Shown here: positions 1 through 64,000 of the stretch, in pieces
Layout of the letters: each line of letters starts with the position of its first letter
How positions within the stretch are numbered: position 1 is the first letter of the stretch
From: a virus
DNA: 64,000 bases
IMG/VR virus record: IMGVR_UViG_3300017605_001488
Span: 1-64,000 of that record
Strand: one strand, 5' to 3'
Made by a program: the position numbers and the translations under genes
The notes under the pieces: generated by a model
Seen by the model: the letters and a program-made list of their open reading frames with translations, nothing else
What the model was told of the DNA's origin: nothing
Database searches by the model: none

Positions 1-732
1 GTCGAGCGGCAACAACCGCATCGTGAACCCGGGGATGTACACGAACCCCGCCGGCTCGCCGGCACCGTTGCGCAACACCTCGACGTACCCGTTGCCGAGC
101 ACTTCAAGGTCCTGGCGCAGCTTTCGGCGCAACGAAACGAAGCTCGTGTCCTCGGAACAGAATTCGAAGAAGTGCTCGAGCAGCGACTTCTCGACGCGCA
201 TCTCGTCGACGAGCTGGCGCTTCCGCAACGCGACCTCCTCGGGCGTCGGGATGGCGGGCAGGTTCACGACGGATGCCGGCTGCGTCGGGTCACCGCGCAT
301 TGCCATGCGTTCGATCGACATCGCCTGCGCGATCTTCTGGTCGGCATCCGATGCGTCGAGGTCGATGATGGGCTCGAACCGGTGACCGAACCCGTCGATG
401 TTCGTGGCGTACGCGTCGACGTTCTGACGGAGTGCGTTGCTGTGCTCGATGAGCGCCGCCAACGTCGTCGGGTTATACGGGGGTTCGATGGCACCCGCGA
501 GATGAAACCGGCGCTCGGCTTCGTCGACGCCGTGCATCACGTTGCTGGTTTGGGTCGATTCGTCGAGCCCGACGAGCCGCGCCTTGACAATCTCGGTGCG
601 GTCGTGATCGAGACCGCCGACCTGCTTGTCGAGCTCCGACGGCACGTGCACCCAATCCCCGTGACTCGGGGCATCGTTGGGCGGCGGCTCGGGGACGGCC
701 TGCATTACGCGTTCGTGCGATTCGCCGTTCAC
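1..732 (-). CDS. Phage portal protein, PBSX/P2-Q family (N-terminal part; runs off the window)
   Basis: Own translation (not in the ORF track): EPPYNPTTLAALIEHSNALRQN...DLEVLGNGYVEVLRNGAGEPAG, typical of PBSX-type portals. GTG start overlaps the upstream TGA, with GAAGGAGG RBS. Confidence 0.85.
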   Translation of the reverse strand, partial: MNGESHERVMQAVPEPPPNDAPSHGDWVHVPSELDKQVGGLDHDRTEIVKARLVGLDESTQTSNVMHGVDEAERRFHLAGAIEPPYNPTTLAALIEHSNALRQNVDAYATNIDGFGHRFEPIIDLDASDADQKIAQAMSIERMAMRGDPTQPASVVNLPAIPTPEEVALRKRQLVDEMRVEKSLLEHFFEFCSEDTSFVSLRRKLRQDLEVLGNGYVEVLRNGAGEPAGFVYIPGFTMRLLPLD

Positions 733-944
733 GTGCCCTCCTTCGCGACGACGTACGCCGCCATGTGCCCGTCGGTCGTGAACGACACGCCCCGCACGAC
801 CTTGTATCCGAAGTCGTCGCGGAGACGCTTGAGCACCATCGGCTTCGCGTCGTCGTGCCCCTCGGCATCAATGGCGAACCCGGGCACCTCCCGGACGGTA
901 CCGGTCTCGGTGACCTCGTGTAGCTTCACTTTGAACGTGCGCAT
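729..944 (-). CDS. Hypothetical protein
   Basis: 71 aa ORF translationally coupled to the portal gene. Confidence 0.7.
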   Translation of the reverse strand: MRTFKVKLHEVTETGTVREVPGFAIDAEGHDDAKPMVLKRLRDDFGYKVVRGVSFTTDGHMAAYVVAKEGT

Positions 945-1001
945 TTCGACACCATCCTATGACGATGTCGTCTTGAGCGCTACGCGGCCAATTCGTACGG
1001 G

Positions 1002-1523
1002 CTACGGATACGTGTGATAACGCAGCGAGATGGTCACGGTCTGCGCACCGCCCGCGGCGGTGGCGAACTTCGCCGAGATGCGCGTGTTCGCCAGCTGTTG
1101 CGGGCATTGGAACAACTGCTCCCACGTTCCGCCCGCCGGAATGCGAATGCGTCCGATCTCGACCTCCGCGCCAAGCAGCCCGGAATACAACACGAGCTCG
1201 GACACGCCGGCACCGCTCAACGCCTCGACGCAAATGCCGTGGATGTCGAACACGGAAGCGATCGTCGCTGCCGGCACGACCTCGACGAACGCGCCGAGCG
1301 CCCATGCGCCCGCGCCACCGGCGATCAACACACCGCCCGCGAGCGTCGGGTAAACCTTCGACGCGCCGTGCAGGTGCTTCTCGATCGTGGTCGCCTTGGC
1401 GAGCGCCGACGTGGCGGTCACGTCGGTGCCACCGGTCGTGGCATCGATGGCCGTGACCGTCGCCGCGATGCCCGCGAGCGTTCCCGTCGCAACGTCGTTC
1501 TGGACTGCCGGAGTGGCGCTCAT
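1002..1523 (-). CDS. Hypothetical protein, possibly virion-associated
   Basis: Ala/Thr/Gly-rich, beta-rich ORF starting MSATPAVQND, upstream of portal. Confidence 0.6.
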   Translation of the reverse strand: MSATPAVQNDVATGTLAGIAATVTAIDATTGGTDVTATSALAKATTIEKHLHGASKVYPTLAGGVLIAGGAGAWALGAFVEVVPAATIASVFDIHGICVEALSGAGVSELVLYSGLLGAEVEIGRIRIPAGGTWEQLFQCPQQLANTRISAKFATAAGGAQTVTISLRYHTYP

Positions 1524-1525
1524 GT

Positions 1526-1864
1526 TCAGCCGCCGTCCGTGCGCGAGTCGAACCCGGCGAGCATGGCCGCAACGTTGCCAGCACCGATGGCCTTCACGTT
1601 GAGCCGCATCGAAACAACGGCCGAGGTGACGGTCACCAACCCCTTGCCGGCAATCCCGGTAATGAGCGGGTCCCACTGGTTGCCGTCGAGCGTGCCCTCC
1701 AAGTCGGCGTTCAACCCGGCGAGCAATCCGTCGGCGTCGAGGATCTGCACCGTCTTCTCGCGGAATCGATCACAGCGAATCCCGTTCGAGACGGCGGGTG
1801 CATTCGTCTTCAGCGTCGACGGGGACGTGTCGCCAAACGTGAAGGAATTGACCTCGTGACGCAT
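1526..1864 (-). CDS. Hypothetical protein, possibly virion-associated
   Basis: Starts MRHEVNSFTFG; contains LEGTLDGNQW, seen in small phage beta-sandwich proteins. Confidence 0.6.
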   Translation of the reverse strand: MRHEVNSFTFGDTSPSTLKTNAPAVSNGIRCDRFREKTVQILDADGLLAGLNADLEGTLDGNQWDPLITGIAGKGLVTVTSAVVSMRLNVKAIGAGNVAAMLAGFDSRTDGG

Positions 1865-1887
1865 GCCGAGGAGCTTAGCCCCTGCGG

Positions 1888-2643
1888 CTAGTCCTTGTCG
1901 AGTCGTCCGTCCATGTGGATGATGGCGGCGGTGTAGAGCTCTTTTCCGTTGCGATCGACGTACCGCACGTCGAGACGCCCATCGCGAATCAACCGACGGC
2001 GCACGAACCGTTCCTGGTTTTCCTGCAACCGACGCCACTTGTGGTTCTCGATCTCCGATTCGAGCCGCACCACGTCGACAGGCACACGGTCGCGCGCGAG
2101 CGGGGCGAGGTCGCGCAGCCACCCCGTCCCGATCGAGGCGAGCGCCGGCGGTGCCCCCGCGACGAGCTCCATCATCCGCCGATGCACGAGCATCGACCGC
2201 GTGTCACCCGGTGCGCCCAACCGATCCATCGCGCCCAACGCATCGACGATGTCAGCGTCCCCGTTCACATGCATCCACGCGGCGGCGGCCTTCTCGAGCG
2301 GGCACATCGTCGACGTGTCGAGCAGTTCGCACAACCACACCGGCAGCACCACCGCGATCGGTTCGCGTTCGTACATGCGCTGACACACGAACAACCGCGG
2401 CACCGACACATCGCGATCGAGCCGTTCGAGGATGCCCCACACGGTGCTTTTCGTTGACGTGGACTCGCGCGAGTCCGACACCTTCACCCACGAGCAGAAC
2501 GGCACGATGTTCCGATGCACGGTGCACGGCGTCCACAACGGCTTCCCGAAGTGCGTAACGAATTCGCACGTGTCGGTTTGCGCTGGCCCGGGATGCGGCC
2601 ACGTACATCGGAACTCCGCACGGATGGCACCCAACCACGTCAT
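1888..2643 (-). CDS. Hypothetical protein (PxW...RLG paralogue family)
   Basis: ATGA overlap with upstream gene; LPVW...DADIVDALGAMDRLG. Confidence 0.65.
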   Translation of the reverse strand: MTWLGAIRAEFRCTWPHPGPAQTDTCEFVTHFGKPLWTPCTVHRNIVPFCSWVKVSDSRESTSTKSTVWGILERLDRDVSVPRLFVCQRMYEREPIAVVLPVWLCELLDTSTMCPLEKAAAAWMHVNGDADIVDALGAMDRLGAPGDTRSMLVHRRMMELVAGAPPALASIGTGWLRDLAPLARDRVPVDVVRLESEIENHKWRRLQENQERFVRRRLIRDGRLDVRYVDRNGKELYTAAIIHMDGRLDKD

Positions 2644-3053
2644 GGGCACGCCCGCTCGAGGAATTCGACCAGCACGCCGACCTTCGGACTAAGCAGGAAC
2701 ACCCCCCACAGCGCCTCCGCGAATTCCTGATCGCGTGCAGCGCGTGCCGCGCCTTTGGAGACGAGATCGTATCGACCACCATGCGGATGCAGGTTCGCCG
2801 TCTCCTTGTTCGCGGTCACGTGGTGCGCCAACGGGAGCAACACCTCGGTCATCCACCGCGGCAGCAGCTTCCCGATGGGCCACGGGCCGTTGATGTCCGT
2901 TGCACGTGAAACTGTCACGCATGCGAGGCGGTCGGCGGCATCGGACTCGACCGGACCGACGACGACCATGTCGTGCGCCGTGCGTCGTTCCCGCGGCACC
3001 GGGTCATCGAGCACGCGCGTCGTCGACAGCATCCGCGCCCTCCCAAACATCAC
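2640..3053 (-). CDS. Hypothetical protein (PxW...RLG paralogue family)
   Basis: GTGA overlap; LPRW...RAARDQEFAEALWGVFLL. Confidence 0.6.
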   Translation of the reverse strand: MMFGRARMLSTTRVLDDPVPRERRTAHDMVVVGPVESDAADRLACVTVSRATDINGPWPIGKLLPRWMTEVLLPLAHHVTANKETANLHPHGGRYDLVSKGAARAARDQEFAEALWGVFLLSPKVGVLVEFLERACP

Positions 3054-3442
3054 GCACCCGCACGGTACGACCGCTCGCGGCGCTTCCAATCCCGGAACGG
3101 CTTGTCCTCGTTACGAGTCTCCTCGAACATGCACGTGATGGCCATGGACGCAGCCTCGATGTTTTCAGCAAGCCGGTACGCACCCATCGACGAGTTGGCG
3201 CGGTCCATCATCTTCATGGCGTTCGGCGCGCACGCGCACCACCGCAGCACCATCTCGGCGAACTTGTCCTTGCGTTGGTCGCGCCCATGCCGCCCAGCCT
3301 TCTCGCGCCCAACGATCGACGACACGACCGTGTACGCCCACCCGGGGACGAGCTCCATCACGGTCGCGTCTATCTTGTACGGACGCAGCACGACCTTCCA
3401 ACCCGGCGGCCATCCATCGTCCCACGGCACCGCACCATCCAT
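3050..3442 (-). CDS. Hypothetical protein (PxW...RLG paralogue family)
   Basis: Starts MDGAVPW; VPGW...RWCAC...MGAYRLA. Confidence 0.6.
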   Translation of the reverse strand: MDGAVPWDDGWPPGWKVVLRPYKIDATVMELVPGWAYTVVSSIVGREKAGRHGRDQRKDKFAEMVLRWCACAPNAMKMMDRANSSMGAYRLAENIEAASMAITCMFEETRNEDKPFRDWKRRERSYRAGA

Positions 3443-3444
3443 CG

Positions 3445-4008
3445 TCAACCCCTCAATCGTTTGATTCGACCCTCGACGAACGCGAGCTGCAACACGAGCT
3501 GCTGCACGCGACTGTATGGCAACGACCACGCGGTGCGCACCGTGGCCAGCATCTCGTCGCGTTCCGCAACGGCTGCGTCGAGACGTACCTTGCGCGCCTC
3601 ACGTCGTTTCGCGCGCGCACGTTCGTTACGCGCGGAGTCCCGATCGCGCTTGTCGTTGTACTTGCGGCGCGGCTTCTTCACCGGCGGCGGATCGGGGACG
3701 GGGTCCGGCACGTCGGGAACATCCGGCGGCGGTTCCAACGTCGCCACGAACGCATCGACCGCGTCGACGGGTTCGGGCGTCGCCGGTGGATCGATCATCC
3801 GTTGGCGGCGTGTCCTGACGGGCGTGGGCGTGGGTTCGGCAGCCGCCCGACGCGCCGCCATCGCTGCACACGCACGACACGTGCGCCGGGTCGCGCGCGC
3901 GGAACATCGACCGCAGTACCACCCCTGCGTGTCGCACTCCGCGCACGCAGCGGCCGTTGCCGGTTCCCCGACATCGATCCCGCGATTGCACCCGGCGCAT
4001 CGTCGCAT
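3445..4008 (-). CDS. Cys-rich zinc-finger protein with basic coiled-coil C-terminus
   Basis: Four CxxC pairs, Pro-rich linker, basic helix. Confidence 0.6.
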   Translation of the reverse strand: MRRCAGCNRGIDVGEPATAAACAECDTQGWYCGRCSARATRRTCRACAAMAARRAAAEPTPTPVRTRRQRMIDPPATPEPVDAVDAFVATLEPPPDVPDVPDPVPDPPPVKKPRRKYNDKRDRDSARNERARAKRREARKVRLDAAVAERDEMLATVRTAWSLPYSRVQQLVLQLAFVEGRIKRLRG

Positions 4009-4011
4009 CGG

Positions 4012-4224
4012 TTAGTACCTCGGGAACGGTCCGCCGCGCATCATGCCGATCGGCGCACTCATGAATCGATGCCACGCATTGACCATGTCGTCCTTGGCCG
4101 ACTCCGCCTCCGAGAGCTTGCGCTTGAGCGTCTTGTTCTCCTCCTGCACCTTGTCAAGCTCCTTGATCGTACGCAACGCACCGCGCGCCTCAGCTAGCGC
4201 CGACGCGACCTCGAACCGTCCCAT
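4012..4224 (-). CDS. Small coiled-coil hypothetical protein
   Basis: 70 aa ORF in a tiled minus-strand operon. Confidence 0.55.
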   Translation of the reverse strand: MGRFEVASALAEARGALRTIKELDKVQEENKTLKRKLSEAESAKDDMVNAWHRFMSAPIGMMRGGPFPRY

Positions 4225-4540
4225 GGCCTTCGTTGAACTTGTCGATCTGCTGCTGGTCCTTGCACGCCCCCTCGAACCACTCGTCGGTCCACACGGCGAA
4301 CACGATCGAGCACTCCTGCGCGTAGCCGATCGTCACCCCGACGGCGGTGGGCAGGTACCGATCGATGGCACGCGCGGCAGCGATGGCCGATTCCTCCGAC
4401 ACACGCCCGACGAACTTGCTGTGCAGCGCCTTACGCGCCGTTTCGAGGAATGCGTACGCCTTCAGCTTCGAGGTGTTCAACTTCTCGATCGCCTCGACAC
4501 GTTCGATTTCCCTGATCTCCGCCTGTGTTTTCCTGGTCAT
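4190..4540 (-). CDS. Hypothetical protein
   Basis: 116 aa ORF, ATGA overlap. Confidence 0.6.
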   Translation of the reverse strand: MTRKTQAEIREIERVEAIEKLNTSKLKAYAFLETARKALHSKFVGRVSEESAIAAARAIDRYLPTAVGVTIGYAQECSIVFAVWTDEWFEGACKDQQQIDKFNEGHGTVRGRVGAS

Positions 4541-4872
4541 GTTTTCCTGCCCTTCGTGATTGCGCTGGCCATCATCGCGCCGAGTGGTGCTTCACCCGCC
4601 GCGATGGTGGCGTCGTCGACCTTCCGTGCACGTTTCCGGTTCTTCCTCATCGCGCCCATCTCGGGCGGCCCGCCCATCGAATCCGTCAACTCCGACACAA
4701 GGGTCTCGGTGGCCGTCACGCGCGCGAGCAACGCCCGCATGCGTTCGCGCAGCCGCTCGCGTTCGTCCTCGAGCTCGATGAGCCGCGCGAACAGCTCGTC
4801 GGCAATGGGCGCACCGACCGCCGCGAGCAGCCGCCTCGTGTTGGCGCGGTCGATCGGTACGTACGCCATCAC
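4537..4872 (-). CDS. Coiled-coil hypothetical protein
   Basis: GTGATG start overlapping upstream stop. Confidence 0.55.
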   Translation of the reverse strand: MMAYVPIDRANTRRLLAAVGAPIADELFARLIELEDERERLRERMRALLARVTATETLVSELTDSMGGPPEMGAMRKNRKRARKVDDATIAAGEAPLGAMMASAITKGRKT

Positions 4873-5156
4873 CGCACCAACCGTTCGAGGCGCGCACGCG
4901 TCGTCGTCGACATCCCCGACGGGTTGGTGCGCAACCACTCGCGCGTTGCAACCGCGCGCGCCTCGGTCATGTCCTTGCCGAGCCCGGAACACATCACGCG
5001 CTTCGCGCCGTCCGGGTGCGGATACCGCGTGATCGACGTGTAGTACTGATTCCGCGCATCGAGCCACGAGCTCACGAGCCCGGGTGCGCGCTTGTCGCCG
5101 GGGTACGTTTCCGTCAGCGCTTGGAGCAACGTGTGCTCGAGATCCAACTCGTCCAT
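4869..5156 (-). CDS. Hypothetical protein
   Basis: Starts MDELDLEH; GGAGGT RBS. Confidence 0.6.
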   Translation of the reverse strand: MDELDLEHTLLQALTETYPGDKRAPGLVSSWLDARNQYYTSITRYPHPDGAKRVMCSGLGKDMTEARAVATREWLRTNPSGMSTTTRARLERLVR

Positions 5157-5160
5157 CGGG

Positions 5161-5718
5161 TCACCTCCGCGCTTTTTCTTGCGCGGTCGATGGGGCGTTC
5201 GCGAACAGCTTGCACGCGGGACAGTCCACGCCGTGGCGCGGGTGCGGGCACGGCACTGCCGTCGGCTTCGGCATGTGATGCTTCCACGGCGGGGGCGCGA
5301 ACGGGTTGCCGATGATGCGCATCTCGTCGCCAGCGAATTGGTGCGGGAACACCAGGTCGGAATCGAACTTGTGGCGCGTGAGCGCGTACGCCGTCGACAT
5401 CGCCGCATGCACATCGGGCGTGTTCGGGTGACCCACGAACGACATGAGCGTGTCGAACACGCGTTGGCTGCCCGCGTTCCAAACGGGCGGGGTGTGCGCC
5501 TCAACGATCTGGGAATCGTGGACGCGGGTGAGCTTCACCGCCTCGCGCCAACGTCCAGTCACTCGCATGATGCGCTCGATGTCCTTCGGGCGAACGAACC
5601 CGCGGTCACGCATTGTGACCGACGTGGCGCCGAACATCACCACCGTCGACCCTTGAGGCAAACCGAGGAGGTGGCAGAACGTGCGGCGCGTTCGGGCGGC
5701 GATCTTCCGTGTCGACAT
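5161..5718 (-). CDS. Hypothetical protein (weak member of PxW family)
   Basis: Starts MSTRKIAA; PPVW...FVGHP...AAMSTAYAL. Confidence 0.55.
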   Translation of the reverse strand: MSTRKIAARTRRTFCHLLGLPQGSTVVMFGATSVTMRDRGFVRPKDIERIMRVTGRWREAVKLTRVHDSQIVEAHTPPVWNAGSQRVFDTLMSFVGHPNTPDVHAAMSTAYALTRHKFDSDLVFPHQFAGDEMRIIGNPFAPPPWKHHMPKPTAVPCPHPRHGVDCPACKLFANAPSTAQEKARR

Positions 5719-6134
5719 CAGAACTTGCCCTCGTTGCGGAATCGCATGATGTACGGGTGCACGCACGCGAGCACCGACACGCACACCGACCCGGCGTTCG
5801 CGTGGTGGTTCCGTTCAATCAACGCACGCACGAACCCGAGCAGCGGCAACCACTTGTCAGGGTCCGCGTGCGCGACCGCGGCGTCGAAGTCGTTGTGGCT
5901 CGCGCGCAACATGGCAGACCCGTCGGAGTTCGACACGTCCGACACATCGGACACGGTGCGGTGCTCGAGCTCGGCGATCCACTGGTACACGTACTCCCAC
6001 GCCTTCGTTCGCGCATCGAACAACGGCGGGATGCACCCGGGACCGTTCGCGAGAATCCCCGCCGGCGGTGCCGCCGCCAAGTCGTTCAACATCGCCAGAA
6101 TCGCCGCCGTATCTTCCGCCCAGCTCATGCCCAT
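5718..6134 (-). CDS. Hypothetical protein
   Basis: 138 aa ORF directly downstream of promoter repeat copy 1. Confidence 0.6.
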   Translation of the reverse strand: MGMSWAEDTAAILAMLNDLAAAPPAGILANGPGCIPPLFDARTKAWEYVYQWIAELEHRTVSDVSDVSNSDGSAMLRASHNDFDAAVAHADPDKWLPLLGFVRALIERNHHANAGSVCVSVLACVHPYIMRFRNEGKF

Positions 6135-6150
6135 GGGTCACCTCGCGACC

Positions 6151-6191
6151 ATCATACGCATGATTGCAGTGATTGCAAGTATTGCAATCAT
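6151..6191 (-). promoter_or_regulatory. Conserved phage promoter/operator motif, copy 1
   Basis: Minus strand TTGCAATACTTGCAATCACTGCAATCATGCGTATGAT (TTGCAA-N16-TATGAT); five copies in the window. Confidence 0.8.
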
Positions 6192-7753
6192 CCCACGACG
6201 CGCATGCCGACCCCGCCGCTCTGACGACGCTGGTTATCGAACACGCGGCACCCTTCACGCGCGAACCACGACGCCATCAACCGGTCGCCGGTGTGGTCCT
6301 TCGGGTTGTAGGTCAGCATCTCCCGAATCCACGCATCGATTTCCTTGTGCACGCGCAGGCCGCCCTTGACGAGCGAGCCGCCCTCGTTCGGGATGATCCA
6401 CTTCCCGGATGCAATCTCGGCGGCGACGCCCTGCACGCCCCATTCGGGGTGAGCCTTGTTTCGACCGGTGGTGAACGGTCGACACGTCGCCATCGTCAGC
6501 TTCTCGGCGAATTGCAGGATGTACTGCTGCGCGGCGTTGTTCTCGACGATGAAGATGCCACCGAACCGGTCGTACACGTTCTCGATGGCGTCGACGATCT
6601 CCGGACCGGCCATCTTGGCGGTCTCGATGTTCAACACCTGACGGAGCCCATCCGGCCACAACAGCACCGTGAAGATGCACGTGAGGTCGGCGGCCTCGGT
6701 CTTTCGTGACGCGAGGTCGACGCCGTGGAAGATGGCGAACCCTTCGTGCAACCGGGACAGCGCCTCGATCGCGTTCCCGAGCTCGTCGCGGTCGGTGATA
6801 CCGGACTCGAGCTCACGGATTAGGTCGTAGTCCCGTCCGAGCTCGATGCCGCGTTCGATCCATTCCTTCTTGAATCGCGCATCCTCCTCGTCGCGCGACA
6901 TGCACAGAAGCTGACGCGCGAACTCGAGCGGACCGAGCTCGATGCGCTTCTCCTCGATGCGGTCCTTGGGCCATTGCCCCGGCCACAGCAGATCGCCCGA
7001 GACCTCATCAACGATGGGGAACCGGAAGCTCTTGTATCGCTTGTTCGCGGCGAGCCGATGCAGCGCGTCCTCGGGGTGCCACGCGTTGCCCGGTGCCCAC
7101 ACGCGGGCGTTCGCCGTCAATCGACCGACCAGCGTGGACTGGATCCACTGCCATAGGTCGCGCCGCCCCGAATCGCGATCGACGTTTTCGTAGTCGAGGA
7201 TGTCGTCGAGGATGAGCAGGTCGATACGTGCGCCGAGGATGTTGCCGTGCACGCCGCACGCCTGCACGGATGGGTCCTTCGCGAGGATGGTGCGCTCGAC
7301 GGTGATGGCGTTCGCCGTCCACGGCAACGATTGGTCGCGCGCCGGCTTGAGGTCGGGAAAGATGGCGTGCAGCTCCGCCGACTTCTCGATGTACTGCGCG
7401 ATGAGCCGAACGATCTTCTTCGCCTGCTCGTTGGTGTTCGACACCACCGCCACGCGGAGGTTCGGGTTTTTCCCGAGCTCGTACAACACCCGCCCGACGC
7501 TGATCTGCGTCGTCTTCCCCGACTCGATCGATGCCCACAACACGACGCGGTCGTGGTCGTTGAGGATGTCGTGCCACTGATTGTGGAATGGCGCCTGCTG
7601 GACCGGCCGCCCGGCCTCGTCGCGCAGCACCATCTGATTGAAGAAGCTCGGGTCGTTGCGCGCGACCGCGAGGTTGATGTGGTGCGCCCGGCTATACGCG
7701 GTTTGCGCGTTGACCTTGCAAGCGACGGCGGGATCGGCGAGTGCGACGGACAT
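6188..7753 (-). CDS. terL: Terminase large subunit
   Basis: Walker A (IESGKTT), Walker B (LLILDDILD), RNase H-fold nuclease motifs GVDLAS, IVENN and HTGDRLMA; 521 aa. Confidence 0.92.
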   Translation of the reverse strand: MSVALADPAVACKVNAQTAYSRAHHINLAVARNDPSFFNQMVLRDEAGRPVQQAPFHNQWHDILNDHDRVVLWASIESGKTTQISVGRVLYELGKNPNLRVAVVSNTNEQAKKIVRLIAQYIEKSAELHAIFPDLKPARDQSLPWTANAITVERTILAKDPSVQACGVHGNILGARIDLLILDDILDYENVDRDSGRRDLWQWIQSTLVGRLTANARVWAPGNAWHPEDALHRLAANKRYKSFRFPIVDEVSGDLLWPGQWPKDRIEEKRIELGPLEFARQLLCMSRDEEDARFKKEWIERGIELGRDYDLIRELESGITDRDELGNAIEALSRLHEGFAIFHGVDLASRKTEAADLTCIFTVLLWPDGLRQVLNIETAKMAGPEIVDAIENVYDRFGGIFIVENNAAQQYILQFAEKLTMATCRPFTTGRNKAHPEWGVQGVAAEIASGKWIIPNEGGSLVKGGLRVHKEIDAWIREMLTYNPKDHTGDRLMASWFAREGCRVFDNQRRQSGGVGMRVVG

Positions 7754-7756
7754 GGC

Positions 7757-7800
7757 GTGGTGCGTGCGGCGGCCGGCGTGACCCGGTCCGGACTACTCTA
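7757..7800 (-). promoter_or_regulatory. terL leader: TG-n-TAGAGT -10-like element plus GTCACGCCGG/GCACGCACCAC box
   Basis: Both blocks (7773-7782, 7757-7767) recur upstream of the ParB gene (21870-21879, 21857-21867). Confidence 0.6.
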
Positions 7801-8161
7801 CCACGCCCGCATCGCGGAGGTATTTGGCCACCGCGTGCCGCGTCGGTGCCACCCCGTTCGTCCCGAGCAACCGATCGATCGACAACAGCGCCGCCATCTT
7901 TTCCGCGTCCGTGACGAGCTTGACCAACGCGCGCCCGCGTGCATCGTCGCTGAACCCCGCCTGCTCGATGAGCCACGATGCCTTGCGTACGTCGCCACGC
8001 TTGTCCGGGTCGATGGGGGTTGCATCGAAACGCGTGACGAGTGCGAGGATGCACGTGATACCACGACGGTGTTGGGGGATGGCCGATGCACCGAACATCC
8101 GTTCGCCACAACACGGGCACGTGACCATCATCTCGCGAAGGGTTTTCTTTGCTGTGGTCAT
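7793..8161 (-). CDS. C2HC zinc-finger protein (PxW...RLG family)
   Basis: CPCC-x11-H-x5-C, then W...DAEKMAALLSIDRLLG. Confidence 0.6.
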   Translation of the reverse strand: MTTAKKTLREMMVTCPCCGERMFGASAIPQHRRGITCILALVTRFDATPIDPDKRGDVRKASWLIEQAGFSDDARGRALVKLVTDAEKMAALLSIDRLLGTNGVAPTRHAVAKYLRDAGVVE

Positions 8162-8625
8162 CAATCGAGCTCGCAATGCTTCGCGGTGGCGGGATCGAGG
8201 ATGGTGAGGTACGCATCGAGCTCGTCACCGACGTGCACGACATCGGCATCGGTGTCGACGGCCCAAAGCAGTCGCCACGTCGCCGACACAGCCGCCGCGA
8301 TCTCGACGGGGTCGGGTTGCATCCCCACGAACTCGAGCACCGACCCGAGATGATGGGGGCTCATCCCCTGCGTCGCATCCGTGTCCTGGTACAACGTGTT
8401 CGCGAGCGCGTACGCCCACACGGGCACGCCGCGCGTGCGCGCATCGGAGAATTCCTCGTGCGGCGGATGCGGCGGATCGAACCCCATGCCGTCACACATC
8501 CGCCGCTGCGACTCCCACCGCTTCCGGTTCTTCGCCTCGATGCCCATCGCGTAGTCGAACGCCTCGCGCATCGCGCTCGACATCGTGTGCCACGGAATGC
8601 GGTCCTCGGTGCGGGTGCGGGTCAT
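8161..8625 (-). CDS. Hypothetical protein (PxW family)
   Basis: VPVW...PDPVEIAAAVSATWRL. Confidence 0.6.
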   Translation of the reverse strand: MTRTRTEDRIPWHTMSSAMREAFDYAMGIEAKNRKRWESQRRMCDGMGFDPPHPPHEEFSDARTRGVPVWAYALANTLYQDTDATQGMSPHHLGSVLEFVGMQPDPVEIAAAVSATWRLLWAVDTDADVVHVGDELDAYLTILDPATAKHCELD

Positions 8626-8966
8626 TGGTCGACGAGCTCCACTTGTAACCGTGCGATGAGTGCATCACGTCCGCCATCGAGCCGACGCAACGCCTCAAGG
8701 TACGCGCCCTTCGCGGCTGGGTCGGGATCGTCCTTGCACGCGAGCAGCGCCAACCGCACCCACGTGAGTCCCATCTCCTCGGTGGCGCGTGCCGAGCCTT
8801 CGAGGACGGGTTGTCCCTTCGGTCCGTAGTACACGAGCGTGGCCAACATCGCCGCCCACCGCGGCGTCACGCGGTCGCCGTCCTCGTCCTCGACGACGAG
8901 GTCGCATTCGACCAACGCCGACACGACCTTCGCGCCGAGGTGTTGCACGGGCCACCACTTCGCCAT
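8622..8966 (-). CDS. Hypothetical protein (PxW family)
   Basis: TPRW...DPDPAAKGAYLEALRRLDG. Confidence 0.6.
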   Translation of the reverse strand: MAKWWPVQHLGAKVVSALVECDLVVEDEDGDRVTPRWAAMLATLVYYGPKGQPVLEGSARATEEMGLTWVRLALLACKDDPDPAAKGAYLEALRRLDGGRDALIARLQVELVDQ

Positions 8967-9280
8967 CACGACCCCAATGCGTGCGTCGGGTCGTCGATCG
9001 GGATCTGCGCGATGAACTCGTCGGCGTGGTCCGGGTCCTCGGCACGCATGAACGCGATGCACGCCATCGGGTCGTCCTTCAGCTTCACGATCGTACGCAA
9101 CGCGTCGAGCGTGCGTTGCGGGTCCGGGCGCGTGTCACACCACCTGCACAGGATGTCCGCCATCGTGTCACCGCGTTCGTGCGACAACTCGCGCCACCCT
9201 TCGGAATGCCAGGCCGACGAGGAGTTGGTGCGCCACGCGCACCCCCAATACTGCTGCCCCGTCGGCCCGTGATAGCTCAC
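8966..9280 (-). CDS. Hypothetical protein (partial PxW-family similarity)
   Basis: RWCDTRPDPQRTLDALRTIVKL; coupled to neighbours. Confidence 0.55.
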   Translation of the reverse strand: MSYHGPTGQQYWGCAWRTNSSSAWHSEGWRELSHERGDTMADILCRWCDTRPDPQRTLDALRTIVKLKDDPMACIAFMRAEDPDHADEFIAQIPIDDPTHALGS

Positions 9281-9708
9281 CGCACGGCCTTGCTGTAACC
9301 GTCCGATGCACCGCCGTGGTCCGTTCGACGCGACACGTGCGCGTCGGCCACGAACAACTCGAACGCACGATACGTCCGGCCGGACGGGCTCGACATGCGG
9401 TCACCGAGGTACACGATGCGCACGATGGTCCCTTCGTCGATGCCCGCGGCGTCGAACAACGAATTGACCACGGTACCCGACACGGTCGTCGTCGCCTTGT
9501 CGGTTTGGATGAGCACGATCGAGTACGGCCCATACACGCCGGCGCGCATCCGTCGCCCGACGAACCGGCCTACGAGTGTTTCGCCCTCGCGCATCGGCCG
9601 CCAAATGTGCGGCGCTTCGACGCGGCGCCATTGCACGCCGTCGGCGATGAGCGGGATCTCACGCCCCACCTTCTCGGTCGGTTGCCTTCGTTTCGGTTTG
9701 GTCGCCAT
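9277..9708 (-). CDS. Small OB-fold-like protein, possibly ssDNA-binding
   Basis: W-P-xx-GETLVG...VRIVYLG...GRTY-x-F pattern of small phage OB-fold proteins. Confidence 0.5.
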   Translation of the reverse strand: MATKPKRRQPTEKVGREIPLIADGVQWRRVEAPHIWRPMREGETLVGRFVGRRMRAGVYGPYSIVLIQTDKATTTVSGTVVNSLFDAAGIDEGTIVRIVYLGDRMSSPSGRTYRAFELFVADAHVSRRTDHGGASDGYSKAVR

Positions 9709-10144
9709 GTTGATTCTCCCACCCGACGAGGCGTTCGATAGCCTTGGCCGCGTCGTGGCTGTTTTCTGCGAGCGCGTCGACCGCGTGCACAGCGCGCACC
9801 CGCTGCCAACGCTCCCTGCGGTCCTTCGCCTTGCGCGCCCATTCACAAGCTAGCAACACCCACTCGACTCGGACGATGTCGATCGTCGGGTGCTCGTCGT
9901 CGATGAACAGCCGCCGCCCATCTGTCGGCCACAACAACCCACGCACCAAGGTCCTGGCCCAACGCGCACGACCGTAGTACCGCGTGAGGTCTTCGAGGAT
10001 GGTGCGGTCGTGGCGCACGCCCCTCACAATGTCGTTGGCGATGTCACGTCCGGGTTGCCACGCGTGCACCCACAGCGCGCGCGGCAACGACAACCGGACG
10101 CGCTCGGCCCACGCACCGCGCTCGGGTAACCACGGTTCGCTCAT
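9659..10144 (-). CDS. Hypothetical Trp/Arg-rich protein
   Basis: Starts MSEPWLPE; ATGA overlap. Confidence 0.55.
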   Translation of the reverse strand: MSEPWLPERGAWAERVRLSLPRALWVHAWQPGRDIANDIVRGVRHDRTILEDLTRYYGRARWARTLVRGLLWPTDGRRLFIDDEHPTIDIVRVEWVLLACEWARKAKDRRERWQRVRAVHAVDALAENSHDAAKAIERLVGWENQHGDQTETKATDREGGA

Positions 10145-10683
10145 AGACCCATTGTGAGCCGGTCGGCGGTGGTGATTCCAACCATCCGCACCGCGGCGCC
10201 GTATGCGTCGATGCGACGCAGCAACTCCGGACCGTCGCCGGCCTTCGCCACCCACGCGCATGCGCGCGCGAAGCACAGCACGCTCATGTCGTCGGTGACA
10301 CACAACGGTCGACGCACCTGGGCAATCTCGCCGCTGAGGATGTCGACGCCGTCGGTGACATCGGCCACCATCACGAACAACCGGTTGTAGAACATCACCA
10401 CCCAATCGGGTGCCCGCGCGCGCAACGTGTCCGCGGTGAGCCCGTGGGGGCTCACACCGGCAGCGACCGCACCACGGATGACAGCCAACGTGCCGAGCGG
10501 TTCCTGGTTCCAACCGCGCCCGTTGCATACGGTGCAGAACAACGAATCCTCGCGCGGCCTGCACTCGGTGCCGAGGACGCCAGTCGCGTTGCACTTGTCG
10601 CACGGCTTGCGTTCCCAATCGGGAACGCCACCCTGGTTGAGCAATTCCGTACGCCCGTGTCGATCGGATCGTCGTCGGGTCAT
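10141..10683 (-). CDS. Zinc-ribbon protein (PxW family)
   Basis: CDKCNATG/CTVCNGRG, then APDW...AYGAAVRMVG. Confidence 0.6.
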   Translation of the reverse strand: MTRRRSDRHGRTELLNQGGVPDWERKPCDKCNATGVLGTECRPREDSLFCTVCNGRGWNQEPLGTLAVIRGAVAAGVSPHGLTADTLRARAPDWVVMFYNRLFVMVADVTDGVDILSGEIAQVRRPLCVTDDMSVLCFARACAWVAKAGDGPELLRRIDAYGAAVRMVGITTADRLTMGL

Positions 10684-11219
10684 GCTGGCACCGGCAACGG
10701 CGGCAATATCATCCCGACCGGTCGCGACCGAAACGGCGGCATGGCCCACGGTCGCCCAACTGCGAACCCGACGGACTTGCGCAGCTCGATGACGCGGTGG
10801 CGTGCGATGCCCGCGAGCCAATCGGCGAGCTCATTGCCTGGATTGCCGTTGTGCCCCTTCACGTGCTCGAGGCGCACCGTGTCCTTGTGCATCTCGTACA
10901 CGCCCTGGATCTCTCGCACGAGGTCGACATTCTTCTTGATGTTGTACTCGCCGCGCGCGCACCCGATGGCGTACGCGCTGTCGCTGTACAGGACCGCCGG
11001 CGTGTCGCACCCGGCCGCGTGTTCGTGCGCGACCCATCGAATCAGGTACAACGCGCGACGGATGGCCCACAGCTCCGCCACGTTGTTCGTGCCCGGGCAA
11101 ATGTACGCGCTCGACTCGCACAGGATGCGCCCAGACGCGTCGGCCACGACCACGCCGATGCACGCCGGCGAATCCGCGTGATGCGTCCCCGACCCGTCCG
11201 CGAACGCCTGCAACATCAC
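10680..11219 (-). CDS. rnhA: Ribonuclease HI
   Basis: FADGS, GTNNVAEL, YSDSAY, HVKGH-x4-GNELADWLA. Confidence 0.93.
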   Translation of the reverse strand: MMLQAFADGSGTHHADSPACIGVVVADASGRILCESSAYICPGTNNVAELWAIRRALYLIRWVAHEHAAGCDTPAVLYSDSAYAIGCARGEYNIKKNVDLVREIQGVYEMHKDTVRLEHVKGHNGNPGNELADWLAGIARHRVIELRKSVGFAVGRPWAMPPFRSRPVGMILPPLPVPA

Positions 11220-11689
11220 ACACCCATCCTTTCAAGCATCACGACCACCGCCGCACCCACCCGATCAGGGTCCCGATCGCACAGCGGCAGAATGGCAAGC
11301 ATCGCCGCACGAAACTCCTCGTCATTGACGGCGCGACGTAGCAGGTCGGGGACGCGGTACTTCGTGTCGATGACAGCACCTTCGACGATGAAGTGGAATT
11401 CGTACGCCCAACCAGGAACCCAGATCCCTTTATCGACGCGACTCGAGCCCCACGCCGGCCCCTTGTATCGGAGCGAGCCGTACTCGATCGGCACGCCCGC
11501 CTCCCTCATGTCGTATTCGTAGTGCCGCGCCATCGGAAGCAACCCACGATCGCGTTGCTTCTTGACGTACGATTCGACGGCGCACTTGTTCGTCTTCTGG
11601 TGCTTGGTCAACGATCGCTTTGACACGACCTCGCCGCACCGCGGGCATGCACGCCCATCGTCCTCGAACGTCTCATGCACTTCGGACAT
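11216..11689 (-). CDS. C2HC zinc-finger protein (PxW family)
   Basis: CPRC-x11-H-x5-C; VPGW...RRAVNDEEFRAAMLAIL. Confidence 0.65.
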   Translation of the reverse strand: MSEVHETFEDDGRACPRCGEVVSKRSLTKHQKTNKCAVESYVKKQRDRGLLPMARHYEYDMREAGVPIEYGSLRYKGPAWGSSRVDKGIWVPGWAYEFHFIVEGAVIDTKYRVPDLLRRAVNDEEFRAAMLAILPLCDRDPDRVGAAVVVMLERMGV

Positions 11690-12003
11690 CACGGCTCCTC
11701 GATCAGCTTGACGATGGCGGCGCGGATGACCGTCATGCCCGGCCCGCGTTCGTTGACGATGCGGACCGTCGTGCGCATCGCGTCTAGCCGCGCCTGCATC
11801 CCCGCCACCGTGCGCCCGCACCGCACCCAACCTTCGACCTTGTCGGCCATGTCCTTCGCGCCCCACCACTGCGCGAATGCCCGCGCCGCCATGACGATGC
11901 GATCCATCTCCGTGCCGACACGCGGTTGCGGCTCGCCGCCGTGGTCCGTGTTCGGCCAAATGTCAGTCCACCGGCTCACGGCTCTACGAATTGCGCGCCA
12001 CAT
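11689..12003 (-). CDS. Hypothetical protein
   Basis: 104 aa tiled ORF; start uncertain. Confidence 0.5.
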   Translation of the reverse strand: MWRAIRRAVSRWTDIWPNTDHGGEPQPRVGTEMDRIVMAARAFAQWWGAKDMADKVEGWVRCGRTVAGMQARLDAMRTTVRIVNERGPGMTVIRAAIVKLIEEP

Positions 12004-12379
12004 GATCGAGTACCGCCCGTGCTCCGCGGATGTGCGTCCTCGACAGCTGCGCCAACGACATCAACGCGCCCGCACGCTCGACGGGGTCGCCCTGTCGACA
12101 CCATCGTAGGATCTGCTCGATGCTTCGCTCGAGCTCGTCTTTCCCCTCACGCCCGTCGAACGTTCTGGACTCCACGGGCAACACGAGCGCGAGGTGCCGC
12201 ACGAGCGGATGTAACCAATCCGGCGCGTTGTGCTCCGATGCGGCCTGCGCCACCGGCGTCGTCGGGCGGTCCGAACAGAACGCGCGCCCCTCGGCGGCAC
12301 AACGACACGGCGTGCGAAACCGCATGATGATGTGTCGGGCGACATCCTCGCGTATGCTTTTCGCCAGGGGCATCGACAC
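11984..12379 (-). CDS. Hypothetical protein (PxW family)
   Basis: APDW...RWCRQGDPVERAGALMSLAQL; directly downstream of promoter copy 2. Confidence 0.6.
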   Translation of the reverse strand: MSMPLAKSIREDVARHIIMRFRTPCRCAAEGRAFCSDRPTTPVAQAASEHNAPDWLHPLVRHLALVLPVESRTFDGREGKDELERSIEQILRWCRQGDPVERAGALMSLAQLSRTHIRGARAVLDHVARNS

Positions 12380-12380
12380 A

Positions 12381-12414
12381 CCCTACGCATGATTGCGTTG
12401 ATTGCAACTATTGC
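12381..12414 (-). promoter_or_regulatory. Conserved phage promoter/operator motif, copy 2
   Basis: Minus strand GCAATAGTTGCAATCAACGCAATCATGCGTAGGG. Confidence 0.75.
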
Positions 12415-12416
12415 GG

Positions 12417-12965
12417 CTAGTGAATCGAGTGCCGCCCGGCGACGAAGTGCTTGACGGTGTTGTCGAGCACCTGCTGCCACGTGCTCGCGAAGTCGCTGTC
12501 GGGCGGCATGCCGACACGCATCATGTGCGTGATGGCGAGGTCGAGGATGTGCGCCGCGGTCGTGTCGTCGATGCCGGTGACCTGGTGCGCGAGGTCCAAC
12601 GGCGTGAGGAACTTGTGCGTGGCGTCGGGCGACAGCGACGGCGGCCCGTCGGTCGGGTCGACGGCCGCGAACATGAATTCGTGCGACGCATTGGGGAACC
12701 GGAGGAACGGCGCCTTGGTGTTCGGGATCGTCCGCAGGTGGTACACGCCGCAGGACCACCACTCCCAGAACGCGTGAGCCCCCGGACAGCACACCATCCA
12801 CGCGCCGAGCCCGGCATCGTGTTCGGGGTACCGCCGTTTGCCGACCGGCGCGAGCGGGATGCGGTGCGCACACCACATGCGCGTCGTGCCGTCGGTCATC
12901 CGCACCGCCGGGCCAATCATCGACGCATCGGGCGTGTGCCCGCACTTCGTGGGACTAGGTGCCAT
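12417..12965 (-). CDS. Hypothetical protein
   Basis: Starts MAPSPTKC; GAAGGAGG RBS. Confidence 0.65.
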   Translation of the reverse strand: MAPSPTKCGHTPDASMIGPAVRMTDGTTRMWCAHRIPLAPVGKRRYPEHDAGLGAWMVCCPGAHAFWEWWSCGVYHLRTIPNTKAPFLRFPNASHEFMFAAVDPTDGPPSLSPDATHKFLTPLDLAHQVTGIDDTTAAHILDLAITHMMRVGMPPDSDFASTWQQVLDNTVKHFVAGRHSIH

Positions 12966-13410
12966 AGTTCGGTCCTCCTTCGATACGATGCGATGGAATG
13001 CCGACCGCGGCGAGCACGTCGAGCCCCTTCGTGATTCGATACGGTTGGTCGTAGTACACGGCCTCAACGCCGCCGAGTTGGATGATGCGCTTGGCGCACG
13101 CGACGCACGGGAGGTGCGTGGCGAAGAACACCTTGGGGGTCGCGCGTGCTTCACGGCACGCGATGACGGCGTTCTCCTCCGCGTGGATGCACCCGCACGC
13201 ACCGGGCTCGGTGGTGTCGCATCCGTTCGGCAGCCCGGCCGCATTGCCATTGTACCCGACGGCGAGGACCTGCCGGAAGTCCGCCGACACGACCGCGGCA
13301 CCACACCGCATGATGAGCCCGACCGAGTTGGTGCGGGCACACGTCGCGCGCGTCGACATGAGCCACGCGAGCTGCATGTAGATCGTTTGGAAGCTCGGGC
13401 GGTCACTCAT
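12955..13410 (-). CDS. dCMP deaminase (ComEB-like)
   Basis: RATC, GYNG, HAEENA and PCVAC zinc-deaminase motifs. Confidence 0.92.
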   Translation of the reverse strand: MSDRPSFQTIYMQLAWLMSTRATCARTNSVGLIMRCGAAVVSADFRQVLAVGYNGNAAGLPNGCDTTEPGACGCIHAEENAVIACREARATPKVFFATHLPCVACAKRIIQLGGVEAVYYDQPYRITKGLDVLAAVGIPSHRIEGGPNYGT

Positions 13411-13984
13411 CGGTTCCCCCTACGGTCAACAGCGGTCGTTTCATCATCCCGGCGAGCAACGCCGGTAGGTTCTTCTTCCCGAGGATGACATTGACCTTCT
13501 CGCGTGCGTCGCGAAACGCTTGCTCGATGGCCAACAACGCGTTCCACGCCTCGTCCGTGTACGGGATGATGTGATCGCCGCGCTCCCACACGTGGCGAAT
13601 GTCGGTGTTCTCCGCACGTGCTTTCTTCTGGTGCACGCCCTTCAAGTCCTCCGCGAAGCTGCGCTCGACGTGCGCCGGCCCACCGGGGTCGTCGAGCTTC
13701 GGCGCGCGTTCCATTCGACGCACGATGAGCGTGACCTCGACCCGGTGCAACTCGTGCTCGACGGCGCTGCTGTGCGAACAATCGCCCTCGCCGGCCATCT
13801 GCACCTCGATGTATCGCGCCCACTTGTACCCGGAACCGAGCCGCTTGAGCATGGCCAACGCCGCGACGTGGCATGCATCGGCGGTCGGCGCACGCACCTC
13901 GTTGTCGAAGTCGTATCGCGCGAAGAAGTCCTTGTTCTCGCGATGCATCGGCGGTCGGCGCATAGCGCCCGCGACGGGCTCCAC
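13403..13984 (-). CDS. Hypothetical protein
   Basis: 193 aa ORF; start uncertain. Confidence 0.6.
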   Translation of the reverse strand: MEPVAGAMRRPPMHRENKDFFARYDFDNEVRAPTADACHVAALAMLKRLGSGYKWARYIEVQMAGEGDCSHSSAVEHELHRVEVTLIVRRMERAPKLDDPGGPAHVERSFAEDLKGVHQKKARAENTDIRHVWERGDHIIPYTDEAWNALLAIEQAFRDAREKVNVILGKKNLPALLAGMMKRPLLTVGGTDE

Positions 13985-14011
13985 ACGGTCTCGACCTTGA
14001 ACGGCTTGAGT

Positions 14012-14581
14012 TTACGTCCCATCGTCCCACCCTTGCGCGCGCAACACCGAGGCGATGTCGGGCGGCAACCACCCCGCCGGCTTCACGGGCTTGGCCCACC
14101 CCTCCGTCGGCGAAGGACCTTTCGCCATGTTCGCACGATACACCGCCGCGTACACCGGGCCGGCGTCGACGCCGAACGTGATGAAGCACCCCTGGTTCAC
14201 GAACCCGATGTCGGCCATCGCGTCGATCGCCGCGGGCATGTCTACGTCGACGGGCGTGCGCTGGCACATGTCGACCACATCGCGCTCGACGGTCTTGAGC
14301 ACTTCGAGCTGTCCGTCGGCCCACCCGAACAACGCCGCAACGAGCTCGAATGCTTCCTCGATGGTGAGCTTCGCACGCAACCGCACCCATGCATCGGTCG
14401 GCACGCGCGGCGTCGCGCCGATGGGTTGCTCGAACCGGTCGTGGAACGCTTGCACCATTCCGTCGAGCTCCGATTGCCCGCGACGGGCGGCGCGTAGCTC
14501 CACGAGCTGCTTCGTGCACAACGATTGCAACGCGGTCACTTGGGCGCGCAGCCGCGCCACCTCATCGATGATTGCGTCCAT
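14012..14581 (-). CDS. MazG-like / PRA-PH-type nucleoside triphosphate pyrophosphohydrolase
   Basis: VxAFHxxF, EEAFEL, DAMAD, VYRANMAKG, KPVKPAGW-xPP. Confidence 0.85.
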   Translation of the reverse strand: MDAIIDEVARLRAQVTALQSLCTKQLVELRAARRGQSELDGMVQAFHDRFEQPIGATPRVPTDAWVRLRAKLTIEEAFELVAALFGWADGQLEVLKTVERDVVDMCQRTPVDVDMPAAIDAMADIGFVNQGCFITFGVDAGPVYAAVYRANMAKGPSPTEGWAKPVKPAGWLPPDIASVLRAQGWDDGT

Positions 14582-14765
14582 GGATCCTCGCTTGCCGCCG
14601 CCGCGTCACGAGCGGATCGGCCTTGTACTTCTTCGACAAGGGCTCGTCCGCCCCCACCCGGTTGTGAATGATGGCGTCCTCGTCCAACGCCTCGCGCACC
14701 GATTCGTAGAACGCCTCGTCACGCTTGATCGGCCTGTCCGCCTTCGCCCGCGCCCGTGCCGCCAT
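14562..14765 (-). CDS. Small basic hypothetical protein
   Basis: 67 aa; GGAGG RBS. Confidence 0.5.
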   Translation of the reverse strand: MAARARAKADRPIKRDEAFYESVREALDEDAIIHNRVGADEPLSKKYKADPLVTRRRQARIHGRNHR

Positions 14766-15006
14766 TCGGTTCCTCCGTAGGTGTCCGTATTGCGCGGAGG
14801 ACGACGACTTCGGTCTCCCGGTACAGCTTCAACCATTTGCCGGTCTTGTTGTCCTTGGTGATCTTGTTGTCGGCGCCGACGTGCACGAACGTCACGCCGT
14901 CCATCACCACAACCGGCGCATGCATGGTGCGGTCGTCGACGGCGAGGGCGTCGTCGATGCGCCCATCGCGGTACAGCAACCGCAGCGTGACCACGGTGGT
15001 GCTCAT
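14719..15006 (-). CDS. Hypothetical protein
   Basis: Starts MSTTVVTL; ATGA overlap. Confidence 0.55.
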   Translation of the reverse strand: MSTTVVTLRLLYRDGRIDDALAVDDRTMHAPVVVMDGVTFVHVGADNKITKDNKTGKWLKLYRETEVVVLRAIRTPTEEPNGGTGAGEGGQADQA

Positions 15007-15893
15007 TGACACGCTCGACATCCGGCACACACCGCCGCGAGCTCGGTGCCCTTGCCATCGGGAGCCGACGGGTCGTACGCGTGCAGGCCGTCACCGCAAC
15101 AATTCCCGACGGGCTGCACGAGGACGATTCCGGGCGCGTCGTCGACGGGCGGCGTCGGTTGCATGAACTGCCCAAGGACCTTCTGCCCATCGAGCAACGC
15201 CTCCAACCGCTTTCTGAATCCGGCCTTCTGCTGTGTGAGCTGTCGCGTCGCATGCAGGTGGCATCCGCGCACGCGCTTCCGCAACGCGACGACCATGTCG
15301 AGCAAGCAATCCTTGTCGGCGGTCTGGAACAAGTACGCGCGCTCGCGTGCGTCCATCACCGTCGGCACGCCATCGGCGTCGACCGGCACCTCGAACGAGA
15401 TGGGCTTGGACGGGTCGGATTCGTCCAACGCCGCCGCGACCTCCTCGCGCATCTTCTCGACCCACGTCTTGCTTGGCATCGGCAGCACCGTTGCGCAGAT
15501 CGTTTCGCGCGTGGCGTGGTCGACCTTGAGCACGAGCAACACCGATTCGCCGTTGACCTCGATGATGGCCTGCCGTTGTCCGTGGATGGTGAGCTCCTTG
15601 AGCACGACCGCACTTTCGGCGGCGGCCTCGAGTGCGGCACGCGCGGCGTCGACATCCATCGCGCGTTCGTATCGTTGGATGTACCGCTCGATGGCGTGCT
15701 GATGAAAAACGATTCTCACGGGGTGCCTCCTCAATCGCGGCGGTCGGCGGCCCACGCCCATCCGATGCGCCGACGTGAATGCTACGCCCCCACATCGGGG
15801 GCAAGACGGAGCCTTGCGCGCGAACGCCCACCTTTCCGCGGCGTGTTTGCACCCCGAACACGTGAGCCACAACACCCGCACGTACCGCGTCAC
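15003..15893 (-). CDS. Hypothetical protein (HAIERY motif; possible internal start at 15719)
   Basis: N-terminal CxxC...CxxC; strong GAGGAGG before GTG 15719. Confidence 0.55.
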   Translation of the reverse strand: MTRYVRVLWLTCSGCKHAAERWAFARKAPSCPRCGGVAFTSAHRMGVGRRPPRLRRHPVRIVFHQHAIERYIQRYERAMDVDAARAALEAAAESAVVLKELTIHGQRQAIIEVNGESVLLVLKVDHATRETICATVLPMPSKTWVEKMREEVAAALDESDPSKPISFEVPVDADGVPTVMDARERAYLFQTADKDCLLDMVVALRKRVRGCHLHATRQLTQQKAGFRKRLEALLDGQKVLGQFMQPTPPVDDAPGIVLVQPVGNCCGDGLHAYDPSAPDGKGTELAAVCAGCRACQ

Positions 15894-16474
15894 GGCACGC
15901 CGATGGGGCGGCGCTTCTCGACGAACAGCATCGGCTTGAGCGCTGCCGACAAGTACAGCGGATGCGCCGGCACCGCGAGCTTCACCTGGAACCCGCGGCG
16001 CATGTTGGGCGACGTGCGCCCGTTGAGGGAGACCGCATGCAGCGCCGTGTACGGCTCGAGCAGCGACACCACGTACCCATCACGACCAGCGAGCGGGCCG
16101 TTGCTGCCCCACGCGCACACGACGAGGTCGGACGAGTTCGCTGCCGCCACGATCCACCCGTCGTTCGACGGCCCCTTCGGGTCGTCGTGCAATCGCAGCA
16201 CCGCGGGGTTCGTCGCACGCAACGCAAACAGGTTGACCACGACGAGCTCGGCGTAGCCCCAATCCCGGGTATACCCGATGCACCGGCGCACCGTTGCGTC
16301 GTCGATGTTCGCGTCGGCGGTCGATGGGTTCAGCATCACCCAACACACGCGCCCTTGCCCCGAACGCCAATCACCCCGCGTGAGGAAGTACCGGTACACG
16401 CCGTCGGGCGTGATGTATGCGCCGCGTGGAAACGACGCCTCGATGCGCGCGATGTCGGTCAACACACCGTTCAC
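15890..16474 (-). CDS. DUF1643 family protein
   Basis: YRYxLxR, VMLNPSTAD, DDATVRRC, VNLFALRATNP, VCAWG, HPLY. Confidence 0.9.
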   Translation of the reverse strand: MNGVLTDIARIEASFPRGAYITPDGVYRYFLTRGDWRSGQGRVCWVMLNPSTADANIDDATVRRCIGYTRDWGYAELVVVNLFALRATNPAVLRLHDDPKGPSNDGWIVAAANSSDLVVCAWGSNGPLAGRDGYVVSLLEPYTALHAVSLNGRTSPNMRRGFQVKLAVPAHPLYLSAALKPMLFVEKRRPIGVP

Positions 16475-16668
16475 GTCCCCTTTGAGACCGTCGGCGCGAT
16501 GCCGGTTCCCCCACACTTGGGGCACACGACGAGCCGCGCATCATTCGACGCACCCGCACGGCGTCGACCGGACCGGCGTTCGGGGAGGAACAACACCTCC
16601 CCGTCGCCGGAACACGTCGAGCACTTGCGGCGCTTGTGCTGAAAGTCGACGTAGATGACGCGACCCAT
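16471..16668 (-). CDS. Small CxxCxGxG zinc-finger protein
   Basis: CSTCSGDG and CPKCGGTG. Confidence 0.6.
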   Translation of the reverse strand: MGRVIYVDFQHKRRKCSTCSGDGEVLFLPERRSGRRRAGASNDARLVVCPKCGGTGIAPTVSKGT

Positions 16669-16686
16669 GGCGTTCAGCGTACCCCC

Positions 16687-17445
16687 TCACCAGGGCTTGC
16701 GCGATGCCGTGTGCTCGTTGAAGTGCGCCGTGACGACGCGCCCCATCCCCTCGAACTCCTCGGTGAACGCGTAGATACCCTCGCTCGTCAGGATGGGGAT
16801 GGACACCTTCGACTCGATGTCGCGCCGAGCACACGGCGGCGGCAAGTAGATCAGCACCGATGCATGCGGCGGCGAGCTCCCCTCCTCGAACCCGTCGCCC
16901 ACATCGCGGTAGTATGCGATGCGCGACGCGGGAACACAGAACGGGAAATCGATGGGCGTGCGCCCGGTGCATTCGTTCTGCGCGACTTGCAGGATCTCCA
17001 GGCTGAACCCGACGAAGAACGCCGACGGCACCCGCAACGACTCCCACTCCGCGAGCAACTTCTGCCACCACCGTTTCTGCGACGACATCACGTCCTCGTG
17101 CACATGCCGGCACGGGACCCAATCGCCGCCCGGAGATTGCACGCACGACCACTCGCCCTTCGACGGCAGCGTGCGGTGCTCCTTTTTCACCGGACCGACG
17201 GTGATGCCTTGGTTGTCGCACTTGCCGCCGGGCGGGTTGAGGAACGTCCGCCCCGACCACGGCGTGAGGTACCCGTTGGTGGCCGCGGTGTGGAACGCCT
17301 CCGCGCGAACGATGTGCGCGTTGGCGCGTTCCGTCGTTGCCGGGTCGAGGTCGAAACCCCCGAGCACCGACCGCGCACGGTTGACCACGTCGGGCGGCGT
17401 GAAGTGCTCGGCGGACTCGCTGGAGTGGCGCACGTTGTCGGTCAT
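16687..17445 (-). CDS. Phage Dam-like DNA N6-adenine methyltransferase (NPPG variant)
   Basis: EHFTPP, FDLDPA, WSGRTFLNPPG, RIAY, PPHAS. Confidence 0.75.
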   Translation of the reverse strand: MTDNVRHSSESAEHFTPPDVVNRARSVLGGFDLDPATTERANAHIVRAEAFHTAATNGYLTPWSGRTFLNPPGGKCDNQGITVGPVKKEHRTLPSKGEWSCVQSPGGDWVPCRHVHEDVMSSQKRWWQKLLAEWESLRVPSAFFVGFSLEILQVAQNECTGRTPIDFPFCVPASRIAYYRDVGDGFEEGSSPPHASVLIYLPPPCARRDIESKVSIPILTSEGIYAFTEEFEGMGRVVTAHFNEHTASRKPW

Positions 17446-18035
17446 TGGTTCCCTCGTGTCAGGCCATGCTTCGACGGTTCCAACACCGCCGGCCGTGGTC
17501 GGGTATCGACCGGGGGGAACCCTTGCGCCGCGCGAGACTCATTCACGGTGATGGGCAATCGCCGATCGTCCACCAACTCAGCCGGGATACGTTGCACGTC
17601 CGGATGCCCCCACAAGTACTCCTGCCGGATGTGGTCGATGACGTGGCGCGCGTCGGTCAACGCCGACCCCACATCGATCGATACGGCCTGCACGATCGAT
17701 CGGGTGTGGTTCCGATGTCGCAAGCAATCCGCGTGGTCCTCGATGCGCCGCGAGCGGTCCAGCTGCTCGAACACCGTGTCGATGAATGCGTCGCCCGAGT
17801 TGCCGCCGCGCGCGTGCCGGATGCCCGTGCTACGCAACGTCGGACAATCCTCCCGACCGCAATCGATGCATCGAATCACGACCGGAGGCACCACGGCGGT
17901 GCGGTACGTCTCGAGGACGGGCGCGGGTCGGCGTCGTCGCGCGAGCCACCGGCGCACCCGTCGGATGCCCCACCGTCCGAGCTCGAGCACGAACGCCGCG
18001 ATCGGAATCGCCCACAGCAGGGAGTAGATGCTCAT
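17442..18035 (-). CDS. Membrane-anchored hypothetical protein
   Basis: N-terminal hydrophobic helix followed by an Arg-rich stretch. Confidence 0.55.
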   Translation of the reverse strand: MSIYSLLWAIPIAAFVLELGRWGIRRVRRWLARRRRPAPVLETYRTAVVPPVVIRCIDCGREDCPTLRSTGIRHARGGNSGDAFIDTVFEQLDRSRRIEDHADCLRHRNHTRSIVQAVSIDVGSALTDARHVIDHIRQEYLWGHPDVQRIPAELVDDRRLPITVNESRAAQGFPPVDTRPRPAVLEPSKHGLTRGNQ

Positions 18036-18559
18036 CCGACCTCCGCAAGCACCGCCCGTGCGCGTGCACGCGTGCGCGAGATGCGGGACTTGAGCGTGCC
18101 CACCTGCACGCCCATCGACGCGCTCATCTCCTCGAGCGACTGCGTCGCCGCCGCGACGAGCAGCGCGTGCTGCGCATCGCCCAACACCTTGAGCGCGCGC
18201 ACGCGACGGGAGCGCTCGACGCCGTCGACTAGGACGCGTTCGGCGTTCGGGCGGTCATCACCGACCCGCGTGCCGTCCGCACCGCGATCGATGATGCGTT
18301 CGTGCCGGACGCCGCTGCGGAACTCCATGCGCACCGCGTTGAGCACCACCCGGTACAACCACGTGTCGAGCTTGGACCGCCCCTCGAACGCGACCCCGCC
18401 GTTGCGACGGGCATGGCGGACCACGGCCAACATCACATCCTGCGTCACGTCGTCGACGCTGTGGGCACCGAACTGCCCCGCGAGCGTGCGCACCCGGGGG
18501 TACATCGCCTGCGTCAACTTCGCGATCGATGCCCCGGCCAACGGATCCATGTTCGTCAT
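18032..18559 (-). CDS. ECF-type RNA polymerase sigma factor
   Basis: DDVTQDV, FEGRSKLDTWLYRVVLN (region 2); EEMSASMGVQVGTLKSRISRTR (region 4). Confidence 0.9.
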   Translation of the reverse strand: MTNMDPLAGASIAKLTQAMYPRVRTLAGQFGAHSVDDVTQDVMLAVVRHARRNGGVAFEGRSKLDTWLYRVVLNAVRMEFRSGVRHERIIDRGADGTRVGDDRPNAERVLVDGVERSRRVRALKVLGDAQHALLVAAATQSLEEMSASMGVQVGTLKSRISRTRARARAVLAEVG

Positions 18560-18560
18560 T

Positions 18561-19190
18561 CTATCCCAGCGCCTCCATGTGGGCACCCTTGCGCGGGTTG
18601 GGTTCGTACTCGAGCTCGATGTTGCGGAACGTTTCGTCCAGCCACCGCGCCATCCGCGACGCGGTCGCCTGCAAGCCCGACCGCTGGGATAGACCGTTCC
18701 AATGTGCGCCGTCGATCTTCCACGTGTGTGCGAGCGTGTACGGCATCGCAGCAAGCTCGTGGACGTGCATGCCGGACAGCTCCGGCAGCATCAACCGGAA
18801 CATCGCCGTGAGCGCTTCGCGCCACTCGACACGGCGGCGGTCGCGCGCGAACAACGGCCACAGCTTCCGCTGCCGCGCGGTGCGAATGGTCGGCAGCATG
18901 TGCGTGCCGTGTTCCAACGCGACCCACAACGCGAACACCCACGCCTCGGCATACCACTCCCATCCGCCCTGCTCCACGTGCAGGCTATTCGACCGACGGG
19001 CGAACACGGCCTTGTACACGTACGGCTTCCCGAACGCGCGCATGTCCCGCGCCGCGTTCCCCGACACCAACAACACGTCGTCGCGCCCGGTGCGTGCATG
19101 CGCGTAGGTGCCGGCCGCCATCTCCACATCCTCCCGCATCGCGCGTGCGATGCCCTTGTGCTCGAGTTGCCAGGCGCGACTTCGCGTCAC
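18561..19190 (-). CDS. Hypothetical protein (PxW family)
   Basis: GTGA overlap; AEAW...EWREALTAMFRL. Confidence 0.6.
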   Translation of the reverse strand: MTRSRAWQLEHKGIARAMREDVEMAAGTYAHARTGRDDVLLVSGNAARDMRAFGKPYVYKAVFARRSNSLHVEQGGWEWYAEAWVFALWVALEHGTHMLPTIRTARQRKLWPLFARDRRRVEWREALTAMFRLMLPELSGMHVHELAAMPYTLAHTWKIDGAHWNGLSQRSGLQATASRMARWLDETFRNIELEYEPNPRKGAHMEALG

Positions 19191-19843
19191 GGCTTGCCGG
19201 CTTCCTCGCCTTCGCCGGCGGCAACCTTGCGCGTGTACGATTCGAACTCCGCGACGGTGACGATCTCCGACGGATGAGCGTGCTCGCTGGTCACCGCGAC
19301 ATCGGTGCATTCGTCGCACAGCGGGATGCCCCCGAACACGTACGTGGACGGCACGTCGACGGCGTGGTCGCGCTCGCACCACTTGATGCGCTCCCGCTCG
19401 CGAGCGGCATCGTACGCGTCGCGGTCCACGTTGAAGATGCGCTGCATGCCGACCCACGGCACGAACCGCAGGCCGATGAGGTTCTGCACATCGAACCCGT
19501 ACTGCGGTCGCCCGTCGCGGTTGGTCAACATCGCCCACGGCGGGCGGTGCGCGCGCTTGCTGTTCAACGTGCACCCCGTCACCGTGCATAGGCCCATGAT
19601 GCCGCCAAACCGGCGCGTGGCCACGAACCGATCGAACGGTGGGAGGATGATCTCCTCGTCGATGTTGTCCTGCATCCACGCCTCGGCCCAATCGTATTCC
19701 GATCGGGTGAGCCCGACCGCCCGATGCAAGTACAACTCCCCGCGATGGGTCGTCGACCACACGCGGTTCTCGATGTCCTTGCCGAGCTCCCACATCGCGT
19801 AGAGCCACGGTTCGCGCAGCGACAGCACCTTGATGATGCCCAT
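19187..19843 (-). CDS. ASCH domain protein
   Basis: LSLREPW, GKDIENRVW-x3-HRGELYLH. Confidence 0.85.
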   Translation of the reverse strand: MGIIKVLSLREPWLYAMWELGKDIENRVWSTTHRGELYLHRAVGLTRSEYDWAEAWMQDNIDEEIILPPFDRFVATRRFGGIMGLCTVTGCTLNSKRAHRPPWAMLTNRDGRPQYGFDVQNLIGLRFVPWVGMQRIFNVDRDAYDAARERERIKWCERDHAVDVPSTYVFGGIPLCDECTDVAVTSEHAHPSEIVTVAEFESYTRKVAAGEGEEAGKP

Positions 19844-19854
19844 GCCGACCGTAC

Positions 19855-20229
19855 TTACGCGGTGCCGCGGTCAATCACGTCGACGCGATAGCCCGGGATC
19901 GCTACGCCGGGCGGGATGCGCAAGAGCTCTCCGAGCACCTTGATGGCGCGTGCCGGGTCGCACACGTCGCCGCACGTGAACACGTCCACGAACATCACGC
20001 CCGCTTCGGGGTACGTGTGAATGGACGCGTGCGACTCCGACAGCTCGACGAGGACGGTGAGCCCTTGCGGCTCGAACTCGCGCACGTGCGACGCGAGCAC
20101 CGTGGCACCGGCATGCCGACACGCCGCGACGAGCGACAGCTCGAGCGTCACCCGACTGTTCAACGTCTCGAACGGGACGCCGTGGAACTCGGCGAGGGCG
20201 TGTTTGCCGCGCGGGGGATGGTCGCTCAT
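19855..20229 (-). CDS. speD: S-adenosylmethionine decarboxylase proenzyme (class 1B family)
   Basis: GKHALAE, FEPQG, LSESHASIHTYPE (pyruvoyl cleavage site), DVFTCG. Confidence 0.9.
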   Translation of the reverse strand: MSDHPPRGKHALAEFHGVPFETLNSRVTLELSLVAACRHAGATVLASHVREFEPQGLTVLVELSESHASIHTYPEAGVMFVDVFTCGDVCDPARAIKVLGELLRIPPGVAIPGYRVDVIDRGTA

Positions 20230-21152
20230 GCCGGCCGCCGAAACACGATTGCGTACTCGTGCACCTTGGGTGCGATGCGGTGGCGGTTCTTGTCCGCGGC
20301 GAAGATGCGCGGCAACCCCGCGATGAGCCCGTCGACGATCCACGTGTCGTGCAGCTTCCAACCGGCACGCACCATCAGGGCGATGGTGTCGGCGTGGTAC
20401 GCGTAGAAGTCCCCGCCCCGTCGAAAGTCGTTCACGTTCGACACGAAGTACGCGCCCGGCTTGAACTTGGGCAACCACTCGCGCGCGACCGTTTCCATCC
20501 CCGCGAGGAAGTCCTGGTACGTGCCCAGCTTGCCCAACTGCTCGGGCTCGTCACCGTAGTACTCGATGTCGTAGTACGGCGGCGACGTGAACCCGAAGTC
20601 TCCACGCCCGTCGGCGATCCACGACGGGTCCCGCGAGTCCCCGTGCACGATGTCGATGCGGGTCTTGCCGTCGTCGATCTTGGCCTTCACCGCCGCGATG
20701 TACCGGAAGAACTCCGTCGACAAGTCCATGCCGACGTAGTGCAACCCGCGCAGCTTCGCGACCTGCATTTGCACGCCCTGCCCCATGAACGGATCGAGGT
20801 ACGTGTCCCCGGGCTTGGCGTAGTACTTGATGAAGAAGTCGACGAGCTCGGCGGGCATGATGGACGCGTTGACGCGTTGGCCGCCCTTCTGCTTCGTCAT
20901 CACACCGCCCACGATGCCCATGCGCTTCCGTTCTTTGGCGGTGGCCTTGCCCTCGGTGGTCTTGGTGTTCGCGACGAGCGTGTCACCGTCGGCGGAGATG
21001 GACCGGCCGCGCTCCTCCTGCTGGTACATGAACATCGACTTGGACAACGCGCCGCGCGACAACTTCAGCACCGACATCGGCATGAACCCGAACTTGGCGG
21101 TGAGGTCGTCGCGGTTCGTGGCCGACGCGCGCACGCGGTCCGCGAGCGTCAC
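20226..21152 (-). CDS. DNA amino-methyltransferase-like protein (N4-C/N6-A)
   Basis: Motif I YLDPFMGQG, GMDLS, GDS, motif IV FTSPPYY, C-terminal HEY. Confidence 0.85.
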   Translation of the reverse strand: MTLADRVRASATNRDDLTAKFGFMPMSVLKLSRGALSKSMFMYQQEERGRSISADGDTLVANTKTTEGKATAKERKRMGIVGGVMTKQKGGQRVNASIMPAELVDFFIKYYAKPGDTYLDPFMGQGVQMQVAKLRGLHYVGMDLSTEFFRYIAAVKAKIDDGKTRIDIVHGDSRDPSWIADGRGDFGFTSPPYYDIEYYGDEPEQLGKLGTYQDFLAGMETVAREWLPKFKPGAYFVSNVNDFRRGGDFYAYHADTIALMVRAGWKLHDTWIVDGLIAGLPRIFAADKNRHRIAPKVHEYAIVFRRPA

Positions 21153-21856
21153 GGCGTCACCACCTTCGCGGCGGTTTCCTGACGCAACCACGCACGCAAC
21201 ACGTCGTCGAGCATCGGTGTCGTGCCCGCTTGTTGCGTCGCGCGGTACCGGGTCACGAACTCGTCGTACACGGCCTTGGTGACGCGACCGGCGTAGTCGC
21301 CGAACCGGAACGCGACGAACCCGTCGTCGGTGTCGTCCGCCGCACCGAAGTCCGCCGGACCATCCCCCGGGGTGGCGTCGCTGGCCGCGGCGAGAATGGC
21401 GTCGACCTCCTCCTGCGGGATGCCCGTGCCCGTGACCACGTCGACGTTGTGGTCGAGCAGCTTCGCCACCTCGACCGCGAACGCGGCGTCGTCCCATTCG
21501 GCGATCTCGCCGAGCTTGTTGTCCGCGAGTGCGAGCGCGTGCGCCTCGTCTTCGGTGATGTCGAGGAACCGCACCGGCACCATCCCGGGCGACGGCTGCC
21601 CGGGGAACACCCCGTTGAGCAGCAACACCGCCTTGCGGCGGGTGTGGCCCTTGATGATCTCGCGGTTCGCGAGCCGCGCCACGATCGGCGCACCGAACCC
21701 AAACCGCCCGATGGACGCGGCGATCTCGGGCACGGCCTTGTCGTTCACGCGCGGGTTGTCGGCCCACGGGACGAGCGAGTCGAGCGCCACCCATTCGGCG
21801 GCGGGCGGAACAACAACGGGCGCGGGTGCGCCTTCCTTCGAACGTTTCGGTGGCAT
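21149..21856 (-). CDS. ParB/Srx N-terminal domain protein
   Basis: WADNPR, SIGRFGFGAPIV, IIKGHTR, LADNKLGE. Confidence 0.9.
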   Translation of the reverse strand: MPPKRSKEGAPAPVVVPPAAEWVALDSLVPWADNPRVNDKAVPEIAASIGRFGFGAPIVARLANREIIKGHTRRKAVLLLNGVFPGQPSPGMVPVRFLDITEDEAHALALADNKLGEIAEWDDAAFAVEVAKLLDHNVDVVTGTGIPQEEVDAILAAASDATPGDGPADFGAADDTDDGFVAFRFGDYAGRVTKAVYDEFVTRYRATQQAGTTPMLDDVLRAWLRQETAAKVVTP

Positions 21857-21899
21857 GTGGTGCGTGCTCCCGGCGTGACGGGGTTGAGCCCCCACCGTA
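21857..21899 (-). promoter_or_regulatory. ParB-operon leader: TACGGT -10-like element plus CCGTCACGCCGG/GCACGCACCAC box
   Basis: Same two blocks as the terL leader. Confidence 0.6.
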
Positions 21900-21927
21900 G
21901 CGCACGCACCCGGGTCGTGTCGACCGT

Positions 21928-22257
21928 TCAGACGGGACGCGTGACGATGGAATCGGCGACAAGCGAATCGGTCTCCATGAGCTTCGCCACGAACCGTTCG
22001 ACCTTCGAGGTCAAGATCGTCTTGCGGCACTCGCGTTGCTCCGCGTGGCGACCGCCGCGACCGGGGAACGGCGGCCACGTCTTCCACGCGATCTCCGTCT
22101 TCGCGACCTTGCGGGCGATGTGTTCCGCGACGAGCTCGGTGCGCACCGCAACGCGCGACCGGTCCAGCCCACGCGGCGACTGCGAATCAAGCACCCACAC
22201 GTACCCGGGCATGTTGTGCTCGAGGACGACGAAGCGGCCAGTGGTGTCGGTGGTCAT
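21928..22257 (-). CDS. Hypothetical protein
   Basis: Starts MTTDTTGR. Confidence 0.55.
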   Translation of the reverse strand: MTTDTTGRFVVLEHNMPGYVWVLDSQSPRGLDRSRVAVRTELVAEHIARKVAKTEIAWKTWPPFPGRGGRHAEQRECRKTILTSKVERFVAKLMETDSLVADSIVTRPV

Positions 22258-22321
22258 GCCCGCCGATGTTGCAGCCTCTTTGCCACGTGCAAGCTCGCGA
22301 AGCTCTTGAACCGCGTGCGAA

Positions 22322-22636
22322 CTAGCAACCCTTTGGACACTGCCGGATGTGGTGAAGGACCGCCGCGCGACATCGCCATTGGTTGATCGAGTCCTTGCGT
22401 ACGCCGAGCTCGATCGGACTGTCCGGCAACGTATCCGCCGTCGACGGGGATGCCTCAACCAACTGGTTGATGGAGTCGATCGTCTTCAACCGCGAGAACC
22501 CTTCGCCGAGCGGTGCTGCGAGTATCCAATCCATGACCTCGATGGTCTCGGCATCGTTGGCGTTCAGCTTGTCGATGCACACCGCGTGCACGAGCTCGCC
22601 GAAGTTCAGCTGACGACCGGTGGCGTCGGTGGTCAC
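22322..22636 (-). CDS. Hypothetical protein
   Basis: GTGA overlap; starts MTTDATGR. Confidence 0.55.
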   Translation of the reverse strand: MTTDATGRQLNFGELVHAVCIDKLNANDAETIEVMDWILAAPLGEGFSRLKTIDSINQLVEASPSTADTLPDSPIELGVRKDSINQWRCRAAVLHHIRQCPKGC

Positions 22637-22989
22637 GACGCGCGTACCATCTCGATGAGTCGCCCCGCGACGTGCGTGTGTACCCCGGCGAGCGACCCCG
22701 CCAGCGACTTTGGCACGGCCTTCACCGCCAACGTCGCACACGCAATCAACGCCTCGAGCCGTTCCTCAGCCGCACGTTGTTCCCTCTTCATCTCCGACAA
22801 CCGCTTCGCCGAACGTGCCGCCCGCAACGCGCCGAGGTCACCACCAATCGGATGCATCAACCACAACCGAATCTCGATCTCGTACTCGTAGCAGGGCCAC
22901 TGCTCTAAGAACTGCCGGACGGCATCGCGGAACCGGTCCACCCACGTCGGCAATCGATCCACAACCGCCATGGACGCGCTGCTCCTCAC
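22633..22989 (-). CDS. Hypothetical protein
   Basis: Tiled ORF; start uncertain. Confidence 0.5.
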   Translation of the reverse strand: MRSSASMAVVDRLPTWVDRFRDAVRQFLEQWPCYEYEIEIRLWLMHPIGGDLGALRAARSAKRLSEMKREQRAAEERLEALIACATLAVKAVPKSLAGSLAGVHTHVAGRLIEMVRAS

Positions 22990-23333
22990 GGTCGAAGGCC
23001 CGTGCCCGGACACGTCGGACATGCGATCGTCGCGCCGTCCCGACATCGCGTACCCGACCCACCACACGACGGGCACGCGCGCTCACCGAGACAACGCGTG
23101 CACACCTTCGACGGGTTGTGCGTGCGTCGGATGTTGCACTCCACGCACATCGGCCCCTCGAGCGCGTCGGTGATCTGCGCCTTGGTCAACACGCGCTGCT
23201 TCGGTGCGGTTTGCTTCGATTCGATGCGATTCGCATCACTTCGCTTCGATGTGCTTCGCTTTGCATCGCGGTCGCGTGCCAGCTCCTCGCGACGAGCACG
23301 GATGTCGTCGGTGCGCTTGCTCGCGGCCATCAC
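22986..23333 (-). CDS. Cys-rich zinc-finger protein containing a pentanucleotide-repeat segment
   Basis: Four CxxC pairs at the C-terminus. Confidence 0.55.
   Translation of the reverse strand: MMAASKRTDDIRARREELARDRDAKRSTSKRSDANRIESKQTAPKQRVLTKAQITDALEGPMCVECNIRRTHNPSKVCTRCLGERACPSCGGSGTRCRDGATIACPTCPGTGLRP
23210..23269. repeat. Degenerate 5-bp tandem repeat (~12 units, TTCGC/TTCGA-like)
   Basis: tttgc ttcga ttcga tgcga ttcgc atcac ttcgc ttcga tgtgc ttcgc tttgc atcgc. Confidence 0.7.
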
Positions 23334-23554
23334 TTACCCTTTCGGGCGGCACGTCGCCCCCGGACCCACGCCCACGTCGCCGACAACGTGAAGTCGAGGA
23401 CGATGCCGACCACGATGCCTGCGATGAGCAGCGGCCAACTAAACCGCATGGGCTCACCGTTGCGCGCACCCGCCCACAACGTCACGAGCAACAACACGAA
23501 CAGCAGGGCTTGCACCCACCGTCGCCACGGATGCGCGGGCGTCATCATCATCAT
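23330..23554 (-). CDS. Small two-TM membrane protein
   Basis: Two hydrophobic helices, basic C-terminus. Confidence 0.65.
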   Translation of the reverse strand: MMMMTPAHPWRRWVQALLFVLLLVTLWAGARNGEPMRFSWPLLIAGIVVGIVLDFTLSATWAWVRGRRAARKGK

Positions 23555-23742
23555 CCCTTCGTCCTTCCCAGCCGCAACGCCAACATGTCGACGACCTTCC
23601 TCGTCTCCTCCAACCTTGCGCGCGTGCCCGCGGTATCACGCGCGTCGTGCTCGAACATCGCCTCGCCGTACGCACGCAACGCGTCGAGCGCTTCGACGAT
23701 GACCGGACGCGGGTTCAATGGAGGTGTGGACTTGGTGCTCAT
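23551..23742 (-). CDS. Hypothetical protein
   Basis: ATGA overlaps on both sides. Confidence 0.5.
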   Translation of the reverse strand: MSTKSTPPLNPRPVIVEALDALRAYGEAMFEHDARDTAGTRARLEETRKVVDMLALRLGRTKG

Positions 23743-24155
23743 ACGCCACATCGAAGCAGATCGTGTTCCGCGTTGTCGACCGTCCGCCGTTCGCGGCGGA
23801 TCCACTTGACTCCGTTGATGCGCAGCTTCTGAATCGCCTGCACGGGCGTGGACCCGTCGGCGAACAACAACGACGAGAACGCCCCGCCGTGTCCGCGCTC
23901 ACCAAGGTGCGCCGAGTACCGCCATCCGTTGATGGTCGAGTGCAACGACACGTACAGACCACCGAAGAAGACCTCCGCGTGCCATCCTAAGTTCTCCCAC
24001 ACGCGCGCCTTCCAGCCCTTGCCGAGCTGCCGCGCCACTGCCTGCGCGCGCTTCCTGTATCGTTCGTGGTCCACCCATCGACAACGACACCCGCACGCCG
24101 AGCTACAGAAGATCGGCCCACGCCTACGCGGCACCCACGTCAGCTTCGTGGCCAT
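23739..24155 (-). CDS. Hypothetical protein
   Basis: Starts MATKLTW; FCSSACGCRC, WKARVWENLGWH. Confidence 0.6.
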   Translation of the reverse strand: MATKLTWVPRRRGPIFCSSACGCRCRWVDHERYRKRAQAVARQLGKGWKARVWENLGWHAEVFFGGLYVSLHSTINGWRYSAHLGERGHGGAFSSLLFADGSTPVQAIQKLRINGVKWIRRERRTVDNAEHDLLRCGV

Positions 24156-24157
24156 GG

Positions 24158-24448
24158 TCACCCCGCCCCGAACGGCTTGTCGAGCTCGACCAACAACGCC
24201 TCGGCGGCACGACGTGCAACCGACGGGTCGGGTGGCGCGGCACCGACCGCACGACCCATGCACATGTGCCCGTAGATGACCGACGCGAGCATCGCCCGGT
24301 GTCCATCGCACTTGTCGCATAGCCCGTTCTTGTGTGCACCCTCACCGGCGTACACGTGCCGCGTGCAGTGCGGGTTCCCGCACCGCGGTGGTTCACGCAT
24401 CTCCGCGGCCCGCGACGGACCGCCGGACAGGTTCTCGTCGGTGCTCAT
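24158..24448 (-). CDS. Small Cys/His zinc-binding protein
   Basis: CGNPHC...GLCDKC. Confidence 0.55.
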   Translation of the reverse strand: MSTDENLSGGPSRAAEMREPPRCGNPHCTRHVYAGEGAHKNGLCDKCDGHRAMLASVIYGHMCMGRAVGAAPPDPSVARRAAEALLVELDKPFGAG

Positions 24449-25059
24449 CCTCGCGATCCTCCGTTCCCGATCTCGTCCCACGCCTTGGTGCTGTCGTCGC
24501 TTGGCATCGGTGCGGGCGCATCGTGCTGCTCGATGCCCGGGCGCGCGTCCTCGACGTGCATGGCCGGGTTGCCCGTCGTGTCGATGTGGTTGTCCACGCG
24601 CGACGGCATCGTTGCCGGCGGGTCCGTCTTCCCAACGCCGAACGCGGCGGCGGCCTGCCCCGGTGGCACTGGCACGATGCCGTCGACGTGCTCGCGCTTC
24701 CACGCCTCGAGCGTGTGGTGCGCCTGGACGAGCGCGCCGGCCACCAACACGATGCGCTCGGCGGGGATGGCGAACGTCGATTCGGGATCGTCCTTCGGAT
24801 CGAACCACTCCGACCATTCGGCGCCGTCGTTGAACACGACGACCTCGGCGTCGTTCTCGTAGCTGTCCACCGCCGTGCGATGAATGCGCATCTCCCACGT
24901 CACCTGCACGGTGCCGCGGAACTGCACCTGCAACGCGTTCGGGTCGACCACCGGTTGGATGGTCAACCGCGCTTGATCGGTCAACGTCTCCCACAGCGCG
25001 ACATGGATGGGGTCGCCAAGCTTCGTGTCAAACGACGTGATGGGGACGGGGCAGGGCAT
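24445..25059 (-). CDS. Hypothetical acidic protein
   Basis: Starts MPCPVPIT; GGAGG RBS. Confidence 0.65.
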   Translation of the reverse strand: MPCPVPITSFDTKLGDPIHVALWETLTDQARLTIQPVVDPNALQVQFRGTVQVTWEMRIHRTAVDSYENDAEVVVFNDGAEWSEWFDPKDDPESTFAIPAERIVLVAGALVQAHHTLEAWKREHVDGIVPVPPGQAAAAFGVGKTDPPATMPSRVDNHIDTTGNPAMHVEDARPGIEQHDAPAPMPSDDSTKAWDEIGNGGSRG

Positions 25060-25173
25060 CGTGGCCTCCATTCGTGTAAACGGTTGGGCGGGGAGGGTAC
25101 CAACTCCCCGCCCCGCGAACCGCGGCGCGATCCCGGGACTAGGGCCGTGACAGGCCACCACCCGGAGACACCA

Positions 25174-25380
25174 TCACCCCTTACGCACGGGGTCGAGGAA
25201 TCCACGCGGCAACATCGACAGGCACATGTGCCCGATAGCGCTCTCCGGGAAGTCGCCGACGCTCGCGAACACGTGCGAGCCATCTACCGTCTGCACGAAC
25301 GTCTCGGTGACAGTGTCGAGGAACGCGCACCGCGGGGGTTCGGACGGCGTTGGTCCGGTGAGCTCGACGAAGCGGATCAT
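25174..25380 (-). CDS. Hypothetical protein
   Basis: Starts MIRFVEL; AFLDTVTETF. Confidence 0.55.
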   Translation of the reverse strand: MIRFVELTGPTPSEPPRCAFLDTVTETFVQTVDGSHVFASVGDFPESAIGHMCLSMLPRGFLDPVRKG

Positions 25381-25586
25381 GGGGTGCGGTCCTTGTAACG
25401 CTCGCGCCAATACTCCGGTCGATGCGCCCGGCGGCGTTCGCGGTCGACGCGGAAGTTGAGCGTGAGCCGCGCAACCGTGACCGAATGCCCGACCCATAGC
25501 AAGTCCACATCGCCGGCCTCGAGCAACGACTGCTCCCACCAATCGGTCGGGAGCAGCACGTCACACCCCGCGATGCGTGTGCACAC
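25377..25586 (-). CDS. Hypothetical protein
   Basis: Short tiled ORF; start uncertain. Confidence 0.4.
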   Translation of the reverse strand: MCTRIAGCDVLLPTDWWEQSLLEAGDVDLLWVGHSVTVARLTLNFRVDRERRRAHRPEYWRERYKDRTP

Positions 25587-25788
25587 GAAGGTCGACGACG
25601 AGTCGGCGTTCGACGCGGTTGCGGTCTACGACGGTGCACGTCGTGCCGCTCTCGATGGGAAAGGGAGACTCGACTTGCCGGTCGAGCGCCCGTTGCGCGA
25701 GGAACGCACCGATGCTCGCGAGCGCCGGGTACAACGGCACCCGCACCAAGTTCCCGTTCGCGTCGCGCAGCTCGATGTCGTCACCCAC
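25561..25788 (-). CDS. Hypothetical protein
   Basis: GTG start (MGDDIELRD); approximate. Confidence 0.4.
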   Translation of the reverse strand: MGDDIELRDANGNLVRVPLYPALASIGAFLAQRALDRQVESPFPIESGTTCTVVDRNRVERRLVVDLRVHTHRGV

Positions 25789-26020
25789 GGCGCACCCCCT
25801 TCGGTAACTCCTTGATGAACTGCTCGAGGCGCTTGGTCCGCGTGCGGTCGAACGCCGCGTGCGCCACACGTTGGATGCCCTCGTCGATGAGCCGCCGCAC
25901 CACGTCCGCCCGGTCAAGCCCGTACGTACCCGTGCGCAGCATCATGTCGATGACGGCGTCCTCCTGCTCGGTCAGGTCGACCGTCACCCGCGTGCGCCGC
26001 TTAGCCGGCACGGTGCACAT
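25781..26020 (-). CDS. Ribbon-helix-helix DNA-binding protein
   Basis: RVTVDLTEQEDAVID...G-x-Y...RADVVRRLIDEG. Confidence 0.7.
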   Translation of the reverse strand: MCTVPAKRRTRVTVDLTEQEDAVIDMMLRTGTYGLDRADVVRRLIDEGIQRVAHAAFDRTRTKRLEQFIKELPKGVRRG

Positions 26021-26052
26021 CCTCGTCGTCATCGTCGAACAACGGTTCGTCG

Positions 26053-26778
26053 TCATCCTCCACCGGACACCTCCTTTGATGCGCCGCCCGCCAGGACGGT
26101 CAGACCAAGGTGCCTTGCGCGTTGTAGCGCCGTTCCGACGAGCTCGACCTCGCGGGCGGCATCTTCGAGCGAGATGGGGCCTTGGTGCTCGAGCGCGATG
26201 ATGGCCGTCGGCATGTTGGCCTTGATGCGCTCGATCGCCACGAGGGCGTTCGCCGCCTCCGTCAACGCCCGGGTCGCCTGCGAGAACCGCACGAGCACCC
26301 GCAACGTCTCCCCCAACGGTACGTCGATCGGGTTCCCCTTCGAATCCGTCCCGCGGACCAGCTGCTCGTTGACCCGCTTGGCCAACGCGTCGAGCCCGGT
26401 CGTCATGTTCGCCAGCGTGCCGAGCCCCTTCATCACGTCGTTGCGCGCGAGCCGCAGGATGTTCTCGTCCCACTGCTTGGCTTGGATGGCGTGGGCTTTC
26501 GCCTGCTCGGCCTCCTCCACAATCTTCGCACGGGCCTGGGCGTCGATCTCCGCTTGGGCCTGCAACCGTGCAGCCTCCTCGGCGGCGAACACCTCCTGAA
26601 TCGGACGCCGCACATCCTCCGGAGCGTTGCGGCGCGGGGGTCCGCGCCACGCACGGGCGGCCGTGCGCCAATCACACCCCACCACGCGAGCCGCCCCATG
26701 GATGTCCCCGGGGTGCGCACGGAAGTGGGTAACCATCTGATCGTACTGCTCTTTGGTGAACGGCTTCTTATTCGCCAT
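26053..26778 (-). CDS. HTH plus coiled-coil protein; candidate terminase small subunit
   Basis: N-terminal HTH (GAARVVGCDWRTAARAW) followed by long helices; GGAGG RBS. TerS role is inference only. Confidence 0.45.
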   Translation of the reverse strand: MANKKPFTKEQYDQMVTHFRAHPGDIHGAARVVGCDWRTAARAWRGPPRRNAPEDVRRPIQEVFAAEEAARLQAQAEIDAQARAKIVEEAEQAKAHAIQAKQWDENILRLARNDVMKGLGTLANMTTGLDALAKRVNEQLVRGTDSKGNPIDVPLGETLRVLVRFSQATRALTEAANALVAIERIKANMPTAIIALEHQGPISLEDAAREVELVGTALQRARHLGLTVLAGGASKEVSGGG

Positions 26779-26951
26779 GCGGGCGTGCCTCCATGGGGAC
26801 GGTGTCGGGTGCGAGCAACGCATTCCACGCCATCAACACCACCATCGATACCTATCGCATCATCGCGACCTGTGCTAGTGTGTACCGCATGACGTATTGA
26901 ACCCGGGGGATGCGCGAGCCTCCTCCCTCGATGGGTGGACCGGAGGAAGCC

Positions 26952-27284
26952 ATGGGTAACGCAGCAGCCGTGATTGTGACGATCGAGCCCGACGGGATGC
27001 GCCAGGTGCACGCCGACCACGGTGGCCGCCCGGTGGCCGACGCCGAGCTCGAGGTGATGTTGGTGGGCCACGCCGAGGCCACCGCCGAACCTCCCATGCG
27101 CCCGACTACCGGATGGCGTGCGTGGGCGCGGCGTGGGTTCACCAGCGCGTTGGTCGAAACCATCCACGCGCTCCACGACGAGGGCATCCCCACGTCGTGC
27201 GCCATCAAGGCCCTGACTCCGCTCATCGAATGGGGGAAGCGCTCCTTCGGATCTCGCGAGGACCGCGCAAGACCTCGGGCATGA
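26952..27284 (+). CDS. Hypothetical protein
   Basis: GGAGG RBS; first gene of a plus-strand island. Confidence 0.6.
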   Translation: MGNAAAVIVTIEPDGMRQVHADHGGRPVADAELEVMLVGHAEATAEPPMRPTTGWRAWARRGFTSALVETIHALHDEGIPTSCAIKALTPLIEWGKRSFGSREDRARPRA

Positions 27285-27754
27285 GCAACCCCGACCACGT
27301 ACACACGTTCGAGAACGGACGGTGCCGCAGCTGCAACGCCCCCGACCCCATGGGTGACCTCGGGGGCGCGTTCGGCGCACTACCCCCCGGCATCACACCC
27401 GTCCGCGAAATCCAACCCGTCGCCATCGTCGGGGGTGCCCGCGCCACGGTCGTGACCTCCCACGCCCGATCGGCCGCACGGGGCAGGTACTACGTCGTCA
27501 CCAAGAACCCCGGCGATTGGCCCGGACACATCGTCGCCCGCGGATGGACCATCACCGACGCCGCGCCCATCCCCGACCGCGACCCCCTCGCCGCCATCCG
27601 GTACGCCATCAACGGCAAACCGGGACCGGACGAGCGCTCCGAGGCAGCCGCCCTCAACGCCGTGCGTGCCCACATCCACTCCCGTGCACCGGGGCTGATG
27701 CACATCCCCCGGCTCGAGAACGACGACCCGGTCATCGTCGAAACCTGGCTGTAG
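27281..27754 (+). CDS. Hypothetical protein
   Basis: ATGA overlap; NPGDWPGHIVARGW...DDPVIVETWL. Confidence 0.7.
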   Translation: MSNPDHVHTFENGRCRSCNAPDPMGDLGGAFGALPPGITPVREIQPVAIVGGARATVVTSHARSAARGRYYVVTKNPGDWPGHIVARGWTITDAAPIPDRDPLAAIRYAINGKPGPDERSEAAALNAVRAHIHSRAPGLMHIPRLENDDPVIVETWL

Positions 27755-27757
27755 CCC

Positions 27758-28093
27758 GTGGGCGCCATCCGCGGCTCGGCCATGCGCGACACGTACGACG
27801 TGTCGTTCGAGCGTTCCATCGTTCGACAGATACGGCTGAGCGGCGACCTGCGGAACACGCCCGGACGATTCCACATCCCGGTTCCGCCGCTCAAGCACCT
27901 CGACGACATCCGTGGGTTCGCGGAGAGCTTCCTCGCCGCCGGAAAGCACCCCCGCGATTTCCTCGCACCTGGCTCCTCGTACATCACCCCCCTCGAATCG
28001 TTCGTCGGCATGGACATCACCCGCGAGAACATGATGGCCGTTCGTGCCATCATCGACCTCGTCACCGACGCCGCGATGAGCACCGAACCATGA
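27758..28093 (+). CDS. Hypothetical protein (paralogue of the next gene)
   Basis: FVGMDITRENMMAVRAIIDLV. Confidence 0.65.
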   Translation: MGAIRGSAMRDTYDVSFERSIVRQIRLSGDLRNTPGRFHIPVPPLKHLDDIRGFAESFLAAGKHPRDFLAPGSSYITPLESFVGMDITRENMMAVRAIIDLVTDAAMSTEP

Positions 28094-28572
28094 GCACCCA
28101 CCCCGGACCCAAGGACTACACCCCGATCGACTTCGCCGGGATCGAACAACGCCTGGTCGCCACCATCCGGAAGTTCGGCGACGGGCATGGGTTGCGCACG
28201 CTGCACACGCTCGACGACTTCCTCGAGCACGCCCCGGCCTACCTCGCCGCCGGACTCGAACCCGCCGGATTCGTACCGGTGCACATGGTCGAGTTCCACA
28301 TCGCGCTCGCCCCGTACGTGGGCATGGACAACACCCCCGAGAACGTCGCCGCCGTGCGCGCCACCATTCACCTGGTGCACGCCGATCTGCAAGCCAACAT
28401 CGGATTCAAGCAGCTCGGCACGGTCACCGGACGCACATCGTCGTCCAAGCCCAACATCGCGCAGGTGATGCGCGGCCGTGATGCGCTGTTCACCAAGGAC
28501 GAGGCGCAACGGTTCGTCGAGGACTTCGAAGACTTCGTCGAGGGGCGCACACAGCGCGTGCTCAAACGTTGA
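28090..28572 (+). CDS. Hypothetical protein with a PolA-like TGRxSSxxPN motif
   Basis: YVGMDNTPENVAAVRATIHLV; GTVTGRTSSSKPNIAQV. Confidence 0.65.
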   Translation: MSTHPGPKDYTPIDFAGIEQRLVATIRKFGDGHGLRTLHTLDDFLEHAPAYLAAGLEPAGFVPVHMVEFHIALAPYVGMDNTPENVAAVRATIHLVHADLQANIGFKQLGTVTGRTSSSKPNIAQVMRGRDALFTKDEAQRFVEDFEDFVEGRTQRVLKR

Positions 28573-28604
28573 CGGCCGGCAACCCGAAAGGGTCCCGGCC
28601 GCCA
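28570..28604. terminator. Hairpin between convergent genes, likely terminator
   Basis: TGACGGCCGG-ca-ACCC-GAAA-GGGT-c-CCGGCCGCCA; no clear U-tract. Confidence 0.55.
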
Positions 28605-28620
28605 TGGCGTTGCTCGAGGT

Positions 28621-28863
28621 TCAGAATGTGAACGTGTACGAGACGAGGTCCATCGCCTCGCACGCGAGCATCGACGGTTCGACCGCCCGGCACACGTCGG
28701 TCGACGGCGTCGTCGTCGACGCGGCCGGCAGGGTCCACGGCGGCTTCCCGCCACCAGTGCACGCGCCGCCGGCGTTGCCGGTGCGCACGCTACCGTGCCG
28801 ACGCAGGGTGCCGTCCTTCTTGAGCATGATGTGGTCGCCGCAGTCGGGGCAGATTCCGTACAT
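28621..28863 (-). CDS. Small zinc-binding hypothetical protein
   Basis: GICPDCG...DGTLRRH...CTGGG. Confidence 0.55.
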   Translation of the reverse strand: MYGICPDCGDHIMLKKDGTLRRHGSVRTGNAGGACTGGGKPPWTLPAASTTTPSTDVCRAVEPSMLACEAMDLVSYTFTF

Positions 28864-28868
28864 GGCGA

Positions 28869-29186
28869 TCACGCGTTCCCGCCGATGCAACGGTCCGCAT
28901 GCGTGCGCACACGGTAGTCACAACGGTTGAGCAGCATCCGCGGGCGGCGAGCCGGACGGACCGGGTACATCGGGGCGAAGATGCGCGCGAGGCCGTCGAC
29001 GTTGGACACGTCGCCGAGGAGGCGCGTGACGATGTCGACGGTGCCCGAGCGGTACGACGACATGCAGTCCGTTTCGCCCATCATCGACGTGCGTACGTGC
29101 GCGGCGGGGCGGCAGACGTTCGAGAGCTCGGCGACGAGCGAGGCGTGCATGCGGGCGAAGTCGGTAGCGGGGTTGCGGTTGGTCAT
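28869..29186 (-). CDS. Hypothetical protein
   Basis: Starts MTNRNPAT. Confidence 0.5.
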   Translation of the reverse strand: MTNRNPATDFARMHASLVAELSNVCRPAAHVRTSMMGETDCMSSYRSGTVDIVTRLLGDVSNVDGLARIFAPMYPVRPARRPRMLLNRCDYRVRTHADRCIGGNA

Positions 29187-29269
29187 GCACCCCACCATTG
29201 CAGCCAGGAGGCCAAACACGAAGCCTACGTAAGTCTTGAATACCGCTCGCGCGAGTAACCCTTGGGATG

Positions 29270-29671
29270 CTACGAGCTCGGGATCCTTTGGCCACTACCG
29301 GCCGCGTATTCGATGGCCAGGTCCCGCAACGCCTCGAGCGAGGACATGACGCCAGCAATGCCGGTGCTCACGTTGTCGACGACCGCGGCGGTGAACCGCG
29401 CGAACCGGTGCTCGGCACCGCTAGCCATGAGCAGACGTGCGTGCGCAACCAGGGCCTCCTCATGCTCGCGGGTCCACCGCTTGCCGTCCCACACCGCCAG
29501 CAGTTCGAAGGAAACCCACCGCACAATCCATTCGTCCTGCGGTCGGGCATACCCCCCGTGACGGCTGCGATCGTGGTCGCGCCTCCTCGCAAAGCGCGGG
29601 TCCACCAACGCCCGGCGGGTGACGATGCCGGCGATGACCTCGAACGTGAACCGGACCTTACGACGACGCAT
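29270..29671 (-). CDS. Hypothetical protein
   Basis: 133 aa ORF. Confidence 0.55.
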   Translation of the reverse strand: MRRRKVRFTFEVIAGIVTRRALVDPRFARRRDHDRSRHGGYARPQDEWIVRWVSFELLAVWDGKRWTREHEEALVAHARLLMASGAEHRFARFTAAVVDNVSTGIAGVMSSLEALRDLAIEYAAGSGQRIPSS

Positions 29672-30251
29672 CGCCGCGCCATTCGATGCGTTGGGTGACG
29701 GGGTCGACCACGAGCTCGGGGTGCTCGTTGCCGAACATCATCGACACGGCCGATGCCCACCCACCCAACCGCATCGCGGCAATGAGCGCCACGGCGAGCT
29801 CGGCGCGCTTCTCCCCGGGCGCGGTCATCACGAACGCGATGGCTTGCCGGGCGCGCTTCCGGAGTAGGTCGGCGTCGGTGTTGTTCGCACGACCAGCGCG
29901 ACCGTACAGCCACACGCACTCCCACAGGTGCATCACCCACCGCTGAATCGACCGCCCGCGCAGCTCGCGCGACGCCGACCGCAACGCGTCGGGCACGCCG
30001 TTGTCGGGCCAGTACTTCCAACGCTTCCGCACGGTACGCAACGCCACCCACTCGTCGGGCCGCCCGAACCCCATCTCCCACGGCTGCTTCTTCAGCGACA
30101 TCCGACCCGTCCATCTCGCCGACAACGTCATGTTCACCGTCACCGGAATCACGTGCGTATGCATCACCGACACCGGCGATCCCGCACGCCCCACCGTGAC
30201 CACGGGCTCGCCGTCGATGAACACCTCGCACGGGGTCGGGTGTGCGTTCAT
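29658..30251 (-). CDS. Hypothetical protein (PxW...RLG family)
   Basis: IQRW...AELAVALIAAMRLGG. Confidence 0.6.
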   Translation of the reverse strand: MNAHPTPCEVFIDGEPVVTVGRAGSPVSVMHTHVIPVTVNMTLSARWTGRMSLKKQPWEMGFGRPDEWVALRTVRKRWKYWPDNGVPDALRSASRELRGRSIQRWVMHLWECVWLYGRAGRANNTDADLLRKRARQAIAFVMTAPGEKRAELAVALIAAMRLGGWASAVSMMFGNEHPELVVDPVTQRIEWRGDASS

Positions 30252-30454
30252 CCGAGCCCTTCTCGGGTCGCCCACCACTTCTGCACGACGACCGTGCCTT
30301 CGCCCGGCATCTCGTACACCTCGCTGTCGTCGTGCACCACAGACTTCGGGATCCACCGCTCGTCATCCTCGTCGTCGATCTGGACGAGGATGGCCTTTTC
30401 TGTCTCGCGCACGCACCGCCCACGACCGATCGTCACCGCGTCATTGCTTGCCAT
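30248..30454 (-). CDS. Small conserved-type phage protein
   Basis: RETEKAILV...WIPKS...V-x2-WWA-x2-EGL pattern common in phages. Confidence 0.75.
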   Translation of the reverse strand: MASNDAVTIGRGRCVRETEKAILVQIDDEDDERWIPKSVVHDDSEVYEMPGEGTVVVQKWWATREGLG

Positions 30455-31214
30455 CGTCCGCCTCCTGCATTGCCGCCGTCCGCTCCCACCGGTTCGTGCC
30501 CACGAGCTCGGGGTACGTCTCGAGCAAGTACGCCCGCACCGGCATCCCAATCAACCGGATGGCGTCGGGGCGGTCCGGCCAGTGATCGACCGGCGGCATC
30601 CCCGCAAACGAGCTGTCGACGACACGGCGCAGGTGCTTGTCGTGCAACAACCACATGACGGCGCTGAGCGCGTCGCGGAACGGTTCATCGTCGATCGCCC
30701 GTTGGGTGACCGCGGGCCACACCAACCGAGGTTCGGTCGACTTCACGGCTTTGCCCGTGTGCGTGGTCGCCTTGGGCGGGCGCACAATCACCCCCACGTC
30801 GAGCATCGCCTGCATCCACCACGGCACGAAGAACGTCTGAAACACCTTCTCGTCGTCGTGCTTCGCCCCGCTGTGAATGCTCGGCGCGTTGACCGGGTAC
30901 GAGTTGCGCACGCGCCACGGGACGCCGTCGACCGGTTCGTCGGCACCCGTCTCCCGCCATCGCACCGCTACGAACGTGTAGCCGGTGGTCTTCTCGATGA
31001 GGTACTTGCACAACGACCCGGTGGTCAGCACCCAATTGCGCGCCGCGAAGTGCGCGAGGATGGCACCACCGGCATGCTGCCCGGAACCGGCGCACGCTCG
31101 GCACGGCGTGAACACGCGTGCGTACGTGGTGCGGCGACCGCTCGTGCATCGCCCGCACCCGAGCCCTTCAAGCACCTTGTCGGCCTCCATCGACCGATGA
31201 GCGATGACGGTCAC
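30441..31214 (-). CDS. Zinc-ribbon protein (PxW family)
   Basis: CGRC/CRACAGSG; VPWW...RAIDDEPFRDALSAV. Confidence 0.65.
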   Translation of the reverse strand: MTVIAHRSMEADKVLEGLGCGRCTSGRRTTYARVFTPCRACAGSGQHAGGAILAHFAARNWVLTTGSLCKYLIEKTTGYTFVAVRWRETGADEPVDGVPWRVRNSYPVNAPSIHSGAKHDDEKVFQTFFVPWWMQAMLDVGVIVRPPKATTHTGKAVKSTEPRLVWPAVTQRAIDDEPFRDALSAVMWLLHDKHLRRVVDSSFAGMPPVDHWPDRPDAIRLIGMPVRAYLLETYPELVGTNRWERTAAMQEADDGKQ

Positions 31215-31546
31215 GGCTCCCTCATGCGCCGGCGAACCTCGCGACGTTGCGCCTCGACCGCGCGCTTGAACTCCCACCGCCGGTAGGCTTCGACCACACG
31301 ATCGACCGCGCGATACACCAATCCGTGCTCGACGACGTACACGGCCGGATGCCCCAACAAGACCCGGTTGCGCGCCCCGTGGATGCGCCGCGTGTAGTAC
31401 CACGACAACGGCCACGGCATGTCCGCTGCTTGCGCGAGCAGCCGCTCGAACTCCGCCGCCAAGCTACCCGGCATCGGGATGGACGAATCGGTGCACATGC
31501 GCGCCGCCGAATCCTGCGCCAGCCATTCATCGACGTGCTTACCCAT
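31211..31546 (-). CDS. Hypothetical protein
   Basis: 111 aa; AAGGAGGT RBS. Confidence 0.6.
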   Translation of the reverse strand: MGKHVDEWLAQDSAARMCTDSSIPMPGSLAAEFERLLAQAADMPWPLSWYYTRRIHGARNRVLLGHPAVYVVEHGLVYRAVDRVVEAYRRWEFKRAVEAQRREVRRRMREP

Positions 31547-31994
31547 CGGCGACCTCCTTACGCACGCGCGCGAGCTCCGCCTGCACCTCGGGCAACCGCT
31601 CGAGCTCGAACGTCGACGGCGTCGACGACCACGTGCAGCTCCCGCAAACCATCACCGTGAGCCCGTCCTCACCGCTGGCAAGCGGCCCATCCACGAACTC
31701 CACCCGCCATCCCGGGCACCCCGGCACGGGCGGATCGATCTCGAGCATGGTGCACGGCTCCGTCCGCTTCGCGCGCGTCTTCGCGTTGGCGCGCTCGACC
31801 TTCTCCTGTTCGCGTTGCTCCGCCACCGCACGAGCGGCGTGCCGCTGTTGCAGCTTCTCCTCGCTACGCACGGCACGCGTCACCTCGTGCAACGCATGCA
31901 CGCTCAGCGCGCGCTTGGCTGCACGGTTCTTCGGCAGCTTGTTCCCGTCGTAGTCGGGGTCGTATCCCTTGAGGTTGAACCGAGGTCCGGCCAT
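31539..31994 (-). CDS. Hypothetical protein
   Basis: 151 aa ORF. Confidence 0.6.
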   Translation of the reverse strand: MAGPRFNLKGYDPDYDGNKLPKNRAAKRALSVHALHEVTRAVRSEEKLQQRHAARAVAEQREQEKVERANAKTRAKRTEPCTMLEIDPPVPGCPGWRVEFVDGPLASGEDGLTVMVCGSCTWSSTPSTFELERLPEVQAELARVRKEVADG

Positions 31995-32024
31995 GGCCGA
32001 CTACCTTGCGCGCATCGGGAGTGA

Positions 32025-33047
32025 TTAGGACGTGGGTGGCCCGTGCACCGGGCACGACGCCCGTGCTGCAATCGCTTCGATCGACATCGTGTCATCGATG
32101 CACGTGCACATCGGCGCGTTGACGGCGGCGAGCTTCTGTGAGCTGCGCGCGGTCGGCGTCTCCTTGTCGGTGTCGGGCGGCTTGGAGTCGAGCTCGGCAC
32201 GGTCGACGTAGTACGGATCGTTCGGTGCGGTCTCCGGTTGCGTCGGTGCGGGTTCGTGCGGCACGGGGATGACCAGGCTGTCGACCCACGCGTACACGGC
32301 CTCGCGCGGACCGTTGAACACGTCGTGGTCGACGTTCACGCGCCCACCATCGATGCCCGGCACGTGCAGCGGCTTCTCGTTACCCGGTGCTTGGTCACCC
32401 GACCGTTGGTGCCATGCCCACGTCTTCCACGGGTGCGGGACATAGATGGTCGGGTTCGCCACGTACGCCGCGAGACACAACGGGCGACGTGCGAGCTCGA
32501 TGGCCTTCTCGATCGGGATGTTGCCCGCGTGCTCGTTGAAGAACGGGCCACCGGTGTACTGCACGGTGAGCCTGCCGGTGCGTGCTTCACACGCGGCATA
32601 GAACGCGAGGTGCCAATCCACGAACGGGCCACCGTTCGCGATGCGCCGCGCCTCCTCCGAATCGAGCATGTAGAACGCGAACGGCCCACCGACCGCATCG
32701 CACACGTCGATGAAGTGGTTAGCCTCCGCGACGGCGTCGTCCTTCGACGGGTCCGGGTGGTCGAAGTGGTACGCACACACGAGCAACGGACGAAGGCCGT
32801 GCGCGATGCGCAACGCATCGGTCGATCGGATGCCACGCACGTGCGGTGCGAAGTCCGGGTCGGCACCACCGTTGCCGTCGGTGGCCTTGACGATGACGCC
32901 GAGGATGGGTTCCCCGTCGTCCATCTTCGCCAACGCCACGGCGTTCCACTCGATGCGCGTGTCGGGCTGGCACGAGCTGATGTCGATCATGTGCGACACG
33001 ACCTTGCGGTCGGTCGGTGTCGGTTCCGTGGTGCGGTACGGGTTCAC
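32025..33047 (-). CDS. GH25 muramidase (endolysin-like)
   Basis: IDISSCQ, VIVKATDG, AYHF, catalytic LDSE, YTG, W-x2-WHQ, VDHDVF. Confidence 0.88.
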   Translation of the reverse strand: MNPYRTTEPTPTDRKVVSHMIDISSCQPDTRIEWNAVALAKMDDGEPILGVIVKATDGNGGADPDFAPHVRGIRSTDALRIAHGLRPLLVCAYHFDHPDPSKDDAVAEANHFIDVCDAVGGPFAFYMLDSEEARRIANGGPFVDWHLAFYAACEARTGRLTVQYTGGPFFNEHAGNIPIEKAIELARRPLCLAAYVANPTIYVPHPWKTWAWHQRSGDQAPGNEKPLHVPGIDGGRVNVDHDVFNGPREAVYAWVDSLVIPVPHEPAPTQPETAPNDPYYVDRAELDSKPPDTDKETPTARSSQKLAAVNAPMCTCIDDTMSIEAIAARASCPVHGPPTS

Positions 33048-33421
33048 GACGCGACCGCCTCAGCCTCACGACGTTTCGCCTCGAGCTCCTTGCGCTTGCG
33101 CTCGACACACGGCGGGCAGCCCTTCCCGGTGACGCACGTGGCGCATCCGAATGCGTTGCAGAAGATGCACCGCCCCACCTCGGTCACCAGCTGCCGGCAC
33201 ATCGCGCACTCGTACGGCCAGTGATGCAAACCCACGAACACGCGCGGGTTCGCTGCCTTGAGCGCTTCCGCCACACGCGTCGCCCACAAGCTCGCCGGAC
33301 GACCGAGGCCCGCGGACACGAGCTCGTCGACCGTGATGCTGGCCGCCGCCGCCGACTCGATCAGCAGCGTTCGCGTTTCGTACGACCGGGTGCGCAGGAT
33401 CTCGTGCTTGGTCTCGTGCAT
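33044..33421 (-). CDS. Cys-rich hypothetical protein
   Basis: Several CxxC pairs. Confidence 0.55.
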   Translation of the reverse strand: MHETKHEILRTRSYETRTLLIESAAAASITVDELVSAGLGRPASLWATRVAEALKAANPRVFVGLHHWPYECAMCRQLVTEVGRCIFCNAFGCATCVTGKGCPPCVERKRKELEAKRREAEAVAS

Positions 33422-33440
33422 GCCCACGAGGCTAGCAGCA

Positions 33441-34223
33441 TCACGGGAGCCCGACCAGCTTGCCCATCTGCGCGGACAACGACCAATCGGGGTGCGCGAG
33501 CACGAACCCGATGCACCGCTCGAGGTAGTGGTTGTAGAGCGTCCCACCAATCATCCGCGTCTCGTCGTCGACGGCGTCGCCCGCACCAAGCCGTAGGTGC
33601 GTGAGCTGCACACTGTTGGGGTCGAGCAACGGGTCCTGCGGTGTGACGAACAACCGATCGTACTTGCCCGCACGCGCCAGCGCGACGAGCTCGTCGTCGG
33701 TCCATCCGTCGGTCGGGCGGTCCGGCGATGCCCCCGGCAACACCACGCGGAGCTCGTGCGCGGTCGCGATGACGAGCTTGGCACCGCGCTTCGGACTGAC
33801 GACGACGTGGTCGAATACGTGGTACGCACCACCGCCGGCCCACGTCGTCGGGGTGCACCCGTTGGTCTCGACGGCGATGCGCCACCCATCCAACCGCAAG
33901 TCGTTGATGAGGTATCGATCGACCTGCAACAGCGGTTCGCCGCCGGTGAACAAGCACCACCGCGGGCGGTTGTCGCCGATTTCGGTGGACGCCGCCCACG
34001 CACCATTCATCACCGCGATGAGGTCGTCGTGCTCAACGATGGTGCCACGCTGGAAGTCGGCATCACACCACTGCGAGCACGGGCTCGGCCCATCATCACG
34101 ATGCAATGGGTGCCCGTCCCACAGGTTGCACCCGGCGAAGTGCACCGACACCACACGCGAGCCGGCGCGGGCGCCCTCGCTCACGAGCGTGTTGTTGACC
34201 GCTTTGATTGCATACGACGACAT
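33441..34223 (-). CDS. queE: QueE-like radical SAM protein (divergent 7-carboxy-7-deazaguanine synthase homologue)
   Basis: FAGCNLW, CDADF, FTGGEPLLQ, AVETNG, VSPK, WSLSAQ...P C-terminus; AAGGAGG RBS. Confidence 0.8.
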   Translation of the reverse strand: MSSYAIKAVNNTLVSEGARAGSRVVSVHFAGCNLWDGHPLHRDDGPSPCSQWCDADFQRGTIVEHDDLIAVMNGAWAASTEIGDNRPRWCLFTGGEPLLQVDRYLINDLRLDGWRIAVETNGCTPTTWAGGGAYHVFDHVVVSPKRGAKLVIATAHELRVVLPGASPDRPTDGWTDDELVALARAGKYDRLFVTPQDPLLDPNSVQLTHLRLGAGDAVDDETRMIGGTLYNHYLERCIGFVLAHPDWSLSAQMGKLVGLP

Positions 34224-34233
34224 CGATCCCTCC

Positions 34234-34779
34234 TTAGAACGCTGGTGCGTCCTGCAAGCGTCCGGCGGCCTCCTCGGCACGTCGCCGCGCGCACGTGTCG
34301 CACACACCGGCGAGCTCCACGCGGTGCGCCGTGTGTCGCATCGGTCCGATGGGCTTGCCCCACTTGGCGCCGAGTGCGTCGGGGGCAAGCGTGAAGTACT
34401 CGACGGGTCGGACCTCGTCGCACTCCGGGCACCACCGCGCGCCGCGGTGCATGCACAACGGTTCGTCGGCGTAGTCGCAATCGTCACACCGCCACACGAT
34501 GGGGTCGCCGAACTTGTCCTTACCCGACCACCGCACGTTCGACCACGTGAGCTCAACGACCGCCGCATCCACCGTGTTCGACAAGAACATGTCGGTGCGG
34601 AACCGCCCGAACTCGACAAGGTGATCGGCTTCCTCGCGCGTCGTGAAGACGTACGGCTCCTGCCAACGATAGGTACCACCGAACCGTGTGGATCGATTCG
34701 CCCGGAAGAACGTGCCATCGCTCAACGCGATCACGAACCCTGGATGTTCAACCTCCTCACGGCTTCGCGCAGTAGACAT
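34234..34779 (-). CDS. Hypothetical zinc-binding protein
   Basis: CDDC, CPEC, CDTC. Confidence 0.6.
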
Positions 34780-35347
34780 GTGCTCGCACCTGCAACATCG
34801 ATCCGCTCACGTTCTTGAGCGTGCACCGCCAATCGATTTTCTTCGACGTGTCGGCGACGTTCTCGGCAAAGCTCTCGACGAGGATGCCCGGTGCGGAATT
34901 GCTGCCGAGCGTCTGATCGCAACTGCCCGCGACGAGCAGGTCGACCGCCGCATCGCACGACGCCGCCACAGAGATGACCAACCCCGCGTCGACCGTGGCG
35001 AGCGCCACACGTTCGTACACGCGCGCACGATCGAGCCCAACGCCCGGGTCACCCTTCGCGCCGGGCGCACCAGGAGACCCCGACAGTCCCGGCGCACCGG
35101 GGGTTCCGGGGTCTCCCTTCGGTCCCGACGGTCCGGTGCCGCCAGTGAGACCGTCCGCACCCGCGGGTCCGGGATCGCCTTTCGGTCCCGCTGGTCCCAT
35201 CGGGCCGATGTCGCCCTTGGGTCCCTGCGCACCGACCGGTCCCGCCGGTCCACGATCGCCGGCCGCACCCACGGTACCTTCGCCCGGCACCGCTGCCTGC
35301 CCACCGCACCCGACCACGAACATCAACGCAACGAGCAACTTCCGCAT
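34757..35347 (-). CDS. Collagen-like lipoprotein
   Basis: Signal peptide with lipobox VVGC, more than 20 G-X-Y triplets, Cys-containing C-terminal domain. Confidence 0.85.
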
Positions 35348-35370
35348 GACGGCACCTCCGCGCACCTCGA

Positions 35371-35420
35371 TTGCAGTCCTTGAACCATCACCACCTTCCG
35401 CACAATGGTTCAAGATGCAA
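35371..35420. promoter_or_regulatory. Inverted repeat upstream of the collagen-like gene
   Basis: CTTGAACCAT-N16-ATGGTTCAAG (35379-35414) flanked by TTGCA/TGCAA. Confidence 0.55.
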
Positions 35421-35443
35421 ACGCCTAGCGTCCGCACGGATAC

Positions 35444-37090
35444 TCACCGAGTGTGAACCTTCCCACCCTCGACGTGCCAGTGCGCATTCGCCCGCAACAG
35501 CCCGACCAAGTCCTCGCGGTGCGAGATGACCATCACCGTGCGGTTCGCGGCGAGCTCGTGCAACGCATCAACGGCGCGCATGGTGCCGTCCCCGTCCAAC
35601 GCATCGAACACCTCGTCGGCGAACATCGTACCGGGCACATGCCCGTGCGCCGCCGCCGACACCTCGCCGAGCGCCCACACCAACGCCACGTCGATCCGCC
35701 GCCGCTCACCGCCGGACGATGCGCGGTATCCGTACCCCGCACCCGCACCGTTGACGGTCAACGCGATGGCGTCGCTTGTGCCGCCGGTCTTCTTCTCGGT
35801 GTACGGGGACAACCCCAACGCGAGCTCCTTGCCCGCGATGCGCGACAACCACGCGTTCGCGACGGCCTCGAGCCCGGTGAGCGCGCGCCCGAGGATGTGC
35901 GCTCGTATCCCCTTCGTGCCGAGCACTTGCTCGACCACCTCGAGCAACGCCACCTCGCCCTCGGAGTGCTCGAGGTCGCGCGCGTTCTCCTGCACGGTGC
36001 GTTCGTACGTCGCGATAGCATCGGTCGCCGACGCAATGACGCGTTCGAGCTGTTCCCGCATGTCGGCGGACCGGCGCGCAGCGGCAACGGCATTCTCGAG
36101 GTCGCGCACACGCGCCGCCAACGTGTTGCGCTCCTCGGTCAGCTCCTCGAGCTCGACATCGATGCTCGACACGGATGCGCGGGCCTTCGTCGCCTCGGCC
36201 TCGAGCTCCTTCTCCTCGACGACGATGCGCCCCTGCAAGTCATCGCGGAGCGTTTGCGGGATCGGTTGGGAGCACGTCGGGCACGTCTCCGCACGCAACC
36301 GCGCGAGCATCTGCCGCATCGACGCCAACGTCCCGTCGTTGCGTGAACCGACCGCGGATGCCGCGCGCGACTTCAAGGTGAGCGCACGCATGTCGTTGTC
36401 GACCCCGGTGAGCATCGCCCGCAACCGCGTCGCCTGCGCCGCCTGGTCCGCATCGACGGGCACGACCTCGTGCATCGACAGCGTCGCCCGCGTCTCCTCC
36501 AACCGGCGCGCTTCGGCGGTCAACGCCTGCATCGCATAGTCGTGCGCGGCGCGATGGTTGACCACCGCCGCGCGAGCCTTCTGCAAGTCACCACGACACC
36601 GATCGAGCGCCACATCGAACCGCCCGTCACCGATGACGATGGACTCGAGCAACCGTTTGCGCTCGGCATCGGTGGACATCGTGAAGTGCGCCGCGTCCGA
36701 CGACGAGAACACCGACGACCGCCGCCACACATCCCAATCACCCACGACCTCGCCGAGCGCTTCCTGTGCCTTGGTGGCGTTCTCGTACGTGGGCGATGCC
36801 CCACCCGTGTCCCATTGCAGGACCGTTTTCCCCTTCGTGTTCTCGCGGAGGATGTCCAACCCATCGTACGTCTCGACGTGCACGCTGCTGTACCCACCCG
36901 GACGCCACACGGGCGTACCGCGCAACGTCTTCCCCCACGCGGCCACGGACAACGCCTCGACCAACGACGACTTCCCCACGCCGTTCTCGCCGGTGACGAC
37001 GACCAACCCGCGCTCGGGGAACACGAGATCGAGCTCGTCGTACGACATGAAGTTGACGGCCTGCACACGCTTGAGGTTCAAGGCAATCAT
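35444..37090 (-). CDS. SbcC/Rad50/gp46-like ABC ATPase
   Basis: GENGVGKS, CPTC zinc hook, SSGGE signature, DEVFDALD, VISH. Confidence 0.93.
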   Translation of the reverse strand: MIALNLKRVQAVNFMSYDELDLVFPERGLVVVTGENGVGKSSLVEALSVAAWGKTLRGTPVWRPGGYSSVHVETYDGLDILRENTKGKTVLQWDTGGASPTYENATKAQEALGEVVGDWDVWRRSSVFSSSDAAHFTMSTDAERKRLLESIVIGDGRFDVALDRCRGDLQKARAAVVNHRAAHDYAMQALTAEARRLEETRATLSMHEVVPVDADQAAQATRLRAMLTGVDNDMRALTLKSRAASAVGSRNDGTLASMRQMLARLRAETCPTCSQPIPQTLRDDLQGRIVVEEKELEAEATKARASVSSIDVELEELTEERNTLAARVRDLENAVAAARRSADMREQLERVIASATDAIATYERTVQENARDLEHSEGEVALLEVVEQVLGTKGIRAHILGRALTGLEAVANAWLSRIAGKELALGLSPYTEKKTGGTSDAIALTVNGAGAGYGYRASSGGERRRIDVALVWALGEVSAAAHGHVPGTMFADEVFDALDGDGTMRAVDALHELAANRTVMVISHREDLVGLLRANAHWHVEGGKVHTR

Positions 37091-37362
37091 TCGAAGTGTC
37101 CTCTCAGGTAAACGGGTAGCTTGCCGACGTTCGCGACGATGCACCGGTGCAACCGCGCACACGTGCCCAGCGCCGCACGCATGCGCATCTGCAACGCGAT
37201 CTCCTCACGACACTCGAGCGCTTGAGCGACGGGGTCGAGCTCCGCGTACCGGGCCTTCGATCGATCGAGGATGCCGCGATACCACAGCGCTGTGTCCTTG
37301 ATGGCCGCACGCGCGCGGTCGCGGTCGTCCCGGTCACGAACGATGTGCGTGCGGCTCGCCAC
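37087..37362 (-). CDS. Hypothetical protein between sbcD-like and sbcC-like genes
   Basis: Fills the gap; ATGA-coupled to the sbcC-like gene. Confidence 0.5.
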   Translation of the reverse strand: MASRTHIVRDRDDRDRARAAIKDTALWYRGILDRSKARYAELDPVAQALECREEIALQMRMRAALGTCARLHRCIVANVGKLPVYLRGHFE

Positions 37363-38501
37363 TACTTCCCCATGAACGCACACACGCGTGCGGCGACCGC
37401 GACGCGCTCGATCTTTTCGGGGATGGGCATCGTACGCAGGAACGCATCCAACGCCTCGGTGAACGTCTCCGCGGACCGCGCGACGTGGGCGGCCGTCTTC
37501 GCCATCGCGGTCGCCGCGGTGTGGTCGATGTCGATGTCGTACGCGGCGATCTTCTTCTTCTCGACCATGTCCCGCAACACGGCCTCGTGCGCAGGCACGT
37601 GCTCGTGCGGCACCTCGACGCGCACGTACATCGCCGGCTGCGGTCGCGGATCGCTCGGCAGCGGCTCGTGCGCCTTGAGCTTGAGGAATCGCGGGCCGGG
37701 CACCTCGTGCTTGTGCCACGTGAGGTCTCGCGTGTTGTAGATCAGCACGCCGCCGTACCCCGCGAGCCCGGGGTTGTCCCACCCGGTCGGCACCAACGCG
37801 CCGAGCTGGAATATCTCCGGCTCCTCGGCCCACGTACACCCGTCGTGCCAATTGCCCGCCATCGCCGCCGCGATGCCGTGGGTGTCCATGATGCGCGCGA
37901 GGTCATCCACCACGATCGAGTCGGGCGCGTTGGCCAACCATGTGGGCGTATCGGCGTCGGCGATGCCCATGTGAACAGCGAGCAGCCGCTTCGACGCCGT
38001 GGCGTCACCTGCGGCCTGCTCGGTGTTCTCGGCAATCATACGCGCGACGGTGTCGGGTAGCCAATCCTTCGCCGGTTCGCCCGGGCGGAACGGTACACAC
38101 AGCAGGTCCGTCTCGGGATCGATCGACACGACGGTCGGTGCGGTGATGACCAATGCGTGGTCGGTCAAGCACCCGAGCGCGTGGTCACCCGGCGTCGTCG
38201 AGTGCATGTCGTGGTTGCCGAGAAGGATGATGACGTGCGTGCTGTGGTACGCACCCGAATCGGTGTTACTGCGCAGGATGTCGAGCACCGCCGCGAGCAA
38301 CTGCGGCTCGGGTTTCGACGTGTCGAACAGGTCGCCGCACACCACGAACCATTCGCACTTCTCGGATTGCGCCAACCGCAACGCGGCGGCGAACGCGCCG
38401 AGCGCCTGCCCGCACCGCGTGTTCATCCCCGCGACGGTCGGGCCTCCGAACCGCTTGTGGTTGCCGATGTGGATGTCCGCGCAGAAAGCCAACCGCGTCA
38501 T
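37362..38501 (-). CDS. SbcD/Mre11/gp47-like metallophosphoesterase nuclease
   Basis: DIH, GDLFD, GNHD, AVH, GNWH. Confidence 0.92.
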   Translation of the reverse strand: MTRLAFCADIHIGNHKRFGGPTVAGMNTRCGQALGAFAAALRLAQSEKCEWFVVCGDLFDTSKPEPQLLAAVLDILRSNTDSGAYHSTHVIILLGNHDMHSTTPGDHALGCLTDHALVITAPTVVSIDPETDLLCVPFRPGEPAKDWLPDTVARMIAENTEQAAGDATASKRLLAVHMGIADADTPTWLANAPDSIVVDDLARIMDTHGIAAAMAGNWHDGCTWAEEPEIFQLGALVPTGWDNPGLAGYGGVLIYNTRDLTWHKHEVPGPRFLKLKAHEPLPSDPRPQPAMYVRVEVPHEHVPAHEAVLRDMVEKKKIAAYDIDIDHTAATAMAKTAAHVARSAETFTEALDAFLRTMPIPEKIERVAVAARVCAFMGK

Positions 38502-38923
38502 GGTGTCTCCTCGGGCGTGTTCGCCGCCAAGCGTTCCGCCGAATCCTTTGCCTTCATCAGCTCCACGCACCGCGGGCACCGCGTCGACTCCCCGAACACC
38601 GGCATGTCACGCACGATCGGCGGTTGCCCAACGTCGACGCCCGCTGCGTCCGAGTAGTACCCGTGATCGGGGCACACCTTGCGCTCGTCGTGCATCGGTG
38701 GCCCGCGACGGATGATCGCGACGGCGGTGGCAACACGCTCGAGGACGGCCACGGGAATCTCGACCTCGTCATACGTGTGGTGATCGGGATGGCCAAGCCA
38801 CGATCGAATCGTCGCGCTCGTTAGCTCACCGCCGCCGTACGCAAGCACCACCTCGATGCGCGCCCCACGTTCCTCGTGACCACCGAGCACCAACTCGACG
38901 TGATGCTCCTCGCGCACGTCCAT
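38498..38923 (-). CDS. Hypothetical protein
   Basis: 141 aa; CPDHG...CPRC. Confidence 0.55.
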   Translation of the reverse strand: MDVREEHHVELVLGGHEERGARIEVVLAYGGGELTSATIRSWLGHPDHHTYDEVEIPVAVLERVATAVAIIRRGPPMHDERKVCPDHGYYSDAAGVDVGQPPIVRDMPVFGESTRCPRCVELMKAKDSAERLAANTPEETP

Positions 38924-38934
38924 GCGTTCACCCC

Positions 38935-39183
38935 GTGAAAAATAGGTGCGGTCTCTCCCGCCGTCACGCCCTCACCACGGTGGCCGCGGGGCATGCCCCG
39001 CAACCGTTGTGGATCTGCCCGGTATCCCGAGCTCCGTCTTTCTCGCGCAGCGTTCGCACGGTCTACGTCTGACGGCTTGACGTGGTTTCCTAGCCGGTGG
39101 CACTTCAGAAACCAGAGAACCTAACGTGCGGTGAACCTGCTCGCTTGCGCGAGCCCCGCACGGTCCCGGCGGTTCGAGTCTTG
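38935..39183 (-). ncRNA. Candidate structured non-coding RNA (~250 nt)
   Basis: Intergenic run of hairpins on the minus strand (GCUCGC-GCAA-GCGAGC GNRA loop, GUGCGG/CCGCAC, UGGUUUC/GAAACCA, GCGGGG-CAUG-CCCCGC) ending GGCGUGACG-GCGG-GAGAGA-CCGC-ACCUAUUUUU. Confidence 0.6.
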
Positions 39184-39185
39184 AA

Positions 39186-39986
39186 TTACTCCTTCTTCGG
39201 GTCCTTGCTCATGTCGGCGGCGGCCGTGCGCGTGCGGGGCGAACCCTCGACGCGCGTGGAACCGGGCGCCTGGTACGGCGCGCGTGCCGCGGCCTGCGGT
39301 CGTGCGAGACCCATTCCCGCCTCGGCCAGCTTCTGGAGGATGTCCTCGTACGAATCGACACGCGCGTACGACAGCAGGTTCCCCTGCATCTCGATCCACG
39401 CCATGTCACCGAGCGGTGACGACGCACGGGCCGCCGACACTTGGTACACCGTCTTGAGGCCCTGTCCCGTGCGGTTGACGACGATGTCGAACCCGTCTTC
39501 GGTCGGGTCGGTGAAGTCACCACCGGCAACCTTGTCGGCCCGAATGGTGTTCAGCTGCTCGAGCACCTTCTTGCCGAACGCGTACTTCTGCGGACCGAGC
39601 TCGGGTGCGTCCCGGTCGATCACGAACGCGTACACGCGCAACGACGGGAACAGCTTGCCGGCCACGTCGTAGTCGGCCTTGTTCCCGGTGCCGCGCAGCT
39701 GCTCCATCTTCTGACAGGCGGGGCACGGCTGTTGCGACATGACGCGCGGGCAATTGAACGACACCGCGTTCTTCATCCCGGGTAGCTCGATGTAGTGCTG
39801 ATGGGCCAGGACGAACGGGCTGCGCATCGCACCGATGGGGGGAAGGAACCGATAGACGTTCTGGCCCTCCTTGACCTTGATGAACTCGCCGCCGGTTTTC
39901 GTGGCCTCCTCGCGCTCTTGATCGACCGCCTCGAGATCGTAGGAGTTGTACTTGACCATGTTGGTCTGGGGCTTGTCGTTGGACAT
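39186..39986 (-). CDS. Single-stranded DNA-binding protein, T4 gp32-like
   Basis: YRFLPP, HQH...CP...CPAC zinc site, DFTDP-x2-GFD. Confidence 0.85.
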   Translation of the reverse strand: MSNDKPQTNMVKYNSYDLEAVDQEREEATKTGGEFIKVKEGQNVYRFLPPIGAMRSPFVLAHQHYIELPGMKNAVSFNCPRVMSQQPCPACQKMEQLRGTGNKADYDVAGKLFPSLRVYAFVIDRDAPELGPQKYAFGKKVLEQLNTIRADKVAGGDFTDPTEDGFDIVVNRTGQGLKTVYQVSAARASSPLGDMAWIEMQGNLLSYARVDSYEDILQKLAEAGMGLARPQAAARAPYQAPGSTRVEGSPRTRTAAADMSKDPKKE

Positions 39987-40037
39987 CGGGAATTCTCTTT
40001 TCTGGACTGGACTGTTAGTAAGCAAGCGGACCGTGAC

Positions 40038-40583
40038 CTAAGCCTTCTTGTGGTAGCTCGCGCCTTGGTGCTGTGCACGGATGGCGGGATCGCCCTGCAT
40101 CTCCGCGCGGATGTGCGCGCCGATGGACACCACCGCATCGCGTTTGCTGCGCACGGCATCGAGCACACCGGCGAGGTGGTTCTTCTCGGCCTCGGCGGCG
40201 ATGTATGCCACTCGCGCAGCGTACACCGCATCGTCGAGCAGCAACCGCGCGGCCACCGCCGCCTCGGTCAACCCGCCCCCACGCGCGCGACCCTTCGCCG
40301 GTTTCGGCTTCGCATCGTCGGGTGTGGTCTCCGCCTCGACGGCCATCGCGTCCTCGTTGACGGCGCGGATGCGCAACTCGGCGGTCGCCTTCGTGCGCTC
40401 CCATTCGTGCTTCGCGGTCAACAACCGCTCGTACGCGTCCGAATAGCGCTGATTCCAGTACGCGAGGTCGCGCGGCACGCGCACGAACTCCTCCTGAATC
40501 ATCAACGGTTCGATCGTGACGCAGTCGAGCAGGTACGGTTCGACCTCGATGCCCTCGATGTTGGTGTTGCCGGTGTTGTCCAC
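40038..40583 (-). CDS. UvsY-like recombination mediator
   Basis: Helical protein next to SSB: EEF...P...AYW, TEAAV...D, LDAVRSKRD. Confidence 0.6.
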   Translation of the reverse strand: MDNTGNTNIEGIEVEPYLLDCVTIEPLMIQEEFVRVPRDLAYWNQRYSDAYERLLTAKHEWERTKATAELRIRAVNEDAMAVEAETTPDDAKPKPAKGRARGGGLTEAAVAARLLLDDAVYAARVAYIAAEAEKNHLAGVLDAVRSKRDAVVSIGAHIRAEMQGDPAIRAQHQGASYHKKA

Positions 40584-40594
40584 GTGAATGCTCC

Positions 40595-43282
40595 TTACGC
40601 GGCTTCCTTGTATTTTTCGAGCGAGCCCCACGCACGCCCGACCTCAATGTCGACCTTGAGCTCCACGTCACCGGACGGGTACGACTCCATGATGCGCTTG
40701 ACCTGATACGCGACCTCGGGCACGGCGTCCTCGCGCACCTCGAGCAGCAGCGAGTCGTGCACCGGCAAGCACAACATCGCCGGCACGGCGTCCTCGCGTA
40801 GCCAATCCACCACGTCGACGATCGACCGCACGCAGTAGTCCGATGCCGTCCCCTGGATCGGGGTGTTCACGGCACCGTTCTCGGCGGTGATGCGCTGCCC
40901 GTCGTCCTCGTCCGCGATGCGATGCAACGACCGGCGGCGCGCACGTTCGCCGTCCCACATCGTCCACGACTCGCCGGTGCGTCGCGATTCGGACAACCGC
41001 TCCTTGCACCACGCGGCCAGCCGCACGAACTTCCCTAGGATGGCGTCCATCACGCGTTGAGCCTCGGCAACGGTGCACCCGAGGTTCGCGGCCAACGTGC
41101 GCGCCGTCATGCCGTACAGCACGCCAAAGTTCACGGCCTTCGCCTGCGCACGGTGCTCCTTACCGACCTGCTCCGCGGTGATGTGCCACAGCATCGGCGC
41201 GACCATCTGCGCGGTGCGCTTGTGAAAGTCGACGCCCGACCTGAAAATCTCCTTCATCACCGGGTCGTTCGACAACATCGCCGCGATGCGCAACTCCAGC
41301 TGCGAATAGTCCGCCGACAGCAGCAAGTACCCCGGACGCGCACAGAAGCAGTCGCGCGCCATCTTGCCCTCGGGTCCCTTGTACGTGGGCGATTCCGGGT
41401 CATCGACGCGGGGGATGTTCTGTAGGTTAGGGTCCTTGCACGACGTGCGACCGGACCGCGCGCCGTCGAGCAGAATCGACGGGTGGATGCGCCCGTCTGG
41501 GCGCACGTGCGGCAACATCCCGATCGCGTACGTCGACCGCATCTTGGTGATTCGCCGGTACTCGAGCAACGCCGGGATGAGCTCGTGCTCGCCCTCCAGC
41601 TCCTCGAGCGTGTCCTTGTCCGTGCTCTCGTTGTCGTTGTCGGTGATTCGGATGACACGCAACCCGAGGTCCTTGAACAGGATCTTGCGCAGCTGCGGTG
41701 CCGAGTTCCAGTTCACGTTCGGGAAGTACGAGTCGAGGCGGCGCTTCGCGTCGAGCTCCTTCCCCTCCAAGTGCTTGTCGAACATGATGATGGCACCGCG
41801 GTCGGTCGGGATTCCCCACCGTTCGACCTGCGCGATGGCCGTGCTCGCACCGGCCACGATGCGATCCCACACCCGCTGCAACGGCGGCACCGCCGCGAGC
41901 GCCGGCTCGAACACCTCGCACAACGCCGTCGTCGCGACCGCGTCGCGCGCGTTGTATCGATACACCACGTCGCGGTTGGTGTGGTCCAGCACCGCGTACA
42001 CCCACGAGTCGGAGTCGTGCGCCCAATTCTTGTTCTTCGACGTGCCGTGCGACTTCTCACGCACGACGGGCTCGAGCTCCGCGTCGATACCCAACGTCGA
42101 CAACGGCGGCGGCGGCACCGGTGGCACGGGCGGCTTGCGCGTCTTGCTGTTGGCCAGCTTCGCCGGGTACTCGGCCAACGCCTTCTCGTACCGCTTCTCG
42201 GCGGCCATGATGCCGCGCACCTTCTTCACGGCCTCGACGGAGTACCGATCCTTTTCTTCCTTCATGCCGCCCATCCCGACGAGCTCGCACATGCGCGCGA
42301 GGTCGGCGGCAGCCTCGGGGTCGAGCAGCTTGCGCCACAAGCGCGTGTCGCCATCGAGACCACGCACGCGGGCATCCCACTCGAAGTCCGCCGAGTTCTC
42401 GTCGTACTTCACGTTCTGCCCACGCTTGCGCGCGCCAACGTCGCGCAGGTACTCCAGCATGATGTCGACGGCTTGCGGGTCGGCAAACGCCTCGCCACCC
42501 CACAGGAATGCATCGCGCTCGCCCTGTGGACAGAACGAGATGCACACGATGCGGAACGACGGATCGTACATGAGCCCGGCGGTTTCCACGTCGAACGACG
42601 ACCACGGGAACGAACGCAGGTACTTGACCGCGAGGCGCGCGTCGTCGGCGTTCTCGACGACGTGCACGACCCCGTCCCATGGTGGCGTCGACACGTTCGC
42701 TTTGAGCGCCCACGCCATGTCATCCTCGAACCACTGGCGCACGAATCGGTTTCGTAGCGCCGCCGACGGATGGATGACCAGGAACACCGGCACCGGTTGG
42801 CGCGTGCGCGCGAGGAATGAATACCCGCGCCGGGTCGAGAACGGCGCCACCGCCCGACCCAACACGGAATACGCCGCCCATCCACCCACGCACACGATGC
42901 GTGTGGGCTCCGCCTCGATGGCGGTCTTGGTCAGGTACCCGCGGCACGCCTCGATGTGCGGATCGTCGGGACCATCACGCCCGGGAAAGCACCGCACCGC
43001 GTTGTCGTACGCAACGGGACCCTTCCAATGCTTCGCGATCGTCTCGCGTAGCAACTTCCCCGACTTGCCGATGAACGGTCGACCGATGGCGTCTTCGTTT
43101 CGGCCGGGCGCTTCCCCCACGACGAGCAAACCACCCGCCTCACCCTCGGCGTTGATGCACACCGTCTTTGGCCGCCCAATCTCCGGGAGGTTGCACCGAC
43201 GGCATGCGTGGTCGACGTTGAGGGGTTCGGCGAGTTCCAACGCCACGGCGGGTGGCGACTCGTACAGGGAAAGGCGGCGCAC
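40595..43282 (-). CDS. polA: Family A DNA polymerase with N-terminal uracil-DNA glycosylase (family 4-like) domain
   Basis: UDG: CRRC, VGEAPG, PFIG, NAVRC, HPSA. Exonuclease: FDVET, NVKYD, YNARD. Polymerase: SGRTSCKDPNLQN, DYSQLELR, KAVNFGVLYG, VHDSL. Confidence 0.95.
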   Translation of the reverse strand: MRRLSLYESPPAVALELAEPLNVDHACRRCNLPEIGRPKTVCINAEGEAGGLLVVGEAPGRNEDAIGRPFIGKSGKLLRETIAKHWKGPVAYDNAVRCFPGRDGPDDPHIEACRGYLTKTAIEAEPTRIVCVGGWAAYSVLGRAVAPFSTRRGYSFLARTRQPVPVFLVIHPSAALRNRFVRQWFEDDMAWALKANVSTPPWDGVVHVVENADDARLAVKYLRSFPWSSFDVETAGLMYDPSFRIVCISFCPQGERDAFLWGGEAFADPQAVDIMLEYLRDVGARKRGQNVKYDENSADFEWDARVRGLDGDTRLWRKLLDPEAAADLARMCELVGMGGMKEEKDRYSVEAVKKVRGIMAAEKRYEKALAEYPAKLANSKTRKPPVPPVPPPPLSTLGIDAELEPVVREKSHGTSKNKNWAHDSDSWVYAVLDHTNRDVVYRYNARDAVATTALCEVFEPALAAVPPLQRVWDRIVAGASTAIAQVERWGIPTDRGAIIMFDKHLEGKELDAKRRLDSYFPNVNWNSAPQLRKILFKDLGLRVIRITDNDNESTDKDTLEELEGEHELIPALLEYRRITKMRSTYAIGMLPHVRPDGRIHPSILLDGARSGRTSCKDPNLQNIPRVDDPESPTYKGPEGKMARDCFCARPGYLLLSADYSQLELRIAAMLSNDPVMKEIFRSGVDFHKRTAQMVAPMLWHITAEQVGKEHRAQAKAVNFGVLYGMTARTLAANLGCTVAEAQRVMDAILGKFVRLAAWCKERLSESRRTGESWTMWDGERARRRSLHRIADEDDGQRITAENGAVNTPIQGTASDYCVRSIVDVVDWLREDAVPAMLCLPVHDSLLLEVREDAVPEVAYQVKRIMESYPSGDVELKVDIEVGRAWGSLEKYKEAA

Positions 43283-43963
43283 TCATCCACCCATGACTTC
43301 GAGCGTGCGCTCGATGCGTTCGGCGAGGTTCGGGATGCGTGAGATGATGGCGACCTCGCTCTTGAGCGCGGTGCACCGTTCGACCAGCTTGTCGTTCGGC
43401 ACGCCCCGCTGGCGCATGTGCTCGATGATGTCTTTGAGCTTCGTCGTCGACCGGATGTAGTCCATGTCGAGGTCACCCGCGACGGCGGGCGGCGCGGTTT
43501 CGACCTTGGTGGGCAAGATCGGATCGTCGTTGCTCACGCCAGGCGGTGCGAGCTGCAACGGTGCGCCCGGCTTCTCACCGGTCGCCGTGACGGGCGGCGC
43601 CTCGACAACCGGTGTGGCAACCGCGGGCGGCGGCGCAGCGGGGGCGGCGTCGGCCTTCTTCTCCGCGGGCGGCGGCGTGGCGATCGTCTTGTTCGATGCA
43701 CGCGTGCGCGTTGCGGGCGGCGTCGCGGCCGGGGGTGCGGCGGCGGTCGCCGGTGCGGTCGCACCGTTGGTGCCGTTCGGTTTGGGCATCTCGACGACGG
43801 GCGACAGCTGCACGTCGAGCGGCTTCGCGGTCTCGAGCAGCGCCAACACCCAGCTCACCTCACCGAATGCCAACGGCTCCACCGTGAGCTTCGCCCCATC
43901 GAAGCGCACCTTTCGCACCGAACCGTATAGGGTGACATTCGCCTCAAACGCTGTGATCTCCAT
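43283..43963 (-). CDS. Two-domain protein with Pro/Ala/Thr linker
   Basis: AAGGAGG RBS; low-complexity middle. Confidence 0.7.
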   Translation of the reverse strand: MEITAFEANVTLYGSVRKVRFDGAKLTVEPLAFGEVSWVLALLETAKPLDVQLSPVVEMPKPNGTNGATAPATAAAPPAATPPATRTRASNKTIATPPPAEKKADAAPAAPPPAVATPVVEAPPVTATGEKPGAPLQLAPPGVSNDDPILPTKVETAPPAVAGDLDMDYIRSTTKLKDIIEHMRQRGVPNDKLVERCTALKSEVAIISRIPNLAERIERTLEVMGG

Positions 43964-44004
43964 GATGGTCCTCCTTGGGCACCGAACCCACTTACGCGAA
44001 CGCC

Positions 44005-44895
44005 CTACGGTTCAATACGTACAGCGTCCCAACAATCCAACGACGCCATGGCTGCCGCACGAACCGCGGCCTGGCTTACTTCATCGGGGTCGACCTTGGG
44101 CGGGAATCGAATCGCTCCGGCTCGATGCCCATCGAGACGCAACCGCAATGCGGCGGCGTACCCTGCCTCCCATTCATCGCCGTCGGGCACGAACACCTTG
44201 GGGCGCGGTGCCTTTGCGACGGCGTCCATCACGCGATCGTCCGTTACTTTGCCGAGCGCTCCGACCGCGTTGGGCAAGTGCGCCATCGCATCGAACCCAC
44301 CCTCCATCACGAGCAGCGGCTCATCGGTCGTGACGGACAACGCGCGACCGTTGAACATCACACCGTGCCGATCGCCGACGGGGTACAGGTACGGCACGTC
44401 GCACTTCTTCACCCACGCGCGCGCGATGAACCACGCCCACTTGTTGGGGTCGTCGTACTCGAAGATTGGAATGATGACGCGACCGGCGAACCGCCCGATG
44501 ACGCACGCGCCGAGGCGATGCTCGATGATCTGCTCGTCTGTGATTCCGCGGGCGTTCAGGAAGTCCCACGCCGGCTGCAACGATTCGGCGTCGTGCGTGC
44601 CGTCCTCGCCGAGGAAGTAGAACCCCTCGGGTTGCTCGATCGGCTTCGGCGGCGGCTTGTCGCCCTGCTCGACGGGGTCGTACTCCTCCGGCGGATGCGC
44701 CAACCGACCACGCGCCTCGCATCGATAGCACTCATAGCGCAACGACAGCACCGAGAACCCGAAGCTGCGTTTGCGATCGGACTTGCCCACACGGTACTCG
44801 CACAACGGGCAGTCGATGCGGATCCACCCGGTATCCGACACGCGCCGCCCAATGACGGCACTGGCAATCAAGTCGTCGAAGAACGCATCACTCAC
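44005..44895 (-). CDS. DNA primase (zinc finger plus TOPRIM)
   Basis: CPLC...CYRC, GRVIIPI, MEGGFDAM, PDGD, DPDE. Confidence 0.9.
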   Translation of the reverse strand: MSDAFFDDLIASAVIGRRVSDTGWIRIDCPLCEYRVGKSDRKRSFGFSVLSLRYECYRCEARGRLAHPPEEYDPVEQGDKPPPKPIEQPEGFYFLGEDGTHDAESLQPAWDFLNARGITDEQIIEHRLGACVIGRFAGRVIIPIFEYDDPNKWAWFIARAWVKKCDVPYLYPVGDRHGVMFNGRALSVTTDEPLLVMEGGFDAMAHLPNAVGALGKVTDDRVMDAVAKAPRPKVFVPDGDEWEAGYAAALRLRLDGHRAGAIRFPPKVDPDEVSQAAVRAAAMASLDCWDAVRIEP

Positions 44896-46292
44896 GGCTT
44901 GAGCCCCTTGAGCGCCACAGCACTGTCGTACGCGGTGGCGTACGGGTCGTTGTCGTAGAACCCAAACGGCGCGATGCGCGCACACGCGAAGTCGGTGGGC
45001 AACGGTCCGATGGTTTGCCCGTTGCGACCGAGGCGGTTCTTGAACACGTGCAGCTCGACTTGCTCCTGGTCGCGGAGGTTGATGGACACCCCGTAGTCAG
45101 CGGTGCGCGGCTTGCCCATCGAGTCCGCGGTGTCATCGATGTCGAGCTTCTTCGTCGCCTTGTTCTTCCCGTCGCCGCGTCGGGACTGCGATGCGGTCGC
45201 CGCCCATCGCTTCCCGTCGCGTGCCCACACGAACATGTCCTCGTACACCGACCCGCTGGCCGTGTAGCTGTTGTCCTGCGCGCGTTCGCTGATTCCTTGG
45301 GCGCGCATCTTGTCCGCGTAGTCGACGACCAGGACATCCATCTGCGCGCCCCACGCCTGCTCCGTGTCGCGAATCCATCCGCGCAACGTGCCCATCGTGG
45401 TCGCCTTCGGAGTGAACGACTTGACGGTGATGGCGCCCATCCCCGGCCGCCCGAAGATTTCATCGAGCCGTTCGATGGCACCGCACGCGTAGGGCTCCTC
45501 GATGATGGCGTCGATCGGGATCCCGGTGAGGCATGCCTTGACGCGTGCAAGCCAGATCGGCACCGGGAGCTCGAGCGTCGCCACGCCAACGCGGAACCCT
45601 TGCAGGCACGACGCTGCCGCGTGTTGCGTGAGCGACACGGACTTGCCGCCACCGGACGGCGCGAGATAGTACAGCAACGTCCCGCGCATCCACCCACCGC
45701 CGAGCGAATCATCGAGCTCGAGGATTCCCGACTTCAGACGTTGGATGGTCTTGAGCCGTTCGAGGTGTTCAAAGCTACCCGGCCCGATGGCGACACCGAC
45801 CGTGTCCTCGTACTCGCCGAGGTGCTTGGCCTTCTCCAACCGTTGCATCGCACCGTGCACGTCACCGCGCCGCTGGTATTCCGACAGCCCGGTCTCGATC
45901 GCTTCGCGCTCCATGCGCCGCTTGAGGATGGGCACGACCTCGGCGAGCAGCGCCTCGTCGGATACCATCGCACCGGCATCCTCGGCGGCATCGAAGTAGT
46001 CCGCGACCGCGACGATCTGATCGTGCGTCACCTTCCCTTCGGACATCCACCGCCGCAACCGTTGCATCACCACGACGGTGCTCTCGGGACCGGTGCCGCG
46101 TTCGCGCGCGACGATGGCCGCCGCTTGGATCGCGAGCTTCGCCGACGGTGCTGCCAAGCAATCGGCCTCGACCTCGACACCGATGAGCGACCACGTCCGC
46201 GGGTGGCTGCACAGCACATACACGAGAGCGCGCTCGAACGTCGGGTCGAAGTTGAACGGCTCGCGACTACGTTTGATTGGAGCAACGTTCAT
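44892..46292 (-). CDS. Replicative DnaB-like (SF4) helicase
   Basis: APSGGGKS, TLEL, VVDYAD, TASQ, KNRLG. Confidence 0.92.
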   Translation of the reverse strand: MNVAPIKRSREPFNFDPTFERALVYVLCSHPRTWSLIGVEVEADCLAAPSAKLAIQAAAIVARERGTGPESTVVVMQRLRRWMSEGKVTHDQIVAVADYFDAAEDAGAMVSDEALLAEVVPILKRRMEREAIETGLSEYQRRGDVHGAMQRLEKAKHLGEYEDTVGVAIGPGSFEHLERLKTIQRLKSGILELDDSLGGGWMRGTLLYYLAPSGGGKSVSLTQHAAASCLQGFRVGVATLELPVPIWLARVKACLTGIPIDAIIEEPYACGAIERLDEIFGRPGMGAITVKSFTPKATTMGTLRGWIRDTEQAWGAQMDVLVVDYADKMRAQGISERAQDNSYTASGSVYEDMFVWARDGKRWAATASQSRRGDGKNKATKKLDIDDTADSMGKPRTADYGVSINLRDQEQVELHVFKNRLGRNGQTIGPLPTDFACARIAPFGFYDNDPYATAYDSAVALKGLKP

Positions 46293-47746
46293 CACCAGAC
46301 CCACTCCCCCGCGTACACCTTGTTGGCCAGATCGTCGTTCATCAGCTTGGCGGCTTCCTGCACCGACGCGATGAGTCGCGCCTGGTGCTCGATGGTCAAC
46401 ACCCCGGACACGCACGCACTGATCTGCTCGTCGGTCGCGTCACCCGGCAACGTGCGCAACGCGCGGTCGAGACGCGCCTGTCGTTGCATCAGCTCCCGCC
46501 CCGCGTCCGAATGCAACACACGCCCACCGCTGTAGTCGCTCGACACGGAACGAAACCACCCGCGCCGCTCCTCGATGCGCTTCGGCGAGAACGCCCACGG
46601 GATGGGCATGGCTCCCTTGTTCTCGTGCTCGAGCCACACGTCCATCGAGAACGCACACCACGCCGCCGGCGCGATGTCGTGCGCGATGAACACCTCGGCG
46701 GCCTTCACCAACAACCCGAAGTGCTTGCTTTGGGTGATGTGCCCGGCACGTTCCGACCGGAACGACCAACACCGCTTCTTCGTACGAGCCTCGACGGCAC
46801 CTTCGAACCACCGTTGGAGCAAGTACGCCTTGCGTCCGGGGATGTCGGCGGGGTCGAGCAACGGTGGGTTTGGGATCATCACGGGGGCAAGGTTCAGCAC
46901 GGACACGGGACGCGGCACGAGCGGGTGCCGTTCACCCAACGCGACGGGATGCAACCGAATCGGGGCAACGTTCCCGCCGAGCGAAGCCTCGACGGTGTCG
47001 TCCTTACGCGCGAGCTCGGTAGCTTGCCGGATGACGGCCGCATGGTCGCGACGAGCCGGACGGTCGGGGGGTCGGGGCATCGATGTCGTCCTCTCCCCCG
47101 AAGGGGGAAAACGCGGCGCGCAGTCGCCGCCTTCATTCTCCGAAGGAGAATGAACGAGACCAAGAGACTGAGAATGTAAGAAAGCTGGGGGTGCGTTTGA
47201 TTTCCGGTCGGGGGTGTCTTTGAATTCCCCCGGGGGTGCCTTTGATTTCGACCCCACGGGCCGTCCGGCACCCGCGCGGGCACCGCCGCGCTTCTCCGCG
47301 TTGAGCCACACCAACGTCGTCCGTGGGATGGCACACCGTCCGCTCGCGACGACGTACGGCGGGCACCCGAGCACGCGTCGCACGTACATGAGTTCTTCCC
47401 CGTGCCGCGTCGACACCCGCCGCCATCCAACGGGCACGACCAACCCCGCCCGCACGAGCCGGTCGATGGCGTCCTTCGCCATCGCGTACTTGATGCCGTT
47501 CCGCTCGAGGTCAGACCGTTGCATGAGCAGTACGCCAGTGCGCGGTTCGCGTCGGGCGCACATCAACGTCCACACGAGGTAGGTCGTGTTCCCCAACCGG
47601 CGCATCAACCGCGCCCGATCGACGCTCATGCTGCCGGCGACCACGCGCGCCAACGACGGCGGGATTGCTGCCGATCGCGCGTCGGGGGGCACTCCGCCCT
47701 GCGGCTGCCGAGTCGGCGCCGCTTGTGACTTCGCCGGTGCGTTCAC
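46292..47746 (-). CDS. Putative replication initiator (contains an internal origin-like repeat array)
   Basis: N-terminal wHTH-like segment (AIDRLVRAGLV), RGGARAGAGRP motif, coupled to helicase-primase, internal iterons. Confidence 0.6.
   Translation of the reverse strand: MNAPAKSQAAPTRQPQGGVPPDARSAAIPPSLARVVAGSMSVDRARLMRRLGNTTYLVWTLMCARREPRTGVLLMQRSDLERNGIKYAMAKDAIDRLVRAGLVVPVGWRRVSTRHGEELMYVRRVLGCPPYVVASGRCAIPRTTLVWLNAEKRGGARAGAGRPVGSKSKAPPGEFKDTPDRKSNAPPAFLHSQSLGLVHSPSENEGGDCAPRFPPSGERTTSMPRPPDRPARRDHAAVIRQATELARKDDTVEASLGGNVAPIRLHPVALGERHPLVPRPVSVLNLAPVMIPNPPLLDPADIPGRKAYLLQRWFEGAVEARTKKRCWSFRSERAGHITQSKHFGLLVKAAEVFIAHDIAPAAWCAFSMDVWLEHENKGAMPIPWAFSPKRIEERRGWFRSVSSDYSGGRVLHSDAGRELMQRQARLDRALRTLPGDATDEQISACVSGVLTIEHQARLIASVQEAAKLMNDDLANKVYAGEWVW
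47094..47250. repeat. Putative replication origin: 3 iterons plus 2 GAA-triloop hairpins
   Basis: GGGGGTGyvTTTGAwTTCs at 47187, 47210, 47232; TCCCCC-GAA-GGGGGA (47094-47108); TTCATTCTCC-GAA-GGAGAATGAA (47132-47154). Confidence 0.75.
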
Positions 47747-47753
47747 CGGGGAC

Positions 47754-47884
47754 TCGTGTGCTGAAGAAGCGCTCGCAGGGTGCGCTGGAACGCCGGGTGG
47801 TGAGTTCGACTAACGTGCGGTTCGGACGAACACCGCACCGTCACTCGCCCACGCCGTCCCGGCGAACGCTTCCTCAGTACACGA
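47754..47884. other. Long imperfect hairpin in the leader of the initiator-helicase-primase operon
   Basis: Nested pairs TCGTGTGCTGA/TCAGTACACGA, GAAGCG/CGCTTC, CGCCGGG/CCCGGCG, GTGCGGT/ACCGCAC. Confidence 0.65.
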
Positions 47885-48067
47885 ACATGTCCGGATGATT
47901 GCACGGGGCGGTCCGATCTGCCAAGCGGGCGGTGCGGCGGGTTTCCAGTCCCGTCGCGGTGCTCGACATGGGGCACTATGCATCAGCCTAACCCCGCAGC
48001 GCAACCGTCGCGAAACCAGCGGCTTTTCCCGATGAACGTGCGTGCACGCATGAACACGCGCCCGGTG

Positions 48068-49561
48068 TCAAGGCCACTTTTCGATCGTGGTCGTATGCCC
48101 CTCGCCGAGGTAGGCATCGCGCCGCTCCTTCGTGTGGTGCTCGAGCCACTTGCACCCCGGGTGGATTCCGAACCCTTCGTGGCCCATGAGCTTCGCGGCC
48201 TCGCGGCAACCGCACCCGGTGTCGGCGATGTCGAACACCTCGAACGTGTTCTTGATGACGTTCCCCGCGGCGTCCTTCTCGACACGCATGCCGCGACCGA
48301 TTCGCTGCAACGTGGCGATGACGGACTTGCCGCCGCTCGCAACGACCACCGATCGCAGCTCGGGCACGTCCATGCCTTCTTGAAACACGACCGAGCACAC
48401 GATCACATCGAGTCGCCCGGCGACGAGGTCGCGCACCTGGCGCTGCCGCTGCTCGGTGTTGTGCGTGCCCCACACGAACGCCGCGCGCAGCCCGGCATTC
48501 CACAACGCGCGCTCGATGGCCTTGCCGTGCTTGACTTCCTTGACGAACACGAACGCCGGCTTCTCGGCCTTGAGCGCCGCCTGGACCACGACCTTGTTGC
48601 GGTGCGCACTGCCGACGATGGCCTCGCGGTATACCGCGGCCCACGTACGCGCGTCGCTGCGTTGCGGGACTTCGACCATGCGAATGTGTGGCTTCGCGAG
48701 CACACCGCCATCAATGAGCTCCGACGTGCGGGTACGGTGAATGATCGGGCCGAGCGTCGCGATGGCCAACATCGATCGGCGGTCACCGCGCGCGAGCGGC
48801 GTGCCCGACAACCCCACGCGGTAGTACGCCCGCTGAAGGTTGTGCACGACCGACCAGAACGAATCTGCTGGCAATACGTGGCACTCGTCGACGATGACGG
48901 CCTCGACCTCGTTGAGCAGGTTGAACGCGCGCTGGTCACCGCGCTTGAGGGCGGCGGCGATGGTTTGGAACGTTGCGCACGTGAACCGGTCACCGACGGA
49001 CCATTCGCCCTCGCCGATGCGCCCGACCATCTTGCCGGTCAACCGGTGCATCGCCTCCTCGGCCGCGGTGAACATCGACCCGTCGAGCGCGCGCTGCTCG
49101 TAGCGCCGCGCCGCCTGGTCCATCAACGTCGACCGGTGCACAACGAACAACGTCTTGCACCCCCACACGCGCACGCATCCGACGGCGAGCTCCGTTTTCC
49201 CCGCGCCGGTCGGCTCCCACAAGATGCCCACGTCGTGCTTCACCACGGTACGCACGGCGCCGTCCTGGTAGTCGCGCAGCCACGCAAGGTCCGCGTTCGG
49301 ATCGAACCCCGGCGGGCGCACGCGCTTGTCGACGATCTCGACCTGCATGCCCTCCTCGCGTGCGGCATCCACGACCATCGGCACGAACCCCGACGGGAAC
49401 GCGTCCGTCAGGATGTTGTACATTTGGATCTGCTTGCGGGATGACCGCCGGTGGTGCGCGGTCGGATCGGGGAACGCTAGGTACTCGCGCACGAACCGCC
49501 GTTCGTCGTCGGTGCCCCGAATCACGCGGCTGTTGAGGATGTGCCGTTCGATCCACATCAC
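48068..49561 (-). CDS. SF2 DEAD/DEAH helicase (UvsW/XPB-like)
   Basis: PTGAGKT, DECH, SGT, EGMDVP, QRIGRGMR. Confidence 0.92.
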   Translation of the reverse strand: MMWIERHILNSRVIRGTDDERRFVREYLAFPDPTAHHRRSSRKQIQMYNILTDAFPSGFVPMVVDAAREEGMQVEIVDKRVRPPGFDPNADLAWLRDYQDGAVRTVVKHDVGILWEPTGAGKTELAVGCVRVWGCKTLFVVHRSTLMDQAARRYEQRALDGSMFTAAEEAMHRLTGKMVGRIGEGEWSVGDRFTCATFQTIAAALKRGDQRAFNLLNEVEAVIVDECHVLPADSFWSVVHNLQRAYYRVGLSGTPLARGDRRSMLAIATLGPIIHRTRTSELIDGGVLAKPHIRMVEVPQRSDARTWAAVYREAIVGSAHRNKVVVQAALKAEKPAFVFVKEVKHGKAIERALWNAGLRAAFVWGTHNTEQRQRQVRDLVAGRLDVIVCSVVFQEGMDVPELRSVVVASGGKSVIATLQRIGRGMRVEKDAAGNVIKNTFEVFDIADTGCGCREAAKLMGHEGFGIHPGCKWLEHHTKERRDAYLGEGHTTTIEKWP

Positions 49562-49839
49562 CGCCCCGCGGCGCTTTCCTTCATCAGCTTCTTACCTTCG
49601 GCAATGAACGCCTCGCGCTTCTTCTCGCACAGCGCAGCCATGGTCTCGTTCCCGTCGTTGCGGAAGTACGCGGCGGCGGACTTCATGTCGACATACAGTG
49701 CGCGCCCGTCGCGCGTGCCGTCGATGTGCCCGTCGTTGACGAGCCGGTGGATGGTGGACAGGGACTTGATGAGCACCTTCGCCACCTCGGCCGCCGGGCC
49801 AAATCCCTTCTCCAACATCATCGGGTTCCGTGCGTACAT
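49558..49839 (-). CDS. Excisionase/MerR-like HTH DNA-binding protein
   Basis: AAEVAKVL-x-KSLSTIHRLVNDG; AGGAGG RBS. Confidence 0.7.
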   Translation of the reverse strand: MYARNPMMLEKGFGPAAEVAKVLIKSLSTIHRLVNDGHIDGTRDGRALYVDMKSAAAYFRNDGNETMAALCEKKREAFIAEGKKLMKESAAGR

Positions 49840-49849
49840 CGCTAACCTC

Positions 49850-50569
49850 CTACGCGCCATCGATCAGCCGCATCAATCCCACGGCGAGGTCGGCCCCTTT
49901 GCCGCCGCCCGCCTTGCGCAACGCCCGCTTCACCCGTGCGAGGTCTGCTCGTGTCCCGAACGTGAGTTCGAGCACGAACGGCTTGATGGGTGCATCGGAG
50001 TCGTCGGGCACCGCGCCCATCTCGGGCGTGATGTCCAACGACGCGTCGACGGTGGTCTTGACGAGGTCGGCGATCTCGCTCGGGGAAAACCCGGTCAAGC
50101 TCAGGTCCTCGATCGACCACCCATCCGCGTGCATGTCCGCCAACGTCGACGCCACCGCCGACAGGTCGAGCTCGCCGCGTAGTCGGTTCATTCCGATTTG
50201 GGCGATGCGTGCCTGTTCGGCATCCATGCCCACGACGACGCACGGCAACTCCGTCATCCCGTTGGCCTCGGCCGCACGCACGCGGTGCCATCCGTCGACG
50301 ATGACGAACTTGCTGGCGAGCCGCATCGTCGCCTCGACGGCGGCACGGAACTCCTCGATGGTGCACGACCCCTGCTCGGGGAGCTCGATCGTCTCCTCGC
50401 CCTCGTCGATGGGTCGGACGAGCACCGGTTGCACGAACCCGATGCGCAACATCGCCGCTTGCAGCGTGTCGCGCTTCTCCTGGTCCATGCGATTCGGGTT
50501 CTCGGGCGGGTCCGCCAGCCGCGAGATCGGAATGCTGATGATTCGGGCGCTTTCGTAGCTATCGAACAT
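49850..50569 (-). CDS. ParB/Srx N-terminal domain protein (second)
   Basis: NPNRM, GFVQPVLV, IVDGWHRVRAA, MNRLRG. Confidence 0.88.
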   Translation of the reverse strand: MFDSYESARIISIPISRLADPPENPNRMDQEKRDTLQAAMLRIGFVQPVLVRPIDEGEETIELPEQGSCTIEEFRAAVEATMRLASKFVIVDGWHRVRAAEANGMTELPCVVVGMDAEQARIAQIGMNRLRGELDLSAVASTLADMHADGWSIEDLSLTGFSPSEIADLVKTTVDASLDITPEMGAVPDDSDAPIKPFVLELTFGTRADLARVKRALRKAGGGKGADLAVGLMRLIDGA

Positions 50570-50579
50570 GGCGGTGATA

Positions 50580-51176
50580 CTAGCCCCTTCTCGCCCGGGC
50601 GAGATCCCAAAGCGTCCCGTCCTGCACCACACGTGATCGGAGCCGTGCCGTCATCGCGTGCACCGCCGGCGGTGCGATGCCGAGCAACGTGGCGACCTCG
50701 CGCGGCGTCGTCTCCTCGAGCAGCACCGGCACGACGGGAATCAACCCCTCGACGCGGGCGACATCGATCAACCGTGCGCGCACACGTTCGCGCCATTGCT
50801 TCTCCTCGACCGCCGCGAATTGCCCCGGACCCTGGTCGACGAGGTGCACCGACCGCTGCTCCGTTTCGTCGCACCCGTCATCGCCTGCGATGCCGGTACG
50901 GTGCAACCCTCGGTACGACTTTTCGGGGCGGTGCTTGCCGCCGCTGACGGGCGCGGACATCGACCAGAGGAACCGCCGCACGGCCAACACCACCGCCGTC
51001 CAGAAGTAGCCTTCGGGCTCGTCACCCGCGCCGGCCACGTACGTGTGTCGCGCCTCGGCGCACGCGACGTGTCCGACCTGGCGCAGCTCCGCCGGCTCCG
51101 CCCACCAACACCGTCGGGAGTAGCGGCTCGTGACCTTGCGCACGATCTCGATTTCGGCTTCTACGCTAATCGGCAT
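50580..51176 (-). CDS. Divergent sigma-70-like factor
   Basis: Region-2-like ELRQVG...A...Y...YFW; C-terminal HTH TPREVATLLG. Confidence 0.6.
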   Translation of the reverse strand: MPISVEAEIEIVRKVTSRYSRRCWWAEPAELRQVGHVACAEARHTYVAGAGDEPEGYFWTAVVLAVRRFLWSMSAPVSGGKHRPEKSYRGLHRTGIAGDDGCDETEQRSVHLVDQGPGQFAAVEEKQWRERVRARLIDVARVEGLIPVVPVLLEETTPREVATLLGIAPPAVHAMTARLRSRVVQDGTLWDLARARRG

Positions 51177-51657
51177 GGGATGCTCCCTCGTTTTTCTTCA
51201 ACAACATGGCGCGCTGTGCTTGAGCGACGACGGCGGGCGGTCCGTACAGGACCATGCCATCGGGCCTTCGCAAGATGACGAGCACGCGTTTCGACAGCAT
51301 CTGAATCAGGTGGAACCCGTCGCCGGTCGTGGCGGCACCGGGCCACACCTCGTAGGCAACCGCCGCCTGACGGACGCCCTGCCCATCGGCAACGAACACG
51401 TCGCTTGCTGCGGTCGCCGAGAACATCAACCCACATCGGTCGGGGCGGTGCATCGCATCGATGAGCCCCTGCAACCACAAGCACTCAAAGTCGCGGCACC
51501 CCTTCGGGCGCTCGTCGTAGATGCCGCACAGCCGCTTGTGTCCGACATCGATGAGGTGATCGCACGTGCCCCATCGCTCCTTCCGGACGGGTTCGACCGC
51601 GAGTCCGGTGCCTTGACAGCACGCCGTACACGTTCCGCACTTCCTAGGCTTCGGCAT
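51166..51657 (-). CDS. CxxCxxCC (YkgJ-like) metal-cluster protein
   Basis: CGTCTACC, CDHL, CGIYDERPKGCRDFEC. Confidence 0.8.
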   Translation of the reverse strand: MPKPRKCGTCTACCQGTGLAVEPVRKERWGTCDHLIDVGHKRLCGIYDERPKGCRDFECLWLQGLIDAMHRPDRCGLMFSATAASDVFVADGQGVRQAAVAYEVWPGAATTGDGFHLIQMLSKRVLVILRRPDGMVLYGPPAVVAQAQRAMLLKKNEGASHAD

Positions 51658-52474
51658 CGTCATCCTCCGCGAGTGGTGACTCCACGCCGCCGGTCCACCA
51701 CGCGAGCGCGCGGTCGAACTCCGATTCGGCTTCTATCTGCTGCTTTTCTACTCGTCGCGGGTTCTCGATGATGCCCGCGGCCTTGATGTCATCGTTGACG
51801 GTCTCGCGGTCGGTGCGGATGCCGTCGGCTTTCTGGGCATCGCGCTCCGGCTTCTTTCCGTCGTAGTACTTCACGCGCGAGCCCAACTTCTTGAGCTCCT
51901 TGTCGAGCGCCTTCTTCTGCTTGAGCAGGTCCCGGTACGCCGTGCGCGCCTCGCGTTCGTCCTTGTCGGCACGTTCGCGCGCCAACCGCTTGCGGCGTTC
52001 GCCGGCGGTCTCGATGAGCAACGCGATGGGGAGTTCCCCGTCACCGAGCCGACCGGTCGCCTCGACGGTGTTGCGGAAGTCGGCATCGTTCGCCGCGCGT
52101 CGGATGGCGTCGTGCATGCGGTACAGCGGCGCGTAGTTCGCGAGCAGGTAGATCCAGCTCGTCGGCGCCCACACACCGCCCGACGGCGCACGCGTGGTGC
52201 GCATGCCGGGGATGGCCACTCCCTGCGCTTCCGCCCAATCGAGCAAGCACGACCGTCCGCGCATGTGTCGGGGCATCGCATGCAACACGATGGACCGCGA
52301 ACAGTGCGGGCACGTCGTGCGGTGAAGCGGTCGCGTCTTGTTACGCTCCTTCAGCGTCTTACTGATCTGCGCGTTGCGCACGTTGAGGCGCGACAACGAC
52401 GACACGACGGTCGGCGTGGGTGCCGGCGCGGGACCCGCGTGGATTTGGATCGGTCCCGTGGTCGATTGCATCAC
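51644..52474 (-). CDS. C2HC zinc finger plus PxW...RLG module plus coiled coil
   Basis: CPHC-x11-H-x5-C; APTSW...RRAANDADFRNTVEATGRLG. Confidence 0.65.
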   Translation of the reverse strand: MMQSTTGPIQIHAGPAPAPTPTVVSSLSRLNVRNAQISKTLKERNKTRPLHRTTCPHCSRSIVLHAMPRHMRGRSCLLDWAEAQGVAIPGMRTTRAPSGGVWAPTSWIYLLANYAPLYRMHDAIRRAANDADFRNTVEATGRLGDGELPIALLIETAGERRKRLARERADKDEREARTAYRDLLKQKKALDKELKKLGSRVKYYDGKKPERDAQKADGIRTDRETVNDDIKAAGIIENPRRVEKQQIEAESEFDRALAWWTGGVESPLAEDDDAEA

Positions 52475-52689
52475 GGGCACGGCGGGACCTCGTCGCGCTC
52501 GATGCCCATGGTGCCGTCACACGTCGGACAGTTGCGCATCTCGACGGTGTCGATGTGACCGAGGATGGGCAACGCGTGCCATTGGGCGAGCGTGAACACA
52601 CGCCCGCAACACGTGCACTTCTTGAATGCACCGCCCGCCCGGGCGAGCTCGAGCTCGCCCGGGATGGAACGAAGGCGGAGTGCAACCAT
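52471..52689 (-). CDS. Small zinc-ribbon protein
   Basis: CTCCGR...W...EMRNCPTC. Confidence 0.55.
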   Translation of the reverse strand: MVALRLRSIPGELELARAGGAFKKCTCCGRVFTLAQWHALPILGHIDTVEMRNCPTCDGTMGIERDEVPPCP

Positions 52690-53561
52690 CACAGCACCAA
52701 CCCGGGTGCGGCGGACATGTCGATCGGATTGAGCTTGAGGATCGCGGTGGTGAGCTGGGCGCGCAGGTCGTCGATGCCCGCGTGCAGGGTCTCGAGCTTC
52801 CGTCCCATCAGGTCCTCGTACGCTTCGACCTTCGCCTTGATGTCGTCCATCGTCTCGACGCGGTGTTCGAGCGCGCGTTTGCCGAGCGACGCGTCCGTGA
52901 GCTCTCGTTCGAGCACGTCGGCGGCGCGCTTCGCTTCTTGCGTGATGGCCTCGGTGAGCGCGTCCATCGCTTCGCCCGACCGCATCGCGGGCACACACGA
53001 GATCACGTGCGGTGATGCTTCACGCAACGCCTTGAGCATGCGATCCCACATCGGGACGGCGAACCGCGGCACGAAGTAGATGCCGCCCGTGTCACGCAAC
53101 CCGACCGCCGAGCACTTCGGCATCATCTCGACGAGCCACGCGGACACGTCGGCCTGAATGATGTTCGACAGGTAGTGCGTGAACCGCGCGCGCAGCGTCT
53201 CCGCCTGTTCGTGGTCGTCGGGTTCGATGCCCAACCGACCCACCTCGTTGATGGAGACCTTGATGTCGGTCTCGTACACGAGGTCGTCCCCATCGATCGA
53301 TTCGTGTTCGTTCACGACGAGCCACGTGCCCGTCTTCAACCGACGGGTGAGCCGGTGCGCGCCGCGCTGTTCCGCGACCGCGCGTTGCATCGCGACCGTC
53401 GGGGTCGGGTCGTTCGGCAGCCACTCCTCGTCGAGGTTGTTGTTGGCCCACGCCGTGCGCAGCCGGCCGATGTCCATGCCGCCCACAAGCCTCCACCACA
53501 CAATCACGCCTGCGGTGTCGACGTTTTCCATCACCGCAATCAAACCGTGGTCGTTCGCCAT
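52689..53561 (-). CDS. Conserved-type phage protein (DUF3150/DUF6744-like, tentative)
   Basis: GVIVWW N-terminus, GGIYFVP motif, coiled-coil C-terminus; AAGGAGG RBS. Confidence 0.55.
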   Translation of the reverse strand: MANDHGLIAVMENVDTAGVIVWWRLVGGMDIGRLRTAWANNNLDEEWLPNDPTPTVAMQRAVAEQRGAHRLTRRLKTGTWLVVNEHESIDGDDLVYETDIKVSINEVGRLGIEPDDHEQAETLRARFTHYLSNIIQADVSAWLVEMMPKCSAVGLRDTGGIYFVPRFAVPMWDRMLKALREASPHVISCVPAMRSGEAMDALTEAITQEAKRAADVLERELTDASLGKRALEHRVETMDDIKAKVEAYEDLMGRKLETLHAGIDDLRAQLTTAILKLNPIDMSAAPGLVL

Positions 53562-53620
53562 GTCGCGCCTCCTTGGCAGTCGACACCACGCGCGCACGAG
53601 CGTCGGGTGTCGACCTGCCC

Positions 53621-53653
53621 ATCATACGCATGATTGCACTGATTGCAAGCATG
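53621..53653 (-). promoter_or_regulatory. Conserved phage promoter/operator motif, copy 3
   Basis: Minus strand CTTGCAATCAGTGCAATCATGCGTATGAT followed by a 5' hairpin. Confidence 0.8.
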
Positions 53654-53671
53654 CCGGTGCTATCGTTCGTA

Positions 53672-55063
53672 TCAGGACGCTTCGCGGTCGGCGCCTTCGT
53701 TCTCGTACACGATGGTCTCGTGCACCCACGACGGCACGCACTCACGGCGCATGTACCGACCAACCAGCAGCACGATGACGCGCATGCCTCGCGGGCACTG
53801 GTCCGGCCACGGGCCGTCTGCGTCGGTGACGAACACGACGACCTCGGGGCGCGGTTTCATCGCCGACAGCGCCGCGAACCCCGGGCGGAAGTCCGTGCCG
53901 CCGCCGCCCTTGAGCATGCGTGCGACCTCGTGAATCGATCGGACCTTCGCCTTTTCCCCGTGCACGGCCGCGTCGGCGGTGACACACGCGATGTCGGCGC
54001 CGATGGCCTTCATCACGCCTTGCGTTTCGTTGAGCGCGTCCTGCAACGCTTCGGGACCCATCGACCCCGACGTGTCGACCATCACCGCGACGTTCGGCAC
54101 CGGTTGACGTAGTCGCGCGAGGATCGGGTGCCCACCGCCGAACCCGATGCCCGCCTGACGACGTGACGGGCCGTCGTATCGGTGCGTGAACGCGCCCGGA
54201 CGAAACGACACCGCCGTGCGGCACGCGTTCGACAACCGTTGACGCCACGGCACCTTCGGGGGTTCGAGGTTCGCTTCGGCCATGCGCGCCCACGCCTCGG
54301 GGATTTTCCCGCGTCCGGGACCGGATGCCGCTGCACGCACCGCTTCGCTCGCGGCACGCACCACGCGTTCGACCTGAGCGTCGCTGCGTCCATCGGGATC
54401 GTCCGCGCCGGGTTCGTCCTTGCCCGGGTTCGATGCGCATCCACCGCACGCACCGTGACACACCGAACCCTTGCCCTTGCCCGGTTCGCCGCCTTCGCCA
54501 TCGGCGTCGCCGTCCGATTGGCCCGGCCTCTTTCCGCCCGCACCCGGTTGGCCCTTCCCCTTCGCGCCGCCCTTCTGCTTCTGCTGCTTCATCGCGGCGC
54601 GGTAGTACTCGTCGGCGGTGAGCCCGTCGGGCATGCCCAAGTCCTTCGGCCACACACCGCCGTCGTCACCGTCGGGGAGCTCGAGCCCCATTTGCAGAAT
54701 GGGCGGGTTGATGGCGCGGTCACCGGCACGGTTCCACTCGCCGGGGTCGCGACCGTTCAGGCGTTTGCCGTGCTTGTTCCACAGGTGCTGCACTTCGTGG
54801 ATGACGAGCCCGGCCATCTTCCGCGGGGTCTGCCGCACGACGAAGTCCGGGTCGTAGATGAAGATCGCGCGCTCGGTGACGCCGACCGTGCCGAGTCCCC
54901 ACACCTCGCGCATCACGAATGCCATGATGATCGGGCGGAAGTACGGGCACGTCTGCTGCGCGATGATGCGCCCCGCCGCGATGAGCTGGTTGGCCTTCTT
55001 CAAGACCTCCGCAGCATCCTTGCGCGGTTTCGCGTTCTGGTCGATGGTGATCGACACGGACAT
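53672..55063 (-). CDS. DUF2201-type metallopeptidase-like plus VWA domain protein
   Basis: HEVQH-x4-H, D-x-AIN, VDTSGSM MIDAS, GGGGTDF, FVTD. Confidence 0.88.
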   Translation of the reverse strand: MSVSITIDQNAKPRKDAAEVLKKANQLIAAGRIIAQQTCPYFRPIIMAFVMREVWGLGTVGVTERAIFIYDPDFVVRQTPRKMAGLVIHEVQHLWNKHGKRLNGRDPGEWNRAGDRAINPPILQMGLELPDGDDGGVWPKDLGMPDGLTADEYYRAAMKQQKQKGGAKGKGQPGAGGKRPGQSDGDADGEGGEPGKGKGSVCHGACGGCASNPGKDEPGADDPDGRSDAQVERVVRAASEAVRAAASGPGRGKIPEAWARMAEANLEPPKVPWRQRLSNACRTAVSFRPGAFTHRYDGPSRRQAGIGFGGGHPILARLRQPVPNVAVMVDTSGSMGPEALQDALNETQGVMKAIGADIACVTADAAVHGEKAKVRSIHEVARMLKGGGGTDFRPGFAALSAMKPRPEVVVFVTDADGPWPDQCPRGMRVIVLLVGRYMRRECVPSWVHETIVYENEGADREAS

Positions 55064-56211
55064 CACCGACCCCCACGCGCGGTCACGCCCGCGGCGGCCA
55101 ACACCGGGTTCATGCGTGCGAGCATCGCGGTCGATGCGCCCTTGCCATGCAGGCCGGCGTTCACGAGCGCGGTGGCCGCGGGCACGATGATGTCCATCGC
55201 GTTGTCACCGACACCGGCCAACAGCTTCCACAACGCGTTCGACCGGTCCTCGCGCTTCTCCGCATGTTGGGGCGTGACGAGCGCGACCGCGGAGTTGATG
55301 ACGACGGCCGATCGATCGAGCCGTCGGTTGTCGTGCTTGAATTCCTCCTTGCCGTCGAGCACGTGCGCGACGTTCGGGAGGTCCTGCTCGGCGCAGAACG
55401 TCGCGAACGCGGCATAGGCTTCCTGTCCGATGAACGACGACACGAACTCGTCCCTGTCCGCTTCGCCGAGCCCGTGCACGAACGACGACGCGAGTGCGCG
55501 GGTCGCCATCTCCCACGTGCGATCGGACGGCCACGCGGCGGACTGCTGCACGGCGGACTTCGGAAACTTGTTTTTCCAATCGGCCTGCGCACGGAGGAAC
55601 CCCGTCTCGAGACCGACCGCCTTGGCGTAGGCACCGTCCCATTCCTTGACCACACGCGCTTCTTCGGCATCGCAGTCGACGGCGTTGTCGGTCGTGTCCG
55701 CAGCCATGCCGAGCATGTACGCGATGTGCTCCTCGATGGTCGGCGGGTGCCACCGGAGCCACCCGCCGCGGTTCGCGAGCGGCGGTGCGATCTCGTACCC
55801 GTTCGCGGCCATCTCGGGCGGGTTGCACGCCGCCCACACACGCACGCCGCCGGGGAGTTGATGCGAGCCGATGCGCTTGTCGAGCAACAGGCCCATGCAC
55901 GGGGCTTGGATGATGGGCGGGTTGCTCGTGATCTCGTCGAGGAACACCAGGCCACGCTTGCTAAACGCCGCGGTCCAGTCCGGCGCGGGGTACGTCAGCG
56001 ATCCCTTGACCGGGACCGGGACGACACCGAACGCGCCTTCGCCACGTTCCGCACCCGACAACACCTCGCACGGCACGCCGACGCGTTTGGCGAAGTCGCG
56101 GATGAACGTGGACTTGGCAACACCGGGCTCCCCGATGAAGTACAGCGGCAACCCCCATCCCTGGGCGGTGCGGGTGAAGAATGCGGCGTGGATGATGCGG
56201 GCGAGATGCAT
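55063..56211 (-). CDS. MoxR-like AAA+ ATPase
   Basis: GEPGVAKS, FLDEI, ACNP, PLANR, P-x2-RTWE. Confidence 0.88.
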   Translation of the reverse strand: MHLARIIHAAFFTRTAQGWGLPLYFIGEPGVAKSTFIRDFAKRVGVPCEVLSGAERGEGAFGVVPVPVKGSLTYPAPDWTAAFSKRGLVFLDEITSNPPIIQAPCMGLLLDKRIGSHQLPGGVRVWAACNPPEMAANGYEIAPPLANRGGWLRWHPPTIEEHIAYMLGMAADTTDNAVDCDAEEARVVKEWDGAYAKAVGLETGFLRAQADWKNKFPKSAVQQSAAWPSDRTWEMATRALASSFVHGLGEADRDEFVSSFIGQEAYAAFATFCAEQDLPNVAHVLDGKEEFKHDNRRLDRSAVVINSAVALVTPQHAEKREDRSNALWKLLAGVGDNAMDIIVPAATALVNAGLHGKGASTAMLARMNPVLAAAGVTARGGR

Positions 56212-56256
56212 GGTGGTTCTCCTTCGGGTCGATGTGGTGGGGGCAACCCCCGACAC

Positions 56257-56294
56257 ATCATACGCATGATTGCGGTGATTGCAAGTATTGCAAT
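56257..56294 (-). promoter_or_regulatory. Conserved phage promoter/operator motif, copy 4
   Basis: Minus strand TTGCAATACTTGCAATCACCGCAATCATGCGTATGAT followed by a 5' hairpin. Confidence 0.8.
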
Positions 56295-56366
56295 GATGGC
56301 GATGCAACGAAAACAGGCCGACGAGCGCGAACCCGCCGACCTGCTTGGACTACTTCGATGTGCGAA

Positions 56367-57035
56367 TCACTCCGCGGCGGCGGCAGCGGTCGCCGCCGGC
56401 ACGACGTGGCCGCGCTTGAAGAACAGGATTTCGCCCTTCGCGGTTTTCACCTTCACCTGGCCGTTGGCCATGGCGATGACCTCGAGATTGACGAGGTCGG
56501 CGGCATCGAGCATGCCGTCGTACCCCTTGCGGAGGTTGTCTCGGATCTCGACCTTCGAGCCGACCTTCACCGCGGCGGACGCCGCCGCGACGGCACCGCG
56601 CACGGACGGACGCCACGCGCGGGGCACGGACGTGATGAGGTCCGCCGCCACGCGGAGCTTCGCGCCGGCGACCACGAGCTCGGTGCGCGCCCCGGGGAAC
56701 GGATCGGACGACGCGACGCCTTCGACCGGGGTGGTCGGGGGCTCGAACTTGTACTTGGCGATCGACTTGAGCGTCGCCTCGACGCGGGCGGCCATGCGGC
56801 TGAGCAACACGCCCTTCATGTGGATCGGGCCGAGCTCGCGCGCCTGCTTGTCCCACTCGGTGAGCGGCTTCGGGCCGGTCGCGGCCGTGGTGGCAGTCGT
56901 GCCGGGCGTCGTCACCGTCGCCGGCTTGCCCGAGCGCTCCGCATCCTGACGCGCGATCTCCTCGGGCGTCTTGTCGCTGTGGTCGATGGCGGGCGTGCGG
57001 GGAGCGGTGCGAGTGACGGTGTTCTTCTTTGCCAT
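56367..57035 (-). CDS. Hypothetical protein (likely highly expressed early gene)
   Basis: GAGG RBS, strongly biased codons, SH3/KOW-like C-terminus. Confidence 0.75.
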   Translation of the reverse strand: MAKKNTVTRTAPRTPAIDHSDKTPEEIARQDAERSGKPATVTTPGTTATTAATGPKPLTEWDKQARELGPIHMKGVLLSRMAARVEATLKSIAKYKFEPPTTPVEGVASSDPFPGARTELVVAGAKLRVAADLITSVPRAWRPSVRGAVAAASAAVKVGSKVEIRDNLRKGYDGMLDAADLVNLEVIAMANGQVKVKTAKGEILFFKRGHVVPAATAAAAAE

Positions 57036-57087
57036 GGTGATTTCCTCGATTCGGGTTTGGGCTCACGGGCTCGTGAGCGCAGACCCA

Positions 57088-57126
57088 TGTATACGCATGC
57101 TGCCGAAGATTGCAACTATTGCGATT
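57088..57126 (-). promoter_or_regulatory. Conserved phage promoter/operator motif, copy 5
   Basis: Minus strand GCAATAGTTGCAATCTTCGGCAGCATGCGTATAC, same spacing; hairpin GCTCACG-N4-CGTGAGC downstream. Confidence 0.7.
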
Positions 57127-57199
57127 GTTTTCTTGCTAGCGGGATCGCTACCATCCGACATCACGGGAGAATCCGAGGCAACCGCGCAAGTGCGGATCC

Positions 57200-57427
57200 A
57201 TGGCAGACAACCTTGACCGGGCGATCGATGTGGCGGCGGGCATATGCGAGCTCGTCGGCGCACGGTTCGCCCACGCCGCGACCGACAAGGTGTTGGCGCT
57301 GGCGGTGGGCATTGCGGCCGGACGGTTGGCCCGACAGGCGGGTGCCGAACGCGCGAGCATCGTGGCGGCGGTCGCCGCTGGATTCGATGGCACGCGCATC
57401 GAGGATGGTGGACCGTGGGAAAGCTGA
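57200..57427 (+). CDS. Hypothetical protein
   Basis: 75 aa, first gene of a plus-strand island. Confidence 0.5.
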   Translation: MADNLDRAIDVAAGICELVGARFAHAATDKVLALAVGIAAGRLARQAGAERASIVAAVAAGFDGTRIEDGGPWES

Positions 57428-57888
57428 GCCGAACCAAAGGTGCGGACTTCGAACGCGACATCGCCGTCGAGCTCCGCGTGTTGTACCCGAGCGCGCGACG
57501 GGGTGCGCAGATGCAGGCGCGGCTCGGACTCAAGGCCGCCGCCGAGGAGAAGTTCGCCGACGTGGAAGGAACGCCGTGGTGGGTCGAATGCAAGCACGGC
57601 AAGTCGATCTCGATTCACGGCGCCCTCGCGCAAGGGACGGCGGCGACCGATGGGCGGGCGGTCATCGCCATCACGCGCATCGACCGCCATGCCGCGGTCG
57701 CATCGATGTACTTGCAGGACTTCATGCACCTGCTGCGCGATGTCGAGGACGCGCGGAAGCTGCGACTTGCGATCGACGAGCTCCGCGAGGCCGCCGCCCG
57801 CGAGCTCGAGGCCGAACGAAAGAAGCACCAAACCGCCCTCGTCGAAGCAGTCGAGGACGCGCTGCGCAACGCCACCGACCGGCATTAG
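57415..57888 (+). CDS. Holliday junction resolvase (Hjc-like PD-(D/E)XK nuclease)
   Basis: SRTKGADFER, ADV, VECK. Confidence 0.8.
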   Translation: MGKLSRTKGADFERDIAVELRVLYPSARRGAQMQARLGLKAAAEEKFADVEGTPWWVECKHGKSISIHGALAQGTAATDGRAVIAITRIDRHAAVASMYLQDFMHLLRDVEDARKLRLAIDELREAAARELEAERKKHQTALVEAVEDALRNATDRH

Positions 57889-57972
57889 TGCGGGGGGCGG
57901 TTCCACGGGGTCACGCCTGCCCGGTTCCCGCACCGGCCAACCGGGTCAGCCCTGCGAGGCCGCCCCCCGCAC
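57888..57972 (+). other. Structured leader of the SLT-like gene
   Basis: 13-bp stem GTGCGGGGGGCGG/CCGCCCCCCGCAC enclosing GTCACGCC and CCCGGTT/AACCGGG. Confidence 0.55.
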
Positions 57973-58025
57973 CCGCACCGTAGCTGAGTCGACCCCCCGA
58001 CGAAACCGACCTATGGACCTCAACC

Positions 58026-58577
58026 ATGCGAAACATCCTCCGGCTGCTGGTCCTGGTGGTGACGATGCTGGTCGTGCGACCGGCGAACGCGGCGGATGTG
58101 CCCGACCGCGCCGTCCTGCTGGCGCTGGCGGCGAAGTTCCCGCGAGCCTCGACGTTCGACATCGGCCACGTCGTCGACGACATCCTGGCGGCGAAACCGA
58201 CCGGCACCGAGGCGCGGGTGATGTTGGCGTGGGGGTACTTCGAGTCGCTGTGGGGCACGTACAACTTGGGCGATTGCACGTGCTGGAAGGCCGGCGTGCG
58301 CACGCGATGCCCCAACCTTGCCGACCGCACGGTCGCGAACTGCACGAGCTTCGGCGTGATGCAAACCAAGAAGCCGGGACAATACGTACCCGGTGCTGAC
58401 CCGGCCAAGGTTGCCGCCGATCGACGGCTCGGGTTCCGGGTCGGTCTCGAGGTATTCCGCGCATGGATGAAAGCCAGCGGCGGCAACGTGCGGGGTGCGC
58501 TGCGCGGGTTTTCGTCGGGGCACATCGACCGCGCGTACGAGAAGGTGTCGAGTCGATGCGTGTGGGTCGGCTGTTAG
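58026..58577 (+). CDS. Secreted lytic transglycosylase (SLT)-like protein
   Basis: Signal peptide ending ANA, FES catalytic-like motif, SFGVMQ. Confidence 0.65.
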   Translation: MRNILRLLVLVVTMLVVRPANAADVPDRAVLLALAAKFPRASTFDIGHVVDDILAAKPTGTEARVMLAWGYFESLWGTYNLGDCTCWKAGVRTRCPNLADRTVANCTSFGVMQTKKPGQYVPGADPAKVAADRRLGFRVGLEVFRAWMKASGGNVRGALRGFSSGHIDRAYEKVSSRCVWVGC

Positions 58578-58585
58578 GAGGCAAC

Positions 58586-58765
58586 ATGACCGGATGGCAG
58601 ATCGCGTTCCTGGTTGGCGTAGCTGTGCTCGTGATGCTGTGGGCGGACCGCGTCCACACGCGCCGCAAGCAGCGCGCCCTTATCACCGAGACCGTGAACC
58701 GTCGGTGGTACCCGACGATGCAGCAGATCGCCAAGAACACCCGCGGTCGGTGGGACCTGCACTAG
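58586..58765 (+). CDS. Small single-TM protein
   Basis: AGGAGG RBS, N-terminal hydrophobic helix. Confidence 0.65.
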   Translation: MTGWQIAFLVGVAVLVMLWADRVHTRRKQRALITETVNRRWYPTMQQIAKNTRGRWDLH

Positions 58766-59094
58766 GGCGTGAGCGTTTCGCACCCCGCGCCGGCGCACGC
58801 GCGCAACGCGGTGAGCGACTTCGCCCCGACGATGCACGTCGTGTCGAGCGGGAATTGATTCTTGGTGATGACCTTGTTGATGGCCTGCTCGCACTTCGGT
58901 CCGCCTTCGAGGCACATGAACCGGCGATACGCCGCACACACATCGGTGACGATCGGGCCGGCGTCGCCGATGACGGGCGGGGTGGCGTCGGTGGGCAACG
59001 GTGCCGCATCGGCATCCGGGGTCGGGGGCACGGGTGCGGGAGTCGGGCATCCGGCGAGAAGCGCGACGACGGAAACGATCAAGCACAGCTTCAC
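58762..59094 (-). CDS. Cys-rich lipoprotein
   Basis: GTGA overlap, lipobox LAGC, Pro-rich linker, six further Cys. Confidence 0.75.
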   Translation of the reverse strand: MKLCLIVSVVALLAGCPTPAPVPPTPDADAAPLPTDATPPVIGDAGPIVTDVCAAYRRFMCLEGGPKCEQAINKVITKNQFPLDTTCIVGAKSLTALRACAGAGCETLTP

Positions 59095-59927
59095 GACATC
59101 CTCCGAACGGCGAGTGCGTACAAGCAATCGCATTGCCGGAGGAATGCCTCCGTGACCCACACGCGGCCGTAGGCACCCCACAACAGACCCCACGAGTTCT
59201 GCAACCGGTACTGATACGAACCATCGGGCATCTTGCGGTACCCGACGATGAGCGTGTCGTGATTGCTGCCCGCGGCGCGGTCGGGGTGTGCATCGAGCAC
59301 GGTGTCGGGTCCGGCGGATTCGTCGGCATCGATCACGCACCACGCGTTCGTCACGAGCACCTTCGAGGCGAGCGCGCGGCGCACCCCGAGACCCGGATCG
59401 GACGGGTCGATCTCGACGATGCCGAGCAGCAGCGTTTCCGCGTTGCGCTCCTCCTCAAGCACGGTGGGGTTGGCGTTCAACCGTGCATCGGGGGAGCAGT
59501 CGCACTTGCGCTGCTTCTCGTCCTCGGTGCGGCAATCGATCGCGCACACGCCCCACACCGAAACGGCGGTCACCACGTCGGCGGGGTCGCCACCGGTGTC
59601 GGTGAGCGGGTCGTTGATGTTCAGGCTACCCCACGCGGCGCGCTCGATGCACCGCACCTGCTTCGACAGGTCGAGCATCGAGATCGGCCACGGCAACGGC
59701 GTCCCGGCAAGGTGCAACGTCTCGGCGATGCCGACCGCGGGGGCGCACGCGAAACACGTGCTCGTTTGCGCCTGGTCGACGACCTCGGGTTCGTACGACA
59801 CGGCATCGGGCAACGCGTCGGCGCCGACGAGATGCGGATGCAATCGCGCGAACGGCAGCGGGACGGCGGAGCCGGCGCGCTTCTTGTGCCCGCGACCGAA
59901 TCGCTGGACGGGTGCGGCGTCGGTCAC
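59091..59927 (-). CDS. Papain-like C1 cysteine peptidase
   Basis: DQ-x5-C (oxyanion Gln and catalytic Cys), NHDTLIVGY, QNSWGLLWG. Confidence 0.88.
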   Translation of the reverse strand: MTDAAPVQRFGRGHKKRAGSAVPLPFARLHPHLVGADALPDAVSYEPEVVDQAQTSTCFACAPAVGIAETLHLAGTPLPWPISMLDLSKQVRCIERAAWGSLNINDPLTDTGGDPADVVTAVSVWGVCAIDCRTEDEKQRKCDCSPDARLNANPTVLEEERNAETLLLGIVEIDPSDPGLGVRRALASKVLVTNAWCVIDADESAGPDTVLDAHPDRAAGSNHDTLIVGYRKMPDGSYQYRLQNSWGLLWGAYGRVWVTEAFLRQCDCLYALAVRRMS

Positions 59928-60502
59928 TTGCTCGAGCTCCCACACGGCGGCGGTGCCGCGAGCGTCTTGCCCTTCTTGTGGGCGACGATGACCTTGAGCC
60001 CGTCCTCGACGACGATGCCGACGCATTCGACAGCGAGCTGTTCCGGGGTGATGGCTGGGTTCTTCTCGTACGCGTTGATGGCGCACACGGCAGTGTCCAC
60101 GCCCATCTTCTCGGCGGCGGCGGTGCGCGCGGGCGTGCACGACATCACGCCGAACCACGCCACGACGAGCACGAGGCTCGCACCCATGATGAATGCCGGC
60201 AACGTGGGCGTTTTCGGCTTCGGCTTGAGGCCGTATTTCGCGAGGTACGCCGCGGGCGGGTTACCCGTGATGACCACGACGAGCCACACGATTCCGGTGA
60301 CCGGGTCGAGCCCGAACGCTTTGAGGACCTTGAATACCGCGGCCACGCGGGGGTACTTCGCGAGCAGGGCGTCCCATCCCCCGGTCGTCATCCACTTGAT
60401 GAGCGGGTTGGCCACGATCGTCACCAACGGGACGATGACGAACAACCAAATGGAGGGGTGCGCAGCAGCGAAGGCTTTCAGCCAGGCGGTGATCTGGTCC
60501 AT
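59924..60502 (-). CDS. Multi-TM membrane protein (holin/spanin-like candidate)
   Basis: Three hydrophobic segments, the last followed by Cys. Confidence 0.6.
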   Translation of the reverse strand: MDQITAWLKAFAAAHPSIWLFVIVPLVTIVANPLIKWMTTGGWDALLAKYPRVAAVFKVLKAFGLDPVTGIVWLVVVITGNPPAAYLAKYGLKPKPKTPTLPAFIMGASLVLVVAWFGVMSCTPARTAAAEKMGVDTAVCAINAYEKNPAITPEQLAVECVGIVVEDGLKVIVAHKKGKTLAAPPPCGSSSK

Positions 60503-60533
60503 CCGCGCAGCCTAGGCCCGGACCGCCGCACGG

Positions 60534-60800
60534 TCAACGCTTGATGACGGGGTGGGGTCCGGTGTTCCCCGTCGCCACCCGATCCAACGCCTCGCGGGCA
60601 CCGGCCTCACGCTCCCGAGCGAGCATCAACGTCTTGACCTCGCCCTCGGCAGCGGACACGCGCGCTTCCAGGTCCTCGACCTGTTTGGCGAGCGCCTTGT
60701 GGTTAGCCGAGCCGGTCGTGATTCGACCCACGAGGTAGGCTGTCGCGGACACCGCGGCGACCACTACCCCGGTTCCGATCTTCACGAGGCTGTCGTCCAT
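60534..60800 (-). CDS. TM plus coiled-coil protein (lysis-cassette type)
   Basis: GGAGGAG RBS; one TM helix then heptads. Confidence 0.65.
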   Translation of the reverse strand: MDDSLVKIGTGVVVAAVSATAYLVGRITTGSANHKALAKQVEDLEARVSAAEGEVKTLMLAREREAGAREALDRVATGNTGPHPVIKR

Positions 60801-60963
60801 CGTCGCTGCTCCTCCCGGGCGGGTGATCCGACCGTCGCGCAGCGGCAACCTGTAGGCGTTGCACGGATACGACGGCTTGGTGGTTGTTGATGTAGGGCCG
60901 AATCAGCCCGGCCGCGCATGCGACCAGGACGATGATGCACGTCACGATTGCTGCCTCGACCAT
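60703..60963 (-). CDS. Small membrane protein
   Basis: N-terminal TM helix; 3' end overlaps the next gene by ~100 nt. Confidence 0.45.
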   Translation of the reverse strand: MVEAAIVTCIIVLVACAAGLIRPYINNHQAVVSVQRLQVAAARRSDHPPGRSSDDGRQPREDRNRGSGRRGVRDSLPRGSNHDRLG

Positions 60964-61020
60964 GGTGTCACCCTTTCCCCCTAAGAGCTAGCAACACGAA
61001 AAGCGCAAGAATCGTAACCG

Positions 61021-62289
61021 CTATGCCTTGACCCAAACGACCACGAGCTGGATGGGTCCGATCGACTGCGGATTGCCGGCACCGGCGCTGCGGAAGAACT
61101 GGAGACGGACGTGGTGCGTGCCGGCAGCGACGGCGGTGTAGATGCCGACCGGCGTGGCGTGGAATTCGAGCGCACCCGTCACGACCTCCTCGGTGTTGCC
61201 GAGGTCGTGTTCTGACGCGTCGGGGTGCACGACACACACGCGGCCCTTGAGCGTGTCGCCGCCGGCGGCGAACCAATGCGTGTTCGCCATCACGATCAGC
61301 TTGTCGCCGTTGGCCACGCTGGCGATCGAAATGTCCATCGTGCCGACGGTCTCGTACGCGGCGGCCGTGGTCACGTGCGACCCCGCATCCGTCACGGTGT
61401 AGACGTTCACCACCTTCAGCGTGCCGATGAACGGCGCCACCTGATTGATGAAGTCGCTGACGAATCCGCCCGCGAAGTTGCCGTCGGCGTTCGCGTGAAT
61501 CTTGGCTGCACCGGCACCCGCGCCGAGGTCGCTGATGATCTTATCGAGCTGCGCCTCGACGGTCGCCGCGGGGTTGGTCGTGCCGTCGGCCCACGCCGGA
61601 CCACCCGCATAGTTGATGTCGGCGGCCGGGTGCTTGTCGGCGGCACCGGTCACGTGGTTGTTGTAGTAGGACAGCAGGTTCGACAGCGCGGTGTTCACCT
61701 GCCCTTGCGTGATGGCGCGCGGTGACCCGGAGATCACGATCGAGCTCTCGCGACGGGTCGTGCTGATGTCGGCGTTGAAGATTTGCGTGGTGCCGAAGAC
61801 GAGCTTGGCGTCGGCCAACAGCACGTTCGTGCCATCGAGCGCCGGACGCACGCCGAGGCCCGCACCCGCTTCCGCACCGGCCACGACTTTGAATTTGAAC
61901 GACTCCGCGCGTTGGAAGTACACGGTGAGCCCGTTGCCGTCGGTGCGCGGGTCGGTGAGCACCCGATCCGTCTGTGCGAAGATGGACAACCACCGCTCGT
62001 TCCCGGGGGCGGCCACCGCGGTCGATACGAGGTTGTAGTCCTTCGAGCAATCGACGTTCTGTGTGCTCGGGATGTTGATGCGTTGTCCGGACTTGTCGTA
62101 GACGACGCCGCCCGCCACCTGCACGGTGAGGTCGGGCACGCCCTGCTCGGCAACGGTCGACCCGGTGATGATGCCGATGCGCCCGTGGTCCGTGACCAAC
62201 GCCTTGTCGGCGGTCTCGCAATACGTGAATCCCTGATCGAGCTCGGCCTCGGTGACCTTCTGCCGGAAGTAGTAGTCCAATCGGTTCAT
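61021..62289 (-). CDS. Tail fibre / baseplate-attached protein
   Basis: MNRLDYYFRQKVTEAEL N-terminus, VAGGVVYDKSGQRI, directly downstream of the baseplate gene. Confidence 0.7.
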   Translation of the reverse strand: MNRLDYYFRQKVTEAELDQGFTYCETADKALVTDHGRIGIITGSTVAEQGVPDLTVQVAGGVVYDKSGQRINIPSTQNVDCSKDYNLVSTAVAAPGNERWLSIFAQTDRVLTDPRTDGNGLTVYFQRAESFKFKVVAGAEAGAGLGVRPALDGTNVLLADAKLVFGTTQIFNADISTTRRESSIVISGSPRAITQGQVNTALSNLLSYYNNHVTGAADKHPAADINYAGGPAWADGTTNPAATVEAQLDKIISDLGAGAGAAKIHANADGNFAGGFVSDFINQVAPFIGTLKVVNVYTVTDAGSHVTTAAAYETVGTMDISIASVANGDKLIVMANTHWFAAGGDTLKGRVCVVHPDASEHDLGNTEEVVTGALEFHATPVGIYTAVAAGTHHVRLQFFRSAGAGNPQSIGPIQLVVVWVKA

Positions 62290-62315
62290 GGGTCGAGCTC
62301 CTTCGCGAGACTACC

Positions 62316-63728
62316 TTAGTGCAGGTCCCACGTCACGCCGAGTTCAGACAGGCCGAGCTCGATGTGGTCGATGACGGTCGGCGGCGTCGGCTCGATGAGG
62401 AACACGAAGTGCGTGTGCGCCGGCTTCATGTAGACGACAATCCCGCGGATTTTCGCCCGTTGGTCATCCGTCAGAAGCACCCCCACGGTCACGTTGAACG
62501 CGTACTTGGCGAACGACCCCGACGGGCCGAGCTCCCACGTCCCGGAGTCGAATAGCCCGATGTCACCGAGCTCGCTCTCCCCGAGGATCATCCCGCCGAG
62601 CACGTACGGTACGATCGTGATCTCGATGCCGGTGAAGAACCGCACCGCATTGACGATGCCGATGTTGGTGCCCTTCGACTTGTAGATAGGCACGAGCAAC
62701 GGGACGAGTCGACGCTTATCCGCAAGCGTGAGCTCGAACGCGAACGGGTTGCCGAGGTCGGCGAGCATCGCGTCGACGAATTGCTCGGGGGCGGTATCCG
62801 GGTCGAGAATGTCCGTCCACGAATCGATCTCGCACAGCTGGAGATCGGTCACGTCCTGCAAACACGCGATGAACTTCTCGAGGTCCTTCGTGCCGGCTTG
62901 GTCCTCGCGGCGGTTCATCGCGGGGAGCATCTTGTACAGGTCGAAGTCCCGATCCGCTGGCGACGGGCACGCGAACGCCGTGAACAACGCCGTGTTGAAC
63001 GGTGCGACGACGGCGTTGCCGGTCACGTCCGATGCACCGGTGACGGTGACGCGGTAGGTGATTCGCTGTGATAGGTCGATGTCGACGGTGAGTTCGACGA
63101 GCGTGGTCGTGATGGCGCGCACGCTCACGACGTTGGGCGTGACCGCGGGGAACACCTGCGGCACGATCGTCCAGTTGCCCGGCGTGAGCGCGTCCGCCGT
63201 TGCACCGTCGCCGAGCTCGCGCATCGGCTCGTTGAACGCGACGGTGATGGTGCGATGCGCGGTCGACTGTGCGCCGGTCACCTGCGGTGCGGTCGAATCG
63301 ACGATCGTGAACGAGTACGTCTCGTCGATGACGCCCATGGCGGCGGCGATGGCATCGGTCGCCGACACGACACGCACGGTGACCAGCTGCTCGGACGCGA
63401 ACGGGGACACGACATCGAGCACGATCGACAGCTGATTGCCGACCACGGTGGCGGCGCTGGACGGGCCATCGAACCCCACCGCGAAGGTGCCCGTCGATCC
63501 GTTGTACACCAACACGCCGTTCACATAGACGCGCGTGGCCGCGACGGTGACCGTGCCGCCGACGGCGGTGTCGACCAACCACAACACGATGTCGGTGTCG
63601 GCGGGCACGTCCGTCTCGTTCGGTTCGGGAACGCGGTTCACCAAGCGCAACCGCGCCCCCGACGTGTCGAGGATGACGGGGTCAACCCAGACGGCGGGGA
63701 GTTCGGCGGGTGCGACTTTGGCCATCAC
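62316..63728 (-). CDS. Baseplate wedge protein (P2 gpI-like) with N-terminal Ig-like domains
   Basis: LYxMLP...LDPDTAP...LADLG...YKSKGT-x2-GI...MKPAHT. Confidence 0.8.
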   Translation of the reverse strand: MMAKVAPAELPAVWVDPVILDTSGARLRLVNRVPEPNETDVPADTDIVLWLVDTAVGGTVTVAATRVYVNGVLVYNGSTGTFAVGFDGPSSAATVVGNQLSIVLDVVSPFASEQLVTVRVVSATDAIAAAMGVIDETYSFTIVDSTAPQVTGAQSTAHRTITVAFNEPMRELGDGATADALTPGNWTIVPQVFPAVTPNVVSVRAITTTLVELTVDIDLSQRITYRVTVTGASDVTGNAVVAPFNTALFTAFACPSPADRDFDLYKMLPAMNRREDQAGTKDLEKFIACLQDVTDLQLCEIDSWTDILDPDTAPEQFVDAMLADLGNPFAFELTLADKRRLVPLLVPIYKSKGTNIGIVNAVRFFTGIEITIVPYVLGGMILGESELGDIGLFDSGTWELGPSGSFAKYAFNVTVGVLLTDDQRAKIRGIVVYMKPAHTHFVFLIEPTPPTVIDHIELGLSELGVTWDLH

Positions 63729-64000
63729 ACCACCGCCGTTTCGAGTCGATACTTGATCGTCTGGTTGCCTACGAGCTGCGACACATCGACCGCGCCGTCA
63801 CGGATGATGAGCGTGCGCCCCGGGTACAACGTGCGCCGGTATCGAACCGCGTTGATGGCCCACGAAAACACCCAATAGACGACGCCCGACACCATGTTGC
63901 CGTCGGCGGTGTCGCGACACGCGCGCACGATTCCACCGTCGGGTTGGACCGTGTCGCCCGTGAGCAGCGCCGGCGGACGCACGTGCGCCGTGAACCGCAC
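63725..64000 (-). CDS. Virion structural protein, C-terminal fragment
   Basis: Open to the window edge; coupled to the baseplate gene. Confidence 0.5.
   Translation of the reverse strand: MRFTAHVRPPALLTGDTVQPDGGIVRACRDTADGNMVSGVVYWVFSWAINAVRYRRTLYPGRTLIIRDGAVDVSQLVGNQTIKYRLETAVV

Follow-up and report, generated by a model that had tools for sequence, protein, structure and literature searches.

Paralogous small proteins of a phage share a predicted C-terminal four-helix bundle joined to varying head regions

Bro/KilA-N-type families are multi-copy accessory genes of large phages and DNA viruses. The proteins described here resemble them in that dispersed and tandem paralogues lie among non-structural genes and combine one conserved module with variable partners, but neither sequence nor fold revealed any relationship and the analogy is one of genome organisation only. 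Classical zinc fingers (Pfam zf-C2H2, zf-C2HC_2 and CEP104_ZnF) have the same Cys/His spacing as our family and the same two short strands followed by a helix, whereas the family has a single finger with Cys as its final ligand, fused to a body that is absent from every zinc-finger family. Rad4/XPC beta-hairpin domains, which contain a helix-strand-helix unit and a long beta-hairpin, are the best fold match for the N-terminal half of the protein. Also among the closest systems is the atypical four-helix bundle of VEL, Zuotin (ZRF1) and DAXX (PDB 7o6v; PMC7614096); VEL/Zuotin-type domains are marked by a compact four-helix fold, roughly 70 residues long, and by head-to-tail self-association.

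The window, a 64-kb stretch of DNA, is the first part of a complete 96.9-kb phage genome (66% G+C) that appears to have no close relatives. Open reading frames (ORFs) are named here by their first coordinate. Neither the window nor 11216 or P0017 matched any phage record using megablast and tblastn, and the phage DNA polymerase is only about 25% identical to those of known phages. Scanning IMG/VR with 51644, P0012 and alignment A4 revealed no related locus, the DNA polymerase retrieved one 7.8-kb contig carrying no family member, and two scans of genome contigs for related loci came back empty. Three loci were detected in a metagenome scan, and the zinc finger is the only part that they have in common with the family. 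Word-indexed protein searches with 11216 and with the sigma factor returned only the query itself, and little for alignment A3, while the ESM Atlas contained only short zinc-finger look-alikes.

A preliminary description of the window had proposed about 15 small paralogues sharing a P-x-W ... D..F..A...RL(G) helical module. All 15 listed coordinate pairs correspond to minus-strand ORFs with coding-like GC3 values (0.75-0.89), and the motifs quoted for them are present. Profile searches over these ORFs gave significant similarity for eight, six of them firm and two probable members, and left the other seven at noise level. All-versus-all BLAST and phmmer comparisons linked 11216 to 51644 and to 30441, and 7793 to 51644; leave-one-out hidden Markov models (HMMs) retrieved 11216 (E 5e-7) and 7793 (E 1.9e-5). 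A profile search of 1.84 billion proteins yielded 41 matches at E<=1e-3, about 25 of them full-length, and the family has about 25 distant metagenomic relatives of 130-210 aa. An HMM built from external metagenomic relatives only recovers 11216, 51644, 7793, 18561, 1888 and 30441 with E-values from 5e-39 to 1.6e-5, the maximum score among 30 shuffled proteomes being 9.4 bits. One further iteration weakly adds 2640 (12.1 bits) and 8161 (10.1 bits), after which the search converges at eight members; this iterated profile, which takes in the six firm members, scores at most 9.0 bits on any of 30 shuffled proteomes.

These results bear on the proposal that there is no family, and that Ala/Arg/Leu-rich composition and amphipathic helices account for the pattern. 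This reading would fit up to seven of the 15 ORFs: P-x-W by itself is found in 32 proteins where 23.6 would be expected, and natural non-members such as the DNA polymerase and a helicase reach 12-16 bits in a loose two-block motif scan. As an account of the whole it is scarcely tenable, given the database-scale E-values of the external relatives, the six members that the external-only HMM retrieves and the confident AlphaFold2 (AF2) model obtained from the alignment. Composition alone is refuted for the core six and stands only for the seven unsupported ORFs.

The AF2 model of 11216 (pLDDT 92, pTM 0.81) comprises a basic C2HC zinc finger, an alpha/beta part that includes a long hairpin, and a bundle of four helices at 93-108, 113-122, 124-136 and 141-154; the other members were placed by alignment only. 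The N-terminal half folded alone is predicted with a pLDDT of 93. The module does not stand by itself as a cassette: the alignment and the model place it as the C-terminal four-helix bundle of one compact three-part protein. The claim in the preliminary description that a shared helical module is joined to varying N- or C-terminal parts holds across the confirmed members, since the bundle is the only part common to all eight and the heads vary.

The firm members, all encoded on the minus strand, illustrate this variation. The full architecture is found in 11216 (11216-11689, 157 aa; external-only HMM E 4.8e-39), with the zinc finger at about 11582-11656 and the bundle at about 11228-11422. In 51644 (51644-52474, 276 aa; E 2e-20), a zinc finger (52223-52321) and a bundle (52004-52192) are accompanied by a charged coiled-coil-like tail, and 7793 (7793-8161, 122 aa; E 1.3e-9) joins its finger (7979-8128) to the bundle (7820-7978) without the hairpin part. 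No zinc finger is present in 18561 (18561-19190, 209 aa; E 1.7e-6, 20.9 bits), which has the alpha/beta part and bundle at 18750-19115. The bundle of 1888 (1888-2643, 251 aa; E 7e-6, and E 4.7e-5 in a six-frame search) spans 2179-2385; the N-terminus of this protein is rich in Cys and His, and its C-terminal extension is long. Finally, 30441 (30441-31214, 257 aa; E 1.6e-5) combines hairpin and bundle (30606-30926) with an N-terminal CxxC...CxxC zinc-ribbon-like head, and was recovered on its own in the search of 1.84 billion proteins, as P0008 (E 3e-10).

The two probable members, also on the minus strand, consist of the bundle only. In 2640 (2640-3053) it lies at 2682-2873, in tandem with 1888, and scores E 0.04 with the external-only HMM and E 1e-3 once the six firm members are part of the profile. 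In 8161 (8161-8625) it lies at 8233-8439, in tandem with 7793, with E 4e-3 for the iterated profile and 16.2 bits for a two-block position-specific scoring matrix (PSSM), mostly from the P-x-W helix. Their margin over the best natural negatives of the iterated profile, a ParB-like protein (9.0 bits) and the DNA polymerase (7.8 bits), is only 1-3 bits; both directly adjoin firm members on the gene map. A 14-residue look-alike of helix 3 in the ParB_N protein at 49850-50569 was treated as chance or convergence.

The remaining seven ORFs (29658, 8622, 8966, 11984, 3050, 5161 and 10141) do not rise above the scores of the DNA polymerase or of shuffled decoys with any profile. Our tests give no support for placing the PDP sub-type in the family: a PSSM failed leave-one-out, and profile-profile comparison of the 3050 group with the main family gave a probability of 0.6%. 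Pairwise shuffle tests link 3050 to 11984 (p 9e-5) and to 8966 (p 3e-4), and these three minus-strand candidates (3050-3442, 11984-12379 and 8966-9280), which lack support as members of the main family, may form a separate small family of their own.

All of the roughly 15 ORFs could nonetheless constitute one hyper-diverged family, whose bundle docks varied heads to one phage or host machine or which serves as a diversified anti-defence arsenal. In favour of this, the bundle alone is common to the eight members while the heads vary, and it is neutral to acidic, a charge not suggestive of nucleic-acid binding. Unsupported candidates also sit in tandem runs with confirmed members (8966-8622-8161-7793 and 3050-2640-1888), and 15 proteins contain a hydrophobic-P-x-W-hydrophobic pattern, compared with 4.9 +/- 2.0 in shuffles, although it was picked after seeing the candidates. 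We consider this reading unlikely in view of the seven candidates at noise level and the behaviour of the PDP sub-type; docking in particular has no known partner, and the positions of the conserved residues resemble a helix core and cap rather than a surface patch. Bolder and decidedly doubtful is the version in which the 15 ORFs, perhaps with more small neighbouring ORFans, represent a tandem-arrayed hyper-diverged superfamily with a VEL-like bundle that docks varied heads to one machine of host or phage, or assembles them; if true, the superfamily would be a rapidly diversifying arsenal of more than 10% of the phage genes. Complex prediction for two copies of 11216 returned a score of 0.00, which speaks neither for nor against self-association.

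The conserved columns of the family are C15, C18, H30, C36, W94, D123, R127, A129 and L136. In sequence, the bundle is recognised by the P-x-W ... D..F..A...RL(G) pattern. P-x-W starts bundle helix 1, with an invariant Trp, and the motif Asp lies at the junction preceding helix 3, which suggests that it is a helix cap. Helix 3 carries F/W-R-x-A...L, spaced as on a buried face, and LG(G) forms the turn preceding helix 4. Judged from this helical spacing, the motif residues are probably buried. Because they show helix-core and N-cap spacing, we infer that the motif is a fold signature and not a surface docking motif. Fold searches returned no match that assigns a function, and the confidently predicted fold seems to have no clear solved counterpart.

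The head of 11216 would be a classical beta-beta-alpha C2HC zinc finger with a putative zinc site. The ligand spacing C-x2-C-x(11-12)-H-x(4-5)-C is conserved in 24-25 of the sequences having the region, DSSP assigns strands 12-14 and 21-23 and helix 24-31 in the model, and the finger columns of the family profile align to classical C2H2 fingers in the PDB. Scores against Pfam stay below every gathering threshold, at best 13.6-16.8 bits against cut-offs of 25-27. Since the zinc finger is present in only three of the eight proteins, nucleic-acid binding is not a function shared by all of them.

Anti-sigma domains fold as small helical bundles, often with bound zinc, and the sigma-factor gene at 18032-18559 (Sigma70_r2 match), the only clear sigma-70-family gene of the phage, follows 18561 after one base. 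The family might bind the sigma factor or RNA polymerase, like an anti-sigma factor or an appropriator of the host enzyme. We regard this as improbable: only one of the eight members adjoins the sigma gene, and nearly all genes are equally tightly packed. Moreover, the H-x3-C-x2-C zinc motif of zinc-binding anti-sigma domains is absent from the family, whose predicted zinc site lies in a beta-beta-alpha finger at the N-terminus; 18561 itself is without any zinc site, and the fold matches included no anti-sigma structure.

A second gene neighbourhood raises the question of packaging, as 7793 occupies the usual position of a small terminase subunit: 39 bases separate it from the large terminase gene (phrog_38, E 1e-54) downstream. 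In this reading 7793 would be the small subunit, and the family a set of DNA-recognition proteins derived from it. None of the neighbouring genes was recognised as another small terminase, and the head of 7793 is of a DNA-binding type and its C-terminus helical. Such a role is most improbable. Small-terminase rings are built from long helical hairpins, unlike the compact predicted bundle; 7793 matches no small-terminase profile in Pfam or PHROG, and eight paralogues are unexpected for a packaging subunit.

As the preliminary description had supposed, the bundle is not a named domain: it has no Pfam, PHROG or NCBIfam match, and on the basis of these searches the family is apparently uncatalogued and present in no protein-family library. 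Metagenomic P0004 is 48% identical to 51644 over 199 aa, P0005 is 40% identical to 11216, and in the tree the window sequences are intermingled with external ones. The existence elsewhere of separate orthologues of 51644 and 11216 indicates that the expansion is old, and the tandem arrangement of 8161 with 7793 and of 2640 with 1888 suggests local duplication.

In summary, we favour, at a probability of about one half, a family of eight paralogues descended from an ancestral three-part protein and having a small nucleic-acid-binding regulatory or host-takeover role. In the ancestor, a basic classical C2HC zinc finger and the helix after it would have preceded an alpha/beta part that carries a long beta-hairpin, with the four-helix bundle at the C-terminus, and its descendants would have retained the bundle while the head was lost or replaced. 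The mean net charge is +4.1 for the head and -1.1 for the bundle; the positively charged finger may contact DNA or RNA, and the slightly acidic bundle may act as a conserved structural core with a possible partner-binding surface. Our best guess for the function is that of small nucleic-acid-binding regulators with the bundle as common core. About 6% of the phage genes (8/133) belong to this uncatalogued family, and eight old, diverged copies with swapped heads and one retained bundle are the pattern expected under diversifying pressure, examples of which are host takeover, regulation and counter-defence. With a member list, an alignment, a profile and a model now defined, the family is open to direct testing.

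We establish here a real protein family with a defined architecture, with six firm members (11216-11689, 51644-52474, 7793-8161, 18561-19190, 1888-2643 and 30441-31214, each ORF named below by its start coordinate) and two probable ones (2640-3053 and 8161-8625). The preliminary description had proposed ~15 small paralogues sharing a P-x-W ... D..F..A...RL(G) helical module, and all 15 coordinate pairs indeed correspond to minus-strand ORFs with a GC3 of 0.75-0.89 that contain the quoted motifs. A Pfam and PHROG search of these 15 ORFs returned no hit above threshold. All-vs-all BLASTP and phmmer comparisons revealed few links only, among them 11216 with 51644 (E 6.7e-4), 7793 with 51644 (E 0.002, spanning a C-x2-C...H...C zinc finger) and 11216 with 30441 (E 0.02). 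Leave-one-out HMMs gave a clearer signal than these pairs, as the 51644+30441 model recovered 11216 at E 5e-7 and the 11216+51644 model recovered 7793 at E 1.9e-5, with 51644 and 30441 at 0.007-0.03. When two blocks separated by a gap of free length were scored with a position matrix, 8161 and 1888 came next in rank, and the DNA polymerase and helicase of the same genome reached 12-16 bits; the natural background therefore exceeds the shuffled-decoy estimate, which makes loose motif scans unreliable in this case.

Searching a profile of four core sequences against 1.84 billion representative proteins yielded 41 matches at E<=1e-3, comprising four proteins from the window itself, a dozen or so multi-finger proteins aligned over the finger alone and ~25 proteins of 130-210 aa spanning the entire profile, with E down to 7e-16. 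Every external relative originates from metagenome assemblies, and their names are uninformative. The alignment of these relatives (A3) is conserved in (i) a C-x2-C-x(11-12)-H-x(4-5)-C finger, (ii) an "R-G-W/L ... A-G-V-P-x-E" stretch, (iii) W-x-P-x-W, in which the Trp is invariant, and (iv) R-x-x-x-D-x-E-F/W-R-x-A-x-x-A-x-x-x-L-G-G. The metagenomic protein P0004 is 48% identical to 51644 and shares its charged C-terminal tail, and P0005 is 40% identical to 11216. Window and external sequences interleave in the tree, indicating that the expansion is old.

To define membership independently of the choices made in the preliminary description, we used an HMM derived solely from the external relatives. 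This model detects 11216 (4.8e-39), 51644 (2e-20), 7793 (1.3e-9), 18561 (1.7e-6), 1888 (7e-6) and 30441 (1.6e-5), with a decoy ceiling of 9.4 bits (top of 30 shuffled proteomes). Adding these six to the profile brings 2640 to 12.1 bits (E 1e-3) and 8161 to 10.1 bits (E 4e-3), for a decoy maximum of 9.0 bits and natural negatives at 9.0 bits (a ParB-like protein) and 7.8 bits (DNA polymerase). 2640 adjoins the firm member 1888 and 8161 adjoins the firm member 7793. With six of the 133 genes being firm members, we estimate that chance would place both weak members in this way less than 1% of the time. Nothing further was recruited once 2640 and 8161 were added, and no family member is encoded in the final 33 kb of the genome. 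The other seven ORFs (29658-30251, 8622-8966, 8966-9280, 11984-12379, 3050-3442, 5161-5718 and 10141-10683) score at noise level with the profiles. Comparison with every protein using hhalign agrees with this outcome, so that the proposed set of ~15 is upheld for eight ORFs and not for these seven.

The AlphaFold2 model of 11216, computed with alignment A3 (mean pLDDT 92, pTM 0.81), comprises a zinc finger (strands 12-14 and 21-23, helix 24-31), a middle part (helix 34-47, strand 50-53, helix 55-64 and a long hairpin 69-79/82-92) and a bundle of four helices (93-108, 113-122, 124-136 and 141-154). The motif noted by eye thus maps to the four-helix bundle, with P92-x-W94 at the opening of helix 1, D123 where helices 2 and 3 meet and the LG(G) turn just ahead of helix 4. 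F126, A129 and L136 are spaced along helix 3 as on a buried face, and this spacing, rather than the model coordinates, suggests their burial. A ParB_N-domain protein (49850-50569, minus strand; Pfam E 2.4e-7) carries in an insertion a 14-residue near-copy of the helix-3 motif (residues 72-85) and matches the family profiles at E about 0.01; this look-alike probably reflects chance or convergence.

The finger is present in three window members (11216, 51644 and 7793). The head of 30441 is CxxC...CxxC and that of 1888 is Cys/His-rich, 18561 has no finger but retains the alpha/beta part, and 2640 and 8161 align over the bundle alone; two external relatives lack the finger as well. The N-terminal CxxC...CxxC(xGxG) motifs of 10141-10683 and 30441-31214 (both minus strand) resemble the DnaJ/Anti-TRAP type, with weak Pfam hits at E 0.01-0.1. 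This phage has many small Cys-rich proteins, and weak finger-only matches occur at 28621, 52471, 38498 and 44005. No family member scores above threshold in Pfam, PHROGs or NCBIfam, only the finger columns match PDB sequences, namely classical C2H2 fingers, and Foldseek of the model against PDB and BFVD returned nothing at E<=1e-3.

The sub-type previously defined by W/F-x-x..PDP is not supported as part of this family, and its "PDP" block matrix fails its own leave-one-out test. Shuffle-based pairwise tests link 3050 with 11984 (p 9e-5; phmmer 6e-4), 3050 with 8966 (p 3e-4) and, weakly, 8161 with 5161 (p 0.009). In 3050-3442, 8966-9280 and 11984-12379 (minus strand), a common helix terminates in a conserved L-(x)-R-W-C motif and leads into a Pro/Asp-rich turn; comparing their profile with that of the main family gives a probability of 0.6%. 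Judged by sequence, these three may form a separate small paralogue family, a grouping that is no more than suggestive because they were picked by eye from ~100 proteins. The seven ORFs may still be remotely related to the main family: they share tandem runs with confirmed members, and hydrophobic-P-x-W-hydrophobic occurs in 15 proteins versus 4.9 +/- 2.0 in shuffles, a pattern picked after the candidates were seen.

The virus record, whose first 64 kb make up the window, is a single contig of 96,875 bases with direct terminal repeats, rated 100% complete, with a G+C content of 66%; a codon-usage model called 133 genes, nearly all on the minus strand. By sequence comparison the phage is isolated, without near kin; a nucleotide search against 50,697 phage records gave no match, its DNA polymerase I is ~25% identical to those of known phages, and in IMG/VR only one contig (7.8 kb) has a 40%-identical polymerase. 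The region also encodes RNase H, dCMP deaminase, MazG-like, DUF1643, GH25 lysozyme, SbcC/SbcD-like, gp32-like SSB, helicase, DUF2201 VWA/metallopeptidase and ATPase genes, and a gene for AdoMet decarboxylase (Pfam E 5e-28) adjoining an N6/N4 DNA methylase gene (19855-21790, minus strand). Three plus-strand genes (27230-28572) form an island in the otherwise minus-strand genome, and two of them (27758-28093 and 28090-28572; phmmer E 1.5e-8) are more clearly paralogous than any other pair in the window; Pfam has no match for 27230-27754 or 28090-28572. Large terminase and portal genes are usually adjacent. Here, roughly a dozen small ORFs, most of them lacking a known family (729-6134, minus strand), separate the large terminase gene (6188-7753; phrog_38, E 1e-54) from the portal fragment (1-732), whose gene runs past the record start and apparently continues at the far end (95130-96875). 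2640 and 1888 sit within this run, an unusual spot for accessory genes.

The position of 7793, upstream of the large terminase gene where a small terminase usually lies and with no small terminase recognised nearby, allows a minor reading of this member as the small terminase. Similarly, the stop codon of 18561 is followed by one base and then by the one gene of this genome that clearly belongs to the sigma-70 family (18032-18559, minus strand; Sigma70_r2, 33 bits), for which a word-indexed search found no relatives; a role in the transcription machinery is likewise a minor reading. The putative docking function proposed earlier for the shared module is possible. Mean net charge is +4.1 for the basic unit of finger and following helix, +1.7 for the mildly basic middle part and -1.1 for the slightly acidic bundle. 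For the family as we define it, the basic finger head would bind nucleic acid, and the bundle would form the conserved core and might also offer a surface to partners.

Follow-up and report, generated by a model that had tools for sequence, protein, structure and literature searches.

A phage SAM decarboxylase gene coupled to a ParB-associated DNA methyltransferase-like gene: a putative dcSAM-dependent DNA modification module

Why should a phage carry an S-adenosylmethionine decarboxylase gene (speD) in direct overlap with the gene of a DNA methyltransferase-like enzyme (MTase), and does the one enzyme serve the other? The question is raised by an operon within the window, i.e. the whole stretch of 64,000 nucleotides that was analysed, which belongs to a complete, high-GC phage genome of 96,875 bp with direct terminal repeats. 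A megablast comparison of the region with cultured phages gave no match. When reading the minus strand, ParB, MTase and SpeD were found to form one overlapping operon from the SpeD stop to the ParB start (19855-21856), joined by a GTGA overlap between ParB and MTase and an ATGA overlap between MTase and SpeD, so that both the junctions and the coordinates given in the preliminary description were borne out (Table 1). The motifs named there, LSESH...H and FTCG in SpeD and DPFMGQG and TSPPY in the MTase, are likewise all in place. The operon is situated 14 kb away from terL, and a leader motif, GTCACGCCGG-N2-GCACGCACCAC, has only two copies in the genome, one before ParB and one before terL. A second MTase-like gene, presumably dependent on SAM, is located 2.4 kb away.

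Table 1. Position of the operon, its motifs and related features in the window.
Feature	Position	Strand	Basis
ParB/Srx-like N-terminal-domain protein, 235 aa (ATG at 21856, TGA stop at 21151-21149)	21149-21856	-	phrog_620 6.7e-32; phrog_498 N-terminal part 3.8e-29
N6/N4 amino-DNA-methyltransferase-fold enzyme, 308 aa (GTG start at 21152, stop 20228-20226)	20226-21152	-	PF01555 63.2 bits
MTase motif I loop D120-Q130, DPFMGQGVQMQ	20763-20795	-	alignments of relatives; N4CMT alignment
Q128 codon in MTase motif I loop	20769-20771	-	Arg/Lys position of SpeD-less relatives
MTase motif IV S190-P-P-Y193, catalytic amino-MTase motif, intact	20574-20585	-	invariant in family alignment
Class 1b S-adenosylmethionine decarboxylase proenzyme SpeD, 124 aa (ATG start at 20229, stop 19857-19855)	19855-20229	-	PF02675, TIGR03330, 1TLU/1VR7 alignment
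SpeD self-cleavage site E65-S66	20032-20037	-	alignment to T. maritima AdoMetDC
SpeD C86	19972-19974	-	alignment to T. maritima AdoMetDC
ASCH-like N-terminal core gene, 11 nt past SpeD stop, same direction	19187-19843	-	phrog_3193 1.9e-17
Leader motif, abuts ParB start codon	21857-21879	-	motif search of genome
Second leader motif copy, 3 nt upstream of terL start codon	7757-7782	-	motif search of genome
terL	6191-7753	-	phrog_38 1.1e-54

The SpeD of the window is best explained as a true pyruvoyl AdoMetDC that would make decarboxylated SAM (dcSAM) from SAM. It scores 98.1 bits against PF02675 (cut-off 25) and 101.7 bits against the equivalog TIGR03330 (cut-off 75.65), and a gapless alignment to the T. 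maritima AdoMetDC (1TLU/1VR7) places E14, E65-S66, H71 and C86 as the equivalents of Glu11, Glu62-Ser63, His68 and Cys83. All of these catalytic residues are kept and are invariant in the alignment of the SpeD family. The nearest longer homologues are actinobacterial fusions of SpeD with spermidine synthase (SpeD-SpeE), and one further homologue (P0002) is 79% identical to the window SpeD, while a scan of genome contigs with the window SpeD revealed no relative. The absence of a spermidine synthase elsewhere in the genome had been set in advance as a test by the preliminary description; across the complete 96,875-bp genome no match to PF01564 was found. An experimental precedent comes from phage P2559S, the SpeD of which (gp67) restores spermidine in E. 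coli without speD (PMC9992855).

The MTase scores 63.2 bits against PF01555 (cut-off 26.7) and matched this family only, giving no match to the spermidine synthase family PF01564. Its motif order is permuted compared to PF01555, with profile positions 160-219 (motif I) lying N-terminal to positions 5-110 (motif IV), i.e. not the order of the beta class, in which IV precedes I. Along its entire length the enzyme shows homology to the MTase halves of the fusion proteins of locus L002 and of Stutzerimonas phage ZRG1, and an AlphaFold model with a core pLDDT of 85-97 was recognised by Foldseek as a class I MTase fold, the model being ligand-free and confirming the fold only. Motif IV reads TSPPY (residues 189-193) and motif I FMGQG (residues 122-126). 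ParB is 34% identical to the fusion protein of ZRG1 in the N-terminal domain of the latter and contains the GHxR motif (GHTR); it gave no match to Pfam ParB (PF02195) at E<=0.01 and only 18.4 bits against TIGR00180. It matches the N-terminal part of phrog_498, a family of ParB-MTase fusions, and appears to represent a free-standing version of the ParB domain which other phages have fused to related MTases.

Conservation of the MTase-SpeD linkage was a further test fixed beforehand, and across the sampled loci the gene order is kept. An MTase, with or without fused ParB, followed by SpeD on the same strand was found in Croceibacter phage P2559S, in Stutzerimonas phage ZRG1 and on a 46-kb low-GC viral contig; SpeD follows the MTase at 4/80 viral loci of the fused family, among 12 of the 14 close metagenomic relatives of the window MTase and at 11 further viral loci. 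At most linked loci SpeD overlaps or abuts the MTase, and at a few the two are separated by another copy of the MTase or by as much as about 1 kb. The adjacency recurs in many unrelated phages, far beyond chance. A search for a fusion of SpeD with the MTase (Rosetta-stone) found none.

When comparing family members that harbour or lack a neighbouring SpeD, one residue of the motif I loop was found to follow its presence. At loci with a non-basic residue at the Q128 position SpeD adjoins the MTase in 31/32 cases of the sampled family (20/20 and 11/12 in the two samples), while with Arg or Lys at this position SpeD is found beside the MTase in 0/115 (0/85 and 0/30). In a scan of alignment columns the Q128 position was the only one that differed in 5/5 comparisons of linked and unlinked enzymes, M99 coming next with 4/5. 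The clade of the window has a split ParB and the loop GQGVQ, its SpeD-less close relatives have GQG[IV]R and the SpeD-less sister clade has GHNSR, so that Arg and Gln toggle at position 128 within the clade itself. One of the GQG[IV]R members is a complete 39-kb genome and SpeD was found nowhere in it. A tree built with the loop columns removed placed the clade as sister to the GHNSR clade (SH-aLRT 100), far from the fused clade of P2559S and ZRG1. It contains four well-supported independent contrasts, all concordant (sign test p=0.125), with poor resolution inside the clade of the window. The clade and the Arg/Gln toggle within it are new results of this study.

The exception among the non-basic loci (L209) has a Q-type loop; on its 4.3-kb fragment the next genes are terS and terL, and the 2.7 kb of downstream sequence contain no SpeD. 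One phage of the K-type has a weak SpeD-like ORF elsewhere in its genome. Gln125 is also present in the SpeD-less R-type relatives. SpeD types differ behind near-identical MTase loops within the clade of the window, and the SpeD tree, which is short and poorly resolved, supports at least two separate positions for MTase-linked SpeDs. Taken over the sampled family, the co-variation of a putative carboxylate-adjacent residue with the presence of SpeD, seen in several independent lineages, lends strong comparative support to the idea that the MTase uses dcSAM.

The placing of this residue comes from the solved rotifer N4CMT. In the alignment, M99 corresponds to Phe257, Q125 to Ser283 and V127 to Thr285, Q128 being the next residue, and Phe257, Ser283 and Thr285 of N4CMT are reported to form hydrogen bonds to the cofactor carboxylate (PMC10406627); the co-varying positions are accordingly predicted to sit in the shell around the carboxylate. 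The residues taken as holders of the SAM carboxylate, the Ser/Thr of GSGTT in solved enzymes and Arg/Lys at loop +4 in the family clade, are not present in the window MTase, which has Q125, V127 and Q128 compared to Ser283, Thr285 and Thr286 of N4CMT. As the preliminary description had cautioned, the acidic GGGDG-type residue is absent as well, with Gln125-Gly126 in its place, and the signature that emerges is a loss of Arg/Lys and not a gain of Asp. An acidic loop residue was considered as a mark of dcSAM use and rejected: the fused clade of P2559S and ZRG1 has Asp at the position of Gln125 (GDT), but Glu or Asp is found there in the SpeD-less enzymes with GEQTK and GDTVK too, and the window MTase has a Gln.

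Four precedents can be cited. In spermidine synthase the motif-I Asp excludes the carboxylate of SAM (PMC1282579), and a few changes in the tail pocket turn SPDS into PMT (PMC3725402). The MTase homologue CmoX is provided with carboxy-SAM by CmoA (PMC12783734), and a ParB-like protein activates a phage DNA dioxygenase on double-stranded DNA (PMC13229309).

The reading preferred here, with a probability of roughly 0.6, is that the methylase-fold enzyme is tuned to dcSAM and receives it from SpeD. In relatives the MTase loses the basic residue beside the predicted carboxylate site wherever SpeD is present, so that it probably works with dcSAM. ParB, MTase and SpeD would then form a phage DNA-modification module: SpeD would convert host SAM to dcSAM, and the MTase, having kept its catalytic SPPY and lost the Arg/Lys beside the carboxylate site, would bind dcSAM instead of SAM. 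Helped by its ParB-like partner to act on double-stranded DNA, it might modify exocyclic amino groups of A or C in the phage DNA, with a timing possibly co-regulated with packaging. We infer dcSAM as the cofactor, DNA as the target and the role of ParB from sequence comparison. The preliminary description had supposed that the enzyme may use dcSAM to aminoalkylate DNA; the first half of this gains strong comparative support from the co-variation of loop and SpeD. There is a slight lean to 3-aminopropyl as the transferred group, since a change of cofactor is accounted for most easily if the group that is transferred has changed too, with methyl from dcSAM nearly as likely. In its most specific form the proposal is a tentative one and less likely than not: transfer of the 3-aminopropyl group of dcSAM to N6 of adenine or N4 of cytosine, giving a cationic, polyamine-like base made post-replication by enzymes that might have evolved repeatedly from ParB-associated methylases through the loss of a single basic residue, and might be widespread in phages of many phyla. 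Such a DNA modification, and such a use of the cofactor, would be without described precedent.

The next explanation, which is unlikely but survives best among the competitors, is in fact a sub-case of dcSAM use with another purpose and product: SpeD drains host SAM against type I/III restriction and BREX, and the MTase takes the methyl group from dcSAM, giving ordinary m6A or m4C. The changes tracking SpeD do not reach beyond the carboxylate shell, SPPY is unchanged, the toggling of Arg and Gln between close relatives suggests an easy switch in tail recognition with no new chemistry, and no downstream tailoring enzymes are conserved, all of which agrees with such a function. As a sink, however, SpeD appears poorly suited, class 1b AdoMetDC being a slow enzyme and SAM resynthesis being left unblocked (no MetK inhibitor or homologue was found in the phage), and the second MTase-like gene nearby presumably needs SAM itself. 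Methyl transfer alone moreover gives no reason for a change of cofactor, and SPDS/PMT shows that changes in the tail pocket can switch the transferred group.

Less probable still is that two unrelated functions lie side by side, a SAM-dependent orphan methylase protecting the DNA and, inserted at a permissive site ahead of the packaging genes, SpeD as an auxiliary metabolic gene for polyamines, giving more spermidine via the host SpeE or aiding DNA condensation. SpeD is a common stand-alone phage gene (0/80 of the best viral SpeD loci have an MTase of this kind nearby), phage SpeDs do complement spermidine synthesis, and the slot between ParB-MTase and terS is a typical moron site. Yet this would not account for a loop residue that is non-basic with SpeD (31/32) and basic in 115/115 unlinked enzymes across separate clades. 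The different SpeD types in the same slot would also be left unexplained, as would the fact that MTase and SpeD have stayed coupled in this phage although their operon is far from terL. The suggestions made earlier of polyamine supply for packaging, or of a pure SAM sink, are less supported, as they leave the co-variation unexplained.

A role of the SpeD homologue as an arginine or ornithine decarboxylase, neofunctionalised to yield agmatine or putrescine and unrelated to the methylase next to it, is very improbable. Examples of such a change of function are on record for phages and Actinomycetota (PMC9992855, PMC10407285) and the phage has no SpeE, but the score lies above the AdoMetDC equivalog cut-off, the longer homologues nearest to it carry a fused spermidine synthase, P2559S has a genuine AdoMetDC as its partner SpeD, and Pelagiphage homologues of the ADC/ODC type were not hit at E<=1e-3. 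Equally hard to credit is a non-orthologous aminopropyltransferase standing in for spermidine synthase on a small amine, which would fit the missing SpeE, the class I fold and the binding of an amino nucleophile by motif IV, but not the full-length homology to DNA amino-MTases (the region after motif IV included), the constant pairing or fusion with a ParB DNA-binding domain and the position next to packaging genes in relatives.

The arrangement proposed here, a SpeD feeding dcSAM to a DNA-directed enzyme, resembles several known systems without coinciding with any of them. The closest are gp66-gp67 of P2559S and the ParB-domain protein with AdoMetDC of ZRG1, sequenced phages in which the pair was not studied as a unit; they have the same gene order, the MTase overlaps SpeD and the basic residue is lost (GDTVF). 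They differ in that ParB is fused to the MTase, the loop has an Asp, SpeD is short or otherwise different and the module lies right before terS/terL, while the window enzyme, with its split ParB and GQGVQ loop, belongs to a deeply separate clade. The ParB-fused or -associated N6/N4 DNA methyltransferases of phages and plasmids (phrog_498; PF02195+PF01555; PMC12704722) share family and architecture. Most members of this type have GGSVR, GEQTK or GHNSR as their loop and presumably methylate with SAM in the ordinary way, unlike the window enzyme with its lost Arg/Lys and its coupling to SpeD. Among solved structures the best matches are TTHA0409 (2ZIE/2ZIF/2ZIG) and the rotifer N4CMT (8S9N), which share the blocks SPPY..Y.D.P.QLG and PFP...DPFxG; in the window MTase the motif order is circularly permuted compared to these, and the Ser/Thr of GSGTT is replaced by Gln and Val.

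In its logic the module matches CmoA-CmoX(-CmoY) of Synechococcus phage S-B43 (PMC12783734), where a SAM-altering enzyme is joined to a tuned MTase-fold DNA enzyme, often with ParB-domain genes nearby. A predicted SAM-altering enzyme beside a putative MTase-fold DNA enzyme is found here too, as overlap and co-variation, with the fit of the pocket predicted from the alignment. That system pairs a SAM carboxylase with a C5-MTase homologue, uses carboxy-SAM and not dcSAM, and has a proven chemistry; there is no homology, SpeD belonging to PF02675 and the transferase to PF01555, and PF00145 (C5-MTase) gave no match in the phage genome. SpeD-SpeE, fusions included, and SPDS/PMT provide the other parallel, a decarboxylase feeding dcSAM to a class I transferase whose motif-I loop decides on acceptance of the carboxylate, while a handful of residues in the tail pocket change both the cofactor and the group transferred. 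The window transferase is, in contrast to SpeE, a homologue of DNA amino-MTases with SPPY, no GGGDG and no tetramerisation domain. Phage T3 has a SAM consumer as well, a SAM lyase that depletes SAM as a counter-defence against SAM-dependent restriction, but its fold and reaction are unrelated, it has no partner transferase, and no co-variation with the pocket of a methylase is known for it.

To our knowledge no described DNA-modifying enzyme uses dcSAM, and a search of the literature for aminopropylated DNA or for a link between SpeD and methylases found nothing, nor was a paper on this system found. If the preferred reading is true, the MTase-fold enzyme would be the first DNA-modifying enzyme known to use dcSAM, and the module would follow carboxy-SAM and CmoX as the second case in which phages adapt SAM for writing on DNA. 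Phage speD genes beside an MTase of this kind would have a role other than polyamine supply, and a one-residue rule (Arg/Lys or not) would predict the cofactor across the large family of methylases associated with ParB. An enzyme that naturally aminopropylates DNA, or depends on dcSAM to modify it, could also serve as a labelling tool, and the modified DNA would affect sequencing and restriction cutting.

Two minor observations concern the neighbourhood of the module. In one relative two tandem Q-type MTases are followed by a single SpeD. The ASCH-like gene downstream of SpeD was considered as a further member, but phmmer revealed no homologue at other loci and it was treated as incidental, its membership being uncertain; it has no Pfam match, and its local similarity to gp65 of phage P2559S, a protein with an ASCH domain, is weak.

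The full virus record is a complete genome of 96,875 bp with direct terminal repeats, and the window covers its first 64 kb. Its G+C content is ~66% and the minus strand holds nearly all genes. On this strand a ParB-like protein, a DNA methyltransferase-type protein (MTase) and an S-adenosylmethionine decarboxylase (SpeD) are encoded by three genes that, as the preliminary description had proposed, are joined by GTGA and ATGA overlaps, and all the motifs quoted there for MTase and SpeD are present in the translated genes. MTase matched its Pfam family with 63.2 bits, while SpeD matched its own with 98.1 bits and the NCBIfam AdoMetDC equivalog with 101.7 bits (cut-off 75.65), and for these two of the three genes the family assignment is firm as judged from sequence. 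ParB was matched at ~1e-32 by PHROG ParB families and by no model in a Pfam search. ParB and MTase match, respectively, the two halves of the ParB-MTase fusion family phrog_498, so that together they represent the split version of a fusion common in phages. The reported lack of a spermidine synthase in the 64 kb extends to the whole 96.9-kb genome, in which no SAM synthetase or C5-methylase was found either.

Features of the ParB-MTase-SpeD operon, its leader motif and other genes in the window
Feature	Position	Strand	Size or sequence	Match or remark
ParB	21856-21149	minus	235 aa	PHROG ParB families
MTase	21152-20226	minus	308 aa	PF01555; GTG start within GTGA overlap
SpeD	20229-19855	minus	124 aa	PF02675; ATG start within ATGA overlap
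Leader motif, copy 1	21857-21879	minus	23 nt; GTCACGCCGG, 2 bases, GCACGCACCAC	abuts ParB start codon
Leader motif, copy 2	7757-7782	minus	GTCACGCCGG, 2-5 bases (range for the motif), GCACGCACCAC	3 nt before terL start
ASCH-like gene	19187-19843	minus		phrog_3193 (N-terminal core); 11 nt downstream of SpeD
Second putative MTase-like gene	16687-17445	minus		phrog_111 at 7.5e-12; weak Dam PF05869 match
DUF1643 gene	15890-16525	minus		PF07799 at 1.3e-35
MazG-like gene	14012-14581	minus		nucleotide pyrophosphohydrolase
Family A DNA polymerase	40595-43282	minus	895 aa	N-terminal uracil-DNA-glycosylase-superfamily domain

Alignment of the window SpeD with AdoMetDC of T. maritima was gapless and showed that the Glu-Ser cleavage site, the His, the Cys and the N-terminal Glu are all kept. 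The closest stand-alone homologues are found in Pseudonocardiaceae (50–55% identity) and the closest longer ones are SpeD-spermidine synthase fusions of Nocardia and Pseudonocardia, the latter kinship arguing for a predicted function as a genuine SAM decarboxylase. An E. coli strain without speD makes spermidine again when it receives the SpeD that partners the MTase of Croceibacter phage P2559S (PMC9992855). In Bacillus phage vB_BcoS-136 the annotated SpeH (L004:3752-4825, 357 aa) has an AdoMet_dc domain at 86–192 only, and the ~165 aa C-terminal to it carry no domain assignment.

The linkage of MTase and SpeD, whose conservation was to be checked, proved to be conserved, though for a subset of phage SpeDs only. 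Among the best 80 viral SpeD loci, mostly cyanophage-like, none has such an MTase nearby. When 80 viral loci were retrieved with the MTase, the order ParB-MTase, SpeD, terS, terL appeared in four, at G+C contents of 29–62%. In P2559S gp66 (MTase) overlaps gp67 (SpeD), in Stutzerimonas phage ZRG1 the pair lies directly ahead of the terminase, and in a 46-kb low-GC viral contig SpeD is overlapped by a ParB-MTase fusion gene. Scanning metagenomes with the window MTase brought up 28 relatives, of which the closest 14 have in common the loop DPFMGQG and a separate, abutting ParB gene, and in 12 of these SpeD directly follows the MTase. A second viral scan added 11 linked loci.

When grouped by their motif I loop, the MTases split cleanly by the presence of SpeD at one position of this loop, Q128 in the window MTase, the fourth residue counted from the invariant Gly of FxG. 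It is Arg or Lys in all SpeD-less MTases (85 first-set and 30 second-set loci with enough downstream sequence; loops GGSVR, GEQTK, GHNSR, GSLAR, GDTVK and GQG[IV]R) and Gln, Phe, Met or Ser in the SpeD-linked ones (GQGVQ, GDTVF/M, GEPVS). Conversely, SpeD lies beside MTases with a non-basic loop in 20/20 loci of the first set and 11/12 of the second, and these counts, like the 85 and 30 above, include duplicates since some contigs are common to both collections. One exception is a Gln-type MTase fragment (L209) with no SpeD within 2.7 kb downstream, and a possible partial one is a phage with a Lys-type MTase (GESTKGI) in which a weak SpeD-like ORF of 29 bits (L166, in the record of L162, 21020-21259) is found ~14–20 kb away. 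In a column-by-column scan of the alignment the Q128 position alone differed in all five linked/unlinked comparisons, followed by the Met99 position with four of five.

For the MTase tree the loop columns were removed and the sequences thinned to <90% identity. The sister of the window's clade is the SpeD-less GHNSR clade (SH-aLRT 100), both being far from the fused-ParB group, within which the P2559S/ZRG1 clade and the GEPVS enzyme take different places. On well-supported branches the SpeD state must have changed four times or more, and the loop residue changes too in 4/4 independent contrasts, a number too small for a sign test to become significant (p=0.125). Branching within the window's clade is poorly supported, yet several members of the clade are Arg-type and lack SpeD, and in one of them SpeD is missing from the entire, complete 39-kb genome. 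At least two kinds of SpeD stand behind the one GQGVQ loop in this clade, a long canonical type (window, L172 and L206) and a short type (FPGGG...AESHAA.HTWPE...ATCG), and selection seems to act on the presence of an AdoMetDC and not on a single inherited cassette.

Some relatives have unusual arrangements. The locus L196:3779-6155, among the closest relatives of the window MTase (67% identity), has two paralogous MTases in tandem, each with GQGVQMQ, ahead of a single short-type SpeD. In L178:2535-6223 a SpeD-less Arg-type member of the window's clade (GQGIRMQ) is followed by QueD-like, second ParB-like and radical-SAM-like genes, which looks like a 7-deazaguanine-type DNA-modification island. 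Four Arg-type relatives (P0241, P0242, P0243 and P0244) are fusion proteins whose additional domain is of the ACC-deaminase-like PLP type (PF00291) or an Asp/Asn-hydroxylase-like dioxygenase (PF05118), a hint of other DNA hypermodification chemistries; one carries a LAGLIDADG intein directly ahead of SPPY.

Among solved structures the window MTase is closest to TTHA0409 and to N4CMT, the N4-cytosine methyltransferase of a rotifer. In the N4CMT-sinefungin structure the terminal carboxylate of the cofactor is hydrogen-bonded by Ser283, Thr285 and the Phe257 backbone amide, a network stabilised by Arg313 (PMC10406627). In a gapless alignment Phe257, Phe280, Ser283 and Thr285 correspond to Met99, Phe122, Gln125 and Val127, the last directly followed by Gln128. 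From this alignment and the reported contacts we infer that both co-varying columns lie in the carboxylate shell, where their residues may contact the cofactor carboxylate. An AlphaFold model has a class I fold, in which the motif I stretch forms a loop-to-helix turn, modelled with confidence, that follows strand 1. It is this loop by which spermidine synthase accepts decarboxylated SAM (dcSAM) and refuses SAM (PMC1282579).

The simplest account is that SpeD would supply dcSAM to an MTase-fold enzyme blind to, or intolerant of, the cofactor carboxylate, and on these sequence comparisons we give the use of dcSAM by the MTase a probability of about 0.6. Weak points are the few well-supported contrasts, L209, the SpeD-like ORF of the Lys-type phage, the second MTase-like gene of the window and a search for MTase-SpeD fusion proteins which found none. 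If dcSAM is used, transfer of its aminopropyl group is slightly ahead, as the SPDS/PMT pair shows that a few changes in the tail pocket are enough to switch the cofactor together with the group transferred (PMC3725402). Slightly behind is transfer of the methyl group from the dcSAM sulfonium, which would agree with changes confined to the tail pocket and an intact SPPY, but such a donor gains nothing by decarboxylation unless SAM is drained as well. Use of dcSAM would resemble CmoA-CmoX, in which a phage is proven to tailor SAM to the needs of an MTase homologue, a pocket residue reads the altered SAM group and ParB-domain genes are nearby (PMC12783734); there the chemistry is proven, while here it is proposed from sequence comparison. 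For a phage DNA dioxygenase, activation by a ParB-like protein on double-stranded DNA has been shown (PMC13229309), and by analogy a similar role is plausible for the ParB partner. A literature search found no paper tying SpeD to a DNA methylase and none on aminopropylated DNA.

A bipartite leader motif has only two copies in the 96.9-kb genome, ahead of terL and ahead of the operon, pointing to a late leader or a translational signal common to both. The module lies directly ahead of terS/terL in other phages and 14 kb from terL in the window, and the shared leader fits a modification timed with packaging. The other linked loci showed no homologue of the ASCH-like gene; in P2559S an ASCH-domain gene (gp65) is located just upstream of the MTase. 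The second MTase-like gene has NPPG in place of the usual NPPY. The DUF1643 and MazG-like genes, which lie some kilobases downstream of the operon, may add to the nucleotide or DNA metabolism functions encoded in this region.
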